A DNA stretch of 64,000 bases from Heptranchias perlo. Taxonomy: Eukaryota. The number at the start of each line of letters is the position of its first letter. Within the stretch, counting starts at the first letter, position 1. The stretch covers positions 162,440,001 to 162,504,000 of the forward strand of contig NC_090325.1 of the NCBI RefSeq assembly GCF_035084215.1. The letters are read 5' to 3'. Shown piece after piece: positions 1 to 64,000 of this stretch. Made by a program: the position numbers and the translations under genes. The notes beneath the pieces were generated by a model. It was not told the origin of the DNA, made no database searches, and saw only the letters and a program-made list of their open reading frames with translations.

Positions 1-750
1 CTTGCTGATCAAAAATTTGTCTAACTCAGCCTTGAATGTATTTAATGACTCAGCCCCCACAGCTTCTTGCAGTAAAGAATTCCAAAGATTCACGACCCTC
101 TGGAAGAAGAAATTCCTCCTCATTTCCGTCTTAAACAGGCGGCCCCTTATTCTGAGACTATGTCCCCTAGTTTTAGATTCCCCCATGAGGGGTAACATCC
201 TCTCAGCATCTATCCTATCGAGTCCCCTCAGAATCTTGTATGTTTCAATAAGACCTCCTCTCATTCATGAGTATAGACCCAACCTGTTCAATCTTTCCTC
301 ATAAGACAACCCTTCCATACCCAGAATCAACCTAGTGAACCTTCTCTGAACTGCCTCCAACGCAAGTATGTCCTTCCTTAAATAAGGGCACCAGAACTGT
401 ACGCAGTACTCCAGGTGTGGTCTCACCAGCACCCTGTACAGTTGTAGCATGACTTCCCTGCTTTTATACTCCGTCCCCCTAGAAATAAAGGTCAATATTC
501 CATTTGTCTTCCGGATTACCTGCTGCACCTATATGTTGACTTTTTGTGTTTCATGTACGAGGACACACAGATCCCTCTATACTGCAGCATTTTGTAGTAT
601 TTCTCCATTCAAATAATATTTTGCTTTTTTATTTTTCCTCCCAAAGTGGATGACTTCACATTTTGCCACATTATATTCCATTTGCCAAATTTTTGCCCAT
701 TCGCTTAACCTGTCAATATCTCTTTGCAGACACTTTGTGTCCTCATCGCA
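1..750 (-). mobile_element. CR1 LINE fragment (ORF2 C-terminal region, decayed)
   Basis: Minus-strand ORFs 577-762 and 265-528 give CR1 motifs WQMEYNVAKCEVIHFG and LVRPHLEYCVQFWCP; runs off the window start. Confidence 0.9.
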
Positions 751-916
751 ACTTGGATTCAATTGGAGTCACTTAACGTGGTTTCCGGATTTGCCGTCGG
801 AAAGCTGCGTTGCGGGCGGACTGTGCACCCGCATCACAGGCTGTCAGCTGGTGGAGTTCTATTTAAAGGGGCAGTCCTCCAATGGCTGTTCCTGGAGCAA
901 AAACCCAAACAGCACA

Positions 917-2782
917 ATGCAGCAGCACAGGGGCAAGACTGCTCCAAGATTTAGCAATGCTACACTCCAGGTGCTACTGGATGGGGTGAGGAGGAGGAGG
1001 GATGTCTTCTAACCAGTGGACGGGAGGGAGTGGCCTGCCTCTGCCACCAAGAAGGCCTGGCTCGAGGTGGCAGAGGAGGTCACCAGCAGCAGCAACATCT
1101 CCCACATCTGGATCCAGTGCAGGAAACGCTTCAGTGACCTAACTAGGTCAGCCAAAGTGAGTACACTTACTCATTCTCCTACATTCCATCTTCCACATCA
1201 CCGCCCCCAGCCCCCAACCCATTCTGCACTGCCAACACTACTCTATCACATCACTCCCCACACTCATTTAAGGCTCATCCTCAACTTACCTGCACTTTCT
1301 CAGCACTTCCTCAACTTCCCATTAGTCACCCCACCACTACCACTCAACCCAACCCCCATACAATGTCATGGCTCTGTCTCATACTCACCCTCTGATGCAC
1401 CTCTTTCACTGTCAGCCGCACCCAAGACAATGCATTCATTGGTTGGCCACGTCACCATCACTCCCCTAATAGGAGAAGAGAGCTGAGAATGCACGGGAAA
1501 GGGTGAGGACCGGATGGGGGCCGCAACAAACCGTCGTCCTCACAGACGCCGAGCAGAAGGCGCTGGAGCTGAGCCCTACCCTCGAGTGCCTGTCTGTCGG
1601 GAACATCGAGACTGGCATCCGACAAACGTCTGGTGACAGAACTTTAACATTCAGCGCACACAATATAAATTGATGTTAATATGCCTTGCCATCTTCAGCA
1701 CCTCAGTATGCTCATCACAACATGATACATCTGTGATCATGCTTAATATTGCCTTCTGTTCTCTTACAGGGTCTTCAGCTGTGACGGCAGAGGGCGATTC
1801 CTCAGAGGACTGCCGGCCTCTGAGGGTGTACCGTCACATCTTAGTGAGACATCCACCAGCGCAGATACTCACACCTCAGTGGGTCCTAGTTGGGTTGGCA
1901 CCTGGTGAGTTACCACACACATGTGAGCACGAGCAGACACTAGTGGCAGGGGCAGCTGTGGAACGTCCGCATCGGTGGGAGCACTCTTCTCCAGGTTCTG
2001 CTCTGCTGGACATAGTTGCTGAACCCTGGGGGCTATCCATGAAAAGGAGAATGATCGAGGGGCAGCAGCACATTTGCGAGGTGCTGGAACAGGTGCCACG
2101 CGCACTCTCCACAATCTTGCAGAGGATGGAGGAGTCCAACTCCTGCATGAGTGGAATGGTGGCACAGGTACGGGAGGGAATCTCTGAGGTACTGTCACAG
2201 GGACATGAGGGCATCTCTGAGATACTGTCGTGGGTAAGTGCGGGAATGTCTGCGATGGAGAGAAGGCTAGCCTCCATTGAGCTTCAAGTACTGCTCACAA
2301 ATGAGTCCATTCAGGCCCTGACAACAGCCGTTCGGACTCACAGTGAACAACATTCTGCTGCCTTAAACAGGCAGGCAGATACTCTGGCACTGGCATTACA
2401 AGGCTTCACACATGTCCTCCAAACTGTTGTCCAGCACAGTGGTAGGTGTGATGTGGGCCTGGCCCAGGGGAGGGATGATGGCAAAAGGGGACATGAAAGT
2501 GGGGACGCCACTCAAAGCGCTCCCACGTCTCACCCGTTGCCCCCCTCTCAACCAGTACCCGCAGTGCTGCCTCCTGTCCAGGTGGCTGAGTCTGCCCCTG
2601 CACAGGTGCAGGTGGAGCAGTCTTTGGAGGGGTCCTCACAGGCACCAAAACCCAGATGGCGAGGCCCAAAGCATCTAATTGGTCAGGGCATGAAGAGAGA
2701 GCAACCTGCCATTACCTCTCCTGCAGCCACAGGGGATGCACCAGGTAGAAGTAATCGGAAGAGAAAGGCGAAGGTTTTGTAA
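917..2782 (+). pseudogene. Harbinger Myb/SANT-like DNA-binding protein gene, 3 exons (~917-1156, ~1473-1633, ~1770-2782), disrupted
   Basis: MQQHRGKTAPRFSNATLQVLLDGVRRRRDVF*PVDG...AWLEVAEEV...WIQCRKRFSDL; donor AAA|GTGAGT at 1157; acceptor at 1472 then EKRAENARER..TG; in-frame TAA at 1010 (TAC in copy 2); basic C-terminus RSNRKRKAKVL; TATTTAAA upstream at ~860. Confidence 0.8.
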
Positions 2783-3112
2783 TTACAAAGTTTATGCACA
2801 AGGGTGTTTGACGGTTGGTCATATTGGTCATGTTTTTCATTTATATTTGCTTTTTGTTAAACTCACATTAAATATTATGATTGTTACCACTACTGCCACG
2901 TCTTGGCCATTCTTTACTGGCTTTTGTAATAGGGCCCTTTCATGAGGTTCACCATGAATGCCGACACTTGATGCCACCTATTGGGTCACTGGACAGTGGG
3001 TTTATGTGTAGTTGCAGGACTGTTTTGTGCAGGGAAGGGTGGGAGGGGTTGCTAGTGCGGGCACTGCTCTATCCAGGTGGTGTGAGGACTGGACTCCTCA
3101 CACTGTCTGATG

Positions 3113-3997
3113 TTAGGAGAACCGTTCACATATCAGTGACTCCCTGGCCTCACGAGCAGCCAGGTGAGCCGCTGCTCTGCCCATGGGTAGCTCGTGCTCC
3201 TCCTCCTCCTGATCTTTCTTCTCCTCCGCTTCCTCCTCCTCATCCTCCTCAATGTGGGTGGCAGATGTGGATGGGGCCTCCTGAAGTGGCACCCCTCTCT
3301 GTTTTGCCATGTTGTGCAGGGCACCACACATGACTATAATGCATCCTACTCTGTCCGGTGCGTATTGAGGCGCTCCCCCAGATCGATCAAGGCACCTGAA
3401 GTGCATCTTGAGCAGCCCTAGAGCATGCTCAGTTGTAGACATGGTGGCAATGTAGCTGTCGTTATATCGACGTTGCTCGGTGATAGGGTTGCTCAGAGGT
3501 GTCATGAGCCACGTGTGCAGGGGGTACCCCTTGTCCCCATGGAGCCAGCCCTTAAGGATGTTTGGTGCGTGGAAGAGGGGCGGAATGTTGGATTCCTGGA
3601 GGATGAAGGAATCGTGGCAGCTGCCAGGGTATCTGGCGCACACATGAAAGAATCTTTTGCAGTGTTCACAAATGAGCGGAGTGTTGATGGAGTGATAGCC
3701 CTTCCTGTTGATAAACAGTCCTGGCTCGTGTGGAGGTACTTGGATTGCTAAATGGGTGCAATCGATTACACCCTGCATCCTTGGGAAGCCAGCCACATGC
3801 GTGGAATCCCACTGCCCTCTCCGTCTGGCTTGGTTGTCCATGGGGAAGTTGACGTAGTGCGAGGCCCTGCGAAACAAGCCGTCGGTGACCTGCCTTATGC
3901 ACTTGTGTGCAGACGACTGAGAGACCCCGGCGATGTCCCCGGTGGCACCCTGGGATGATCCGGAGACGAAGAGGTTGAGGGCAGTGGTGACTTTGAC
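3113..3997 (-). pseudogene. Harbinger (HARBI1-like, DDE_Tnp_4) transposase, 5' part lost
   Basis: Motifs GVIDCTH, NRKGYHSIN, PGSCHDSFIL, GDKGYP, EHALGLLKMHFRCLD and an acidic tail; frameshift near 3880; cut by a LINE at ~3998. Confidence 0.9.
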
Positions 3998-5150
3998 AGA
4001 TGGTACACAATGCAGCCACAGTGCGCCGGTGGTGAAGGGAGTGAATGTTTAGGGTGGTGGATGGGGTGCCAATCAAGCGGGCTGCTTTGTCTTGGATGGT
4101 GTCAAGCTTCTTGAGTGTTGTTGGAGCTGCACCCATCCAGGCAAGTGGAGAGTATTCCATCACATTCCTGATTTATGCCTTGTAGATGGTGGAAAGGCTT
4201 TGGGGAGTCAGGAGGTGAGTCACTTGCCACAGAATACCCAGCCTCTGGCCTGCTCTTGTAGCCACAGTATTTCTATGGCTGGTCCAGTTAAGTTTCTGGT
4301 CCATGGTGACCCTCAGGATGTTGATGGTGGGGGATTCGGCGATGGTAATGCCGTTGAATGTCAAGGGGAGGTCGTTAGACTCTCTCTTGTTGGAGATAGT
4401 CATTGCCTGGCATTTGTCTGGCGCAAATGTTACTTGCCACTTATGAGCCCAAGCCTGGATGTTGCCCAGGTCTTGCTGCATGTGGGCACGGACTGCTTCA
4501 TTATCTGAGGGGTTGAGAATGGAACTGAACACTGTGCTATCATCAGCGAACATCCCCATTTCTGACCTTATGATGGAGGGAAGGTCATTGATGAAGCAGC
4601 TGAAGATGGTTGGGCCTAGGACACTGCCCTGAGGAACTCCTGCAGCAATGTCCTGGGGCTGAGATGATTGGCCTCCAACAACCACTACCATCTTCCTTTG
4701 TGCTAGTTATGAATCCAGCCACTGGAGCGTTTTCCCCCTGATTCCCATTGACTTCAATTTTACTAGGGCTCCTTGGTGCCACACTCGGTCAAATGCTGCG
4801 TTGATGTCAAGGGCAGTTACTCTCACCTCACCTCTGGAATTCAGCTCTTTTGTCCATGTTTAGACCAAGGCTGTAATGAGGTCTGGAGCTGAGTGGTCCT
4901 GGCAGAACCCAAACTGAGCATCGGTAAGCAGGTTATTGGTGAGTAAGTGCCACTTGATAACACTGTCGACGACACCTTCCATCACTTTGCTGATGATTGA
5001 GAGTAGACTAATGGGGCGGTAATTGGCCAGATTGGTTTCGTCCTGCTTTTTGTGGACAGGACAGACCTGGGCAATTTTCCTCATTGTCGGGTAGATGCCA
5101 GTGTTGTAGCTGCACTGGAACAGCTTGGCTAGAGGCGCAGCTAGTTCTGG
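3998..5150 (-). mobile_element. CR1-group LINE family B (Zenon-like), RT fragment
   Basis: NYRPISLLSIISKVME, GVPQGSVLGPTIFSCFINDLP, MFADD, LDTIQDKAARLIG; near-identical to copies at 12.3, 20.4 and 54.2 kb. Clade assignment is by motif resemblance only. Confidence 0.85.
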
Positions 5151-5684
5151 ATATAAGATGTCCCTCCTTCTGTCCACCTCTTGCACCAAAGGTCTCTAGG
5201 GCATCAGCAGAGAACCTTGGTGCACACACTCTCGCAGGCCTGGTACCAACTCAAATCAGCAGATTGGTGAGGTCTGGTGTGCAGATTGGAGGATGTGGAT
5301 TTAGTAGTGCGCAACTTTTATTCAATGTTTTAACATAACTCATCAGTGTGTAAACATAGGGATGGGACCTGCATCTGTGTTTTACGTGTGTGATGTTTGA
5401 TCTGCGTTCAGACTCCATGCAGACAGTGGACTGTTATTTTCAGTAAATAACAGGTACCAGCTACCTTTAAGAGATTTCGAAGAAACATCCTCCCTTTACG
5501 AGATTGAGCTCCCTCTGGTGGTGGAAAGTGCAAATTGCAAGGTGCAAGGCCTGGAAAGGAAGGCTGATTGTGGGTAAGTGCTCTGGTGGGTCCAAACTTG
5601 CATCCTGCCTGCGCAGGGTCCGTCGGGTGCGGGGTGGTAGCGTTACCACTGCCCAAAACAGACCCTTATCGAATTTTTCCCCCA
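5150..5684 (-). mobile_element. Harbinger family B, left end with start of Myb/SANT exon
   Basis: Reverse complement matches ~43405-43940 (TIR-like GGGGGAAAAATT..., APRFSADALETLVQEVDRRRDILY). Confidence 0.8.
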
Positions 5685-6605
5685 ATGTGTCTTGAAAGCA
5701 TCTGCTTGTCATGCGGAGTGTATGGGTTGACGGAGAATTCAGAAGCAACAAGGAGGATTAGGTATAAAGAAACTCAACTAGGCATCTCCTCCACCAGTGG
5801 CCACAGCTGCCACTCTGCCCCTTCCCATCACTGCCAGTACTGTCTCCAATGGGGGAAAGGGTGTGTTGACGCACTGTTCCCAAACCAGTGGCAACCTGGT
5901 GTTCTGTGCCACCTTTCCTGCAAGAAAGAGAGAAATTTGTTAGTGAGAGTCTTGCGAGGTGATTGGGGAATGTGGCTGTCATAGAATCATAGAATCATTA
6001 CAGCTCGGAAGGAGGCCATTCGGCCCATCAAGCCTGTGCCGGCTCTTGTAAGAACAATCCAGTTAGTCCCATCCCCCCACTCTTTCCCCGTAGCCCTGCA
6101 AATTTTTTCTCTTCAAATATTTATCCAATTCCTTTTTGAAAGCCATGATTAAATCTGCTTCCACCACCCTTTCAGGCAGTGCATTCCAGATCATAATTAC
6201 TCGCTGTGTAAAAACGGTTTTCCTCATATCGCCTTTGGTTCTTTTGCCAATCACCTTAAATCTGTGGCCTCTGTTTCTCGACCCTTCCAACAATGGGAAC
6301 AGTTTCTCTTTATTTACTTTATCTAAACCCATTTTGATTTTGAACATTTCTATCAAATCTCCTCTCAATCTTCTCTGCTCTAAATAGAACAACCCCAGCT
6401 TCTCCAGTCTATCCACATAACTGAATTCCCTCATCCCTGGAAGCATTCTAGTAAATCTTTTCTGCACCCTCTCTAAGGCCTTCACATCCTTCCTAAAGTG
6501 CGGTGCCCAGAATTGGACACAATACTCCAACTGTGGCCGAACCAGGGTTTTATAAAGGTTCAACATAACTTCCTTGCTTTTGTACTCTATGCCTCCATTT
6601 ACTAG

Positions 6606-6831
6606 TTGTAAACAATTTTACAACACCAAGTTATAGTCCAGCAATTTTATTTTAAATTCACAAGCTTTCGGAGGCTTCCTCCTTCGTCAGGTGAACGATG
6701 TGAAAATCGTTCACCTGACGAAGGAGGAAGCCTCCGAAAGCTTGTGAATTTAAAATAAAATTGCTGGACTATAACTTGGTGTTGTAAAATTGTTTACAAT
6801 TGTCAACCCCAGTCCATCACCGGCATCTCCA
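6606..6831. mobile_element. Penelope-like element terminus inserted as a perfect inverted repeat
   Basis: Arms 6606-6699 and 6706-6799 are reverse complements (6-nt loop); 13-bp TSD CTCCATTTACTAG at 6593-6605 and 6832-6844. Confidence 0.85.
6710..6748 (+). ncRNA. Minimal type I hammerhead ribozyme motif (mirror copy on - strand at 6657-6695)
   Basis: TTCAC-CTGACGA-aGGAGG aag CCTCC-GAAA-GCTT-GTGAA: stem I, CUGANGA core, stem II, GAAA and a palindromic AAGCTT stem III, as described for Penelope-like elements. Confidence 0.75.
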
Positions 6832-6844
6832 CTCCATTTACTAG

Positions 6845-7248
6845 ACCATTTTTGTTTAAGAGGCATTTATAAATTCGCATCCATGAGGACGGCCTCAACC
6901 GGGATCTTGGGTTCATGTCACGCTACACGTAAGCAGGGAAAAAAAAAGTTATCTGTTTTTAATACAACTGGACATTCTCTCTCTCTCTCTGCCTTTCAGG
7001 TCTCTTTCTCTCTCTGGCTTTGTAACCTGACCCATTGTGTATTCAGAACTGTTTTCCGTGGCTAACCTGTCTGAACACCAACGACACCTTTGATTGGTGT
7101 GAGCGTGTCCGAGCCTAATATAAGATATGCGATTTGAGAACCTTTCACTCACTCACTCACCTGACGAAGGAGATAATCTCTGAAAGCTTGTGATTTTAAT
7201 ATAAAATTGTTGGACTATAACCTGGTGTTGTAAGATTCCTTACATTTA
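6845..7248 (+). mobile_element. Penelope-like element, 5'-truncated (ORF C-terminus, 3' region, hammerhead)
   Basis: HEDGLNRDLGFMSRYT* at ~6881-6931 resembles the end of a Penelope GIY-YIG ORF; hammerhead motif at 7157-7193; shares the TTGGACTATAACCTGGTGTTG end with the other copies; TSD TCCATTTA at 6833-6840 and 7249-7256. Confidence 0.75.
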
Positions 7249-10200
7249 TCCATTTATAAAGCCCAGGATCCCGTATGCTTTTTTAACCGCTTTCTCAACC
7301 CGTCCTGCCATCTTCAAAGATTTGTGCACATATACCCCCAGGTCTCTCTGTTCCTGCACCCCCTTTAGAATTATACCATTTAGTTTATATTGCCTCTCCT
7401 CATTCTTCCTACCAAAATGTATCACTTGGCACTTCTCTGCTTTAAATTTCATCTGCCATGTGTCCGCCTATTCCACCAGCCTGTCTATATCCTCTTGAAA
7501 TCTATTACTATCCTCCTCACTGTTTACTACACTTCCGAAAAACAACCGTTCACCATTACTCTCTCCTGTCACATAGCTAATTTTGCATCCATGCTGCCAC
7601 TACTCCTTTAATTCCATGGGCTTCAATTTTGCTGACAAGTCTATTATGTGGCACTTTATTAAAAGCCTTTTGAAAGTCCATATACACAACATCAACTCAT
7701 CAAAAAACTCAATCAAGTTAGTTAAACACGATTTGCCATTAACAAATCCGTGCTGGCTTTCCTTTATTAATCCACACTTGTCCAAGTGATTATTAATTTT
7801 GTTCCAGATTATCGTTTCCAAAAGCTTCCCCACCTCCGAGGTTAAACTGACTGGCCTGTCAAAGACAGATGCAAAGTATTAATTTAGTACCTCAGCCATG
7901 CCCCCTGCCTTCATGTGTAGATCTCCTTTTTGGTCCCTTATCGGCCCCACCCCTTCTCTTACTACCCGTTGACTATTTATATGACTATAGAAGACATTTG
8001 GATTCCCATTTATGTTGGCTGCCAGTATATTCCCATACTCTCTCTTTGCCCTTCTTCTTTTTTCACTTCTCTTCTGTACTTTCTATATTCAGCCTGGTCC
8101 TCATTTGTATTATCAACCTGACATCTGTCATACGTCCCCTTTTTCTGTTTCATCCTACTCTCCATCTCTTTCATAATCCAGGGACCTCTGGCTTTGCTTG
8201 CCCTACCTTTCCCTCTCGTGGGAATGTACCTACACTGTACCCAAACCATCTCCTCTTTAAAGGCCACCCATTGTTCGATTACAGTTTTGCCTGCCAATCT
8301 TAGATTCCAATTTACCCGGGCCAGATCCGTTCTCAACCCACTGAAATTGGCCCTCCTCCAATTAAATAATTTGGCTCTAGATTGCTCCTTGTCCTTTTCC
8401 ATAACTAATCTAAACCTTATGAAACTATGATCATTGTTCCCTAAATGTTCCCCCACTGACACTTGCTCCACTCGACCCACCTCATCCCCCAGAACCAGAT
8501 CCAGCAATGCCTCCTTCCTCGTTGGGCCGGAAACGTACTGGTCAAGAAAGTTCTCCTGAATATACTTCAGAAATTCCTCCCCCTCTTTGCCCTTTACACT
8601 ATTACTATCCAAGTCTATATTAGAATAGTTGAAGTCCCCCATTACCACTACTCTATAGTTCTTGCACATCTCTGTAATTTCCCTGCAAATTTTCTCCTCT
8701 ATATCCTTCCCACTAGTTGGTGGCCTGTAGAATACACCCAGTAGTGTAATGGCACCTCTATTGTTTCTTAACTCTAACCAAATAGATTCTGTCCTTGACC
8801 CTTGAAGGACATCCTCTCTATCCAGCACTGCAATATTCCCCTTAATCAATACTACCACCCCCCCACCCACCTTTTTTTCCTTCCCTATCTTTCCTGATCA
8901 CCTTGTATCCAGGAATAATTAGGACCCAATCCTGCCCTTTTTTAAGCCAGGTCTCCGTTATCGCCACTACATCATATTCACGGGTGGCTATTTGTGCCTG
9001 CAGCTCACCAACCTTATTTACCACACTTTCTGCATATACACACGTGCACTCTAAATCTTATACCTTCTCGTATTGTCACTCAGTCTGATCCCACCTAATA
9101 CTGTACTATTTCTTACTCTAGTGCTATCTGTTTTTCCCAATCCTTTGTGCACCTTGTTTCTGCCTTCTAATGCTACATCCTGGTGCCCAGCCCCCTGCCA
9201 AATTAGTTTAACCCCCCCCCCCCACATCACTAGTGAACCTCCCCACAACTACATTGATCCCAGCTCTGTTGAGGTGAAACCCATCCATCTTAAACAGGTC
9301 CCTCCTACCCCAGAACTGGTCCCAATGCCCCAAGAGTTTGAAGCTCTCCCTCCTGCATCACGTCTCTAGCCACGCATTAACCTGCCTTATCTTCCTATTT
9401 CTATACTCACTAGCGAGTGGCATTAACCACTACCTTTGATGTCCTGCTTTTTGGCTTCCTCCCTAGCTCCTGAAACTCTGGCCGCAGGACCTCATCCCTT
9501 TCCTTTCCTATATCGTTGGTACCAATATGGACCACAACTTCATAGCATCATAGAACCATAGAAAGTTACGACACAGAAGGAGGCCATTCGGCCCATCGTG
9601 TCCGTGCCGGCCGAAAAAGAACTATCCAGCTGAATCCCACTTTCCAGCATTTGGTCCGTAGCCCTTTAGGTTCCAGCACTTCAAGTGCACATCCAAGTAC
9701 TTTTTAAATGAGTTGAAGGTTTCTGCCTCTACCAACCTTTCAGGTAGTGAGTTCCAGACCCCCACCACCCTCTTGGTGAAAACATTTCTCGTCAGCTCCC
9801 CTCTAATCCTTCTACCAATTACTTTAAATCTATGCCCCCTGGTCACTGACCCCTCTGCTAAGGGAAATAGGTCCTCCCTATCCACTCTAAAGACCCATCG
9901 TAATTTTATATACCGCAATTAAATCTCCCCTAAGCCTATCCAATCTTTTCTCATAGCTAAAATTCTCCAGCCCTGGCAACATCGTCGTAAATTTCCTCTG
10001 TACTTTCTCTAGTGCAATCACATCTTTCCTGTAATGTGGTGACCAGAACTGTACGCAGTACTCTAGCTGTGGCCGAACCAATGTTTTATACAGTTCTAGC
10101 ATAACCTCCCTGCTCTTATATTCTATGCTTTGGCTAATAAAGGAAAGTACCCCAATGCCTTTTTAACCTCCTTATCTACTTGTCCTGCTACCTTCAGGGA

Positions 10201-10790
10201 TCTGTGGACATGCACTCCAAGGTCCCTTTGTTCCTCTACATCTCTCAGTATTCTCCTGTTTATTGTGTATTCCCTTGCCTTGTTTGCCCTCCCCAAATAC
10301 ATTACCTCACACTTCTCCGGATTGAATTCCATTTGCCTCTTTTCTGCCCACTTGACCAGTCCACAGATATCTTCCTGCAGTCTACAGCTTTCCTCCTCAC
10401 TATCAACCACACGGCCAATTTTTGTATGATCTGCAAATTTCTTGATCAAGCCCCCCCACATTCAAATCCAAATCATTAATATACACCACAAAAAGCAAGG
10501 GACCTAGTACTGAGCCTTGCGGAACACCACTGGAAACAGCCTTCCAGTCGCAACAACACCCATCAACCATTACCCTTTGCTTCCTGCCATTGAGCCAATT
10601 TTGGATCCAACTAGCCACTTTCCCTTGGATCCCATGGGTTTTTACTTTTTTGACCAGTCTGCCATGTGGGACCTTGTCAAAAGCCTTGCTAAAGTCCATG
10701 TACACTACATCAAACACATTACTCTCATCGACCCTCCTTGTTACCTGCTCAAAACATTCAATCAAGTTAGTCAGACACGACCTTCCCTTA

Positions 10791-11734
10791 CATAAGAACA
10801 TAAGAAATAGGAGCAGGAGTAGGCCAATCGGCCCCTCGAGCCTGCTCCGCCATTCAATAAGATCATGGCTGATCTGGTCCTAACCTCAAATCTAAAATCA
10901 TGTCCAATTTCCTGCCCGCTCCCCGTAACCCCTAATTCCCTTTACTTCTAGGAAACTGTCTATTTCTGTTTTAAATTTATTTAATGATGTAGCTTCCACA
11001 GCTTCCTGGGGCAGCAAATTCCACAGACCTACCACCCTCTGAGTGAAGAAGTTTCTCCTCATCTCAGTTTTGAAAGAGCAGCCCCTTATTCTAAGATTAT
11101 GCCCCCTCGTTCTAGTTTCACCCATCCTTGGGAACATCCTTACCGCATCCACCCGATCAAGCCCCTTCACAATCTTATATGTTTCAATAAGATCGCCTCT
11201 CATTCTTCTGAACTCCAATGAGTAGAGTCCTAATCTACTCAACCTCTCCTCATATGTCCGCCCCCTCATCCCCGGGATTAACCGAGTGAACCTTCTTTGT
11301 ACTGCCTCGAGAGCAAGTATGTCTTTTCTTAAGTATGGACACCAAAACTGTATGCAGTATTCCAGGTGCGGTCTCACTAATAACTTATATAACTGCAGCA
11401 ATACCTCCCTGTATTTATATTCTATCCCCCTAGCAATAAAAGCCAACATTCCGTTGGCCTTCTTGATCACCTGCTGCACCTGCATACTAACCTTTTGATT
11501 TTCTTGCACTAGGACCCCCAGATCCCTTTGTACTGCAGTACTTTCCAGTTTCTCGCCATTGAGATAATAACTTGCTCTCCGATTTTTCCTGCCAAAGTGC
11601 ATAACCTCACATTTTCCAATATTGTATTGCATCTGCCAAATCTCCGCCCACTCACCCAGCCTGTCTATATCCCCTTGTAGGTTTTTTATGTCCTCCTCAC
11701 TCTCTACTTTCCCTCCCATCTTTGTATCATCAAA
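10791..11734 (-). mobile_element. Young 5'-truncated CR1 (same subfamily as 26383-29667)
   Basis: Uninterrupted 273-aa ORF almost identical to the C-terminus of the 27646-29463 ORF; (TTCTTATG)n tail; TSD TCCCTTA at 10784-10790 and 11735-11741. Confidence 0.92.
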
Positions 11735-12279
11735 TCCCTTAACAAATCTATGCTGACTGTCCTTGATTAACTCGTGCCTTTCTAAATGACAATTTATGCT
11801 GTCCCTCAGAATTGATTACAATAATTTGCCCACCACCGAGGTTAGACTGATTGGCCTATAATTACTCGGTCTATCTCTTTCTCCCTTTTTAAACAATGGT
11901 ACAACGTTAGCAGTCCTCCAATCCTCCAACACCATGCCTATAGCTAGGGAGGGTTGGAAAATGATGGTCAGAGCCTCTGCTTTTTCCTCCCTTGCTTCTC
12001 TTAACAGCCTGGGATACATTTCATCTGGGCCTGGTGATTTATCTACTTTCAAAGATGCTAAACCCTTTAATACTTCCTCTCTCACTATGTTTATCCCATC
12101 CAATAGTTCACACTCCTCTTCCTTAACTACAATGTCTGCAACGCCCCCCTCCTTTGTGAAGTCAGACGCAAAGTATTCATTTAGAACTGTACCCTCATCT
12201 TCTGCCTCCACACATAGGTTACCTCTTTGATTTCTAATGGGCCCTACTCTTTCCTTAGTTATTCTTTATTTATTTTTTT

Positions 12280-12820
12280 ACTATTCGTTAATGGGATGAG
12301 GGCATCGCTGGCAAGGCCGGCATTTATTGCCCATTCCTAATTGCCCTTGAGAAGGTGGTGGTGAGCTGCCTTCTTGAACCGCTGCAGTCTGTGTGGTGAA
12401 GGTTCTCCCACAGTGCTGTTAGGAAGGGAGTTCCAGGATTTTGACCCAGCGACAATGAAGGAACGGCGATATATTTCCAAGTCAGGATGGTGTGAGACTT
12501 GGAGGGGAACGTGCAGGTGGTGTTGTTCCCATGTACCTGCTGCTCTTGTCCTTCTAGGTGGTAGAGGTCACGGGTTTGGGAGGTGCTGTCGAAGAAGCCT
12601 TGGCGAGTTGCTGCAGTGCATCCTGTGGATGGTACACACTGCAGCCACAGTGCGCTGGTGGTGAAGGGAGTGAATATTTAGGGTGGTGGATGGGGTGCCA
12701 ATCAAGCGGGCTGCTTTGTCCTGGATGGTGTTGAGCTTCTTGAGTGTTGTTGGAGCTGCACTCATCCAGGCAAGTGGAGAGTATTCCATCACACTCCTGA
12801 CTTGTGCCTTGTAGATGGTG
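12280..12820 (-). mobile_element. CR1-group LINE family B, 3' end
   Basis: MEYSPLAWMSAAPTTLKKLNTIQDKAARLIG and 3' UTR matching 20770-21280. Confidence 0.85.
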
Positions 12821-12857
12821 TTTAATTATGTATTTATAAAACAATTATAAAACATAG

Positions 12858-13518
12858 GGTGGTGAAGAAGGCATTCGGCATGCTTGGTTTCATTGGTCAG
12901 AACATTGAATACAGGAGTTGGGATGTCTTGTTGAAGTTGTACAAGACATTAGTAAGGCCACACTTGGAATACTGTGTACAGTTCTGGTCACCCTATTATA
13001 GAAAGGATATTATTAAACTAGAAAGAGTGCAGAAAAGATTTACTAGGATGCTACCGGGACTTGATGGTTTGACTTATAGGGAGAGGTTAGATAGACTGGG
13101 ACTTTTTTCCCTGGAGAGTAGGAGGTTAAGGGGTGATCTTATAGAAGTCTATAAAATAATGAGGGGCATAGATAAGGTAGATAGTCAAAATCTTTTCCCA
13201 AAGGTAGGGGAGTCTATAACGAGGGGACATAGATTTAAGGTGAGAGGGGAGAGATACAAAAGGGTCCAGAGGGGCAATTTTTTCACTCAAAGGATGGTGA
13301 GTGTCTGGAACGAGCTGCCGGAGGCAGTAGTAGAGGCGGGTACAATTTTGTCTTTTAAAAAGCATTTGGACAGTTACATGGGTAAGCTGGGTATAGAGGG
13401 ATATGGGCCAAGTGCAGGCAATTGGGACTAGCTTAGTGGTATAAACTGGGCGGCATGGACATGTTGGGCCGAAGGGCCTGTTTCCATGTTGTAACTTCTA
13501 TGATTCTATGATTCTATA
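12858..13518 (+). mobile_element. 5'-truncated CR1
   Basis: Open 190-aa ORF2 C-terminus ending GYGPSAGNWD*; (ATTCTATG)n tail at ~13497-13517. Confidence 0.9.
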
Positions 13519-14561
13519 ATTTTTGGTTTTCCTTGATTTCACTTGCCGGTATTTTTTCTTGCCCTCTCTTTGATTTCCTAATTCCCTTTTTAATTTCACC
13601 CCTGCACTTTCTATATACTCTAGGCTTTCTGCAGTATTGAGCTCTCAGTATCTAATGTAAACATCCCTTTTTGCTGTGTCCTACCCTGTATGCTCCTTGT
13701 CATCCAAGAGACTCTTGATTTGGCAGTCCCACCTTTTTTCTTTGTGGGGACATGTTTATTCTGAACCCGCACAATCTCTCCTTGAATGCCTCCCACTGCT
13801 CTGACACTGATTTACCTTCAAGTAGCTGTTTCCAGTCCACTTTTGCGAAATCACTTCTCAGCTTAGTAAAATTGTCCTTTCCCCAATTGAGAACTTTTAC
13901 TCCTGTTCTATTCTTGTCCTTTTCCATAACTATGCTAAATCTAACTGAATTATTATCACTATCACCAAAATGCTATCCCACTGATACTCCTTCCACCTGC
14001 CCAGCTTTATTCCCTAAAACTAAATCCAGAACTGCCCCCCTTTTGTTGGGCTTGCTATGTACTGGCTAAAAAAGTTCTCCTGGATGCAATTTAAGAATTC
14101 TGCACCCTCTACAGCTTTTACACTGCATGTATCCCAGTTAATATTAGGGCAGTTGAAATCCCCTACTATTACTGTCCTATTGTTTTTGCACTTCTCAGAA
14201 ATTTGCCTACATATTTGTTCTTCCATCTCTCTCTGACTGTTTTGGGGTCTATAGTGCGCTCCCAGCGGTGTGATTGCCCCTTTTTTGTACTTTAGCTCAA
14301 CCTATATGGCCTCATTTGATGATCCTTCTAACATATCATATCTCCTCACAGCTGTTATTGTTTTCTTAACCAATATTGCCACCCCCCCTCCTTTTTTATC
14401 CCCCTCTCTATCTCGCCTGAAACCCAGTAACCAGGAATGTTGAGCTGCCATTCCCGTCCCTCTTTTAGCCATGTTTCAGTATTAGCTAAGATATCAAACT
14501 TCCACTTGTCGATCTGTGCCCTTTGCTCATCTGCCTTATTCACTAGACTCCTTACATTAAG

Positions 14562-15456
14562 CAGTGAACAGTGAGGAGGATAGTGATAGACTTCACGAAG
14601 ATATAGACAGGCTGGTTGCATCGACGGACAGGTGGCAGATGAAATTTAACACACAGAAATGCGAGGGGATGCATTTCGGTAGGAAGGACGAGGAGAGGCA
14701 ATATAAACTAGAGTGCACAACTCTAAAAGGGGTACAGGAACACAGAGATCTGGGGGTATATGTACTCAAATCATTGAAGGTGGCAGGGCAGGTTGAGAAA
14801 GCGGTTAAAAAAGCATACAGGGTCCTGGGCTTTATAAATAGAGGCAGAGAGTACAAAAGCAAGGAAGTCACGATGAACCTTTATAAAACACTGGTTCGGC
14901 CACAACTGGAGTATTGTGTCCATTTCTGGGCACCGTACTTCAGGAAAGATGTGAAGGCCTTGGATAGAGTGCAGTAGAGATTTACTAGAATGATTCCAGG
15001 GATGAGGGACTTTAGTTACGTGGATAGACTGGAGAAGCTGGGGTTGTTCTCCTTGGAACAGAGATGTTTGCGAGGAGATTTGATAGAGGTATTCAAAATC
15101 ATGAAGGGTGTAGACAGAGTAGATAGAGAGAAATTGTTCCCATTGGCGGAAGGGTCAAATACCAGAGGGCATAAATTTAAGGTGATTGGCAAAAGAACCA
15201 AAGGTGACATGAGGAAAAACTTTTGTACACAACGAGTGGTTAGGATCTGGAATGCACTGCCTGAGGGGGTGGTAGAGGCAGATTCAATCCTGGCCTGCAA
15301 AAGGGAACTGGAGAAGTACTTGAAAGGAAAAAAATTGCAGGGCTACTGGAATAGGGTGGGGGAGTGGGACTAGCTGGATTGCTCTTGCATAGAGCCGGCA
15401 CGGACTCGATAGGTCGAATGGCCTCCTTCCGTGCTGTATCCTTTCTATGATTCTAA
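14562..15456 (+). mobile_element. 5'-truncated CR1
   Basis: ORFs 14564-14977 and 14990-15373 (RT C-terminus); TTCTATGATTCTA tail. Confidence 0.9.
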
Positions 15457-15514
15457 GCACTGTCAAACTCTTCTGGCTGTTCTCCTTTCCCCGCAGAATG
15501 TTCTGCACCCTCTC

Positions 15515-16210
15515 CGTCATGGTTGAATAGCTGCCATTGTGTGTGTGAGATATGAGTTGCAGGAGTGATGTTTGTAATCGTGCTGAGAGTGTGAGGATGA
15601 AATAAAGAATATTGTGAAGTGCTGTGCTGATTGGAGCAGAGTGCATGGTGCTGGGAGAGCGGATTGGTGTGAGTGCTGCAATTAATGAGGCTGTGAGTGG
15701 TGCAGCTGTGACGAGAAGGTATTTGAACAGTGCTCTTACCTTGACAACTCTAGTCAAATCATTGAACTTCTTGTGGCACTGCATCAACGATCTGGGAGCA
15801 ATGCTCCTGGCATTGACCTTATTGGTGATCTCCTCCCACTGCCTCCTCATCATCAGCCTGGAGGGATTCCTGCCCCCTGGGGGATAAAGGATGTCCCTCC
15901 TCCTCTCCACTTCCTGCACCAAGACCTCCATTGCAGCATCAGAGAACCTTGGTGCCCACTCCCTCCCAACTTCAGCCATTTCAGTCTTTCACACAGCAGA
16001 TCCTCACAGCATTTCTCATAGCCAGAATCCATCTCCCCATTAAATAGTGTGGCGTCCTCTCAATATCGCCCCCCCCCCCCACATCCGACAGGCACGCACC
16101 CACTGCATGGGTAGGCCTGGCTCCATGCACAGATCATTAAGATTTGCAGGCCACACGGATTTCAAGCTAACAACTAGTGCAGGTTATTGCCCCCACATCA
16201 TGCATTTCTA
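15515..16210 (-). mobile_element. Harbinger family C fragment with Myb/SANT exon (15979-15740)
   Basis: MAEVGREWAPRFSDAAMEVLVQEVERRRDILYP...QWEEITNKVN...QCHKKFNDLTRVVK followed by GTAAGA donor. Confidence 0.75.
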
Positions 16211-16747
16211 GGCCATTGTTCCTCCTGAATGGCTCTCTCCTTTTAATATGGCCAGCCTTATAACCTGGTTCTTGCTTTTTTGGCCTCCAAAGTCCAATCT
16301 TGTGTACAAGGCTTTTTTGATCAGTAAAACTTGTGGCACTTTAAGGGAGGGCAGTAATCCTTCAATAGCTGCTAGCACCCAGTATTCAGACCATCGACTC
16401 CATAGCACTCTCAGTGCTATGAGCCGGGAGAGCCACAAAAATACTTAATTGAGTTGACCTTGCATTATTGAACGATGCCAACTCAATGGGGCATTGGTTC
16501 AGACAGCACACAATTCACTGTGATCCTGGCGCCACTGTACAGGGAATGCACTATAGGCCCATTGCGTTGTCCCTTGACCCATACTGCTCATTTCGCTGGT
16601 CTAACATCTTAACCTGTCCACAGATCTATTATCTTCTGTGTAAACAACGTTCCACCTGATTACTTCTATCTTCATCATTTCTAGTCTGTGTCCCAGGTAT
16701 CTGAACCCTTCACCATAGTGAACAATTTGCCTGCACTCATTTTGTCT

Positions 16748-16924
16748 TGGCCCCACGCTCTGGAATTCCCTTCCTAAACTGCTCCACCTCCCTCTCCTCC
16801 TTTAAGCCCTCCTTAAAACTCAACTTTTGTCTCAGCATCCATTATTATCTGATTATGCTCTTGTGAAACACCTTGACACATTTTTCTATGCTAAAGGCAC
16901 AATATAAATGCAAGTTGTTGTTGT
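16748..16924 (+). mobile_element. L2 LINE 3' end fragment
   Basis: CTCTGGAATTCCCTTCCTAAA...TGTGAAACACCTTG...ATATAAATGCAAGTTGTTGTTG resembles a typical L2 3' terminus. Confidence 0.6.
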
Positions 16925-17285
16925 CGGATCAATTTTGTCAATCTCCATAAACTTGAAAACTTCAATTTGATAAAACAAAGATAAATTCTGGCTTCACATT
17001 TTGTAGCAGGATTCTCACGAGCAGTTTACATAATTATTTAAGTAGGCAAATACCGGGAAAACCCCAAATATTAACCTTCTGTCAGAGCACAGGATATGCA
17101 AAATAACATATCAGCAGATGTTTGGGTATAAAGTGCTGCCATTTCCTGGCTCTACCGCACAGAAGCATTTCTGTAGACTGCATTTAGACACTTTGCTATT
17201 TCCAAAACCTTAGCGACTCCCACAAGGTAACTCAGAATGAAAGAAGCTATGAGGACTTTTATAACGTTTAAACAGATAAAAATAA

Positions 17286-17930
17286 GGGGCAATTTAAAAC
17301 TGCCCAGCAGAATCTAAGCGTGAGGGCAATTAAAATCACCCACTGGACGTACCCACCGAGTTGGATTTCTTCCCACAAGTTCCAATTTTATCCTGCTCTT
17401 CTGAGCAGGTGAGAAAGACACACGCCAGCAACCAACGGGATCCTTCTTTAAATATGACATCACCGGGGCCCAACTGCTATTTTAACCAGAGGCCTGCATG
17501 GGGAAGCCATTGTGGTTTTCCTAGCAGGCCAACCTAGCGGGAAGAGGAGTTGGAGCCAGAAGAGGCTTAAAAAAGTTAAGTCTTTCTTTTTTTCTACTTT
17601 GTGGGTCCAGGACGAGCAGTAGGCCCCATAAGGAAAATTTGGGCCTCCGCTGCCTTGGGCTTCTCCCCCACCCCTGATCGTGAAGCCCTCCCAACACCCT
17701 TCCCATAACTTACCTGGGAGCTGGGGACCATTCCTTCGGCCTCCTGCCATCCAACATTGCGCTTCAGCCCGCCAGCCAGCTGCCACTTCCCACTGATTTT
17801 GGGTGGGAGACTGACTGATTCTTTACAGATCAGGCCCAGGAGTTAAAATCATCCGGGCCCCACGCCACCGAGGTTGGAACTGTTTGCTGCCCGCCTCACC
17901 CCTCGCCTGCCCCAAGTTACAATCGGGTCT
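17286..17930. mobile_element. Probable MITE / non-autonomous DNA element
   Basis: GC-rich noncoding block with imperfect TIR-like ends (GGGGCAATTTAAAAC ... GTTACAATCGGGTC), similar in style to the other MITEs here. Confidence 0.45.
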
Positions 17931-18195
17931 ATAGGGTGCTGGGAGTAGTTATAATAATCATAAGCTTCCTAGTTGCCTTGTGAATAAAGGCATTGTCTGG
18001 TGTAGCATGAAGCCATTCAGAACAGAATGTCATAGGTTGAATTCCTGATCTGTGCTCAGTTAGCTGGTCTCAGCTGGCCAGCATTCTTCTCAGTGCCCCT
18101 GGAATAAAAGGGAAAAATAATCTAAGGCTCCCGCTGATTAAATTTCTTTCTGGTATGTATAGACTGGATTAAACTCAACAATGATGTCCCCAACA

Positions 18196-18645
18196 AAGAA
18201 AGAAAGAACTTGCATTTACATAGCACCTTTCATGATCTCAGGATGTCCCAAAGTGCTTTACAGCCAATGAAGTACTTTTGAAGTGTAGTCACTGTTGTAA
18301 TGTAGGAAAGGCGGCAGTCAACTTGTGCACAGCAAGGTCCCACAAACAGTGATGTGATAATGACCAGATAATCTGAATTAGTGACGTTGGTTTAGAGATA
18401 AATATTGGCCAGGATACCAGGGAGAACTCCCCTACACTTCCTCAAAATAGCACCATAGGATCTTATACATCCACCTCAGAGGGCACCTTGGTTTAACATC
18501 TTATCTGAGAGACAGCACAGCACTCCCTCAGTACTGCACTGAAGTTTTAGCCTAGACTTTGTGCTCAGGTGTCCAGGTTGGGACTTGAACCTTAGACTCT
18601 TCTGACTCAGGTGAGAGTGCAACCAACTGAGCCACAGCTGACACC
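18196..18645 (-). mobile_element. tRNA-derived Deu-domain SINE (SacSINE1-like), probably inserted into an older SINE (~17990-18190, ~18670-18700)
   Basis: On -: tRNA-like head with GGTTCAAGTCCC B-box, Deu-like core and L2-type tail ending (TTTC)n; family recognised from memory of shark SINEs. Confidence 0.7.
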
Positions 18646-19159
18646 ATCGTTGAAGGGCTTGATGATATTCACTGTCTAGGCTGATTTGAAAAACAATCTC
18701 TTGGATCAGGTTCTGGAGGGCAGCTGAAAGGAGAAAAACTGCCAACAAGACAGGAATCTTGTCAATACCATCAGATAATGCAAATGTGCTTGATCTGCAT
18801 CTACATGTAAAGGTGCAATTTTGACACCAGCACAGTCGAAAAATGTATTATTTTTATGATGAATGTGCTAGCGAACAAAATTTACAGCCGGTGTCAGTGT
18901 TCCCAAGATAAATCACATTTGTGTTTCCACCAGCTAATAAAGGGAGGGTCTAAGTGATAGATTTCATCACAAGAATGTGTACTTGTAAGAGGATTTATAC
19001 CTCAAGTACTTCATCTACTGAAAAATAACAAAACTCATCCAACCATTCCAAGTAGATTGAAGAGACAAGCAATAACGCCGTTAAACTCAAAATCATCTGC
19101 TGTAGTGATTGAACTACAGGGCTGCCTGTTGCAGCACTGTATCGCCTCCAAATTTCCAA

Positions 19160-20252
19160 CAGCCCTCATAAAAATTAAAGCCCATGGGATTAAAGGGACA
19201 GTGGCATTGTGGATACAAAATTGGCTAGGGGACAGTAAACAGAGAGTAGTGGTGAACGGTTGTTTTTCAGACTGGGGGAAGTACACAATGGTGTTCCTCA
19301 GGAGTCAGTATTAGGACTGCTCTTTTAATGCTGTTAATGACCTGGACCTGGGTACAGAGGATATAATTTCAAAGATTGCAGCTGACACAAAACTCAGAAA
19401 TGTAGTAAACAATGTGGAGGATAGTAACAGACTTCAGGAGGACAGAGACAGACTGGTGAAATAAGCAGACACGTGGCAGATGAAATTTAACACAGAGAAG
19501 TGTGAGGGGATGCATTTTGGTAGGAAGAATGAGGAGAGACAATATAAACGAAATGGTACAATTTTAAAGGGGATGCAGGAACAGAGAGACCTGGGGGTGC
19601 ACATACACAAATCTTTGAAGGTGTCAGGACAAGTTGAGAAGGCTGTTAAAAAAGCATATGGGATCCTGAGCTTTATTAATAGAGGCATAGAGTACAAAAG
19701 CAAGGAAGTTATGCTAAACCTTTATAAATCACTGGTTAGGCCTTAGCTGGTTCAATTCTGGGCACCACAATTTAGGAAGGATGTCAAGGACTTAGAGACA
19801 GTACAGAAGAGATTTACTGGAAAGGTGCCAGAGATGAGGGGTCATGTGGACAGACTGGAAAGCTGGGGTTGTTCTAAGAAGGTTAAGGGGAGATTTGATA
19901 GAGGTGTTCAAAATCATGAACGGTTTTGACAGAGTAAATAAGGAGAAACTGTTTCCAGTGGCAGAAGGGTCAGGAACCAAAGGACACAGATTTAATGTGA
20001 TCGGCAAAAGAGCCAGAGGTGACATGAGGAAACATTTTTTTACGCAGCGAGTTGTAACGATTTGGAATGCACCCAGATTCAACGGTAACTTTCAAAAGGG
20101 AATTGGATAAATACTTGAAGGGAAAAAATGTACAGGGCTATGGGGAAAGAGCATGGGAAAGGGACTAAATGGATAGCTCTTTCAAAGAGCCGGCACAGGC
20201 ACGATGGGCGGAATGGCCTCCTCCTGTGCTGCACCTACTGTGATACTATGAT
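19160..20252 (+). mobile_element. CR1 fragment, decayed
   Basis: KIKAHGIKG..WIQNWL, MKFNTEKCEGMHFG, FTQRVV; 3' UTR and tail at ~20240. Confidence 0.88.
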
Positions 20253-20394
20253 ACAATGAAAAAGTCACACTCAATAACTGAGCTGCAACTGTGGAACAAA
20301 GCATTTAACTTCTAAGTTCTTAACGGTGAGAAAAATGCTTCCAGACTTCTTGGAATATATGAACCCAGGAGCAGAGGTTAAAGGGAAGGTCTGG

Positions 20395-21283
20395 AATGTT
20401 CAGTTCCATTCGCAACCCCTCAGATAATGAAGCAGTCCGTGCCCGCATGCAGCAAGACCTGGACAACATCCAGGCTTGGGCTCATAAGTGGCAAGTAACA
20501 TTCGCGCCAGACAAGTGCCAGGCAATGACCATCTCCAACAAGAGAGAGTCTAACTACCTCCCCTTGACATTCAACGGCATTACCATCGCCAAATCCCCCA
20601 CCATCAACATCCTGGGGGTCACCATTGACCAGAAAATTAACTGGACCAGCCACATAAATACTGTGGCTACAAGAGCAGGTCAGAGGCTGGGTATTCTGCG
20701 GCAAGTGACTCACCTCCTGACTCCCCAAAGCCTTTCCACCATCTACAAGGCACAAGTCAGGAGTGTGATGGAATACTCTCCACTTGCCTGGATGAGTGCA
20801 GCTCCAACAACACTCAAGAAGCTCGACACCATGCAGGACAAAGCAGCCCGCTTGATTGGCACCCCATCCACCACCCTAAACATTCACTCCCTTCACCATC
20901 AGCGCACTGTGGCTGCAGTGTGCACCATCCACAGGATGCACTGCAGCAACTCGCCAAGGCTTCTTCGACAGCACCTCCCAAACCCGCGACCTCCACCACC
21001 TAGAAGGACAAGAGCAGCAGGTACATGGGAACAACACCACCTGCACGTTCCCCTCCAAGTCACACACCATCCCGACTTGGAAATATATCGCCGTTCCTTC
21101 ATCGTCGCTGGGTCAAACTCCTGGAAATCCCTTCCTAACAATACTGTGGGAGAACCTTCACCACACGGACTGCAGCGGTTCAAGAAGGCGGCTCACCACC
21201 ACCTTCTCAAGGGCAATTAGGGATGGGCAATAAATGCTGGCCTTGCCAGCGACGCCCACATCCCATGAACGATTAAAAAAAAA
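20395..21283 (+). mobile_element. CR1-group LINE family B, 3' end with A tail
   Basis: ORF 20396-21220 ending HHHLLKGN*; 3' UTR with AATAAA and an A-run at ~21275-21283. Confidence 0.88.
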
Positions 21284-21420
21284 CTCAGAACCTTTGCTCA
21301 CTGTACTGTCTCCAACTCTTCTCTGCAGATTTGTAAACGAGCCTTTGTTTTTCACTGCCATTTCTAAATCTCATGTGAATAGCAAAAGACTGAAAAATGC
21401 CGCCCAAGTCCCTCAACACG

Positions 21421-24400
21421 ATACACACTGCAACCACCTCCCTCACCACTAAACACAGTGCAACTACCCCCCTCACCACTAAACACACTGCAACCACCTC
21501 CCTCACCACCAGAATCACTGCAACCACCTCCCTCACCACTAAACACAGTGCAACCACCCCCCTCACCACCAGAATCACTGCAACCACCTCCCTCACCACC
21601 AGAATCACTGCAACCACCTTCCTCACCACTAAACACAGTGCAACTACCCCCATCACCACTAAACACAGTGCAACCACCTCCCTCACCACCAGAATTACTG
21701 CAACCACCTCCCTCACCACTAAACACACTGCAACCACCTCCCTCACCACTAAACACAGTGCAACCACCTCCCTCACCACTAAACACAGTGCAACCACCCC
21801 CCTCACCACTAAACACACTGCAACCACCTCCCTCACCACCAGAATCACTGCAACCACCTCCCTCACCACTAAACACACTGCAACCACCTCCCTCACGACT
21901 AAACACACTGCAACCACCTCCCTCACCACTAAACACACTGCAACCACCTCTCTCAACACCAGAATCACTGCAACCACCTCCCTCACCACTAAACACACTG
22001 CAACCACCTCCCTCACGACTAAACACACTGCAACCACCTCCCTCAACACCAGAATCACTGCAACCACCTCCCTCACCACTAAACACACTGCAACCACCTC
22101 CCTCACGACTAAACACACTGCAACCACCTCCCTCAACACCAGAATCACTGCAACCACCTCCCTCACCACTAAACACACTGCAACCACCTCCCTCACGACG
22201 AAACACACTGCAACCACCTCCCTCAACACCAGAATCACTGCAACCACCTCCCTCACCACTAAACACACTGCAACCACCTCCCTCACCAGTAAACACACTG
22301 CAACCACCTCCCTCACCACCAGAATCACTGCAACCACCTCCCTCACCACCAGAATCACTGCCACCACCTCCCTCACAACCAAACACACTGCAACCACCTC
22401 CCTCACCACCAGAATCACTGCAACCACCTCCCTCACCACCAAACACACTGCAACCACCTCCCTCACCACCAGACTCACTGCAACCACCTCCCTCACCACC
22501 AGAATCACTGCGACCACCTCCCTCACCACCAGAATCACTGCAACCACCTCCCTCACCACCAAACACACTGCAACCACCTCCCTCACCACCAAACACACTG
22601 CAACCACCTCCCTCACCACCAGACTCACTGCAACCACCTCCCTCACCACCAGAATCACTGCGACCACCTCCCTCACCACCAGACTCACTGCAACCACCTC
22701 CCTCACCACCAGACACACTGCAACCACCTCCCTCACCACTAAACACACTGCAACCACCTCCCTCACCATTAAACACACTGCAACCACCTCCCTCACCACC
22801 AGACTCACTGCGACCACCTCCCTCACCACCAGAATCACTGCAACCACCTCCCTCACAACCAAACACACTGCAACCACCTCCCTCACCACCAGAATCACTG
22901 CAACCACCTCCCTCACCACCAGACTCACTGCAACCACCTCCCTCACCACCAAACACACTGCAACCACCTCCCTCACCACTAAACACACTGCAACCACCTC
23001 CCTCACCATTAAACACACTGCAACCACCTCCCTCACCACTAAACACACTGCAACCACCTCCCTCACCACTAAACTCACTGCAACCACCTCCCTCACCACC
23101 AGAATCACTGCAACCACCTCCCTCACCATTAAACACACTGCAACCACCTCCCTCACCACGAAACAAACTGCAACCACCTCCCTCACCACCAGAATCACTG
23201 CGACCACCTCCCTCACCACCAGAATCACTGCAACCACCTCCCTCACCACCAGAATCACTGCGACCACCTCCCTCACCACCAGACTCACTGCAACCACCTC
23301 CCTCACCACCAGACTCACTGCAACCACCTCCCTCACCACCAGACTCACTGCAACCACCTCCCTCACCACCAGTCTCACTGCAACCACCTCCCTCACCACC
23401 AAACACACTGCAACCACCTCCCTCACCACCAGACTCACTGCAACCACCTCCCTCACAACCAAACACACTGCAACCACCTCCCTCACCACCAGAATCACTG
23501 CCACCACCTCCCTCACCACCAGACTCACTGCAACCACCTCCCTCACAACCAAACACACTGCAACCACCTCCCTCACCACCAGACTCACTGCAACCACCTC
23601 CCTCACCACTAAACACACTGCAACCACCTCCCTCACCACCAAACACACTGCAACCACCTCCCTCACCACCAGACTCACTGCAACCACCTCTCTCACCACC
23701 AAACACACTGCAACCACCTCCCTCACCACCAGACTCACTGCAACCACCTCCCTCACCACCAAACACACTGCAACCACCTCCCTCACCACCAGACTCACTG
23801 CAACCACCTCTCTCACCACCAAACACACTGCAACCACCTCCCTCACCACCAAACACACTGCAACCACCTCCCTCACCACCAGACTCACTGCAACCACCTC
23901 CCTCACCACCAAACACACTGCAACCACCTCCCTCACCACCAGAATCACTGCCACCACCTCCCTCACCACCAGACTCACTGCAACCACCTCCCTTACAACC
24001 AAACACACTGCAACCACCTCCCTCACCACCAGAATCACTGCCACCACCTCCCTCACCACCAGACTCACTGCAACCACCTCCCTCACCACCAGACTCACTG
24101 CAACCACCTCCCTCACCACCAGACTCACTGCAACCACCTCCCTCACCACCAGACTCACTGCAACCACCTCCCTCACAACCAAACACACTGCAACCACCTC
24201 CCTCACCACCAGAATCACTGCAACCACCTCCCTCACCACTAAACACACTGCAACCACCTCCCTCACCACCAGAATCACTGCAACCACCTCCCTCACAACT
24301 AAACAAACTGCAACCACCTCCCTCAACACAAAACACACTGCAACCACCTCCCTCACCACCAGAATCACTGCCACCACCTCCCTCACCACCAGAATCACTG

Positions 24401-26382
24401 CAACCACCTCCCTCACCACCAGACACACTGCAACCACCTCCCTCAACACCAGAATCACTGCGACCACCTCCCTCACCACCAGAATCACTGCTACCACCTC
24501 CCTCACCACCAGACTCACTGCAACCACCTCCCTCACCACCAGACACACTGCAACCACCTCCCTCACCACTAAACACACTGCAACCACCTCCCTCACCACC
24601 AGAATCACTGCGACCACCTCCCTCACCACCAAACACACTGCAACCACCTCCCTCACCACCAGACTCACTGCAACCACCTCCCTCACCACCAGACTCACTG
24701 CAACCACCTCCCTCACAACTAAACAAACTGCAACCACCTCCCTCAACACAAAACACAGTGCAACCACCTCCCTCACCACCAGACTCACTGCAACCACCTC
24801 CCTCACCACCAGAATCACTGCAACCACCTCCCTCACCACTAAACAAACTGCAACCACCTCCCTCAACACAAAACACACTGCAACCACCTCCCTCACCACT
24901 AAACACACTGCAACCACCTCCCTCACCACCAGACTCACTGCAACCACCTCCCTCACCACCAGAATCACTGCAACCACCTCCCTCACCACTAAACACAGTG
25001 CAACCACCCCCCCTCACCACTAAACACACTGCAACCACCTCCCTCACCACTAAACAAACTGCAACCACCCCCCTCACCACTAAACACACTGCAACCACCT
25101 CCCTCACCACCAGAATCACTGCAACCACCTCCCTCACCACTAAACACATTGCAACCACCTCCCTCACCACCAGAATCACTGCAACCACCCCCCCTCACCA
25201 CTAAACACACTGCAACCACCCCCCTCACCACTAAACACACTGCAACCACCTCCCTCACCACCAGACTCACTGCAACCACCTCCCTCACCACCAGAATCAC
25301 TGCAACCACCTCCCTCACAACTAAACAAACTGCAACCACCTCCCTCACCACCAGAATCACTGCAACCACCTCCCTCACCACCAGACTCACTGCTACCACC
25401 TCCCTCACCACCAGAATCACTGCGACCACCTCCCTCACCACCAGACACACTGCAACCACCTCCCTCACCACCAGACTCACTGCTACCACCTCCCTCACCA
25501 CCAGAATCACTGCAACCACCTCCCTCACCACCAGAATCACTGCAACCACCTCCCTCACCACCAGAATCACTGCAACCACCTCCCTCACCACCAAACACAC
25601 TGCAACCACCTCCCTCACCACCAGACTCACTGCAACCACCTCCCTCACCACTAAACACACTGCAACCACCTCCCTCACCACTAAACACACTGCAACCACC
25701 TCCCTCACCACCAGACTCACTGCAACCACCTCCCTCACCACCAGACTCACTGCAACCACCTCCCTCACCACCACTCACTGCAACCACCTCCCTCACCACC
25801 AGACTCACTGCAACCACCTCCCTCACCACCAAACACACTGCAACCACCTCCCTCACCACCAGACTCACTGCAACCACCTCCCTCACCACCAGACTCACTG
25901 CAACCACCTCCCTCACCACCAAACACACTGCAACCACCTCCCTCACCACCAGACTCACTGCAACCACCTCCCTCACCACCAGAATCACTGCGACCACCTC
26001 CCTCACCACCAGAATCACTGCCACCACCTCCCTCACCACTAAACACACTGCAACCACCTCCCTCACCACAAAACACACTGCAACCACCTCCCTCACCACT
26101 AAACACACTGCAACCACCTCCCTCACCACCAGAATCACTGCAACCACCTCCCTCACCACTAAACACACTGCAACCACCTCCCTCACCACCAGAATCACTG
26201 CGACCACCTCCCTCACCACGAAACACACTGCAACCACCTCCCTCACCACTAAACACACTGCAACCACCTCCCTCACCACTAAACACACTGCAACCACCTC
26301 CCTCACCACCAGACTCACTGCAACCACCCCCCTCACCACTAAACACACTGCAACCACCTCCCTCACCACTAAACACACTGCA
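21421..26382. repeat. 30-bp minisatellite, ~165 units (CACTGCAACCACCTCCCTCACCAC-[TAAACA|CAAACA|CAGAAT|CAGACT])
   Basis: Direct 30-bp periodicity; three small indels (~25010, ~25190, ~25773). Confidence 0.97.
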
Positions 26383-38859: not shown

Positions 38860-39126
38860 TAATTGTGGTCAATAGATATATGACTTACTTTCAGGTGCAT
38901 CCTTTTGTCTTTTAAAAAGTCCACACTCAAAGACAAAATAGCTAGCATCTGGTTTCTATACTGAAGCTACTTCTTAAAATGGACCAGAAAATAATCTGGA
39001 GTTATTTAAGGAAACAAACTAATAAGACAGGCAAAACAGTTTACTGTTTCATTTTGTTTAAGCATATAGATCAGACCAAGTGAGCAGCTGCAACACTAAA
39101 GAGAGATCATAGAAGTAGACAGTCTC
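38860..39126 (+). promoter_or_regulatory. Putative JCHAIN promoter / 5' UTR
   Basis: Non-repetitive DNA directly upstream of the ATG; MEF2-like GTTATTTAAG at ~39001, IRF-like TGTTTCATTTT at ~39045, weak TATA-like CATATAGA at ~39063, E-box CAGCTG at ~39085. Motifs are imperfect and the TSS is not determined. Confidence 0.4.
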
Positions 39127-39193
39127 ATGATGAAGAGTAAACATATGCTGGGGCCACTAGCAGCAATTCTACTTTACACAGCTCTTGCAGCAG
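39127..39193 (+). CDS. JCHAIN: Immunoglobulin J chain, exon 1 (signal peptide MMKSKHMLGPLAAILLYTALAA)
   Basis: Basic N-terminus, hydrophobic core, ALA-A cleavage-type end; donor CAG|GTAAGG, phase 1, matches exon 2. Confidence 0.85.
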
Positions 39194-39719
39194 GTAAGGT
39201 TTTTAATTATTATTATATCTTGTATTACGGCATATGATGAGTAAATTTTCCTATTTTGTTAGCCAGTAGGGATATAGGAAGACTAGGGTCTTCTCCATGA
39301 TAATTAGACATACCAGCAGTAGAATTATTCTATCTGGGGATACTAGTATGTGCATTCGCAGAAGGTCATAGAAATAGATTTAGTATGGATTGAATTTTCA
39401 GAGTTAATGAAGGAACAATTATATTGTGTATCATGTTGTGTAATCTCTTTGCTGTAAACTAAAGGGGAAAAGGTCATTTTTTGCACACTTTGGTCACAGA
39501 CAAAAACAACTATAATTTTTAACTTACCTGACAGTTATTTCTACCATGTCTGAACAAGCATTTCAAATGTGTCTGTCAGCTCTAATGTTAAAGAATTTTT
39601 AGTTTCTCATCACTGCAAGATAGTTACAGATTAAGCAATAGCTACAGTGGCCACCTGTTACTGTGTATGTCAAAATGTACAGGAGTATTACCTCCTGGTC
39701 AGAGACCCTTCATTTAGTG

Positions 39720-40010
39720 GACTGAGCTGTTTTAGTGGTTGAGGAATAAATGTTAGGCAGGACACTGGGGAGAACTTCCCTGCTCTTCTTCCAGTGGTGT
39801 CATGGGAACTTTTATGTCCACCTATGAGGGCAGGTGATGCTTTGGTTTAGAGTTGACACCTGACGAAGGAGAAAGCCTCCGAAAGCTTGTGATTTTCAAA
39901 TAAAACAGTTGGACTATAACCTGGTGTTGTAAGATTCCTTACATTTGTCAACCCCAGTCCATCACCGGCATCTCCACATCTTGGTTTAGAGTGTCATTCT
40001 GAAGATGGAT
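39720..40010 (-). mobile_element. Deu-SINE fragment hosting a Penelope insertion
   Basis: Matches the core of the SINE at 18196-18645 (GGGGAGAACT.CCCTGCTCTTCTT...TCCACCT). Confidence 0.65.
39854..39980 (+). mobile_element. Penelope-like terminal fragment with minimal hammerhead motif (39857-39891)
   Basis: CAC-CTGACGA-aGGAG aaagc CTCC-GAAAGCTT-GTG; same end sequence as 6706-6831; 12-bp TSD TTGGTTTAGAGT at 39842-39853 and 39981-39992. Confidence 0.85.
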
Positions 40011-42122
40011 GAAAGTGACAATACAAGATCCTCTATACAATGTTCTAAATCATACTAAGAGGCATGTTTTAAAAATATTATGGTATAAAATGGTTTCTTG
40101 ATAAGGGAGGAATCCATATACAATGTATGTTATATCAGAGCTATGATACGTTAAGGATTACCACAGTCATTCTTGAGACAGTCCTTAGGTTGCACATGAT
40201 AGTGGCCTATGAACAGTTTTGCCTCTGATTTTCTCTCTCCGATGGATTAGTGCCTTCTGCTCAGTGCCTTCTAACAGCAATTGATGAGGTTAAAAGCTGC
40301 AATGTGAGGATAAAGCTTTCAGTAACACACTGCACGCACTAGTAATTTAATTTATTAACCATGATACTTCATTAGTCAGATGGTGCCTCTCAGAAGGTAT
40401 TGGATTAATAGGTTCAGTTTTCTATTCCTTCTTGACAGGAAGTAACCTGGCTCTGCTAGATACTTTATTTGGACAGCACAGCTGATAAACAATTTCTTGT
40501 ATCATAGATTTTTTTTAACACACATTTAACCCTTCAGTGATTCAATGAGTTAGTATATTAACATGCCAATGCATTGACAGTCAGCTAATCTCCACTTAGT
40601 TATCTCACACAAATATCAGAAAAATTGTCAGATCAGGCCCTGAAATGAGCTGAATGGTCATTCTGGTTCTAAGTCAAGGCCTTTGTTAAAATTTAAAAAT
40701 GGAAAAGATACAGATGCTGATAAATTTATTGTGGTTTACGATTACTGAAAATTCAGAAAGTGGCATGAGTGTTTGAGTTCAAAGTCTTCTGAATTTAACT
40801 TGTCTATTTTGTAAACAAAGACAAATCATGATAAGCTCATCAGCATTTGTGCCATTGCCTGTTTTAACTTTATCCAACAGCTTTGCCATTCTCCTGTAAC
40901 AAATTTGATATTGTAATTGACTCAAGGCTGGCTGGGAATGCAGTACATTGGCATATTAATGTGGTAGGAAAGGAGCAACAGAGCAGCAGTGTGACTGAAA
41001 TGTAATTTCATGCAATCCAGACAAGTCCATTGGTTCCAAAACTAAGTGAACGGCACCAGTAGTGAGCAAAGTACCCACTCTGGAATGCAAATGTTTGTCA
41101 CAGATACTAAGATGGAAAACTTTAATGACCTGAAAATACAAAACTATTTTCATAACTAGGCTATTAAAATTCAAAATCTAAAACTTGCCACAATTAAAAT
41201 AATTACAATAAAATTAAAGATTGGTACAAACTTTGATAAATCAAAACAATTATTTTTTAAAGAAACAAAAGTTTTCAACAAAAACATCAAGGTTTGTGAA
41301 AAGTTGAAAAATGATAACAAAAACAATGAAATACAATTTCAAAATACAGAAATATAAAAAATCAACAAGCTTGCAGTAAAATGCACAAAACTAAGATATC
41401 AAATTGTAGAACCATACATAAAACTATTTAAAAAACTAAATTCTGCTTCTGAGCTTAAAAAAACTCCAATAATTTCAAAAAGTCCAAAAGATGTAAGAAA
41501 ATACATGTGTTGTTTCATGAAAATGAACTCAAGTCAATTCATGCTGTTCTTTTTTTTTAAAGAGAATTGTATATTGCTTTTTAAATTTTGTGTTAGCTGC
41601 AGAACAGAAAATGTTCTAATTTCTGGCATTTCCAAGTTCCCTCTACCCAAACATTATGCCTTAACCCCAATCTCAAAAGTACGCATTCTACTGCACCAGT
41701 GCAATTTCCATTTCCCATATCAGCCATTTGGCTTCTCCAAATAAGATAGCCAATTGTGGGACAATTTTGGTTCAGCGCTTATGTCAGTGGGTATAGATTT
41801 AATCTATTAGGGGCTTGGGAGGGGAAAAACCACACAGTAATTCAAAAAGTTAGAGAAAAAGACCGGCAGAACATATGACCAGGATTACCCAAATAAGAGT
41901 CCTATACACAAATACACATAGCATGAAAAATAAAACGAATGAGAAGCACAAATTCAGCTTAAAGGATATGACATAGTAGCCATTACAGAAACCTGGCTAC
42001 AAGATGGGCATAATTGGGAGCTGAATATTTTAGGCTATAAGATCTTTAGAAATAACAGGGAAATTGGGAAAGGAGGAGAAGTAGCAATATTGATAAAAGA
42101 CACAATTAGCAGTAGAGATAAA

Positions 42123-43179
42123 GGGCTCAATTTTGAAATGGTGGCATGGTGGCACAGTGGGGGGGAGGGTGGGGGTTGAGGGTGCGCATGGCAAACCCAA
42201 ATAAAAAAAACATACCTTTTCCGACGCAATCGCGATGTAATTGATGGTGATTAAAGTTATTTCTGAGTTTCGCGCCCGGCAGCCAGTCTGTGGCAACCCC
42301 AGAAGTCGGCAGGTTGGAGCCGGCTTCCGAACCCACTCGGGATTTTCGCAGCCCTCCCCCCCCCGCCCCCCTGCCCGCCCCCAACGCAACAGCAATTTGA
42401 TTTTAAAATTGAGCCCAAGGGATTTCAGTAAGGGTGATCAGGCAAAGAATGCAAGACTCTGGCAGGCTGGCTGCCGACAGGAGCTGCAATGCCGAGGAGG
42501 GGGGGAGGAGAGAAAGAGGAGAGAGAGATGTCATCCGGCGCTGGGAGAGTGGAGGGCGCTGAAGATCGGGGAGGAGAGGGGAAAATCGGGGGGGAGGGGG
42601 AGAGAGGAAGATCGGTGGGCAGAGTGGAAGATCAGGTGGGGAGAGGGGAAGATCAGAGGGAGATCGCGGGGGGAGAGGGAAAGATCGGAGAGGGACATTG
42701 GGGGGGGAGAGGAACATTGGAGAGGGAGACATCAGGGGCTTAGGAGGACTTCGAAGAGGGAGACTTCGGTCATCAGAGCAGGGTGGAAAGTTAGATTTAT
42801 TTTGTTTTTTAACTTTGTGCAATGGTTTTTTATTTAACTAATTTAGTTTATTTTTGCCTGATCCGGCCCTTCACAGGTATGAATCGGAAGCTGTCGGAAA
42901 GCCACCCAGGTAAGTTTAAAATCGTTTTAACTATCTACTATGTCAGAAAAAAAGTACCTTAAGTACCTCAATGAAGTATATTTTGTTCTTTAACTATCAT
43001 CCCGCCGGCTTTAATTGCCAGCGGGACGTCCAGATTTGTGAAGCGCACGCACACAGGCGCGTCTGTGGCAACCCCGGAAGTCGGCGGGTTGGAGCCGGCT
43101 TCCAAACCCGCTCGGGATTTTCGCCATTTTCGCACCCCCGCCCCCAACACACCCGCAATTTGATTTTAAAATTGAGCCC
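42123..43179. mobile_element. MITE with TIRs GGGCTCAATTTT / AAAATTGAGCCC (extra internal copy of the right end)
   Basis: 12-bp TIR at 42123-42134 and 43168-43179; second right TIR at 42406-42417. Confidence 0.8.
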
Positions 43180-43404
43180 AAGGGATTTCAGTAAAGGTGA
43201 TCAGGCAAAGAATACAAGTCACTGGTAGGAGTTGTCTACAGACCTTTTCATAATAGTGATGTAATGGGAGGATGTGTAAATACGGAGATCAGGGAAGCGT
43301 GTCACAAATACAATGTGGTTATAATGGGAGATTTTAATTTTCACATAGACTGGGGGAAACAGAATAATTTCTAGAATATATTCAAGACTGTTTTCTAGAA
43401 CAGA

Positions 43405-45050
43405 GGGGGTGGAAATTGGTTAAGGGTCCGTTCTGGGCGATGTTCGCGACACCCCGCGCCCAACAGACCCTGGGCAGGCAAGACGCAAGTTTGGTCCCAA
43501 GGGAGCACTTACCTACAATCAGCCTTCCTTTCCAGGCCTTGCATGTGGAATCAATGCAATTCACACTTTCCACCACCAGATGGAGCTCCATCTCTTAAAG
43601 GGAGGATGTTTCTTAGAAATCTCTTAAAGGTAGCTTGTACCTGGTATTTGCTGAAAATAACAGTCCACTGTCTGCACGGAGTCTGAATATACATCAGACA
43701 TCGCATACGTAAAACACAGATGCAGATCCCATCCCTATGTTTACACACTGATGAGTTATGTTAAAACATTGAATAAAGTTGCGCATTACTAAATCCCACA
43801 TCCTCCAATCTGCACACCAGACCTCACCAATCTGCCGATCTGAGTTTGTACCAGGCCTGCGAGAGTGCGTGCACCAAGGTTCTCTGCTGATGCACTAGAG
43901 ACCTTGGGTGCAAGAGGTGGACAGAAGGAGGGACATCCTATATCTGCAGTGGGCGGGGGGGGGGGCTAGTGGCAAGAGGCCCTCCAGACATATACTCAAA
44001 AGGCAGTGGGAGGCAGCGGGGGACGAAGTCAATGCCAGGCGCACAGCATCATGAACATGGATGCAGTGCAGGGAGAAGTTCAATGCTTTGATATGAGTGG
44101 GCAAGGTGAGTGAGGTCAACTGTCAAGTGACGTCTCCTACCAACTGCACCACGCACTACATCCCCCCATCTCCCACATACCAATAAACTCTTTCCATCAG
44201 TACTCAACTCTTCCAATCAGATGCTTCCTCCCGCCCTTACACATTACCACTGTTTCAAGCCGCCCACCCACAACTCACAGGCCACACATACTGGCACATC
44301 ACCCAGCCACATGACTCGCTTTCTTGCAGGAGAAGGTGGCGCATATCAAGAGGCAGCAAGTGGCAGTGGCATTTAACCCCTCGAGCCTGTTCCACCATTC
44401 AGTGAGATCATGGTGGACCTGTGACCTAACTCCATATACTCGCCTTAGCCCCATATCCCTTAATACCCGTGGTTCACAGAAATCTATCAATCTCAGATTT
44501 AACATTCACAAGTGAGCTAGCATCAACTGCCGTCTGCAGAAGAGCGTTGCAAACATCTCCCATCCTTTGCATGTAGAAGCATTTCCTAACTTCACTCTGC
44601 ACGTCCTGGCTCTAAATGTTAGGCTATGTCCCCACGTCCTAGTATTGAAGCCTAGGAGACCTCCAAAAACAGTTACAAATGTTTCGGCAGCCAGAGGCAA
44701 TAATCCAGCCACTAACCAGTAAACCCTGCATGGTACCTTTAAATAGCGCCGGTTGGGGGTCCTCCAGCACTCTAAGACATGTTCAGATGATCGGGGTTAA
44801 GACTATGCGTTGAGTTGAGCGTTAAGTCCCAAAATGGTGTTTATCACTTTAAATCAGCGTTGCACACTGATTGAAGCCATTTTCTCCCTACTTTACATGA
44901 TTCCAGCGTTTCTTATCTGCGCCTATACCAAGATGGCGTCTGGCACACGTCACGCAAGAAAGGTGCGTGCACATCCAAGACGCCATCTTGGATGTCGGAG
45001 AGGCCGTGTAACGCCGAAACAATGGGCGCTACACGGCCCAATTTAGCGCC
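43405..45050 (+). mobile_element. Harbinger family B, non-autonomous (Myb/SANT exon remnants plus captured CR1 3' fragment)
   Basis: Ends GGGGGTGGAAATTGG / CCAATTTAGCGCCC; APRFSADALETL..QEVDRRRDILY..QCREKFNAL; CR1 3' end on - at ~44370-44645. Confidence 0.8.
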
Positions 45051-46744
45051 CAATATGTTTTAGAACCGACAAGTGAACAGGACATACTAGATTTAGTAAT
45101 GAGTAACTGACCAGAATTAGTTAACAATCTGATGGTGAGAGAACATCTTGTGAATAGTGATCATAATATGATTGAAGTTGATTTTAATTTTGAGAGAGTG
45201 AAAGGAAAGTTACAAACCAATGTACGGCAAACTTCGAATGGATGAGAAATAAATTGACCACAGTAAACTGGGCTGAGCAGTAATGAGTAAACCTACAGAC
45301 AAACAGTGGAAAGTATTCAAAGAAGTATTTGGTATGATACAAAACCAGTATATATCCCTAAAAGGCAAAGCTACACTTGTGTAGTTAAGCAACCATGGTC
45401 ATCAAATAAGGTAAGAGACAATATAAAACTAAAAGAAAAGGTTTTCACAAATTCAAGGAAAAGTAAAAATCCAGCGAACTGGGAGAGCTATATAAGAAAG
45501 TAATAAGTGCAAAAAATGAATATGAAAAAAAAATTGCAAGAGATATCAAAGCTAACAGCAAAAGTTTTTATAAGCATATTGAGAGAAAGGGTGGTAAGGG
45601 GGAATGTGGGGCCATTAAAGACAGATGCAGGTGAGACTATAATGAAAATTAAGTAAATGGCAGTCTTGTTAAATGAATACTTTGTATCCATTTTCACAGC
45701 GGAGAAAGAGGACACAATATCAACGGTACAAGGAAACCTTAATTGAAGTCAAAAGGGAGGAACTTAGTAAATATAATATACATTTTTAAATGGTAATGGA
45801 GAAAATAATGGGACTTATGATAGACAAATCTCCAGGACATAATGGCTATTACCCCAGGGTATTAAAAAAATTGGTGAGGAAATTGTAGGCTCATTAGTCA
45901 TAATTTTCCAAAGCTCTCTTGATTCAGGAAGTGTACAGAGAGAGGTTGGGGAACAATGAGCTTCAGCGCTGCGGTGCTCAGGGGTTTCAATAAAAACATG
46001 ACCCAGGGCCACACTCACTTCCTCCCAGAGGTCTCCTTCACCTTCCTCTCTGCAGGATTTGTAAAGGTTATTTTTTCCTCTTTATATCAGGTAACTGCAG
46101 ATCTGTCAGTTTAGCATCAGTTGTGGGGAAGTTATTGGAATCTATCATCAGGGACAGTGTGACTGAGCACTTGAACAAGTGAGTCACTATGGATTTGTGA
46201 AGGGTAGGGTACATACGACTAACCTAGCTGAATTTTTTGAGAAAGTCACTAGCGTAGTGGATAGGGGACTGCCTTTGGACGTTGTCTATATGGATTTCCA
46301 GAAGATGTTTGATAAGGTTCCACACAAGAAATTATTAGGAAAAATGAAAACAAATTGGAGGTAACAGTGTGATATGGGTTGGTAATTGATTCGGAGGTAG
46401 GAGACAGAGAGTAGGGATAAAAAAAATGTTCTCTGATTGACAGGATGGGACAAGTGGTGTTCCCCAGTGATCTGTATTGGGGCATCAGATACTATATATA
46501 TCAATGACTTGGATGAAGGAATAGAGAGTTATATATGCAAGTTTGCAGATGACACAAAGTTAGGAGGCTCAGCAAGTTGAGTAGATGGGAGCAGGAAATT
46601 ACAAAGTAACATTGATAGATTAAATGAATGGACAAAGCTGTGGCAGATGGAATTTAATATGAGGAAGTGTGAGGTCATCCACTTTAGATCCGAGGAAGAC
46701 AAATCAGAATATTTTCTTGATGATATTTGTATTTCATCATACCA

Positions 46745-47125
46745 GACCACATCCTAGTGAATCTACATTGTACCCTTTCCATAGCCTCAATATCCTTCCT
46801 AAGTGTGAAGTCCAATGTTGCACTCAGTATTCTAACAGAGGTCTTATTAAGGTTTTATATCTCATCATTACCTCTTGGCTTTTATAGTCTATACCTCCTG
46901 AGGTAAAACTTAGAATTTCTTTATCATTTTTTCAGCCTTATCAACCTGAGGTGCTACCTTTAATGTCCTGTGAATCTATACCCCCAAATCTCTCTGCTGT
47001 TCCACAGCATTGAGCTTACCTCTATTCAGAGTATTAGTACCAAAATGCATCACCTCACACCTACTGACATTGAATTCCATTTGACACTTTTTAGCCTCCT
47101 TCTTATCAATATCCCTTGGCAGTTT
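46745..47125 (-). mobile_element. CR1 fragment
   Basis: QMEFNVSRCEVMHFG, EQQRDLGV in minus ORF 46976-47161. Confidence 0.75.
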
Positions 47126-47691
47126 CCTTTGTTGTGAAGGAGACAGTAATTTAATAAACAATCACGTGAGTAGTTTATAATCTCAATCCTATTCCAGAAT
47201 GTACCTTGGTATATTATTTTTTAGAATAACAGTTTCTTCCTGTTACATGATACTGATGCTGGGTAGCTCTGGCACCCACAGTAACTTCTGTGAAAGCAAG
47301 TTTCTTATTAGTAGTTGCCGATGAGGTCTGGTCTCAGGGATGGTGTTGGTGGTCACCTAGAATGCTTAATGCATTGGCCCTACTGGTCAGCTGCTTTTCC
47401 TTTCCAACCCTTCTGGTTGAGGCCTGACACTGCCATAACTAGTCCACCAAGTGCTTCTGTTAAATAGCATTCTTCCCCGAAATTCACTCTGACAGTGAGA
47501 CAGTGTATGCATCTGAGAAGTAGAGCTATCGTGTCCTCACACTCTGAAACCAAACTATTACCCGTACTGGTGAGGCAATTAATGTGTGAACTGAGCTTAC
47601 AACTGGGCTTTCAATACAGGAAACACTAGTTCCTCATTTGTAATAACAGTGCTTCAGATTTAGAGAGCAATAACCATGTCTATCTTCACAG

Positions 47692-47818
47692 CTGACTCTG
47701 AAAGCCACCTTCTAGTCGAATCGAAATGTAAGTGTTTGAAGGTGACATCCAGGATAGTCGTTACTGACACTCCTAATGGTGGACAACAGGAGCATCTCGT
47801 GAGAGATATAAAAATTGT
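47692..47818 (+). CDS. JCHAIN: Immunoglobulin J chain, exon 2 (ADSESHLLVESKCKCLKVTSRIVVTDTPNGGQQEHLVRDIKIV)
   Basis: Acceptor TCTTCACAG|, donor |GTAAGT; aligns to human LVDNKCKCARITSRII...VERNIRII. Confidence 0.95.
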
Positions 47819-50158
47819 GTAAGTAGATGCATTGTTGTACCCTGATCATATTCACCACACAGCAAGAAAATGGAATGGCATATTACCAGTTACTGATTGT
47901 AGGCAGTTTTGTGCTGTGAACATATGTCCACAAGAAAATGGGTTCAGTCTAATGGATCCTTAAAACATAGAGGAGATAATCATCACATCAATTAGGACTG
48001 GATCCCAGGTATAGCACAGTTCTTCTGTCGGGAACGCATATCAGGAATTTTGACAAAGAACCCCCCCCCCCCAACAATTTTATGTCCAAGTTGAGCATGG
48101 AGGCCAGCAAATCTGTAAAATCTACTCCTACATTTCTACTTCTGCATGCAAGAGACAGAATTCTAGGGAATGCTACTGCCTCAAAGAGAGTTCAGAGGCA
48201 GGAGAAGCAATGTGCACAGCTTTGGTGCTATTATTCTTGCAGTCTTTTTCCTAAATAAATTCTATATTTCTCTAAGGAGCAAATCCAAGAGCTGCAAACT
48301 GTTGTTGCACTGAACTAAAAATGGAAAACAGTGACATCCACAGTCAGGATTACTGCAGGTAGTTGAACTTGCCTTCACTGGATGAATAGTTAGTTGTTGT
48401 TCAGGTTGCTGGACAAGGTGCTGTGTGAGCAGTTCATGGAGGTGTAGCGACCATAAGAAGTGGAAAACAGCTGATACCAGCTGATCACAAAATAAAAAAC
48501 AGGACCAACCGTTAAACACACTTATAAAACCTTTGCCTTTCGCTTCCGACTACTTCTACGTGGTGCATCCTCTGTGGCTGCAGCAGAGGTAGTGGCAGGT
48601 TGCTCTTGTTCATGCCCTGATCGCTTAGATGCTTTGGGCCTACGCCCTCTGGGTTTTGGTGCCCGTGAGGCCCCCTCCAAAGATTGCTCCACCTGCACCT
48701 GTGCAGGGGCAGACTCGGCCACCTGGAGAGGAGACAGCATTGCGGGTACTGGTTGAGAGGGGGGCAACGGGTGAGATGTGGGAGCGCTTTGAGCACCTCC
48801 TGCTCCATGTTCCCTTTCGCCATCATCCTTCCCCTGGGCCAGGCCCATATCACTCCCACCACTCTGCTGGATGACAGTTTGGAGGACATGTGTGAAGCCT
48901 TGTAAGGCCAGTGCTAGTGTATATGCCTGGGTGTTTAAGGCAGCAGAATGTTGTTCACTGTGAGTCCGAACGGCCATTGTCAGAGCCTGAATGGGCTCAT
49001 TTGTGAGCCGTGCTGGAAGTTCAATGGATGCTAGCCTACTCTCCATCACACACAGTCCCACACTTACCCGTGACAGTATCTCAGGGAGCTGCTCATGTCC
49101 CAGTGACACTATCTCAGAGATTCCCTCACGTCCCTGTGCCACCATTCCACTCATGCAGGAGTTGGATTCCTCCATCTTCTGTGCTATTGAGGTGCTGAAG
49201 ATGGCAAAGCATGTTAACATCAATTCATATTGTGTGTGCTGAATGTTAAGGTTATGCCACCAGACGTTTGTTGGGTGCCAGTCTCGGTGTCCCTGTCGGA
49301 CGGGCACTCGAGGGTTCGGCTAAGTTCCAGCGCCTCCTGCTCCGTGTCTGTGAGGACAACGATTTCTGGTGGCCCCACTCCAGTCCTCGCCCTCTCTTGT
49401 GCATTCTGAGCTCTCTTCTCCTATAAGGGGAGAAAGTACAGACATGTGAGTGAGTGATGGTGACGTGGCCAACCAATAAATGCATTGGTTTGGGTGTGGC
49501 TGACTTTGAATGAGATGCCTGAGAGGGTGAGTATGAGACAGAGCCATGACATTGTATGAGGATTGGGTTGAGTGATAGTGGTGGGGTGACTAATAGGGAG
49601 GTGAGGAATTGCTGAGGAAGTGCAGGTAAGTTGAGGGTGAGCCTTAAGTGGGTGTGGGGAGGGATGCGATAGAGTAGTGTTGGCAGGGCAGAATGAGTTG
49701 GGGGGTGGGGGCGGTGATGTGGAAGACGGAATGTAGGAGAATCAGTAAGTGTACTCACTTTGACTGACCTAGTTAGGTCATTGCTTCCTGCAATGGATCC
49801 AGGTGCGGGATATGTTGCTGCTGATGGTGACCTCCTCTGCCACCTAGAGCCAGGCCTTGGCGGCAGAGGCAGGCCACTTCCTCCCGTCCAGCGGGTAAAA
49901 CACATCCCTCCTCCTCCTCACCCCATCCAGTAGCACCTGGAGTGAGGCATAATTGAAACTTAGAGCAGTCTTGCCTATGTGCTGCTCCATTGTGGTGTGA
50001 GGGTGTTTGCTCCAGGAAAAGTTAGAGTTTGTGGATTCTAGAGTCTCTGTTGTGTAGTGGGGGACTGCTGTTCAGCAAGGGCCCTTGAGTATACCTTTTA
50101 ATTGAAGTGAAATTGGTGGGATTCATTTAATTTGAATTAATTAGTTAAAGGGTAAGTC

Positions 50159-51109
50159 ATGTCAGGACAGCCCAGCCCCGTGTTATGCTCTTCCTGCTCT
50201 ATGTGGGAAATCAGGGACCCTTCCGGTGTCCCTGACGACCATGTGTGCGGGAAATGTATCCAGCTGCAGCTACTGACAAACCGCATTGCGGCACTGGAGC
50301 TGCGGATAGATTCATTAAGGAGCATTCGCGATGCTGAGAACGTCGTGGATAGCACGTTTAGTGAGATGGTCACACCGCAGGTAAAGGTTGTACAGGCAGG
50401 AAGTAATTGGGTGACCACCAGGCAGAGTAAGAGGAGCAGGCAGGCAGTGCAGGGGTCCCCTGTGGCCGTCCCCCTCTCAAACAAATATACCGCTTTGGAT
50501 ATTGTTGAGGGGGATGACTTATCAGGGGAAAGCAGCAGCAGCCAACTTCCTGGCACCAGGGGTAGCTCTGCTGCACAGGCTGGGAGGAAAAAGAGTGGAA
50601 GAGCTATAGTGGTAGGGGATTCTATCGTAAGGGGAACAGACAGGCGTTTCTGTGGCCGTAAACGTGACTCCAGGATGGTTTGTTGCCTCCCTGGTGCCAG
50701 GGTCATGGATGTCACTGACTGGCTACAGGGCATTCTCAAGGGGGAGGGTGAGCAGGCAGAGGTCGTGATCCACATTGGGACCAACGACATAGGTAGGAAG
50801 GGAGATGAGGTCCTGCATCAAGAATTTAGGGAGCTAGGTAGCAGATTAAAGAGCAGGACCTCAAAGGTTGTAATCTCTGGATTACTCCCAGTGCCACGGG
50901 CTAGTGAGTATAGAAATAGGAGGATAGAACAGATGAATGCGTGGCTAAAGAGTTGGTGCAGGAGGGAGGGTTTCAGTTTCCTGGATCACTGGGCCTGCTT
51001 CTGGGGAAGGTGGGACTTGTACAAGTCGGACGGGTTGCACCTGATCCAGAGCGGGACAAATATCCTTGCGGGGAGGTTTGCTAACACTGTTGGGGGGGGT
51101 TTAAACTAA
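50159..51109 (+). CDS. CR1 ORF1p: zinc-finger/coiled coil plus SGNH esterase
   Basis: CSSC..CGKC, leucine-zipper-like segment, GDSIVRG, HIGTND, DGLHL; 316 aa uninterrupted. Confidence 0.92.
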   Translation: MSGQPSPVLCSSCSMWEIRDPSGVPDDHVCGKCIQLQLLTNRIAALELRIDSLRSIRDAENVVDSTFSEMVTPQVKVVQAGSNWVTTRQSKRSRQAVQGSPVAVPLSNKYTALDIVEGDDLSGESSSSQLPGTRGSSAAQAGRKKSGRAIVVGDSIVRGTDRRFCGRKRDSRMVCCLPGARVMDVTDWLQGILKGEGEQAEVVIHIGTNDIGRKGDEVLHQEFRELGSRLKSRTSKVVISGLLPVPRASEYRNRRIEQMNAWLKSWCRREGFSFLDHWACFWGRWDLYKSDGLHLIQSGTNILAGRFANTVGGGLN

Positions 51110-54021
51110 CTTGGCAGGGGGATGGGATACAGAGTGGAGCTACAATAGGGGGTGATGTGCAGCCAAATATAGAGAAAAAAACAAGTCAGCTTGGAAGACA
51201 GGGCAAATATGTGAGGGCAAGGCTGGATGGCATCTATTTTAATGCAAGGAGTCTTGCAAATAAGGTGGATGAACTGAAGGTGTTGATAAACACATGGGAG
51301 TATGACATTGTTGCTGTCACAGAGACATGGTTGAGGGAGGGACAAGACTGGCAGCTCAATATTCCGGGGTACAGAATCTTCAGGCGAGACAGAGGGGGAG
51401 GTATAAGAGGAGGGGGGGTCGCAATATTAATTAAAGAATCAATTACTGCCATAAGGAGGGATGATATATTAGCAGGTTCCTCGAATGAGGCCATATGGGT
51501 GGAGCTTAAAAACAAAAAGGGGGCAAGCACTTTGATGGGAGTGTACTATAGGCCCCCAAACAGTCAGGGGGAGATAGAGGAACAGATATGTAGGCAAATC
51601 TCAGAAAATTGTGCAAATAATAGGGTAATAATAGTGGGGGATTTCAACTTCCCCAATATTAACTGGGATACTCAGAGTGTAAAAGGCTTAGAGGGTACAA
51701 AATTCTTAACATGCATCCAGGAGAGCTTTTTGAGCCAGCATGTAGAAAGTCCTACAAGAGAGGGGGCGGTACTGGACCTAATTCTAGGGAATGTGGCCGG
51801 CCAAGTGGAAGAAGTGCTAGTAGGTGAGCACTTTGGTGATAGTGACCATAATTCGGTGAGATTTAAGGTGGTCATGGAAAAGGATAGGGAGGGGCCGGAA
51901 ATAAAGGTTCTAAATTGGGGGAAGGCCGATTTTAATAGGATAAGGCAGGATCTGGCCAAAATGGACTGGGATCAGCTGCTTGTAGGAAAATCCGCATCGG
52001 AGCAATGGGAGTCTTTCAGAAGGGAGATTGAGACCATACAATGGCAACATGTTCCCGTAAAGGTCAAGGGTGGTTCCAAGAACTCCAGGGAACCTTGGAT
52101 GTCAGGGGATATACGAGAATGGATTAGGAAAAAAAGGAGGGCTTTTGGCAGATACAAAAGGCTAAAGACGGAGGAAGCCCTAGAGGAGTACAAAAAGTGC
52201 AGGGGGATACTTAAAAAGGAAATTAGGAGATCAAGGAGGGGCCATGAAATAACACTGGCGAGCAAAATAAAGGAAAATCCTAAGATGTTTTATAAGTATA
52301 TTAAGGGTAAGAGGATGACTAGGGAAAAAATAGGGCCCATTAGGGACAAAAATGGCAATCTGTGTGTGGAGCCGGCAGATGTAGGAGGGGTTCTAAATGA
52401 ATTTTTTACATCTGTTTTCACTATGGAGAAGGACGACGTAGACATAGAAATACGGCAGGGGGACTGTGATATACTCGAACATATTAACATCGAGCGGGAG
52501 GAGGTATTGGCGGTTTTAGCAGGCCTAAAAATGGATAAATCCCCAGGCCCGGACGAAATGTATCCCAGGCTACTGTGTGAGGCAAAGGAGGAGATTGCAG
52601 GGGCTCTGACACATATATTCAGAACCTCTCTGGCCACAGGGGATGTGCCAGAGGACTGGAGAACCGCTAATGTAGTACCATTATTCAAGAAGGGGAGTAG
52701 GGAAAAACCGGGGAACTACAGGCCAGTGAGCCTAACATCAGTGGTAGGAAAATTATTGGAAAAAATTCTGAAGGACAAAATTAGTCTCCACTTGGAGAAG
52801 CAAGGATTAATCAGGGATCGTCAACATGGCTTTGTCAAGGGAAGATCATGTCTGACTAATTTGATTGAATTTTTTGAGGGGGTGACTAGGCGTGTGGATG
52901 AGGGTAACGCAGTGGATGTGGTATACATGGATTTCAGTAAGGCCTTCGATAAAGTCCCCCACAGGAGACTGGTCAAGAAGCTACGAGCCCATGGAATCCA
53001 AGGTGCCTTGGCACTTTGGATACAAAACTGGCTTAGTGGCAGAAGGCAGAGGGTGATGGTCGAAGGTTGTTTTTGTGACTGGAAGCCTGTGGCCAGTGGG
53101 GTACCACAGGGATCGGTGCTGGGTCCCTTGCTGTTTGTGGTCTACATTAATGACTTGGATATGAATGTAAAAGGTATGATCAGTAAGTTCGCTGATGATA
53201 CAAAAATTGGTAGGGTGGTAAATAGCGAGGAGGATAGCCTCAGTCTGCAGGACGATATAGATGGGTTGGTCAGATGGGCGGAACAGTGGCAAATGGAATT
53301 TAACCCGGAAAAGTGCGAGGTGATGCACTTTGGAGGGACTAACAAGGCAAGGGAATACACAATGAATGGGAGGACCCTAGGCAAGACAGAGGGTCAGAGG
53401 GATCTTGGTGTGCAAGTTCACAGATCCCTGAAGGCGGCGGAACAGGTAGATAAGGTGGTAAAGAAGGCATATGGGATACTTGCCTTTATTAGCCGAGGCA
53501 TAGAATATAAGAGCAAGGAGGTTATGATGGAGCTGTATAAAACACTGGTTAGGACACAGCTGGAGTACTGTGTGCAGTTCTGGTCGCCACACTACAGGAA
53601 GGATGTGATCGCTTTGGAGAGGGTGCAGAGGAGATTCACCAGGATGTTACCAGGGCTGGAGCGCTTCAGCTATGAAGAGAGACTGGGAAGATTGGGTTTG
53701 TTTTCCTTGGAGCAGAGGAGGCTGAGGGGGGACATGATTGAGGTGTACAAAATTATGAGGGGCACAGATAGGATGGATACTAAGGAGCTTTTTCCCTTCG
53801 TTGAGGGTTCTATAACAAGGGGACATAGATTCAAGGTAAAAGGCGGGAGGTTTAGAGGGGATTTGAGAAAGAACTTTTTCACCCAGAGGGTGGTTGGAGT
53901 CTGGAACTCACTGCCTGAAAGGGTTGTGGAGGCAGGAACCCTCACAACATTCAAGAAGCATTTGGATGAGCACTTGAAATGCCATAGCATACAAGGCTAC
54001 GGACCAAATGCTGGAATATGA
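51100..54021 (+). CDS. CR1 ORF2p: APE endonuclease plus reverse transcriptase (no in-frame ATG before the EN catalytic residues)
   Basis: YFNARS, VTETW, YYRPP, GDFN, SDHN, NYRPVSLTS, PQGSVLGP, FADD; frame open from 51085; ends GNAGI-type NAGI* two codons short of the usual WD*. Confidence 0.92.
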   Translation, partial: FKLTWQGDGIQSGATIGGDVQPNIEKKTSQLGRQGKYVRARLDGIYFNARSLANKVDELKVLINTWEYDIVAVTETWLREGQDWQLNIPGYRIFRRDRGGGIRGGGVAILIKESITAIRRDDILAGSSNEAIWVELKNKKGASTLMGVYYRPPNSQGEIEEQICRQISENCANNRVIIVGDFNFPNINWDTQSVKGLEGTKFLTCIQESFLSQHVESPTREGAVLDLILGNVAGQVEEVLVGEHFGDSDHNSVRFKVVMEKDREGPEIKVLNWGKADFNRIRQDLAKMDWDQLLVGKSASEQWESFRREIETIQWQHVPVKVKGGSKNSREPWMSGDIREWIRKKRRAFGRYKRLKTEEALEEYKKCRGILKKEIRRSRRGHEITLASKIKENPKMFYKYIKGKRMTREKIGPIRDKNGNLCVEPADVGGVLNEFFTSVFTMEKDDVDIEIRQGDCDILEHINIEREEVLAVLAGLKMDKSPGPDEMYPRLLCEAKEEIAGALTHIFRTSLATGDVPEDWRTANVVPLFKKGSREKPGNYRPVSLTSVVGKLLEKILKDKISLHLEKQGLIRDRQHGFVKGRSCLTNLIEFFEGVTRRVDEGNAVDVVYMDFSKAFDKVPHRRLVKKLRAHGIQGALALWIQNWLSGRRQRVMVEGCFCDWKPVASGVPQGSVLGPLLFVVYINDLDMNVKGMISKFADDTKIGRVVNSEEDSLSLQDDIDGLVRWAEQWQMEFNPEKCEVMHFGGTNKAREYTMNGRTLGKTEGQRDLGVQVHRSLKAAEQVDKVVKKAYGILAFISRGIEYKSKEVMMELYKTLVRTQLEYCVQFWSPHYRKDVIALERVQRRFTRMLPGLERFSYEERLGRLGLFSLEQRRLRGDMIEVYKIMRGTDRMDTKELFPFVEGSITRGHRFKVKGGRFRGDLRKNFFTQRVVGVWNSLPERVVEAGTLTTFKKHLDEHLKCHSIQGYGPNAGI

Positions 54022-54237
54022 GATTAGAGTAGACCGGGCTTGATGGCCGGCGCGGACACGATGGGCCGAAGGGCCTCTATCCGTGCTGTATAACTCTATG
54101 ATTCTATGACTCTATAAAAGCCAATAGAGGACTGCCCCTTTAAATAGAGCTCCTCCACCTGACAGCCTGTGATGCGAATGTGCAGTCCGCCCACTGCGCA
54201 GCTTTCAGATGGCAATCCCGGAAGCCAGGTTAAGTAT

Positions 54238-56648
54238 GTAATGCACTCTGGGTGGGGGACTTCAATGTCTATCACCAAGAGTGGCTCGGTAGCACCACTA
54301 CTGACCGAGCTGGCCGAGTCCTGAAGGATATAGCTGCCAGACTGGGCCTGCGGCAGGTGGTGAGCGAACCAACACGAAGGAAGAATCTACTTGACCTCGT
54401 CCTCACCAATCTACCTGTCGCAGATGCATCTGTCCATCACAGAATTGGTTGGAGTGACCACCGCACAATCCTTGTGGAGATGAAGTCCCGTCTTCACACT
54501 GAGGACACCATCCAACGTGTTGTGTGGCACTATCACTGTGCTAAATGGGATAGATTCAGAACAGATCTAGCAGCTCAAAACTGGGCATCCATGAGGCGCT
54601 GTGGGCCATCAGCAGCAGCAGAATTGTATTCCAGCACAATCTATAACCTCATGGCCCGGCATATTCCTCACTCTACCATTACCAACAAGCCAGGAGATCA
54701 ACCCTGGTTCAAGGAGGAGTGTAGAAGAGCATGCCAGGAGCAGCACCAGGCATACCTAAAAATGAGGTGCCAACCTGGTGAAGCTACAACACAGGACTAC
54801 ATGCATGCTAAACAGTGGAAGCAACATGCCATAGACAGAGCTAAGCGATTCCACAACCAGTCGTGAATGGTGGTGAACAATTAAACAACTAACGGGAGGA
54901 GAAGGCTCCGTGAACATCCCCATCCTCAATGATGGCGGAGTCCAGCACCTGAGTGCATAAGGCAAGGCTGATGCGTTTGCAACTATCTTCAGCCAGAAGT
55001 GCCAAGTGGATGATGCATCTCGGCCTCCTCCCGATATACCCACCATCACAGAAACCAATCTTCAGCCAAATCAATTCACTCCATGTGATATCAAGAAACG
55101 GCTGAGTGCACTGGATACAGCAAAGGCTATGGGCCCCGACAACATCCTGGCAGTAGTGCTGAAGACTCAAGAACTAGCCGCGCTTCTGGCCAAACTATTC
55201 CAGTACAGCAGCAACACTGGCATCTACCCGACAATGTGGAAAATTGCCCAGGTATGTCCTGACCACAAAAAGCAGGATAAATCCAATCCGTCCAATTACC
55301 GCCCCATCAGTCTACTCTCAATCATCAGTAAAGTGATGGAAGGTGTCGTTGACAGTGCTATCAAGCAGTACTTACTCACTAATAACATTCTTACCGATGC
55401 TCAGTTTGGGTGCCGCCAGGACCACTCGGCTCCAGACCTCATTACAGCCTTGGTCCAAACATGGACAAAGGAGCTGAATTCCAGAGGTGAGGTGAGAGGA
55501 CTGCCCTTGACATCAAGGTAACATTTGACCGAGTGTGGCACCAAGGAGCCTTAGTAAAATTGAAGTCAATGGGAATCAGAGAGAAAATTCTCCAGTGGCT
55601 GGAGTCATACCTAGAGCAAAGGAAGATGGTAGTGGTTGTTGGATGCCAATCATCTCAGCCCCAGGACATTGCTGCAGGAGTTCCTCAGGGCAGTGTCCTA
55701 GGCCCAACCATCTTCAGCTGCTTTATCAATGACCTTCCCTCCATCATAAGGTCAGAAATGGGGATGTTCGCTGATGATTGCAGAATGTTCAGTTCCATTT
55801 GCAACCCCTCAGATAATGAAGCAGTCTGTGCCTGCATGCAGCAAGACCTAGACAACATCCAGGCTTGGGCTCATAAGTGGCAAGTAACATTCGCGACAGA
55901 CAAGTGCCAGGCAATGACCATCTCCAACAAGAGAGAGTCTAACCACCTCCCCTTGACATTCAACGGCATTACCATCACCGAATCCCCCACCATCAACATC
56001 CTGGGGGTCACCATTGACCAGAAACTTAACTGGACCAGCCACATAAATACTGTGGCTATAAGAGCAGGTCTGGGTATTCTGCGGTGAGTGACTCACCTCC
56101 TGACTCCCCAAAGCCTTTCCACCATCTACAAGGCACAAGTCAGGAGTGTGATGGAATACTCTCCACTTGCCTGGATGAGTGCAGCTCCAATAACACTCAA
56201 GAAGCTCAACACCATCCAGGACAAAGCAGCCCGCTTGATTGGCACCCCATCCACCACCCTAAACATTCACTCCCTTCACTGTGGCTGCAGTGTGTACCAT
56301 CCACAGGATGCACTGCAGCAACTCGGCAGGGCTTCTTCGACAACACCTCCGCGATCTCTACCACCTAGGAGGACAAGGGCAGCAGGCACATGGGAACAAC
56401 TCCACCTGCACGTTCCCCTCCAAGTCACACACCATCCCGACTTGGAAATATATCGCCGTTCCTTCATTGTCGCTGGGTCAAAATCCCAGAACTCCCTACC
56501 TAACAGCACTGTGGGAGAACCTTCACCACACGGACTGCAGCGGTTCAAAAAGGTGGCTCACCACCACCTTCTCAAGGGCAATTAGGGATGGGCAATAAAT
56601 GCTGACCTTGCCAGCGATGCCCACATCCCATGAACGAATAAAAAAATT
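54238..56648 (+). mobile_element. CR1-group LINE family B (EN part, RT, 3' UTR, A tail), frameshifted
   Basis: GDFNV, WSDH, NYRPISLLS, PQGSVLGP, FADD, HHHLLKGN*; TSD-like TTAAGT / TTAGT. Confidence 0.9.
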
Positions 56649-57044
56649 AGTGGCACCAATTGACTCGCGATCGAGTGCGAAACGGACATTTTTTATTGGA
56701 CGGGTTACCCATGCGCCCAATCACCATCCCCCCCTCCCCCACTGCCATCCCGCCTCCACTCTAATATCGGGGCCAATACTGTGAAGTTCAAAGTTACTTA
56801 ACAGGTGCAATATAACTGACCTTTGACTCTATTAATTATCCAGCCCTCAGTTTCAGTGTTATTGCTATTCAGCCACATTGTAAAGAAGTTTGAATGATTG
56901 ATTTTAATAATTATTTTTGTTTTAATTGTTTTAATTAACAGCAGTATACAAACCTCATCAGCAACGAAAGATGTCCACACATAAAATGATCTAGGAGAGT
57001 CTCCAGTAATCTTGGAATGACTATTGATTGCTCTTTTATTACAG

Positions 57045-57125
57045 AGTTCCCATGAGAAGCAGAGAGAACATTTCAGATCCAACCTCCCCTCTTCGGACCA
57101 AGTTTGTCTACAAAATTTCAGATTT
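57045..57125 (+). CDS. JCHAIN: Immunoglobulin J chain, exon 3 (VPMRSRENISDPTSPLRTKFVYKISDF)
   Basis: 81 nt, phase 2/2, TTTTATTACAG| ... |GTATGA; contains the hallmark RENISDPTSPLRT.FVY motif. Confidence 0.98.
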
Positions 57126-57907
57126 GTATGATTACTATTTTTTGTCACTTTTGCAATGTGTAATTACAGTGAACTTCAGATCATTACCCCAATCCCAGTA
57201 ACTAAACTCAGACTTTACAATTTATTGTGCACATGTATAGCAAATGGAAAACAGCAGCTCAATTATCCACTATCAGTTGTCTGAAGTAATTTTGACTCTT
57301 TCAAATGGATCAGATCATTCAGAAACAACTGTCTGATTACTTTATAGCCACAGTATCTATGTTCAAATGTTCGTTTCATGGTGTACAACACTGCCAAGGT
57401 TGAAAAGAGTAGGAGAGAAGTTGAGATAAATGAAGAAGTAATAACACTAACGCCAGGACTTTCCTCGGAGCTGTTCCTGCTCATGTTCTGCAGACATAAC
57501 TTCGCTGGAAGTGCGGCAGAGACCCTGTTCATGTGCGCAAATTGTTTTTCTGCTGCTCTTTCAGGAAAGTTAGGATGGCGGAGTGCGAACAGCTCAGGGG
57601 AAATTATTGACATTACCTAGAGTTCTAAAAGCCTGTAGAGTGTCGGAGGAAGGGAAAAATAGGAAGAAATGTATTTTGAGGACCCAGGAAAGAATGAATT
57701 GGAGTCAGAGACTGCAATTTCAATACAATGAGCATGCAGGGACGAAGAGGTGTGAGACAGCATATTTGGAGCAATGACCATAGTAGCGTTGATAGAATAT
57801 AGAATACCTATAGCCATGCATTTGTGTTGTGGATTTATCAGCTCCTCGTGGCTGTTCAGCGGGAAGTTAAAACTACATCAATTATAGGCAAAGTGGTGGA
57901 GATTATC

Positions 57908-59725
57908 GGGGTTATATTGGATAACCCATGAATCTAGGCACGGGAGTCGCGGTGCACGATTAACTTGTGCCCAATTGTTAAGATGCAGGTAGCACGTAAC
58001 ACTCTTGCTGCCTGGTGATTTCTATGATTGCTGCGAGCAGCCAGCGCTACCTGAGCTATTAAGTAGCTGCTCACCGGCAGGGGGACCCGACATCATGAGT
58101 GGCTAGCACTGCTTAAAGGCAGCCTGCACCTCTAATTGGCAAAATATAAAATACGGGTCTGCACAGAATCTAAATGGAGATCAGGCATCGCACACATAAA
58201 ACACAGGTACAAGTCCCATTGTTTACAAACTGTTGAATTATTTTAAAACATTGAATAAAGGTTGCACACTAGTAAATCCCACAGCCTCCAATCTGCACGC
58301 CAGACCCCACCAATCTGCCGATCTGAGTTTCTACCAGGCCTGCGAGAGAATGTGCACCAAGGTTCTCTGATGATACACAAGAGACCTTGGTGCAAGAGGT
58401 GGACAGAAGGAGGGACATCCTATATCTGCAGGGGTGGACAAAAGGCCCTCCAGACATATGCTTCTGAGGCACTGGGAGGCAGTAGGGATGAAGTCAATGC
58501 CAGGCGCATAGCACCACGAACATAGATGCAGTGCAGGAAGGAGTTCAATGCTTTGACCTGAGTGGTCAAGGTGAGTGAGGTCACCTGTCAAGTGGCATCT
58601 CATACCAACTGCACCACTAGTCGCATCCACTGCCCCACACACTACACCCCTCATCACCCACCTACCAACAAACCCTTTCAATCAGTGCTCAACTCTTCCA
58701 ATCAGATGCTTCCTCTCACCCTCACACATTACCACTGTTGCAAGCCGCACACCCACAACTCACAGGTCACACACACTGGCAGCTATTCAACCATGACAGC
58801 CACATCACCCAAACATCTTGCAGGATATTTACTGACACACGTCCCGCTTTCTTGCAGGTGAAGGTGGCGCATAACAGAAGGCAGCAAGTGGTAGTGGCTC
58901 CATGGAACATGAACTTGCTGTCCCCTCTCAGGATGACAGCATTCCTGTCCCACCCCTACCACTCCACCAGTGCTCTTGCTGTTGCCTGTCAGCTAGCCAG
59001 CTCACTCCCTGTAGAGTATTGAAACTTTATTATAGGAAGATAGGAACAGGAGTAGACCATTTAGCCCCTGGAGCCTGTTCTGCTATTCAGTGAGATCATG
59101 GCTGATCTGTGACCGAACTTCATATACCCGCTTTAGCCCCATATCCCTTGATAGAATCTATCAATCTCAGATTTAAAATTAACAATTGAGCTAGCGTCAA
59201 CGGCTGTTTGCAGAAGAGCATTCCACCCTTTGTAGAAGCATTTCCTAACTTTATTCCTGCACGTCCTGGCTCTAATTTTTAGGCTCTGTCCCCTAGTCCT
59301 AGTATTCAAGTATAGGAGACCTCCAAAAACAGGTACAAATGCATCAGCAGCCAGAAACAATAATCCAGCAACTAACCTATAACTCCTGCATGATCCCTTT
59401 AGATAGCACTGGTGGGGGGGGTCCTCCATGATGTTTAAGACCTGTTCAGCTGTACGAGTTTAAGACAGTGGAGCGCTGGAGCGTTGAGTTCCAAAATCGC
59501 ATCTGTCCCTTTATATCAGCGTTGCACGCTGATCTACCGCATAATCTCCCTACTTTACATGCTGCCAGTGTTCGTTGTCTGCGCGTGCGCAGTCGCCTTT
59601 ACCAAGATGGCATCCAGCGCACATCACGCTAGAAGTTTGCGCTCACATTCCAGATGCCGTTTTGGGTCCTTAGGCGTCCGTGTAGGGCCTACGAAACGGG
59701 TGCTACACAGCCCAATTTAGAGTCC
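57908..59725 (+). mobile_element. Harbinger family B-related non-autonomous copy (JCHAIN intron 3)
   Basis: Ends GGGGTTATATTGG / CCAATTTAGAGTCC; Myb exon remnant, CR1 fragment and right portion homologous to 43700-45050. Confidence 0.78.
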
Positions 59726-60747
59726 TATGGGTTTAATGATGCTTTATAATTCAAAAGAATTGGCTCAGTTCTAGTACACCGAAAGCTGTGCGAGTGCTGA
59801 ACAGTAAATCAAGTGATTTGTTGCAGCTAATGATTTGTAATTGTAGACATTTGCAGGTATTGTGCTGTAGCAAAACACTTGTCCTACTGTTCAGATTATT
59901 CTTGTATGGTGTAGAGCAGAGGCTCCAACCTATGTTCTGACAAGGCCCGCTTACCTTATTCATCAGTTTTACAGATGGGACTCTGCCTCAATCCTGGTTT
60001 TTATGGGGTCAGTAGACGTCTCTCTCCTCTTTCACCCTAAGTTTCTATTCATTCTCGGCATCAGCTACGCTCCCTTTCCCTGTTACTCTTCCCCTCTCTT
60101 TCTGTTACTCTCTCTGACTGCTTGTAGTCCTTTCTCTGCTATTCCATTAATCTTTTCCAGCTACATCCCCTTTCCTCCAGTGATCTCTCCCAACTGCTGC
60201 TGCAGCCCCCAATCCTTTTTATAATTGGGTCACCCTATGTTTTATCTCTTCAAATCGTTTGTCGGCTGGAGGATAACAATAAAAGATTTGAAAAGAAACA
60301 GGATGTAGTGGAGCGTCATACAAGAGGTTCCCTCAAACAGCTGGTCAGTGCACTAGTTTTGTTGCATCTTAATGGACAATTCTGATTAAATGACTTCACC
60401 ATTCAGAACTTTATCATAGTCTGCCAGAAGAGGACCCTGCAGGGAGAAAAAATCATTGAGACCCATTCCGCTGCAGGAAGTGCGGCGAGTGGAAATTGCG
60501 GATGCCACTTTGCCCGTTGTTGACCCAAATGATCTTTCAGCTAAAGAGTTATATTTATGGGGGAAAGTGCTGGCAGTTTCTATGGAGCCACTTTCCTACA
60601 GCACTGTGATTGACTGCCATTAGGAAGCCAGCATCAATCCCCCACTACCTAGCTCGTACAGTAAGGAAGACTGCTTACTCATGGATTGTCCTCTTGAATT
60701 CGCTACAAATGGATGGTAGTTTCATGCAAAAGAGTTTTCAGACATTT

Positions 60748-60774
60748 GAATCATAGAATCATAGAATCATAGAA
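60748..60774 (-). repeat. (GAATCATA)n microsatellite, isolated CR1 3' tail
   Basis: Same octamer as the CR1 tails elsewhere in the window. Confidence 0.6.
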
Positions 60775-60920
60775 CGTGTGAAATGAATTGGAAAATTAAT
60801 TATAAAAAAATTCCAATGCATATTAGGTGAATTATTCTTATCTGAACATCTAGTAACTTTCAGAAAGCAGTACTATGTGTTCAATACCAATTATGTCTTT
60901 GATAATATATTTTGTTGCAG

Positions 60921-61179
60921 CTGCAAGAATTGCACCCAAAAGGCAACCTCTTCGCTAGAACCTCAGTGCAAACCTCAACCTCCACCAGAAGATACATGTT
61001 ACGCCTATGACAACAGAAAATGCCTGTACCATAAAATCAACTTAGGAGATGGCAAGCAAGTGGATACTCTCCTGAATCCTGAATGCCTCAATCATAAAAA
61101 TGACCTCTGGTTTCCAAAACCTACGCTGTCACCTGTTGAAACAACATATGATTCGGCATCTATGTCAGATGCTCCGTAG
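60921..61179 (+). CDS. JCHAIN: Immunoglobulin J chain, exon 4 (CKNC...QC...EDTCYAYDNRKC...LNPEC plus 30-aa tail)
   Basis: Acceptor TTTTGTTGCAG|, phase 2 in frame with exon 3; aligns to human CKKC...ETCYTYDRNKC...LTPDAC; stop TAG at 61177-61179. Confidence 0.95.
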
Positions 61180-61308
61180 ATATGCTCTAAAGACCATAAT
61201 TGTACCTGTATCTTTATGTCTTTTTAGCTTTGGCATTTAAGGCTTGCAGATCTTTTGCCTTCTTCAAGCAGACTATAAATTGCTTCATAGCTTCAACTCT
61301 TGTTTCGT

Positions 61309-61314
61309 AATAAA
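61309..61314 (+). terminator. Probable JCHAIN polyadenylation signal AATAAA
   Basis: 130 nt after the stop, followed by T/GT-rich sequence. Confidence 0.6.
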
Positions 61315-62079
61315 CACTTTTCTCTATATTATGGTGTAACTTGTAAATGTGTCACAGTTTGCTTCACTTCATGGTGATAAACAAAATGGAGACAACGGAA
61401 AAACATGGCGTGCTAGCACTCAATACCTGTTTTGTACAAATGCACAAACTGGAACTGTTAAAATATATAAAAACACAGGAAAGCGTAGGATAGTAAAGAC
61501 TATTTAGTCCATCAAGCCAGTTTCCTCCACTGACCATTTACAATCCGTTCTATCATGAATATCCAACCCATTTAAACTGCTTAATGAGGGGTCCTGCATA
61601 TTTTCTCCTTCCTCTCTCCAAACGTAATTCAAGCAAAACTCCAAAACATCTATTCAACTTTACATCCTACATTATGCACCTTAGCATGACATCAGCATGG
61701 ACCTAGCAGGCCAACACCACTATGTTCCTCACAGCAATAAATTTACTCAAGTTGCATTTATCCTTAGAACTCTCAATCCTATTTATAAACAGGATGAAGG
61801 TGGAGAGAGATGTAACAAAACAGAAGGGCTTAGGAAGAGAATTCAGGAGTGCAGAGCCATGATGCCTGAAGATGATACAGGGAAAGAAGGGGAGGACACA
61901 CAGTAGGTCAGCGTCAGAAAAACAGAGGTCACAAGCTGAGACCTAGGGCTAGATGAGGTTACAATGGTAGGGTAGGGCAAGGCCAAGAAGGGATTTATAA
62001 AGAACATAGAGGTTTTTTAAATCAATGCATTAGGGACAGGGAGCCAATGGTGATCAGCACAGACAGGGGTGATAGTTAC

Positions 62080-64000
62080 AGGAACATAGGAACAGGAGTA
62101 GGCCATTTAGCCCCTTGAGCCTGTTCCGCCATTCAATGAGATAATGGCTGATCTGTGACCAAACTCCATCTCCCTGCCTTAGCTCCATATCCCTTAATAC
62201 CTTTGGTTAACAAAAATCTATCAATCTCAGATTTAAAATGAACAATTAAGCTAGCATCAACTGCCGTTTGCGGAAGAGAGTTCCAAACTTCTACTACCCT
62301 TGGCATGTGTTTCCTAACTTCACCCCTGAAAGTCCTGGCTCTAATTTTTAGGTTACACCCCCTAATCCTAGACTCCCCAACCAGCGGAAATAATTTCTCT
62401 CTATCTACCCTATCAGTTCCCCTTAATATCTTGGAAACTTCAATAAAATCACCCCTTAATCTTCTAAATTCCGGGGAATACAACCCTTGTTTGTGTAATC
62501 ACTCCTCATAATTTAACCCTTGGAGTCCAGGAATCATTCTAGTAAATCTACGCTGCACTCCCTCCGAAGCCAATATATCCTTCCTAGGGTACAGTGCCCA
62601 GAACTGAACACAGTACTCCAGGTGCGGTCTAACCAGGGCCGTAGCACAACTTCTACCCCCTTGTATTCTAGTCCTCGAGATATAAAGGCCAGCATTCCAT
62701 TAGCCTTTTTGATTATTTTCTGTACATGTCAATGACATTTTAATGATTTTTGTACATGGATCCCTAAGTCTCTTTGGACCTCCACCGTTTCAAAATTTCA
62801 CCGTTTACAAAGTACTCTGATCTATCCTTTTTTGGTCTAATGTGGATGACCTCACACTTGCCTACATTGAAATCCATTTGCAACAGTTTTCATTCACTTA
62901 ATCTATTAATATCTCTCTGTAACTTTACGCTTCCATCTACATTGCTTACAATGCTGCCTATCTTTGTGTCATCGGCAAACTTAGATATGTGGCTCTCTAT
63001 CCTGTCATCTAAGTCATTAATAAAGACAGTGAATAGTTGAGGCCCCAACACAGGTCCCTGTGGGACACCACTAGTCACATCCTGCCAATTTGAGTACCTG
63101 CCCATTATCCCTTTTGGATTCCCTTTTATGTTACCCACTAATCTTTTTGCATACGCTCCCTTTGCCACTCTTCTGTCCTTTTTCAGTTCTCCTCTGAATG
63201 TTTTGTATTCAACGTGGTTCTCTACTGTATTATGAGCCTGAGATTTATCATAAGCCTCCATTTTCTGTTTCATTTTAATCTCCATATCTTTAGTCATCCA
63301 GGCAGCTCTAGTTTTGAATGGCCTTCCTTTCCCCCTCGAGGGAAAGTGCCTAGCCTGTACTCAAACTATCTTCTCTTTGAAGGCCTCCCATTGCTCATTT
63401 ACTGTTTTACCTGCCAATCTTTAATTTCAATCCACCTGGGCCAGATCCACTTTCAATTCACTGAAATTAGCTCTCCTCCAGTTGAGTATTTTCATGTTTG
63501 ATTTTTCCTTATCCTTTTCCATAACTATTCTAAACCTAATGATATTGTGATCACTGTTTCCCAAATGCTCCCCAACTGAAGCATGCTCCACTTGCCCCAT
63601 TTCATTCCCCAGAAACAGATCCAGCACTGCTTCCTTCCTCGTTGGACTAGAAACATACTCTTGTACACATTTCAGGAATTCATCCCCTCTTTGTCCTTAA
63701 CACTGTTATTTTCCCAGTCTATGTTAGGATAATTGAAGTCCCCCATTATCAATATTCTAAAATTCTTGCAGCTTTCTGCAATTTGCCTTCAAATTTGCTC
63801 CTCTATCTCCTTCCCATTATTTGGTGGCCTATAATGTATACCTAGGAGTGTAATTGCTCCTCTATTGTTCCTGAATTCTAACCAAATAGATTCTGTCTTT
63901 GATCCTTCAAATCCATCATCCTTTTCCATTATTGTAACAGTATCTTTGATCAATATTGCCATCCCTTGCCCCTCCTATTTTTATTTCCCTATCTTTCCTG
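62080..64000 (-). mobile_element. CR1 LINE, decayed, runs off the window
   Basis: 3' UTR at ~62080; RT (PQGPVLGP, FADD) and EN (SDHN, GDFN) remnants. Confidence 0.9.

Follow-up and report, generated by a model that had tools for sequence, protein, structure and literature searches.

JCHAIN, the immunoglobulin J chain gene, very probably consists of five exons in the sevengill shark Heptranchias perlo because a Harbinger-type transposable element in intron 1 supplies an in-frame segment of 33 nt; on this reading, the 188-residue precursor is likely to cap IgM pentamers and its 11-residue N-terminal extension is likely to be tolerated. We read the locus as a case of lineage-specific exonization in an already known gene. 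According to PMC10801876, JCHAIN genes all have four exons; that of H. perlo departs from this rule through a transposon-derived exon within a core antibody gene. For comparative immunologists these results are useful; the gene as such is unremarkable and already has an annotation.

Identity and structure of the locus

We analysed a window of 64,000 nt (Heptranchias perlo NC_090325.1, 162,440,001–162,504,000, forward strand), and positions are given within it. The locus holds sevengill shark JCHAIN, which RefSeq had already annotated. The record XP_067849185.1 (immunoglobulin J chain-like, Heptranchias perlo) is 188 aa long and identical to the translation of five exons with intron phases 1-1-2-2. 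Its name is automated, it makes no mention of the transposable element (TE) origin of residues 23–33, and it is the sole member of its own 90% cluster, which holds no 177-aa record. The first-pass annotation had described a complete four-exon gene hidden among TEs. All that it listed is present in the sequence (four exons, GT..AG ends, phases 1, 2 and 2, 534 nt, 177 aa, eight cysteines and the NIS site), but a gene with a RefSeq record is not hidden, and H. perlo transcripts and RefSeq show five exons and 188 aa, the 33-nt exon having been missed. The features are as follows.

39044..39126, + strand: 5′ UTR, minimum extent (a contig of the relative run X5 starts at 39044; the region has no ATG)
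39127..39193, + strand: coding part of exon 1, signal peptide with putative cleavage site (sequence, contig joints)
42123..43179, no strand: PIF/Harbinger-type non-autonomous element (MITE) within a decayed LINE fragment (terminal inverted repeats, copies, flanks)
42835..42842, + strand: candidate branch point of putative use, with its A at 42841, 35 nt upstream of the acceptor (comparison with family copies)
42877..42909, + strand: extra in-frame 33-nt exon, phase 1-1, residues 23–33 of XP_067849185.1 (joints in run X1, translation identical to RefSeq)
47692..47818, + strand: ancestral exon 2, CXC motif, C46 and C48 corresponding to human C13 and C15 (sequence, PF15097, joints)
57045..57125, + strand: ancestral exon 3, NISDP glycosylation block (PF15097, joints)
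60921..61179, + strand: coding part of ancestral exon 4, six cysteines, first codon split across the joint (sequence, joints)
61180..61322, + strand: 3′ UTR, AATAAA at 61309 (the X5 contig reaches 61322)

The J chain identity already proposed for the locus was borne out by a profile match, the eight cysteines, the NIS site and synteny. The protein matched the Ig_J_chain profile PF15097 with E 1.3e-31 and 109.7 bits (cut-off 27), over profile positions 2–130 of 134; taken as single exons, exons 2 and 3 each scored above the cut-off and exon 4 below it (E 0.0027). All eight matches in a PDB sequence search were J chains, as were all 15 Foldseek matches at E ≤ 0.001. No chemokine appeared among the Foldseek matches listed, for which the query was a weak AlphaFold model (pLDDT 54.8, pTM 0.34, no disulfide geometry). 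Genome searches returned at least one match each for exon 2 and exon 3 (one found apiece, as lower bounds). Matches of exon 4 to UPAR_LY6 (E 0.022, under the cut-off) and of exon 2 to neuraminidase (E > 0.6) were attributed to chance.

Chondrichthyan JCHAIN is linked to CXCL cluster A and anxa5 (PMC10801876). We found the CXCL neighbours that the first-pass annotation had suggested looking for outside the window: six CXC exon-2 matches lie on the same contig, 0.40–0.77 Mb upstream of JCHAIN (C1:161.70–162.07 Mb). Annexin exons, not typed as ANXA5, lie on the minus strand at 162.52–162.59 Mb, from 23 kb downstream. The sawfish order cxcl–jchain–anxa5 is the same as that in H. perlo. Intron phases 1-2-2 are given for all 16 jchain rows in Dataset S1 of Kawasaki 2024, and H. 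perlo departs from this four-exon JCHAIN/CXCL architecture with five exons and phases 1-1-2-2. The three ancestral intron positions are retained, and the gene is therefore a derived exception, not evidence against a chemokine origin.

The extra exon in transcripts

Splicing was assessed in runs compared throughout as assembled contigs: X1 is from H. perlo and comprises a single sample, and X5 and X11 are from relatives. None of the runs listed for exon 4 carries an RNA label on its record, and the RNA content of those examined was evident from spliced joints. Run X2 was compared over exons 2–4. Three joints followed from the four-exon model, and two of them, 47818/57045 and 57125/60921, were present in contigs of all four runs examined; in X5 and X9 the latter was displaced by 1 or 4 letters, and the start of exon 4 differs in sequence. 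The third, 39193/47692, was used in the relatives X5 and X11 and absent from X1. Instead, we detected 39193→42877 in five X1 contigs and 42909→47692 in four. The direct joint occurred in no contig of X1, the only same-species run informative there; run X3 leaves exon 1 uncovered and carries no information on its joints. Inclusion of the 33-nt exon is thus documented in one run and one sample, and those reads may also underlie the RefSeq 188-aa model. On their shorter sides, the joints spanned 27–28 letters, bounded by exon length and aligned at 88% likeness. Contig depth was an unreliable measure, being 539 at the exon 3–4 joint of X1 and about 25,000 at the other three joints. Rough bin depths were similar, at 260k for exon 1, 292k for the extra exon and 280k for exon 2; such depths do not allow the parts of one gene to be ranked, and these values were not counted.

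Two other accounts of these joints were weighed. The four-exon, 177-aa form could be the major transcript, with the MITE exon an alternative used only in some tissues or individuals. TE-derived exons are mostly alternative and of low inclusion (PMC2562518), and the relatives X5 and X11 join exons 1 and 2 directly; moreover, X1 is the sole informative run, and contigs, which drop rare variants, show presence and not absence. However, inclusion joints outnumber the direct joint by 5 and 4 contigs to 0 in X1, and the RefSeq cluster lacks the shorter protein, so we regard this account as improbable. We give still less credence, and in fact very little, to an artefact in which contigs of other repeat copies were fused to exons of JCHAIN and then carried over into the annotation by its pipeline. 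The repeat is indeed of high copy number and is also covered by contigs of other copies, and the joint sides fall below 30 letters. Yet both joints sit at the GT..AG ends of the very copy that lies between exons 1 and 2, ordered and in frame, and the opposite side of each inclusion joint is a JCHAIN exon.

Transposon origin and proposed activation of the exon

We conclude that the extra exon is TE-derived, from a high-copy PIF/Harbinger-type MITE. The terminal inverted repeats of the element have 17-bp arms (42123–42139 and 43163–43179) that are 94% complementary, and a duplicate of its 3′ end plus flank (43061–43229) occupies 42286–42466. PIF/Harbinger elements have a 3-bp target site duplication (PMC9179366). 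Both ends were found for 11 of the 29 copies fetched, and the 3-bp flanking duplication was exact in seven of these and agreed at two of three letters in the remaining four; the JCHAIN copy itself is flanked by AAA/AAG. The terminal part of the MITE (42950–43179) resembles ends near 16 of 20 DDE_Tnp_4 loci, 12 of them at E ≤ 1e-10 (best 1.7e-31). At one end, the candidate autonomous partner L056 has its terminal 12 bases in common with the MITE; its opposite end did not turn up within the 3.5 kb of the locus. Harbinger transposase L059, near L019, was set aside, as it seems to lie in a different element that has an end of its own.

The exon region gave 3,395 candidate matches in the H. perlo genome; among 40 that were scored, the 39 other copies were 87–92% identical to the JCHAIN copy. 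A 35-nt motif of cassette plus donor had 556 exact genome matches, the JCHAIN copy included, and its reversed control none. The AG–33 nt–GT cassette was intact in 19 of the 29 other copies, being stop-free in 17 of these in phase 1, in all 19 in phase 2 and in none in phase 0. Relative to the family majority, 5 of 33 sites are changed in the exon and 10 of 173 in the flanks, which indicates no conservation and is too short a stretch for a selection signal. The changes at 42838 and 42840 are private to the JCHAIN copy (0/29 other copies). Its branch site matches a branch-point consensus with a score of 5 out of 7, a value that eight of the 29 other copies also reach at some site. Comparison of the copies suggests that the two private changes are likely to improve the branch point, with a modest gain.

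These observations suggest a stepwise route. The MITE would have inserted into intron 1 already equipped with an acceptor, the 33-nt segment and a donor, CAG|GTAAGT. The cassette would be stop-free there because intron 1 is of phase 1; a phase-0 intron would give a stop. The two point changes would then have improved the branch point and turned the exon on. It is conceivable, though we consider it doubtful, that the family amounts to a mobile ready-made 33-nt exon in hundreds to thousands of copies, activated by one or two branch-point changes and placing the same 11-residue peptide in many shark proteins, JCHAIN being the first seen, with near-complete inclusion.

The encoded protein

The 11 added residues are likely to lie at the N-terminus of the secreted protein. 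The N-terminus of the precursor is hydrophobic, with a helix at residues 8–29 in the low-confidence structure model, and the insert region of that model has pLDDT < 50. The signal peptide would still be cut at or before Gly23, and the insert would remain as a floppy leader preceding the CXC strand. This leader lies 12 residues before the C13–C15 pair, where IgM binding starts in mouse (PMC11729874). Tetrapod J chains vary in N-terminal length, and frog and snake carry 5–7 residues in the alignment columns of the insert, which was found in one of 21 chondrichthyan J chains, that of H. perlo; the alignment contains no chimaera J chain.

Human J chain has cysteines at 13, 15, 69, 72, 92, 101, 109 and 134 (PMC7956327). 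All eight are present in XP_067849185.1 (C46, 48, 104, 107, 119, 129, 137 and 158), with C158 aligned one residue off human C134. N84 of the NISDP block is invariant in all 24 alignment rows, and exon 4 encodes a shortened hairpin 2, hairpin 3 and a 30-residue tail ending SDAP. In plasma cells, C48 and C104 would bond two mu tailpieces, and C46–C129, C107–C119 and C137–C158 would close, as in the mammalian J chain; for the tailpiece disulfides in pentamers we argue by homology from PMC11729874 and PMC7956327.

The eight-cysteine state is not unique to H. perlo. Five sequences keep all eight (H. perlo, sawfish, two Mobula and Narcine), and the state is therefore likely to be ancestral. All 11 galeomorph sequences, nurse shark included, are without the C15 and C134 equivalents. 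The earlier statement that nurse shark J chain lacks C-terminal cysteines holds in part: AAO14897.1 has six cysteines and is missing the last C-terminal one (C134 equivalent) as well as C15 near the N-terminus, whereas its equivalents of C101 and C109 are retained. Four skate J chains are truncated, and the alignment shows a loss of the C-terminal part in skates separate from the galeomorph cysteine losses. A protein tree, used for grouping only, recovered galeomorphs (100/99) and batoids (97/95); sharks did not form one clade.

Comparison with known systems

Searches of titles and abstract openings, with subscription papers outside their scope, found no report of a five-exon JCHAIN, a Heptranchias JCHAIN or this MITE. 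The picture of a poorly conserved shark J chain C-terminus stems from nurse shark (PMC4279169, citing Hohman 2003). In our alignment that state is specific to galeomorphs, and H. perlo and three batoid genera retain eight cysteines and hairpin 3. The J chains of H. perlo and these three genera are better models of the ancestral J chain and of the role of hairpin 3 before pIgR transport, and close relatives that skip the MITE exon provide a natural comparison for H. perlo.

Sawfish (Pristis pectinata XP_051900091.1), Mobula and Narcine J chains resemble that of H. perlo in their eight cysteines, CXC motif and hairpin 3, with 60–69% identity, but lack the N-terminal insert; the sawfish gene has the same exon 2–4 lengths (127/81/256) but four exons. 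Nurse shark AAO14897.1 and other galeomorphs have in common with H. perlo the NISDP block, the C13, C69, C72, C92, C101 and C109 equivalents and the SDAP tail, and differ in their eroded hairpin 3 and absent insert. Human and mouse J chains (PDB 6kxs_J, 8r83_J and others) have the same cysteine pattern and glycosylation block, with core identity of about 40%. With a pI of 7.1–7.7, compared with 4.59 in human, the shark protein is close to neutral, its hairpin 2 loop is about eight residues shorter, and its tail after the last cysteine has 30 residues, compared with three.

The nearest parallel to the exon itself is the Alu exons of primates. These likewise come from a repeat family (PMC2562518) with latent splice sites, in which few changes are likely to activate one copy. 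H. perlo differs in that the donor is a DNA-transposon MITE, which contributes a frame-preserving 33-nt cassette to the coding sequence of a gene of the immune system.

A transposon-derived exon in the J chain gene

The four exons named by the first-pass annotation were all found in the sequence, with GT..AG ends, phases 1, 2, 2, 534 nt, a 177-aa product, eight cysteines and the NIS site. Exons 2 and 3 individually score above the PF15097 cut-off and the match of exon 4 falls under it; J chains are the top PDB sequence matches for each of these three exons. We regard JCHAIN identity as near certain. The gene had been described as hidden, a description that does not hold: searching with the exon 4 protein returned a 188-aa match at 100% identity, RefSeq XP_067849185.1 from Heptranchias perlo (P0001), which is alone in its cluster. 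As this record equals a five-exon translation, the gene is already annotated, extra exon included.

We aligned contigs from four public RNA runs (X1, X2, X5 and X9) to positions 47600-61400. The proposed joint 47818->57045 was present in all four; 57125->60921 was exact in X1 and X2, while X5 and X9 place it 1 or 4 letters away and differ in letters there. The remaining proposed joint, 39193->47692, was seen in one contig each from the relatives X5 and X11, but in none from the same-species run X1 (contigs on 38800-48000). Joints in X1 were instead 39193->42877 (five contigs) and 42909->47692 (four contigs), both GT..AG. Exon 1 had no cover in X3 over 38800-48000. We assign X1 to the same species because two stretches of intron 3, of 1,016 and 1,241 bases, show zero differences from the window, and its sample is possibly the source animal; X5 exons are ~95% alike to the window. 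The extra exon, 42877-42909 in intron 1, adds 33 nt without a frameshift; the product then has 188 aa and the phases become 1-1-2-2. Its inclusion is seen as contigs from one sample, and the RefSeq model may rest on the same reads.

Four exons are stated for all JCHAIN genes in PMC10801876, which also calls the elasmobranch C-terminus unique; neither the extra exon nor its element came up in our search of openly available literature. The gene is known and annotated; the new findings are that its fifth exon comes from a transposon and that cysteine loss follows a pattern among lineages. We consider it highly probable that this is a five-exon JCHAIN with a MITE-derived 33-nt exon, encoding a 188-aa precursor likely to cap IgM pentamers.

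Features of the window
42123-43179: element classed as PIF/Harbinger-type MITE, 1,057 bp, with a 17-bp inverted repeat at each end, containing the extra exon
61087-61176: 30-residue Pro/Thr-rich tail at the end of exon 4, with SDAP as its last residues
50156-54021, plus strand (that of the gene): LINE in JCHAIN intron 2, with GDSL-esterase ORF1 (317 aa) and endonuclease-RT frame (978 aa)
21409-26382 and 29668-30653: two blocks of a tandem array with a 30-bp unit, the first of 166 copies and the second of 33, at 90-93% matches
26500-27459 and 27460-29463: LINE endonuclease and reverse transcriptase, between the two array blocks
3113-4048 and 15284-15988, minus strand: Harbinger-type DDE_Tnp_4 transposase and Myb/SANT frames

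At 21285-25204, the four overlapping ORFs of 1,200 aa read through the 30-bp array without a stop and have no Pfam match.

The element and its splice cassette

The MITE sits in a decayed LINE fragment whose reading resumes beyond it, as judged by eye; 42286-42466 duplicates part of its 3' end plus flank. A second repeat adjoins it at 43389-43700; an opposite-strand counterpart at 5394-5700 shares 83% identity with this repeat. With a 221-bp query around the extra exon we obtained 3,395 candidates in the genome assembly; among the 40 that were scored, 39 were other copies, 87-92% identical, and 29 of these were retrieved as best matches. Both element ends were located in 11 of the 29 (lengths 721-1,495 bp). 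Three-bp flanking duplications, typical of Harbinger elements in the available text of PMC9179366, are exact in 7 of these 11, and two of three letters agree in the remaining 4. The terminal part of the MITE matches 16 of 20 retrieved DDE_Tnp_4 loci, 12 at E<=1e-10. From these sequence comparisons we assign the element to PIF/Harbinger-type MITEs; no exact autonomous partner turned up among the retrieved loci. DDE_Tnp_4 transposases are numerous in the assembly, with 34,316 candidates (150 scored), against none detected in elephant shark according to PMC9179366, which suggests a large, possibly recent Harbinger expansion. Many of the scored matches have an open frame some 500 aa long.

Among the 29 copies the acceptor AG is kept in 25, the donor GT in 23 and both, 33 nt apart, in 19, a share that is possibly too high because the copies were the best matches. 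These 19 cassettes are open in phase 1 in 17 cases, in phase 2 in 19 and in phase 0 in none. Searching the genome for a 35-nt motif that finishes with the donor gave 556 exact matches, the JCHAIN copy included, and its reversed control gave 0. The splice cassette is a trait of the MITE family.

The JCHAIN copy departs from the family majority at 16/219 sites (other copies, 2-6%). Its changes at 42838 and 42840, neither of which occurs in any of the 29 other copies, give a candidate branch point with 5/7 letters of the consensus, 35 nt upstream of the acceptor. That gain of a branch point triggered exon use is plausible but weak, since 8/29 other copies also score 5/7 at some position and an AG at 42845 follows shortly downstream.

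Cysteines and the proposed working of the chain

P0001 scores 109.7 bits on PF15097. Its Cys 46, 48, 104, 107, 119, 129, 137 and 158 correspond to human C13, 15, 69, 72, 92, 101, 109 and 134 (numbering from the available part of PMC7956327); C158 is one residue out of register with C134, and MAFFT puts it outside the tetrapod column. Our comparison set comprised 21 chondrichthyan proteins; a partial Chiloscyllium record and three additional skate paralogs were omitted from it, and the second alignment also omitted P0008. All eight cysteines are present in five: Heptranchias, Pristis, two Mobula and Narcine. Pristiophorus japonicus (P0002) has seven, without C69, and all four skate sequences stop after C101. 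The 11 galeomorphs all have six, without C15 and C134; they include nurse shark AAO14897.1, which was reported to lack C-terminal cysteines. C134 is indeed missing there, but so is C15, and six cysteines remain. Because tetrapods have eight, parsimony over the aligned sharks and rays would make eight ancestral, with separate losses in galeomorphs and in skates. The CKL state in five sharks is already on record in Dataset S1 of PMC10801876. In P0002 the C69 equivalent is Leu; C69 is one of the two tailpiece-binding cysteines, and galeomorphs lack the other, C15.

The AlphaFold model of P0001 is weak (pLDDT 54.8) but places the strands within residues 39-75 and forms a hairpin from 139 to 153; Foldseek with this weak model gave 15 significant matches, all J chains. 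By homology with the scheme in the available text of PMC11729874, the chain would enter the plasma-cell ER and dock onto mu tailpieces of the nascent pentamer; C48 and C104 would bond two of them and three internal disulfides would close. A second sequon, NCT (60925-60933), lies within the CXXC motif; as its Cys likely takes part in a disulfide, this site is probably not used.

The insert is located at the boundary of the signal peptide. Since the small residues at 21-23 remain compatible with the -3/-1 rule, the insert is likely retained as a disordered leader.

Comparison with other J chains and loci

The N-terminal insert occurs in 1 of the 21 chondrichthyan J chains, that of Heptranchias. 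The alignment columns it occupies contain 5-7 residues in the J chains of frog and snake. A Pro/Thr-rich tail and SDAP end are found in 16/21, in sharks and rays, and are lacking in tetrapods; the tail reaches beyond the C-terminus that binds pIgR in mammalian J chain. The nurse shark cysteines reported missing in the available text of PMC3743840 are Cys 3 and 6, whereas our alignment gives C15 and C134.

In the assembly the window spans 162,440,001-162,504,000 of contig C1. Exons 2 and 3 each have at least one match in the assembly. The expected synteny with CXCL genes was borne out: six CXC exon-2 matches lie upstream of JCHAIN, outside the window, at 161.70-162.07 Mb of the same contig (a second cluster is at 121.7-122.0 Mb), and annexin exons, which are on the minus strand, begin downstream at 162.524 Mb. 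Between JCHAIN and the closest CXCL match found lie 0.40 Mb (162,074,724-162,479,127), compared with 29 kb in sawfish; the search may have missed divergent cxcl genes. The order CXCL-JCHAIN-annexin is that reported for sawfish in PMC10801876.

What the first reader, a model, noticed from the sequence alone, without database searches (positions are those of the whole stretch)
51082..51126. Candidate -1 programmed ribosomal frameshift (U_UUA_AAC) fusing CR1 ORF1 and ORF2
Seen: ORF1 ends GGT TTA AAC TAA. TTTAAAC (51100-51106) is an X_XXY_YYZ heptamer in the correct phase, the same heptamer used by coronaviruses. ORF2 is in the -1 frame, opens at 51085 (25-nt overlap including the stop) and has no ATG until well inside the endonuclease, after the NARS and TETW catalytic motifs. 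A G-rich TGGCAGGGGG(A/T)TGGG block begins 5 nt after the heptamer, the usual stimulator spacing. Identical geometry recurs in a divergent CR1 subfamily at 26.5 kb. Inference: these LINEs may make ORF2p as an ORF1-ORF2 (gag-pol-like) fusion by frameshifting, unlike the termination-reinitiation described for L1. Overlapping CR1 ORFs are known, but I am not aware of a functional demonstration of this mechanism.
Basis: partly seen in the sequence, partly recalled or inferred. Interest (0 to 1): 0.8.

Follow-up and report, generated by a model that had tools for sequence, protein, structure and literature searches.

The report
Frameshift signal in vertebrate CR1 LINEs
A common jumping gene (CR1 LINE) ends its first gene with the same seven-letter slippery sequence in shark and bird-type copies, and its second gene continues one base back, often with no usable start codon, so it is likely made by ribosomes slipping one base as in retroviruses and coronaviruses; this is untested in the lab.

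Summary
Confirmed. In an intact CR1 LINE of a 3.25-Gb cartilaginous-fish genome, ORF1 (SGNH esterase) ends T TTA AAC TAA. ORF2 (endonuclease-RT) is in the -1 frame; its first in-frame ATG is at residue 151. Genome-wide, 14,131 of 15,060 sites of the form Leu/Phe-Asn-stop plus G motif carry the exact heptamer. It is invariant in 10 of 10 lineages (6 shark, 4 bird-type; shark-bird ORF1 tails 21-29% identical), while the codon before Leu changes amino acid but keeps its T and other synonymous sites vary. Distant ORF1 relatives end Q-G-N or S-K-N, which fits other slippery heptamers (DNA not seen). Best reading: -1 ribosomal frameshifting making an ORF1-ORF2 fusion (about 0.8, untested). No conserved hairpin was predicted; a linear GGGGGA.GG motif sits at +11. 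Main rival: termination-reinitiation (4 of 10 lineages have an AUG beside the stop). Nine literature searches found no report for CR1, but the older CR1 papers were not readable. This scan noted the same site before in another genome (e1-8041403).

The parts
50159..51109 (+). CR1 ORF1, 316 aa, SGNH/GDSL esterase domain, ends G-L-N-stop
   Evidence: (PF13472, E 1e-14)
51082..51084 (+). Last -1-frame stop (TAA) upstream; a shift must happen after it
51100..51106 (+). Slippery heptamer T TTA AAC in ORF1 phase
51107..51109 (+). ORF1 stop directly 3' of the heptamer (TAA here; TAG or TGA in other copies)
51117..51126 (+). Position-fixed G-rich motif GGGGGA.GGG at +11 to +20; candidate stimulator, role unknown
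51085..54021 (+). ORF2 in the -1 frame, 978 codons stop to stop: basic linker, APE endonuclease (YFNARS at 51235, TETW at 51319), reverse transcriptase (FADD at 53188); first in-frame ATG at 51535
54050..54115 (+). 3' UTR stem-loop and terminal CTCTATG-type repeats of the element
50466..50475 (+). CCGTCCCCCT in ORF1, the best in-element complement of the G motif in this copy; weak lead only
26515..26541 (+). Second CR1 subfamily (5'-truncated, ORF2 with an internal stop at 27457-59): TTTAAAC-TAA plus G motif
9186..9212 (-). Third, degraded CR1 junction: GTTAAAC-TAA followed by TTTGGCAGGGGGCTGGG

Best explanation
This is likely a programmed -1 ribosomal frameshift site, conserved in esterase-type CR1 LINEs, that would make the endonuclease-RT as an ORF1-ORF2 fusion. 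Shown: geometry, phase, conservation, open -1 linker, no usable AUG in most shark copies. Inferred: most ribosomes read UUA AAC and stop, giving 316-aa ORF1p; a minority slip back one base (U_UUA_AAC to UUU_AAA) and read on through a basic linker into ORF2, giving about 1,287 aa (316 + 971). Speculative: the pause comes from the stop codon next to the heptamer plus the linear G motif at +11 (protein binding or a small G-quadruplex), not from a classical pseudoknot.
For: (1) 14,131 of 15,060 genomic sites matching any Leu/Phe codon-Asn-stop-G motif have exact TTTAAAC, while the two bases after the stop vary freely. (2) 12 of 15 junctions in 800 kb of unselected genome carry it. (3) 7 of 8 bird-type metagenome contigs that reach the junction carry TTTAAAC with ORF2 in -1. 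(4) In 10 lineage representatives TTA, AAC and the preceding T are invariant (preceding codon GGT/GCT/TCT/TGT). Elsewhere in the last 110 ORF1 codons 1 of 12 fourfold columns, 0 of 4 Leu columns and 0 of 1 Asn column are invariant; TTA is 21 of 112 Leu codons. (5) The endonuclease motif is in the -1 frame in 122 of 140 copies where it was found; linkers are 110-392 nt, all 2 mod 3 in the lineage majorities, and open in 115 of 153 copies. (6) In 7 of 10 lineages a -1 stop lies only 4-7 codons upstream. (7) 89 of 111 shark copies with an open linker have no in-frame ATG before the first catalytic Asn. (8) Of 342 homologous proteins 180 end L-N, including ones named from Xenopus, Leptobrachium, Varanus and birds; the residue before L takes 13 identities, yet only 1 of 180 lacks a T-ending codon, against 51 and 72 of 180 at the next two positions. 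[quoted passage not shown] (10) No splice joint across the site in RNA-guess contigs.
Against: No translation data. No conserved 3' stem-loop (z from -2.65 to +1.4) and no pseudoknot program was available. A G-quadruplex is predicted in 5 of 6 shark and 0 of 4 bird-type representatives. One large shark subfamily has TAATG (stop-start overlap) and 3 of 4 bird-type representatives have an in-frame ATG at +6; all 4 have a Met somewhere in the linker. Representatives were picked for an open -1 linker, so their zero stops are circular. Copies within a subfamily are not independent, and the genome count is dominated by a few large subfamilies. Positions -6 and -7 are also poor in Q/K/E/M/W (3 and 5 of 180), so that test is not unique to -3. 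The Q-G-N and S-K-N heptamers are inferred from protein only. Two copies (L112, L115) read TTCAAAC.
Confidence: 0.8

Rival explanations
1. Termination-reinitiation: ribosomes stop at the ORF1 stop and restart just downstream, at an AUG where present (SART1-like UAAUG) or AUG-independently (as thought for L1), making a separate ORF2p. The heptamer would then be a cis-element for this or a relic.
For: TAATG in shark subfamily D; in-frame ATG at +6 in 3 of 4 bird-type representatives. The linker is open from the stop onward, which fits either model. SART1 UAAUG coupling is established (PMC2699510, passages); AUG-independent initiation is favoured for L1 (PMC5009743, passage).
Against: 6 of 10 lineages have no AUG beside the stop and the codon there varies (ACT, AAG, AAT, GAG, ATT). 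In this copy 12 out-of-frame ATGs precede the first in-frame one. Reinitiation does not explain a fixed X_XXY_YYZ pattern, a fixed -1 frame, or the L-N/G-N/K-N endings.
Confidence: 0.12
2. Protein constraint or shared ancestry only: L-N is needed at the ORF1p C-terminus, the codons are inherited, and ORF2 is made some other way (internal start or separate transcript).
For: L-N closes the last helix of the esterase and is near-invariant. Some shark subfamilies are close (fourfold-site identity up to 0.81).
Against: Shark-bird fourfold identity is 0.14-0.64 (6-16 sites per pair) yet TTA, AAC and the preceding T never change. More distant esterase ORF1 proteins end in other residues, and a host LINE in a MAG (L350) has an esterase ORF1, no heptamer and an in-frame ATG.
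Confidence: 0.04
3. Splicing or transcriptional slippage puts ORF2 in frame at the RNA level.
For: In this copy CTAAC..TGGCAG looks like a branch point and acceptor, and a G8 run lies just upstream.
Against: These features are not kept in other lineages, there is no pyrimidine tract, and contigs of three RNA-guess runs from one sample span the junction contiguously with no joint or indel listed there (contigs drop rare forms).
Confidence: 0.04

Closest known systems
Viral -1 programmed frameshift at U_UUA_AAC (IBV coronavirus 1a/1b; retroviral pro-pol sites recalled)
   Same: Identical heptamer in phase, downstream polymerase ORF in the -1 frame, structural or accessory ORF upstream (PMC5009743 passages).
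   Different: Host is a vertebrate LINE; stop directly after the heptamer; no predicted stem-loop at +5 to +9.
Protein-stimulated frameshifting of arteriviruses (PRRSV nsp2TF) and cardioviruses
   Same: A short linear motif at a fixed 11-14 nt spacing (CCCANCUCC 11 nt 3' of the site, PMC5009743 passage); here GGGGGA.GG starts at +11.
   Different: Motif is G-rich; no binding protein known or tested; resemblance is spacing only.
SART1 UAAUG termination-reinitiation and mammalian L1 ORF2 initiation
   Same: Bicistronic LINE RNA; one shark subfamily has TAATG.
   Different: Those give a separate ORF2p and need no slippery site; most lineages here lack the AUG.
CR1-clade LINEs with SGNH esterase ORF1p (ZfL2-1 and relatives)
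   Same: Esterase ORF1, APE-RT ORF2, 3' stem-loop and short tandem repeats (PMC3905857 passages).
   Different: The word frameshift does not occur in that paper's main text; a fusion protein is not part of the model described there.
Other LINEs suggested to frameshift (Paramecium +1; Drosophila HeT-A; Dictyostelium TRE5-A)
   Same: Recoding proposed within non-LTR elements (PMC5405496 passage; PMC5009743 passage).
   Different: Different direction or site. The TRE5-A -1 claim comes from earlier scan notes and recall; PMC3159450 has no 'frameshift'.

Membership tests
-1 programmed ribosomal frameshift site | X_XXY_YYZ heptamer in the phase of the upstream ORF | tested here: met
-1 programmed ribosomal frameshift site | Downstream ORF in -1 frame, open from the heptamer | tested here: met
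   122 of 140 in -1 frame; 115 of 153 open
-1 programmed ribosomal frameshift site | Conservation at nucleotide level beyond protein need | tested here: met
-1 programmed ribosomal frameshift site | 3' stimulatory stem-loop or pseudoknot 5-9 nt downstream | tested here: not met
   no conserved stem-loop; pseudoknots not computable; a linear motif is conserved instead
-1 programmed ribosomal frameshift site | Transframe product above background | not testable with these tools
   needs reporter, ribosome profiling or proteomics
Protein-stimulated frameshift (arterivirus type) | Linear motif at fixed 11-14 nt spacing | tested here: met
   G at +11, +12, +14, +15, +18, +19 in 10 of 10; Gly codons GGG in 18 of 19 motif glycines versus 77 of 240 downstream
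Protein-stimulated frameshift (arterivirus type) | Trans-acting protein binds the motif | not testable with these tools
   none
Long-distance frameshift element (BYDV type) | Specific, covarying pairing with the 3' end | tested here: not met
   3' terminal duplex ranks near the best 5% of windows but cognate pairs are no better than non-cognate and the segment is inside a local hairpin
UAAUG termination-reinitiation | AUG overlapping or beside the stop | tested here: inconclusive
   present in 4 of 10 lineages, absent in this copy
CR1-clade LINE | SGNH ORF1, APE + RT ORF2, 3' hairpin and tandem repeats, relatives named as vertebrate | tested here: met
   no RT tree was built, so the clade name rests on these features

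The most novel reading that the evidence does not exclude
Esterase-type CR1 LINEs across jawed vertebrates (and more distant animals, with swapped heptamers) express their reverse transcriptase as a gag-pol-like fusion through a -1 frameshift kept for over 400 million years, stimulated by a structure-free G-rich motif at +11 bound by a host or element protein, or folding into a natural G-quadruplex stimulator, of which PMC5009743 (2016) knew no natural case.
Probability: 0.3. Interest if true: 0.9.

Novelty: new variant of a known kind. Interest (0 to 1): 0.72.

Why it matters
CR1 is a dominant repeat of birds (11.8% of the chicken genome, PMC11835228 passage) and of this shark genome, and how its ORF2 is translated is open. 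A frameshift would set the ORF1:ORF2 ratio, tether the RT to the esterase and coiled-coil protein, and mean that annotations starting ORF2 at an ATG cut off the endonuclease. It gives a 60-nt testable cassette, a design rule for CR1 retrotransposition assays, and possibly a new class of frameshift stimulator.

Tried and rejected
Local hairpin as stimulator: not above shuffles. Pairing of the G motif with the 3' end (lead from e1-9772336): not specific; 14 of 23 elements had a scorable 3' end, one of them (L362) mis-anchored. Pairing with an ORF1 segment about 640 nt upstream: best partner in this copy (-21.2 kcal/mol), p<=0.05 in 6 of 12 lineages against synonymous-codon shuffles, but chosen after the fact, with related lineages and 4-5 segments out of frame; left as a weak lead. 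DNA for the Q-G-N relatives: nothing in viral contigs, plasmids (102) or GTDB (63: bacterial esterases and three host-like contigs); searching this genome with one of them gave best hits at 36-44% identity, mostly 316-aa frames, whose junctions I did not read. Longer annotated fusion proteins: none (weak search); P0038 and P0074 read into the F-K-L frame but may be mutated copies. Expression: no RNA holder on record. Atlas hits only said eukaryotic SGNH proteins. Papers not held: a PubMed id meant for a turtle CR1 paper, Kojima 2005, Alisch 2006, Wicker 2005, Kapitonov and Jurka 2003. No supplements were read.
Full report
What it is. The window lies in a 3.25-Gb genome whose ORF1 relatives are named from sharks, rays and chimaera. 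The finding is the ORF1/ORF2 junction of an apparently intact CR1-type LINE: ORF1 50159-51109 (316 aa, SGNH esterase) and ORF2 51085-54021 (APE endonuclease and RT).

Observation. ORF1 ends GGT TTA AAC TAA, which puts T TTA AAC in X_XXY_YYZ phase. ORF2 is in the -1 frame and opens 25 nt before the end of the stop. Its first ATG is at residue 151, after NARS and TETW, with 12 out-of-frame ATGs before it. The copy at 26.5 kb has the same geometry, and a degraded third copy lies at 9.2 kb on the minus strand.

Conservation in this genome. I located junctions with ORF1 queries lacking the last six residues, so the heptamer was not preselected. In 800 kb of unselected DNA 12 of 15 junctions carry TTTAAAC. 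Of 246 junctions gathered (these include 60 loci chosen for likeness to the two window copies), 153 had an open ORF1 tail and enough flank; the other 93 were dropped. 140 of 153 end TTTAAAC, and the endonuclease motif is in the -1 frame in 122 of the 140 where it was found. Genome-wide, a pattern allowing any Leu/Phe codon, any Asn codon, a stop and the G motif matches 15,060 sites; 14,131 have the exact heptamer. These counts are dominated by large subfamilies and are not independent events.

Conservation across lineages. Host contigs in metagenomes gave bird-type CR1 ('bird-type' rests on likeness to named bird proteins). Seven of the eight that reach the junction have TTTAAAC. In ten representatives (six shark, four bird-type) shark-bird ORF1 tails are 21-29% identical, yet TTA, AAC and the T before them are invariant while that codon encodes Gly, Ala, Ser or Cys. 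Elsewhere 1 of 12 fourfold columns and 0 of 4 Leu columns are invariant, and TTA is 21 of 112 Leu codons. Linkers from the stop to the first catalytic Asn run from 110 to 374 nt in these ten, all 2 mod 3; the two other frames hold 44 and 40 stops. The zero in the -1 frame is by selection, but 115 of 153 copies have an open linker.

Protein evidence. Homologues reaching the last helix end L-N in 54 of 65, 77 of 85 and 45 of 81 cases in the three searches, including proteins named from Xenopus, Leptobrachium, Varanus and many birds. The residue before L has 13 identities, including His, Asp, Asn, Tyr, Cys and Phe, but only 1 of 180 lacks a T-ending codon; hydrophobic positions -6 and -7 are similarly poor in those residues, so the test is supportive, not unique. 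Seven unnamed distant relatives end Q-G-N and one S-K-N, as G_GGA_AAC and A_AAA_AAC would give; I could not get their DNA. A more distant esterase LINE (L350) has no heptamer and an in-frame ATG, so the fold does not need L-N.

Stimulator. No conserved stem-loop: z-scores from -2.65 to +1.4 with unrelated folds. A linear motif is fixed relative to the heptamer: G at +11, +12, +14, +15, +18 and +19 in 10 of 10, A at +16 in 9 of 10. Its glycines use GGG in 18 of 19 cases against 77 of 240 further on, which points to an RNA-level constraint. ViennaRNA places a G-quadruplex there in 5 of 6 shark and 0 of 4 bird-type representatives. The spacing matches the protein-bound PRRSV motif 11 nt after its shift site (PMC5009743, passages), which is a resemblance only. 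Pairing with the 3' end was not specific; pairing with an ORF1 segment was mixed.

Mechanism. Most likely a minority of ribosomes slip back one base on U_UUA_AAC and make a fusion of about 1,287 aa; the rest stop and make ORF1p (inferred, 0.8). The main rival is termination-reinitiation: one large shark subfamily reads TAATG and three of four bird-type representatives have ATG at +6, and SART1 uses UAAUG (PMC2699510, passages). But 89 of 111 shark copies with open linkers lack any in-frame ATG before the catalytic Asn, and reinitiation does not explain the heptamer. Both routes could coexist. Contigs of runs guessed to be RNA cross the junction without a joint, which argues against splicing as the main form but does not show transcription.

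Prior knowledge. Nine full-text searches pairing CR1 or non-LTR terms with frameshift terms, plus one for PsCR1, found no report of a CR1 frameshift. I saw passages only of PMC11835228, PMC1965478, PMC5405496, PMC5009743 (first 300,000 of 449,034 characters held; 'CR1' 0 times there), PMC3905857, PMC5911963, PMC2699510, PMC4255032 and PMC3159450. The founding CR1 papers were not held; I recall that they describe closely spaced or overlapping ORFs and cannot exclude that one proposed a frameshift. Earlier notes of this scan report the same site in another genome and related heptamers in other LINEs; these are unchecked AI notes and are not counted as support.

Verdict. A real, deeply conserved recoding-type signal; a new variant of a known mechanism in a major vertebrate retrotransposon family, awaiting a simple reporter test.

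Noticed in passing
L080 (+9231 onward), cluster 4: The 374-nt ORF2 linker of this subfamily ends in a near copy of the linker of the 26.5-kb subfamily (KLWQGVGNLSRE...), suggesting an old recombination between subfamilies that kept the -1 frame open.
   Followed up: no
window 54050-54087, 29600-29638; L363, L365, L367: The 3' UTR stem-loop keeps its shape with different paired sequences across shark subfamilies.
   Followed up: partly
window 21400-26380 and 29670-30670: A long 30-nt tandem array (about 6 kb) is interrupted by the 5'-truncated CR1 copy 2.
   Followed up: no
P0008, P0199, P0072: Vertebrate CR1 ORF1 proteins are filed under Pseudomonas aeruginosa, Klebsiella pneumoniae and a flatworm parasite, likely host contamination.
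   Followed up: no
L350: A host-derived LINE with esterase ORF1 and overlapping -1 ORF2 with an in-frame ATG sits in a Sedimenticola MAG contig, likely contamination.
   Followed up: partly
window 3113-4048 (-) and 15284-15988 (-): ORFs that look like a Harbinger-type transposase and a Myb/SANT-like partner (by eye and recall).
   Followed up: no
L112, L115: Two related copies read T TCA AAC TAA; not known whether this is a subfamily trait or a shared mutation.
   Followed up: no

What the first reader, a model, noticed from the sequence alone, without database searches (positions are those of the whole stretch)
61084..61179. J chain has a 30-residue C-terminal extension where mammals stop 3 residues after the last Cys
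Seen: after the final Cys (61084-61086) the frame continues LNHKNDLWFPKPTLSPVETTYDSASMSDAP. The codon at the position of the mammalian stop (C-Y-P-D-*) is AAA (61096-61098), one change from TAA. Known: the mammalian J-chain C-terminus contacts pIgR/secretory component, and no clear pIgR is recognised in cartilaginous fish. Inference: this Pro/Ser/Thr-rich tail is either a lineage-specific stop loss tolerated without pIgR, or an ancestral module (O-glycosylation, Tyr sulfation, a different transport receptor) of a pIgR-independent secretory IgM system.
Basis: partly seen in the sequence, partly recalled or inferred. Interest (0 to 1): 0.7.

Follow-up and report, generated by a model that had tools for sequence, protein, structure and literature searches.

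The report
Ancient conserved tail on shark J-chain
The antibody-joining J chain of this shark carries a real 30-residue tail, ending in a motif shared by most sharks and rays and by a chimaera but not found in the bony vertebrates sampled, which likely serves as an extra docking strap on the IgM pentamer rather than being a tolerated accident.

Summary
The tail is real: DNA and spliced RNA contigs read it without a difference. It is not a recent stop loss. 18 of 23 cartilaginous-fish species end in SDAP, including the chimaera Callorhinchus; 0 of 109 other J chains and the coelacanth do not. The last 19 residues hold 8 of the 40 invariant positions (PTxxP...D....SDAP-COOH) and keep a fixed length in elasmobranchs, while the spacer in front varies from 13 to 40 residues. 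Hairpin 3, which binds Fc and pIgR in mammals, is intact here (all eight Cys) but decayed in galeomorph sharks and absent in the chimaera, both of which keep the tail. Four skates and one electric ray lack the tail. AAA at 61096 is uninformative: four other organisms have G there. Tyr sulfation and tailpiece mimicry are not supported; codon dN/dS is inconclusive. Best reading: a tethered C-terminal docking motif, probably O-glycosylated at Thr171, likely binding the IgM core (0.4); no binding was tested. Papers seen call this C-terminus 'unique' or 'poorly conserved' and do not describe the motif; three key papers were not read.

The parts
39127..39193 (+). JCHAIN exon 1 coding part (signal peptide; ATG at 39127 or 39130), phase-1 donor
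   Evidence: scan; matches N-terminus of P0001
42877..42909 (+). 33-nt extra exon in the database model P0001, inside a high-copy repeat; likely a minor exonised-repeat isoform
   Evidence: absent from all other J chains aligned; no read test
47692..47818 (+). JCHAIN exon 2 (127 nt) with the CKC motif (Cys1, Cys2)
   Evidence: length equals the usual chondrichthyan exon 2
57045..57125 (+). JCHAIN exon 3 (81 nt) with the N-glycan sequon NIS
   Evidence: its end is the loose end at 60921 in RNA-type contigs
60921..61086 (+). exon 4 core: Cys3 to Cys8, including hairpin 3 (Cys137-Cys158 of P0001)
   Evidence: Pfam PF15097 match runs to residue 158
61087..61113 (+). fast-evolving linker LNHKNDLWF; holds the AAA codon at 61096
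   Evidence: mean identity 0.20, 0 of 9 invariant; site rate 2.14
61114..61176 (+). conserved distal tail; PTxxP at 61120-61134, Asp at 61150, SDAP at 61165-61176
   Evidence: 10 of 21 invariant in 11 elasmobranchs; 8 invariant in 18 species with the chimaera
61177..61179 (+). stop codon TAG directly after the terminal Pro
61309..61314 (+). AATAAA poly(A) signal; RNA-type cover ends by about 61293

Best explanation
The tail is a conserved C-terminal short motif (PTxxP...D..[MIF]SDAP-COOH) on a variable linker, shared by sharks, rays and a chimaera, that likely docks back onto the IgM pentamer core as an extra non-covalent strap, with Thr171 likely O-glycosylated. Shown: presence, splicing, conservation, fixed distance to the C-terminus, variable spacer, survival after loss of hairpin 3, loss in skates. 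Inferred: that it binds anything, that the partner is IgM, that it is glycosylated, and that it cushions the loss of hairpin 3 or of one heavy-chain disulfide. Confidence that the tail is under long-term selection is about 0.9; the figure below is for the whole mechanism.
For: 18 of 23 chondrichthyan species end in SDAP; PTxxP-to-end is 19 residues in all 17 tail-bearing elasmobranchs and 17 in the chimaera, while the spacer from Cys6 is 13-40. SDAP is one of only two invariant 4-residue runs in the 18-species alignment. Distal tail identity 0.66 against 0.65 for exon 2, 0.27 for hairpin 3 and 0.20 for the linker in the same exon. J chain is disordered alone and folds on IgM (PMC11729874); its loops and hairpins act as lassos on Fc (10.1101/2020.02.11.943233); nurse shark J chain occurs only in pentameric IgM (PMC5192425). 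All 13 species lacking Cys2 or Cys3 keep the tail, and all 5 without the tail keep both Cys. The IgM tailpiece of this genome aligns without gaps to the human one, so a slowly changing partner exists.
Against: Four skates lack both hairpin 3 and the tail, and Narcine lacks the distal tail, so it is dispensable. The Cys/tail pattern rests on about three and two independent events. Xenopus laevis and Bombina lack Cys3 and have no tail, and hairpin 3 is not needed for mammalian pentamers in vitro, so no compensation is required. Codon counts disagree: 1 replacement and 3 silent changes in X9, 3 and 1 in X13. The mean site rate of the whole distal tail is only average (0.99; last nine residues 0.61). 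The two monomer models give the tail low confidence and disagree (helix, pLDDT 45-49; strand, block pLDDT 59).
Confidence: 0.4

Rival explanations
1. The tail is a short mucin-like, O-glycosylated cap that shields the IgM centre or slows proteolysis of J chain, and binds no protein specifically.
For: Both S/T residues invariant in 18 species have an invariant Pro at +3 (T171xxP174, S185xxP188); 2819 of 200000 random deals give this, a post hoc test. Pro at +3 and at -1 favour GalNAc-T activity (10.1101/2020.06.25.171371, passages). 8-12 of the last 21 residues are P, S or T. Low model confidence fits disorder.
Against: Glycosylation alone would not need invariant Asp-Ala or a fixed distance to the C-terminus (inference). 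The full T/S-P-x-P sequon is not met at +1. No glycan was observed.
Confidence: 0.25
2. The free SDAP terminus is a ligand for a receptor or ER factor of cartilaginous fishes (transport, clearance or quality control), taking the place where pIgR binds in tetrapods.
For: An invariant end directly before the stop is typical of pocket-bound C-terminal ligands (general knowledge). The tail starts where pIgR contacts R105, A132, Y134 and D136 lie in mammals, and these read N, gap, L, H here. ERp44 polices J chain in mammals.
Against: No candidate partner was found. Nurse shark J chain is low in the spiral valve, and reviews regard it as probably not involved in secretion. Skates do without the tail.
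Confidence: 0.2
3. The tail mimics a heavy-chain secretory tailpiece and adds an eleventh strand to the tailpiece sandwich.
For: It begins KPTL like the human tailpiece shown; the chimaera model puts a strand at 139-143.
Against: A profile of 11 tails scores the shark IgM tailpiece no better than shuffles (1253 of 3000 reach it) or background 22-mers (553 of 1473). No penultimate Cys, no N-glycan sequon; no PDB match for the tail.
Confidence: 0.07
4. Neutral read-through after a stop loss, tolerated because there is no pIgR.
For: AAA, and the GAA of relatives, are one change from TAA; X13 shows no deficit of replacements; the linker evolves fast; skates lost the tail.
Against: The motif is shared with the chimaera, whose lineage split over 400 million years ago (date recalled), while the neighbouring hairpin 3 decayed or vanished. 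A human J chain with a C-terminal His tag is part of a secretory IgA structure (6LX3), so a short extension is not barred by pIgR.
Confidence: 0.05
5. Assembly error at 61096.
For: None beyond the codon's closeness to TAA.
Against: No differences in DNA or spliced RNA-type contigs; the tail is open in four other organisms and 17 other species.
Confidence: 0.01

Closest known systems
Mammalian J chain (JCHAIN, Pfam PF15097; PDB 6KXS, 6LX3)
   Same: Exon phases and sizes, CxC motif, NIS sequon, all eight Cys including hairpin 3; Foldseek's 15 hits at E<=0.001 are all J chains.
   Different: About 27 extra C-terminal residues; pIgR-contact positions changed; shorter Cys4-Cys5 loop; near-neutral pI 7.0 against 4.8 for a whale J chain.
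Nurse shark J chain (AAO14897; Hohman 2003, not read)
   Same: Ends in the same motif (P0166), so the tail sequence has long been in databases.
   Different: It lacks Cys2 and Cys8 and has a decayed hairpin 3. That likely explains why reviews call the shark C-terminus poorly conserved; the window's protein shows the tail is appended behind a complete mammalian-type end.
Elephant shark (Callorhinchus milii) J chain (NP_001279351)
   Same: PTxxP and terminal MSDAP.
   Different: No hairpin 3, no Cys3, Cys7 or Cys8; spacer of 13 residues.
Ig secretory tailpiece (IgM, IgA)
   Same: A terminal extension of about 20 residues starting KP[TS].
   Different: Similarity not above chance; no Cys, no N-glycan sequon.
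O-glycosylated C-terminal extensions of chemokines such as mouse CCL2 and XCL1 (recalled, not tested)
   Same: A P/S/T-rich tail on a chemokine-derived protein.
   Different: No homology tested; the linked shark CXCL genes have last coding exons of mostly 16-46 nt.

Membership tests
JCHAIN | Pfam PF15097 above cut-off | tested here: met
   109.7 bits against 27, residues 36-158
JCHAIN | four exons, phases 1-2-2, CxC in exon 2 | tested here: met
   the database model adds a repeat-derived 33-nt exon
JCHAIN | linked to a CXCL cluster | tested here: met
   three PF00048 matches 0.5-0.7 Mb upstream, same contig and strand; single J-chain exon 4 in the genome
JCHAIN | eight Cys and the NIS sequon | tested here: met
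JCHAIN | incorporated into pentameric IgM | not testable with these tools
   reported for nurse shark (PMC5192425 passage)
tetrapod-type, pIgR-binding J chain | R105, A/S132, Y134, D136 and a terminus 2-3 residues after Cys8 | tested here: not met
   N, gap, L, H and 30 further residues
Ig secretory tailpiece | sequence similarity, N-x-S sequon, penultimate Cys | tested here: not met
mucin-type O-glycosylated segment | conserved S/T with Pro at +3 and -1 | tested here: inconclusive
   P-T-x-x-P invariant in 18 species; Pro at +1 absent; post hoc 1.4%
mucin-type O-glycosylated segment | glycan present | not testable with these tools
   needs mass spectrometry
sulfotyrosine motif | conserved Tyr among acidic residues | tested here: not met
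   Tyr at column 179 in 2 of 11 species

The most novel reading that the evidence does not exclude
The original J chain had two C-terminal modules: hairpin 3 with its disulfide, already present before pIgR, and behind it a terminal SDAP docking motif for a partner not yet known. Cartilaginous fishes kept the motif for over 400 million years while repeatedly discarding the hairpin. The bony-vertebrate line removed the motif and retooled the exposed end into the pIgR-binding site.
Probability: 0.25. Interest if true: 0.78.

Novelty: new variant of a known kind. Interest (0 to 1): 0.52.

Why it matters
The field describes the shark J-chain C-terminus as divergent and uses that to argue for a polymerisation-only role. 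The comparison here shows two separable things: a mammalian-type hairpin 3 with all eight Cys in 6 of 23 species, which implies the hairpin predates pIgR (inference), and a separate motif conserved from chimaera to rays. This gives a defined 19-residue bait and natural deletion lineages (skates) for asking what J chain did before mucosal transport, and points to this species or the sawfish, not the nurse shark, as the better structural model of the early J chain.

Tried and rejected
Codon dN/dS from contig differences: counts too small and contradictory; 13 coding differences used for X9 (18 of 23 differences were listed) and 28 of 32 for X13; X15 and X20 left out because their rows were cut. 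Tailpiece mimicry: not above shuffles. Tail alone against PDB, Pfam and the ESM Atlas: no usable hit; the 50%-cluster search gave 26 hits, none matching the tail alone. Source of the tail in the own genome: the motif pattern found the gene plus one other match, against two control matches; exon 4 is single-copy. Monomer folds: tail unresolved. Complex prediction of tail with IgM Cmu4-tailpiece and J core was not available, so binding is untested. No run was on record as RNA; RNA status of X5-X7 is the tool's guess, supported by the splice junction. The tree was used only for site rates; its placing of the chimaera is not trusted. Absence of pIgR from this genome was not tested. No lungfish J chain was in hand. 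Narcine's truncation rests on one genome model and could be an error. Earlier-findings look-ups returned nothing.

Full report
Observation. The frame after Cys 61084-61086 reads LNHKNDLWFPKPTLSPVETTYDSASMSDAP and stops at TAG 61177-61179. It is the end of exon 4 of a JCHAIN gene with exon 1 at 39127-39193, exon 2 at 47692-47818, exon 3 at 57045-57125 and exon 4 from 60921. A database protein, P0001, named J chain-like of Heptranchias perlo, is identical over exon 4; residue numbers below follow it. One DNA contig and two spliced RNA-type contigs cover the tail without a difference, and three runs show the exon 3 end joined at 60921 (one sample). An assembly error is excluded. Exon 4 is single-copy and chemokine-family exons lie 0.5-0.7 Mb upstream, as described for shark jchain in PMC10801876.

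The AAA codon. 18 of 61 sense codons and 8 of 30 tail codons are one change from a stop. Four other organisms have G at 61096, and a one-residue gap before Cys8 makes the register uncertain. GAA is also one change from TAA, so an ancient read-through is not excluded, but this codon cannot show it.

Distribution. Of 23 chondrichthyan species in hand, 18 end in SDAP: this species, a sawshark, four batoids, 11 galeomorph sharks and the chimaera Callorhinchus. Four skates stop 5 residues after Cys6, and Narcine ends inside the tail. None of 109 non-chondrichthyan J chains held ends in SDAP; 104 of them end 2-3 residues after the last Cys. The coelacanth has no tail. Lungfish was not seen. The tail therefore predates the chimaera-elasmobranch split (over 400 million years, date recalled). 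Gain in cartilaginous fishes and loss in bony vertebrates cannot be told apart, since jawless fishes have no J chain.

Anatomy. The tail has two parts. The first nine residues are a fast linker (identity 0.20, 0 of 9 invariant). The last 21 have identity 0.66, the same as the exon 2 core (0.65), with 10 of 21 invariant in 11 elasmobranchs (Narcine and the skate left out as truncated). With the chimaera, P170, T171, P174, D180, S185, D186, A187 and P188 remain: 8 of 40 invariant positions in 18 species. SDAP is one of two invariant 4-residue runs. PTxxP lies 19 residues from the end in all 17 elasmobranchs and 17 in the chimaera, whereas the spacer from Cys6 varies from 13 to 40. Against strong claims: the mean site rate of the distal 21 is average (0.99; last nine 0.61; hairpin 3 1.45; linker 2.14), and codon counts from two organisms disagree (1 replacement and 3 silent; 3 and 1).

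Hairpin 3. This protein has all eight mammalian Cys, as do 6 of the 23 species; 7 keep both hairpin-3 Cys. The Pfam model matches through Cys158. Galeomorph sharks, including the nurse shark on which the literature rests, lack Cys2 and Cys8 and have a decayed hairpin; the chimaera has none. Both keep the tail. So the tail is a module appended behind a mammalian-type end and maintained independently of it. The positions that contact pIgR in mammals (R105, N106, A132, Y134, D136) read N, R, gap, L, H. Hairpin 3 is dispensable for pentamer formation in vitro (PMC11729874), which fits its repeated loss.

Mechanism. A fixed-length, invariant terminus on a free-length linker is the pattern of a tethered short motif (inference). 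I rank IgM itself as the likeliest partner (0.4): J chain folds only on IgM, its other loops strap onto Fc, it occurs only in pentameric IgM in the nurse shark, and all 13 species missing a heavy-chain-linking Cys keep the tail while all 5 without the tail keep both. That last pattern rests on few events, and two frogs lack Cys3 without a tail. The glycan reading (0.25) draws on both invariant S/T having Pro at +3 (2819 of 200000 random deals, post hoc; preference) and may hold together with docking. A receptor or ER ligand (0.2) has no candidate. Tailpiece mimicry is not above chance. Tyr sulfation fails on conservation. Monomer models leave the tail unresolved.

Literature. PMC10801876 (whole text; jchain rows and part 2 of supplement 1; term search of all four supplements) says the elasmobranch C-terminal region 'is unique' and lists exon 4 lengths of 94-256 nt without describing a motif. 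PMC4279169 (passages) speaks of poor conservation. Passages only were seen of PMC3743840, PMC10663602, PMC7956327, PMC6795676, PMC7916673, PMC5192425, 10.1101/2020.06.25.171371 and 10.1101/2020.02.11.943233; of PMC11729874, passages and the Discussion. Searches listed no paper on a conserved chondrichthyan tail or a shark IgM-J structure. Hohman 2003 was not read; Castro and Flajnik 2014 and Flowers 2021 were not held. Their alignments may already show the motif, and figures of the papers read were not visible. The nurse shark and chimaera sequences carrying the tail are long-standing database records.

Verdict. A real, transcribed, ancient feature of a known protein. The tail's existence is implicit in databases and the odd C-terminus has been remarked on; its conserved two-part anatomy, its independence from hairpin 3 and the eight-Cys state in basal sharks and rays were not found described in what I could read. 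New variant of a known kind; interest 0.52.

Noticed in passing
window 42877-42909: The database model has a 33-nt extra exon after the signal peptide, lying in a repeat with 3059 first-look candidates in the genome; likely a minor exonised isoform. Not tested on reads.
   Followed up: partly
P0012, P0013, P0161, P0164 (skates): Skate J chains are 122 aa and stop 5 residues after Cys6, lacking hairpin 3 and tail; Amblyraja has several gene copies.
   Followed up: partly
P0005 (Narcine): Keeps all eight Cys but leaves the tail motif after PK and ends in six residues; real frameshift or model error not determined.
   Followed up: no
P0002, P0146 and runs X13, X15 (loose ends): Cys3 is Leu in the sawshark, the chimaera and two unnamed organisms, whereas galeomorph sharks lose Cys2 instead: either heavy-chain link can go, but not both in the 23 species seen.
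   Followed up: partly
L030-L032: An Ig heavy-chain last exon whose secretory tail is shorter than IgM's and has no Cys; isotype not determined, possibly IgW.
   Followed up: no
window 21409-26382 and 29668-30653: Arrays of a 30-bp tandem repeat (about 166 and 33 copies) that open long frames on both strands.
   Followed up: partly
window 51085-54021, 27460-29463, 33523-34716: LINE-type reverse transcriptase frames; the one in JCHAIN intron 2 is 978 codons with an endonuclease domain.
   Followed up: partly
window 61180-61322: The 3' UTR aligns across three other organisms with few changes, so slow DNA evolution alone should be allowed for when judging conservation.
   Followed up: no
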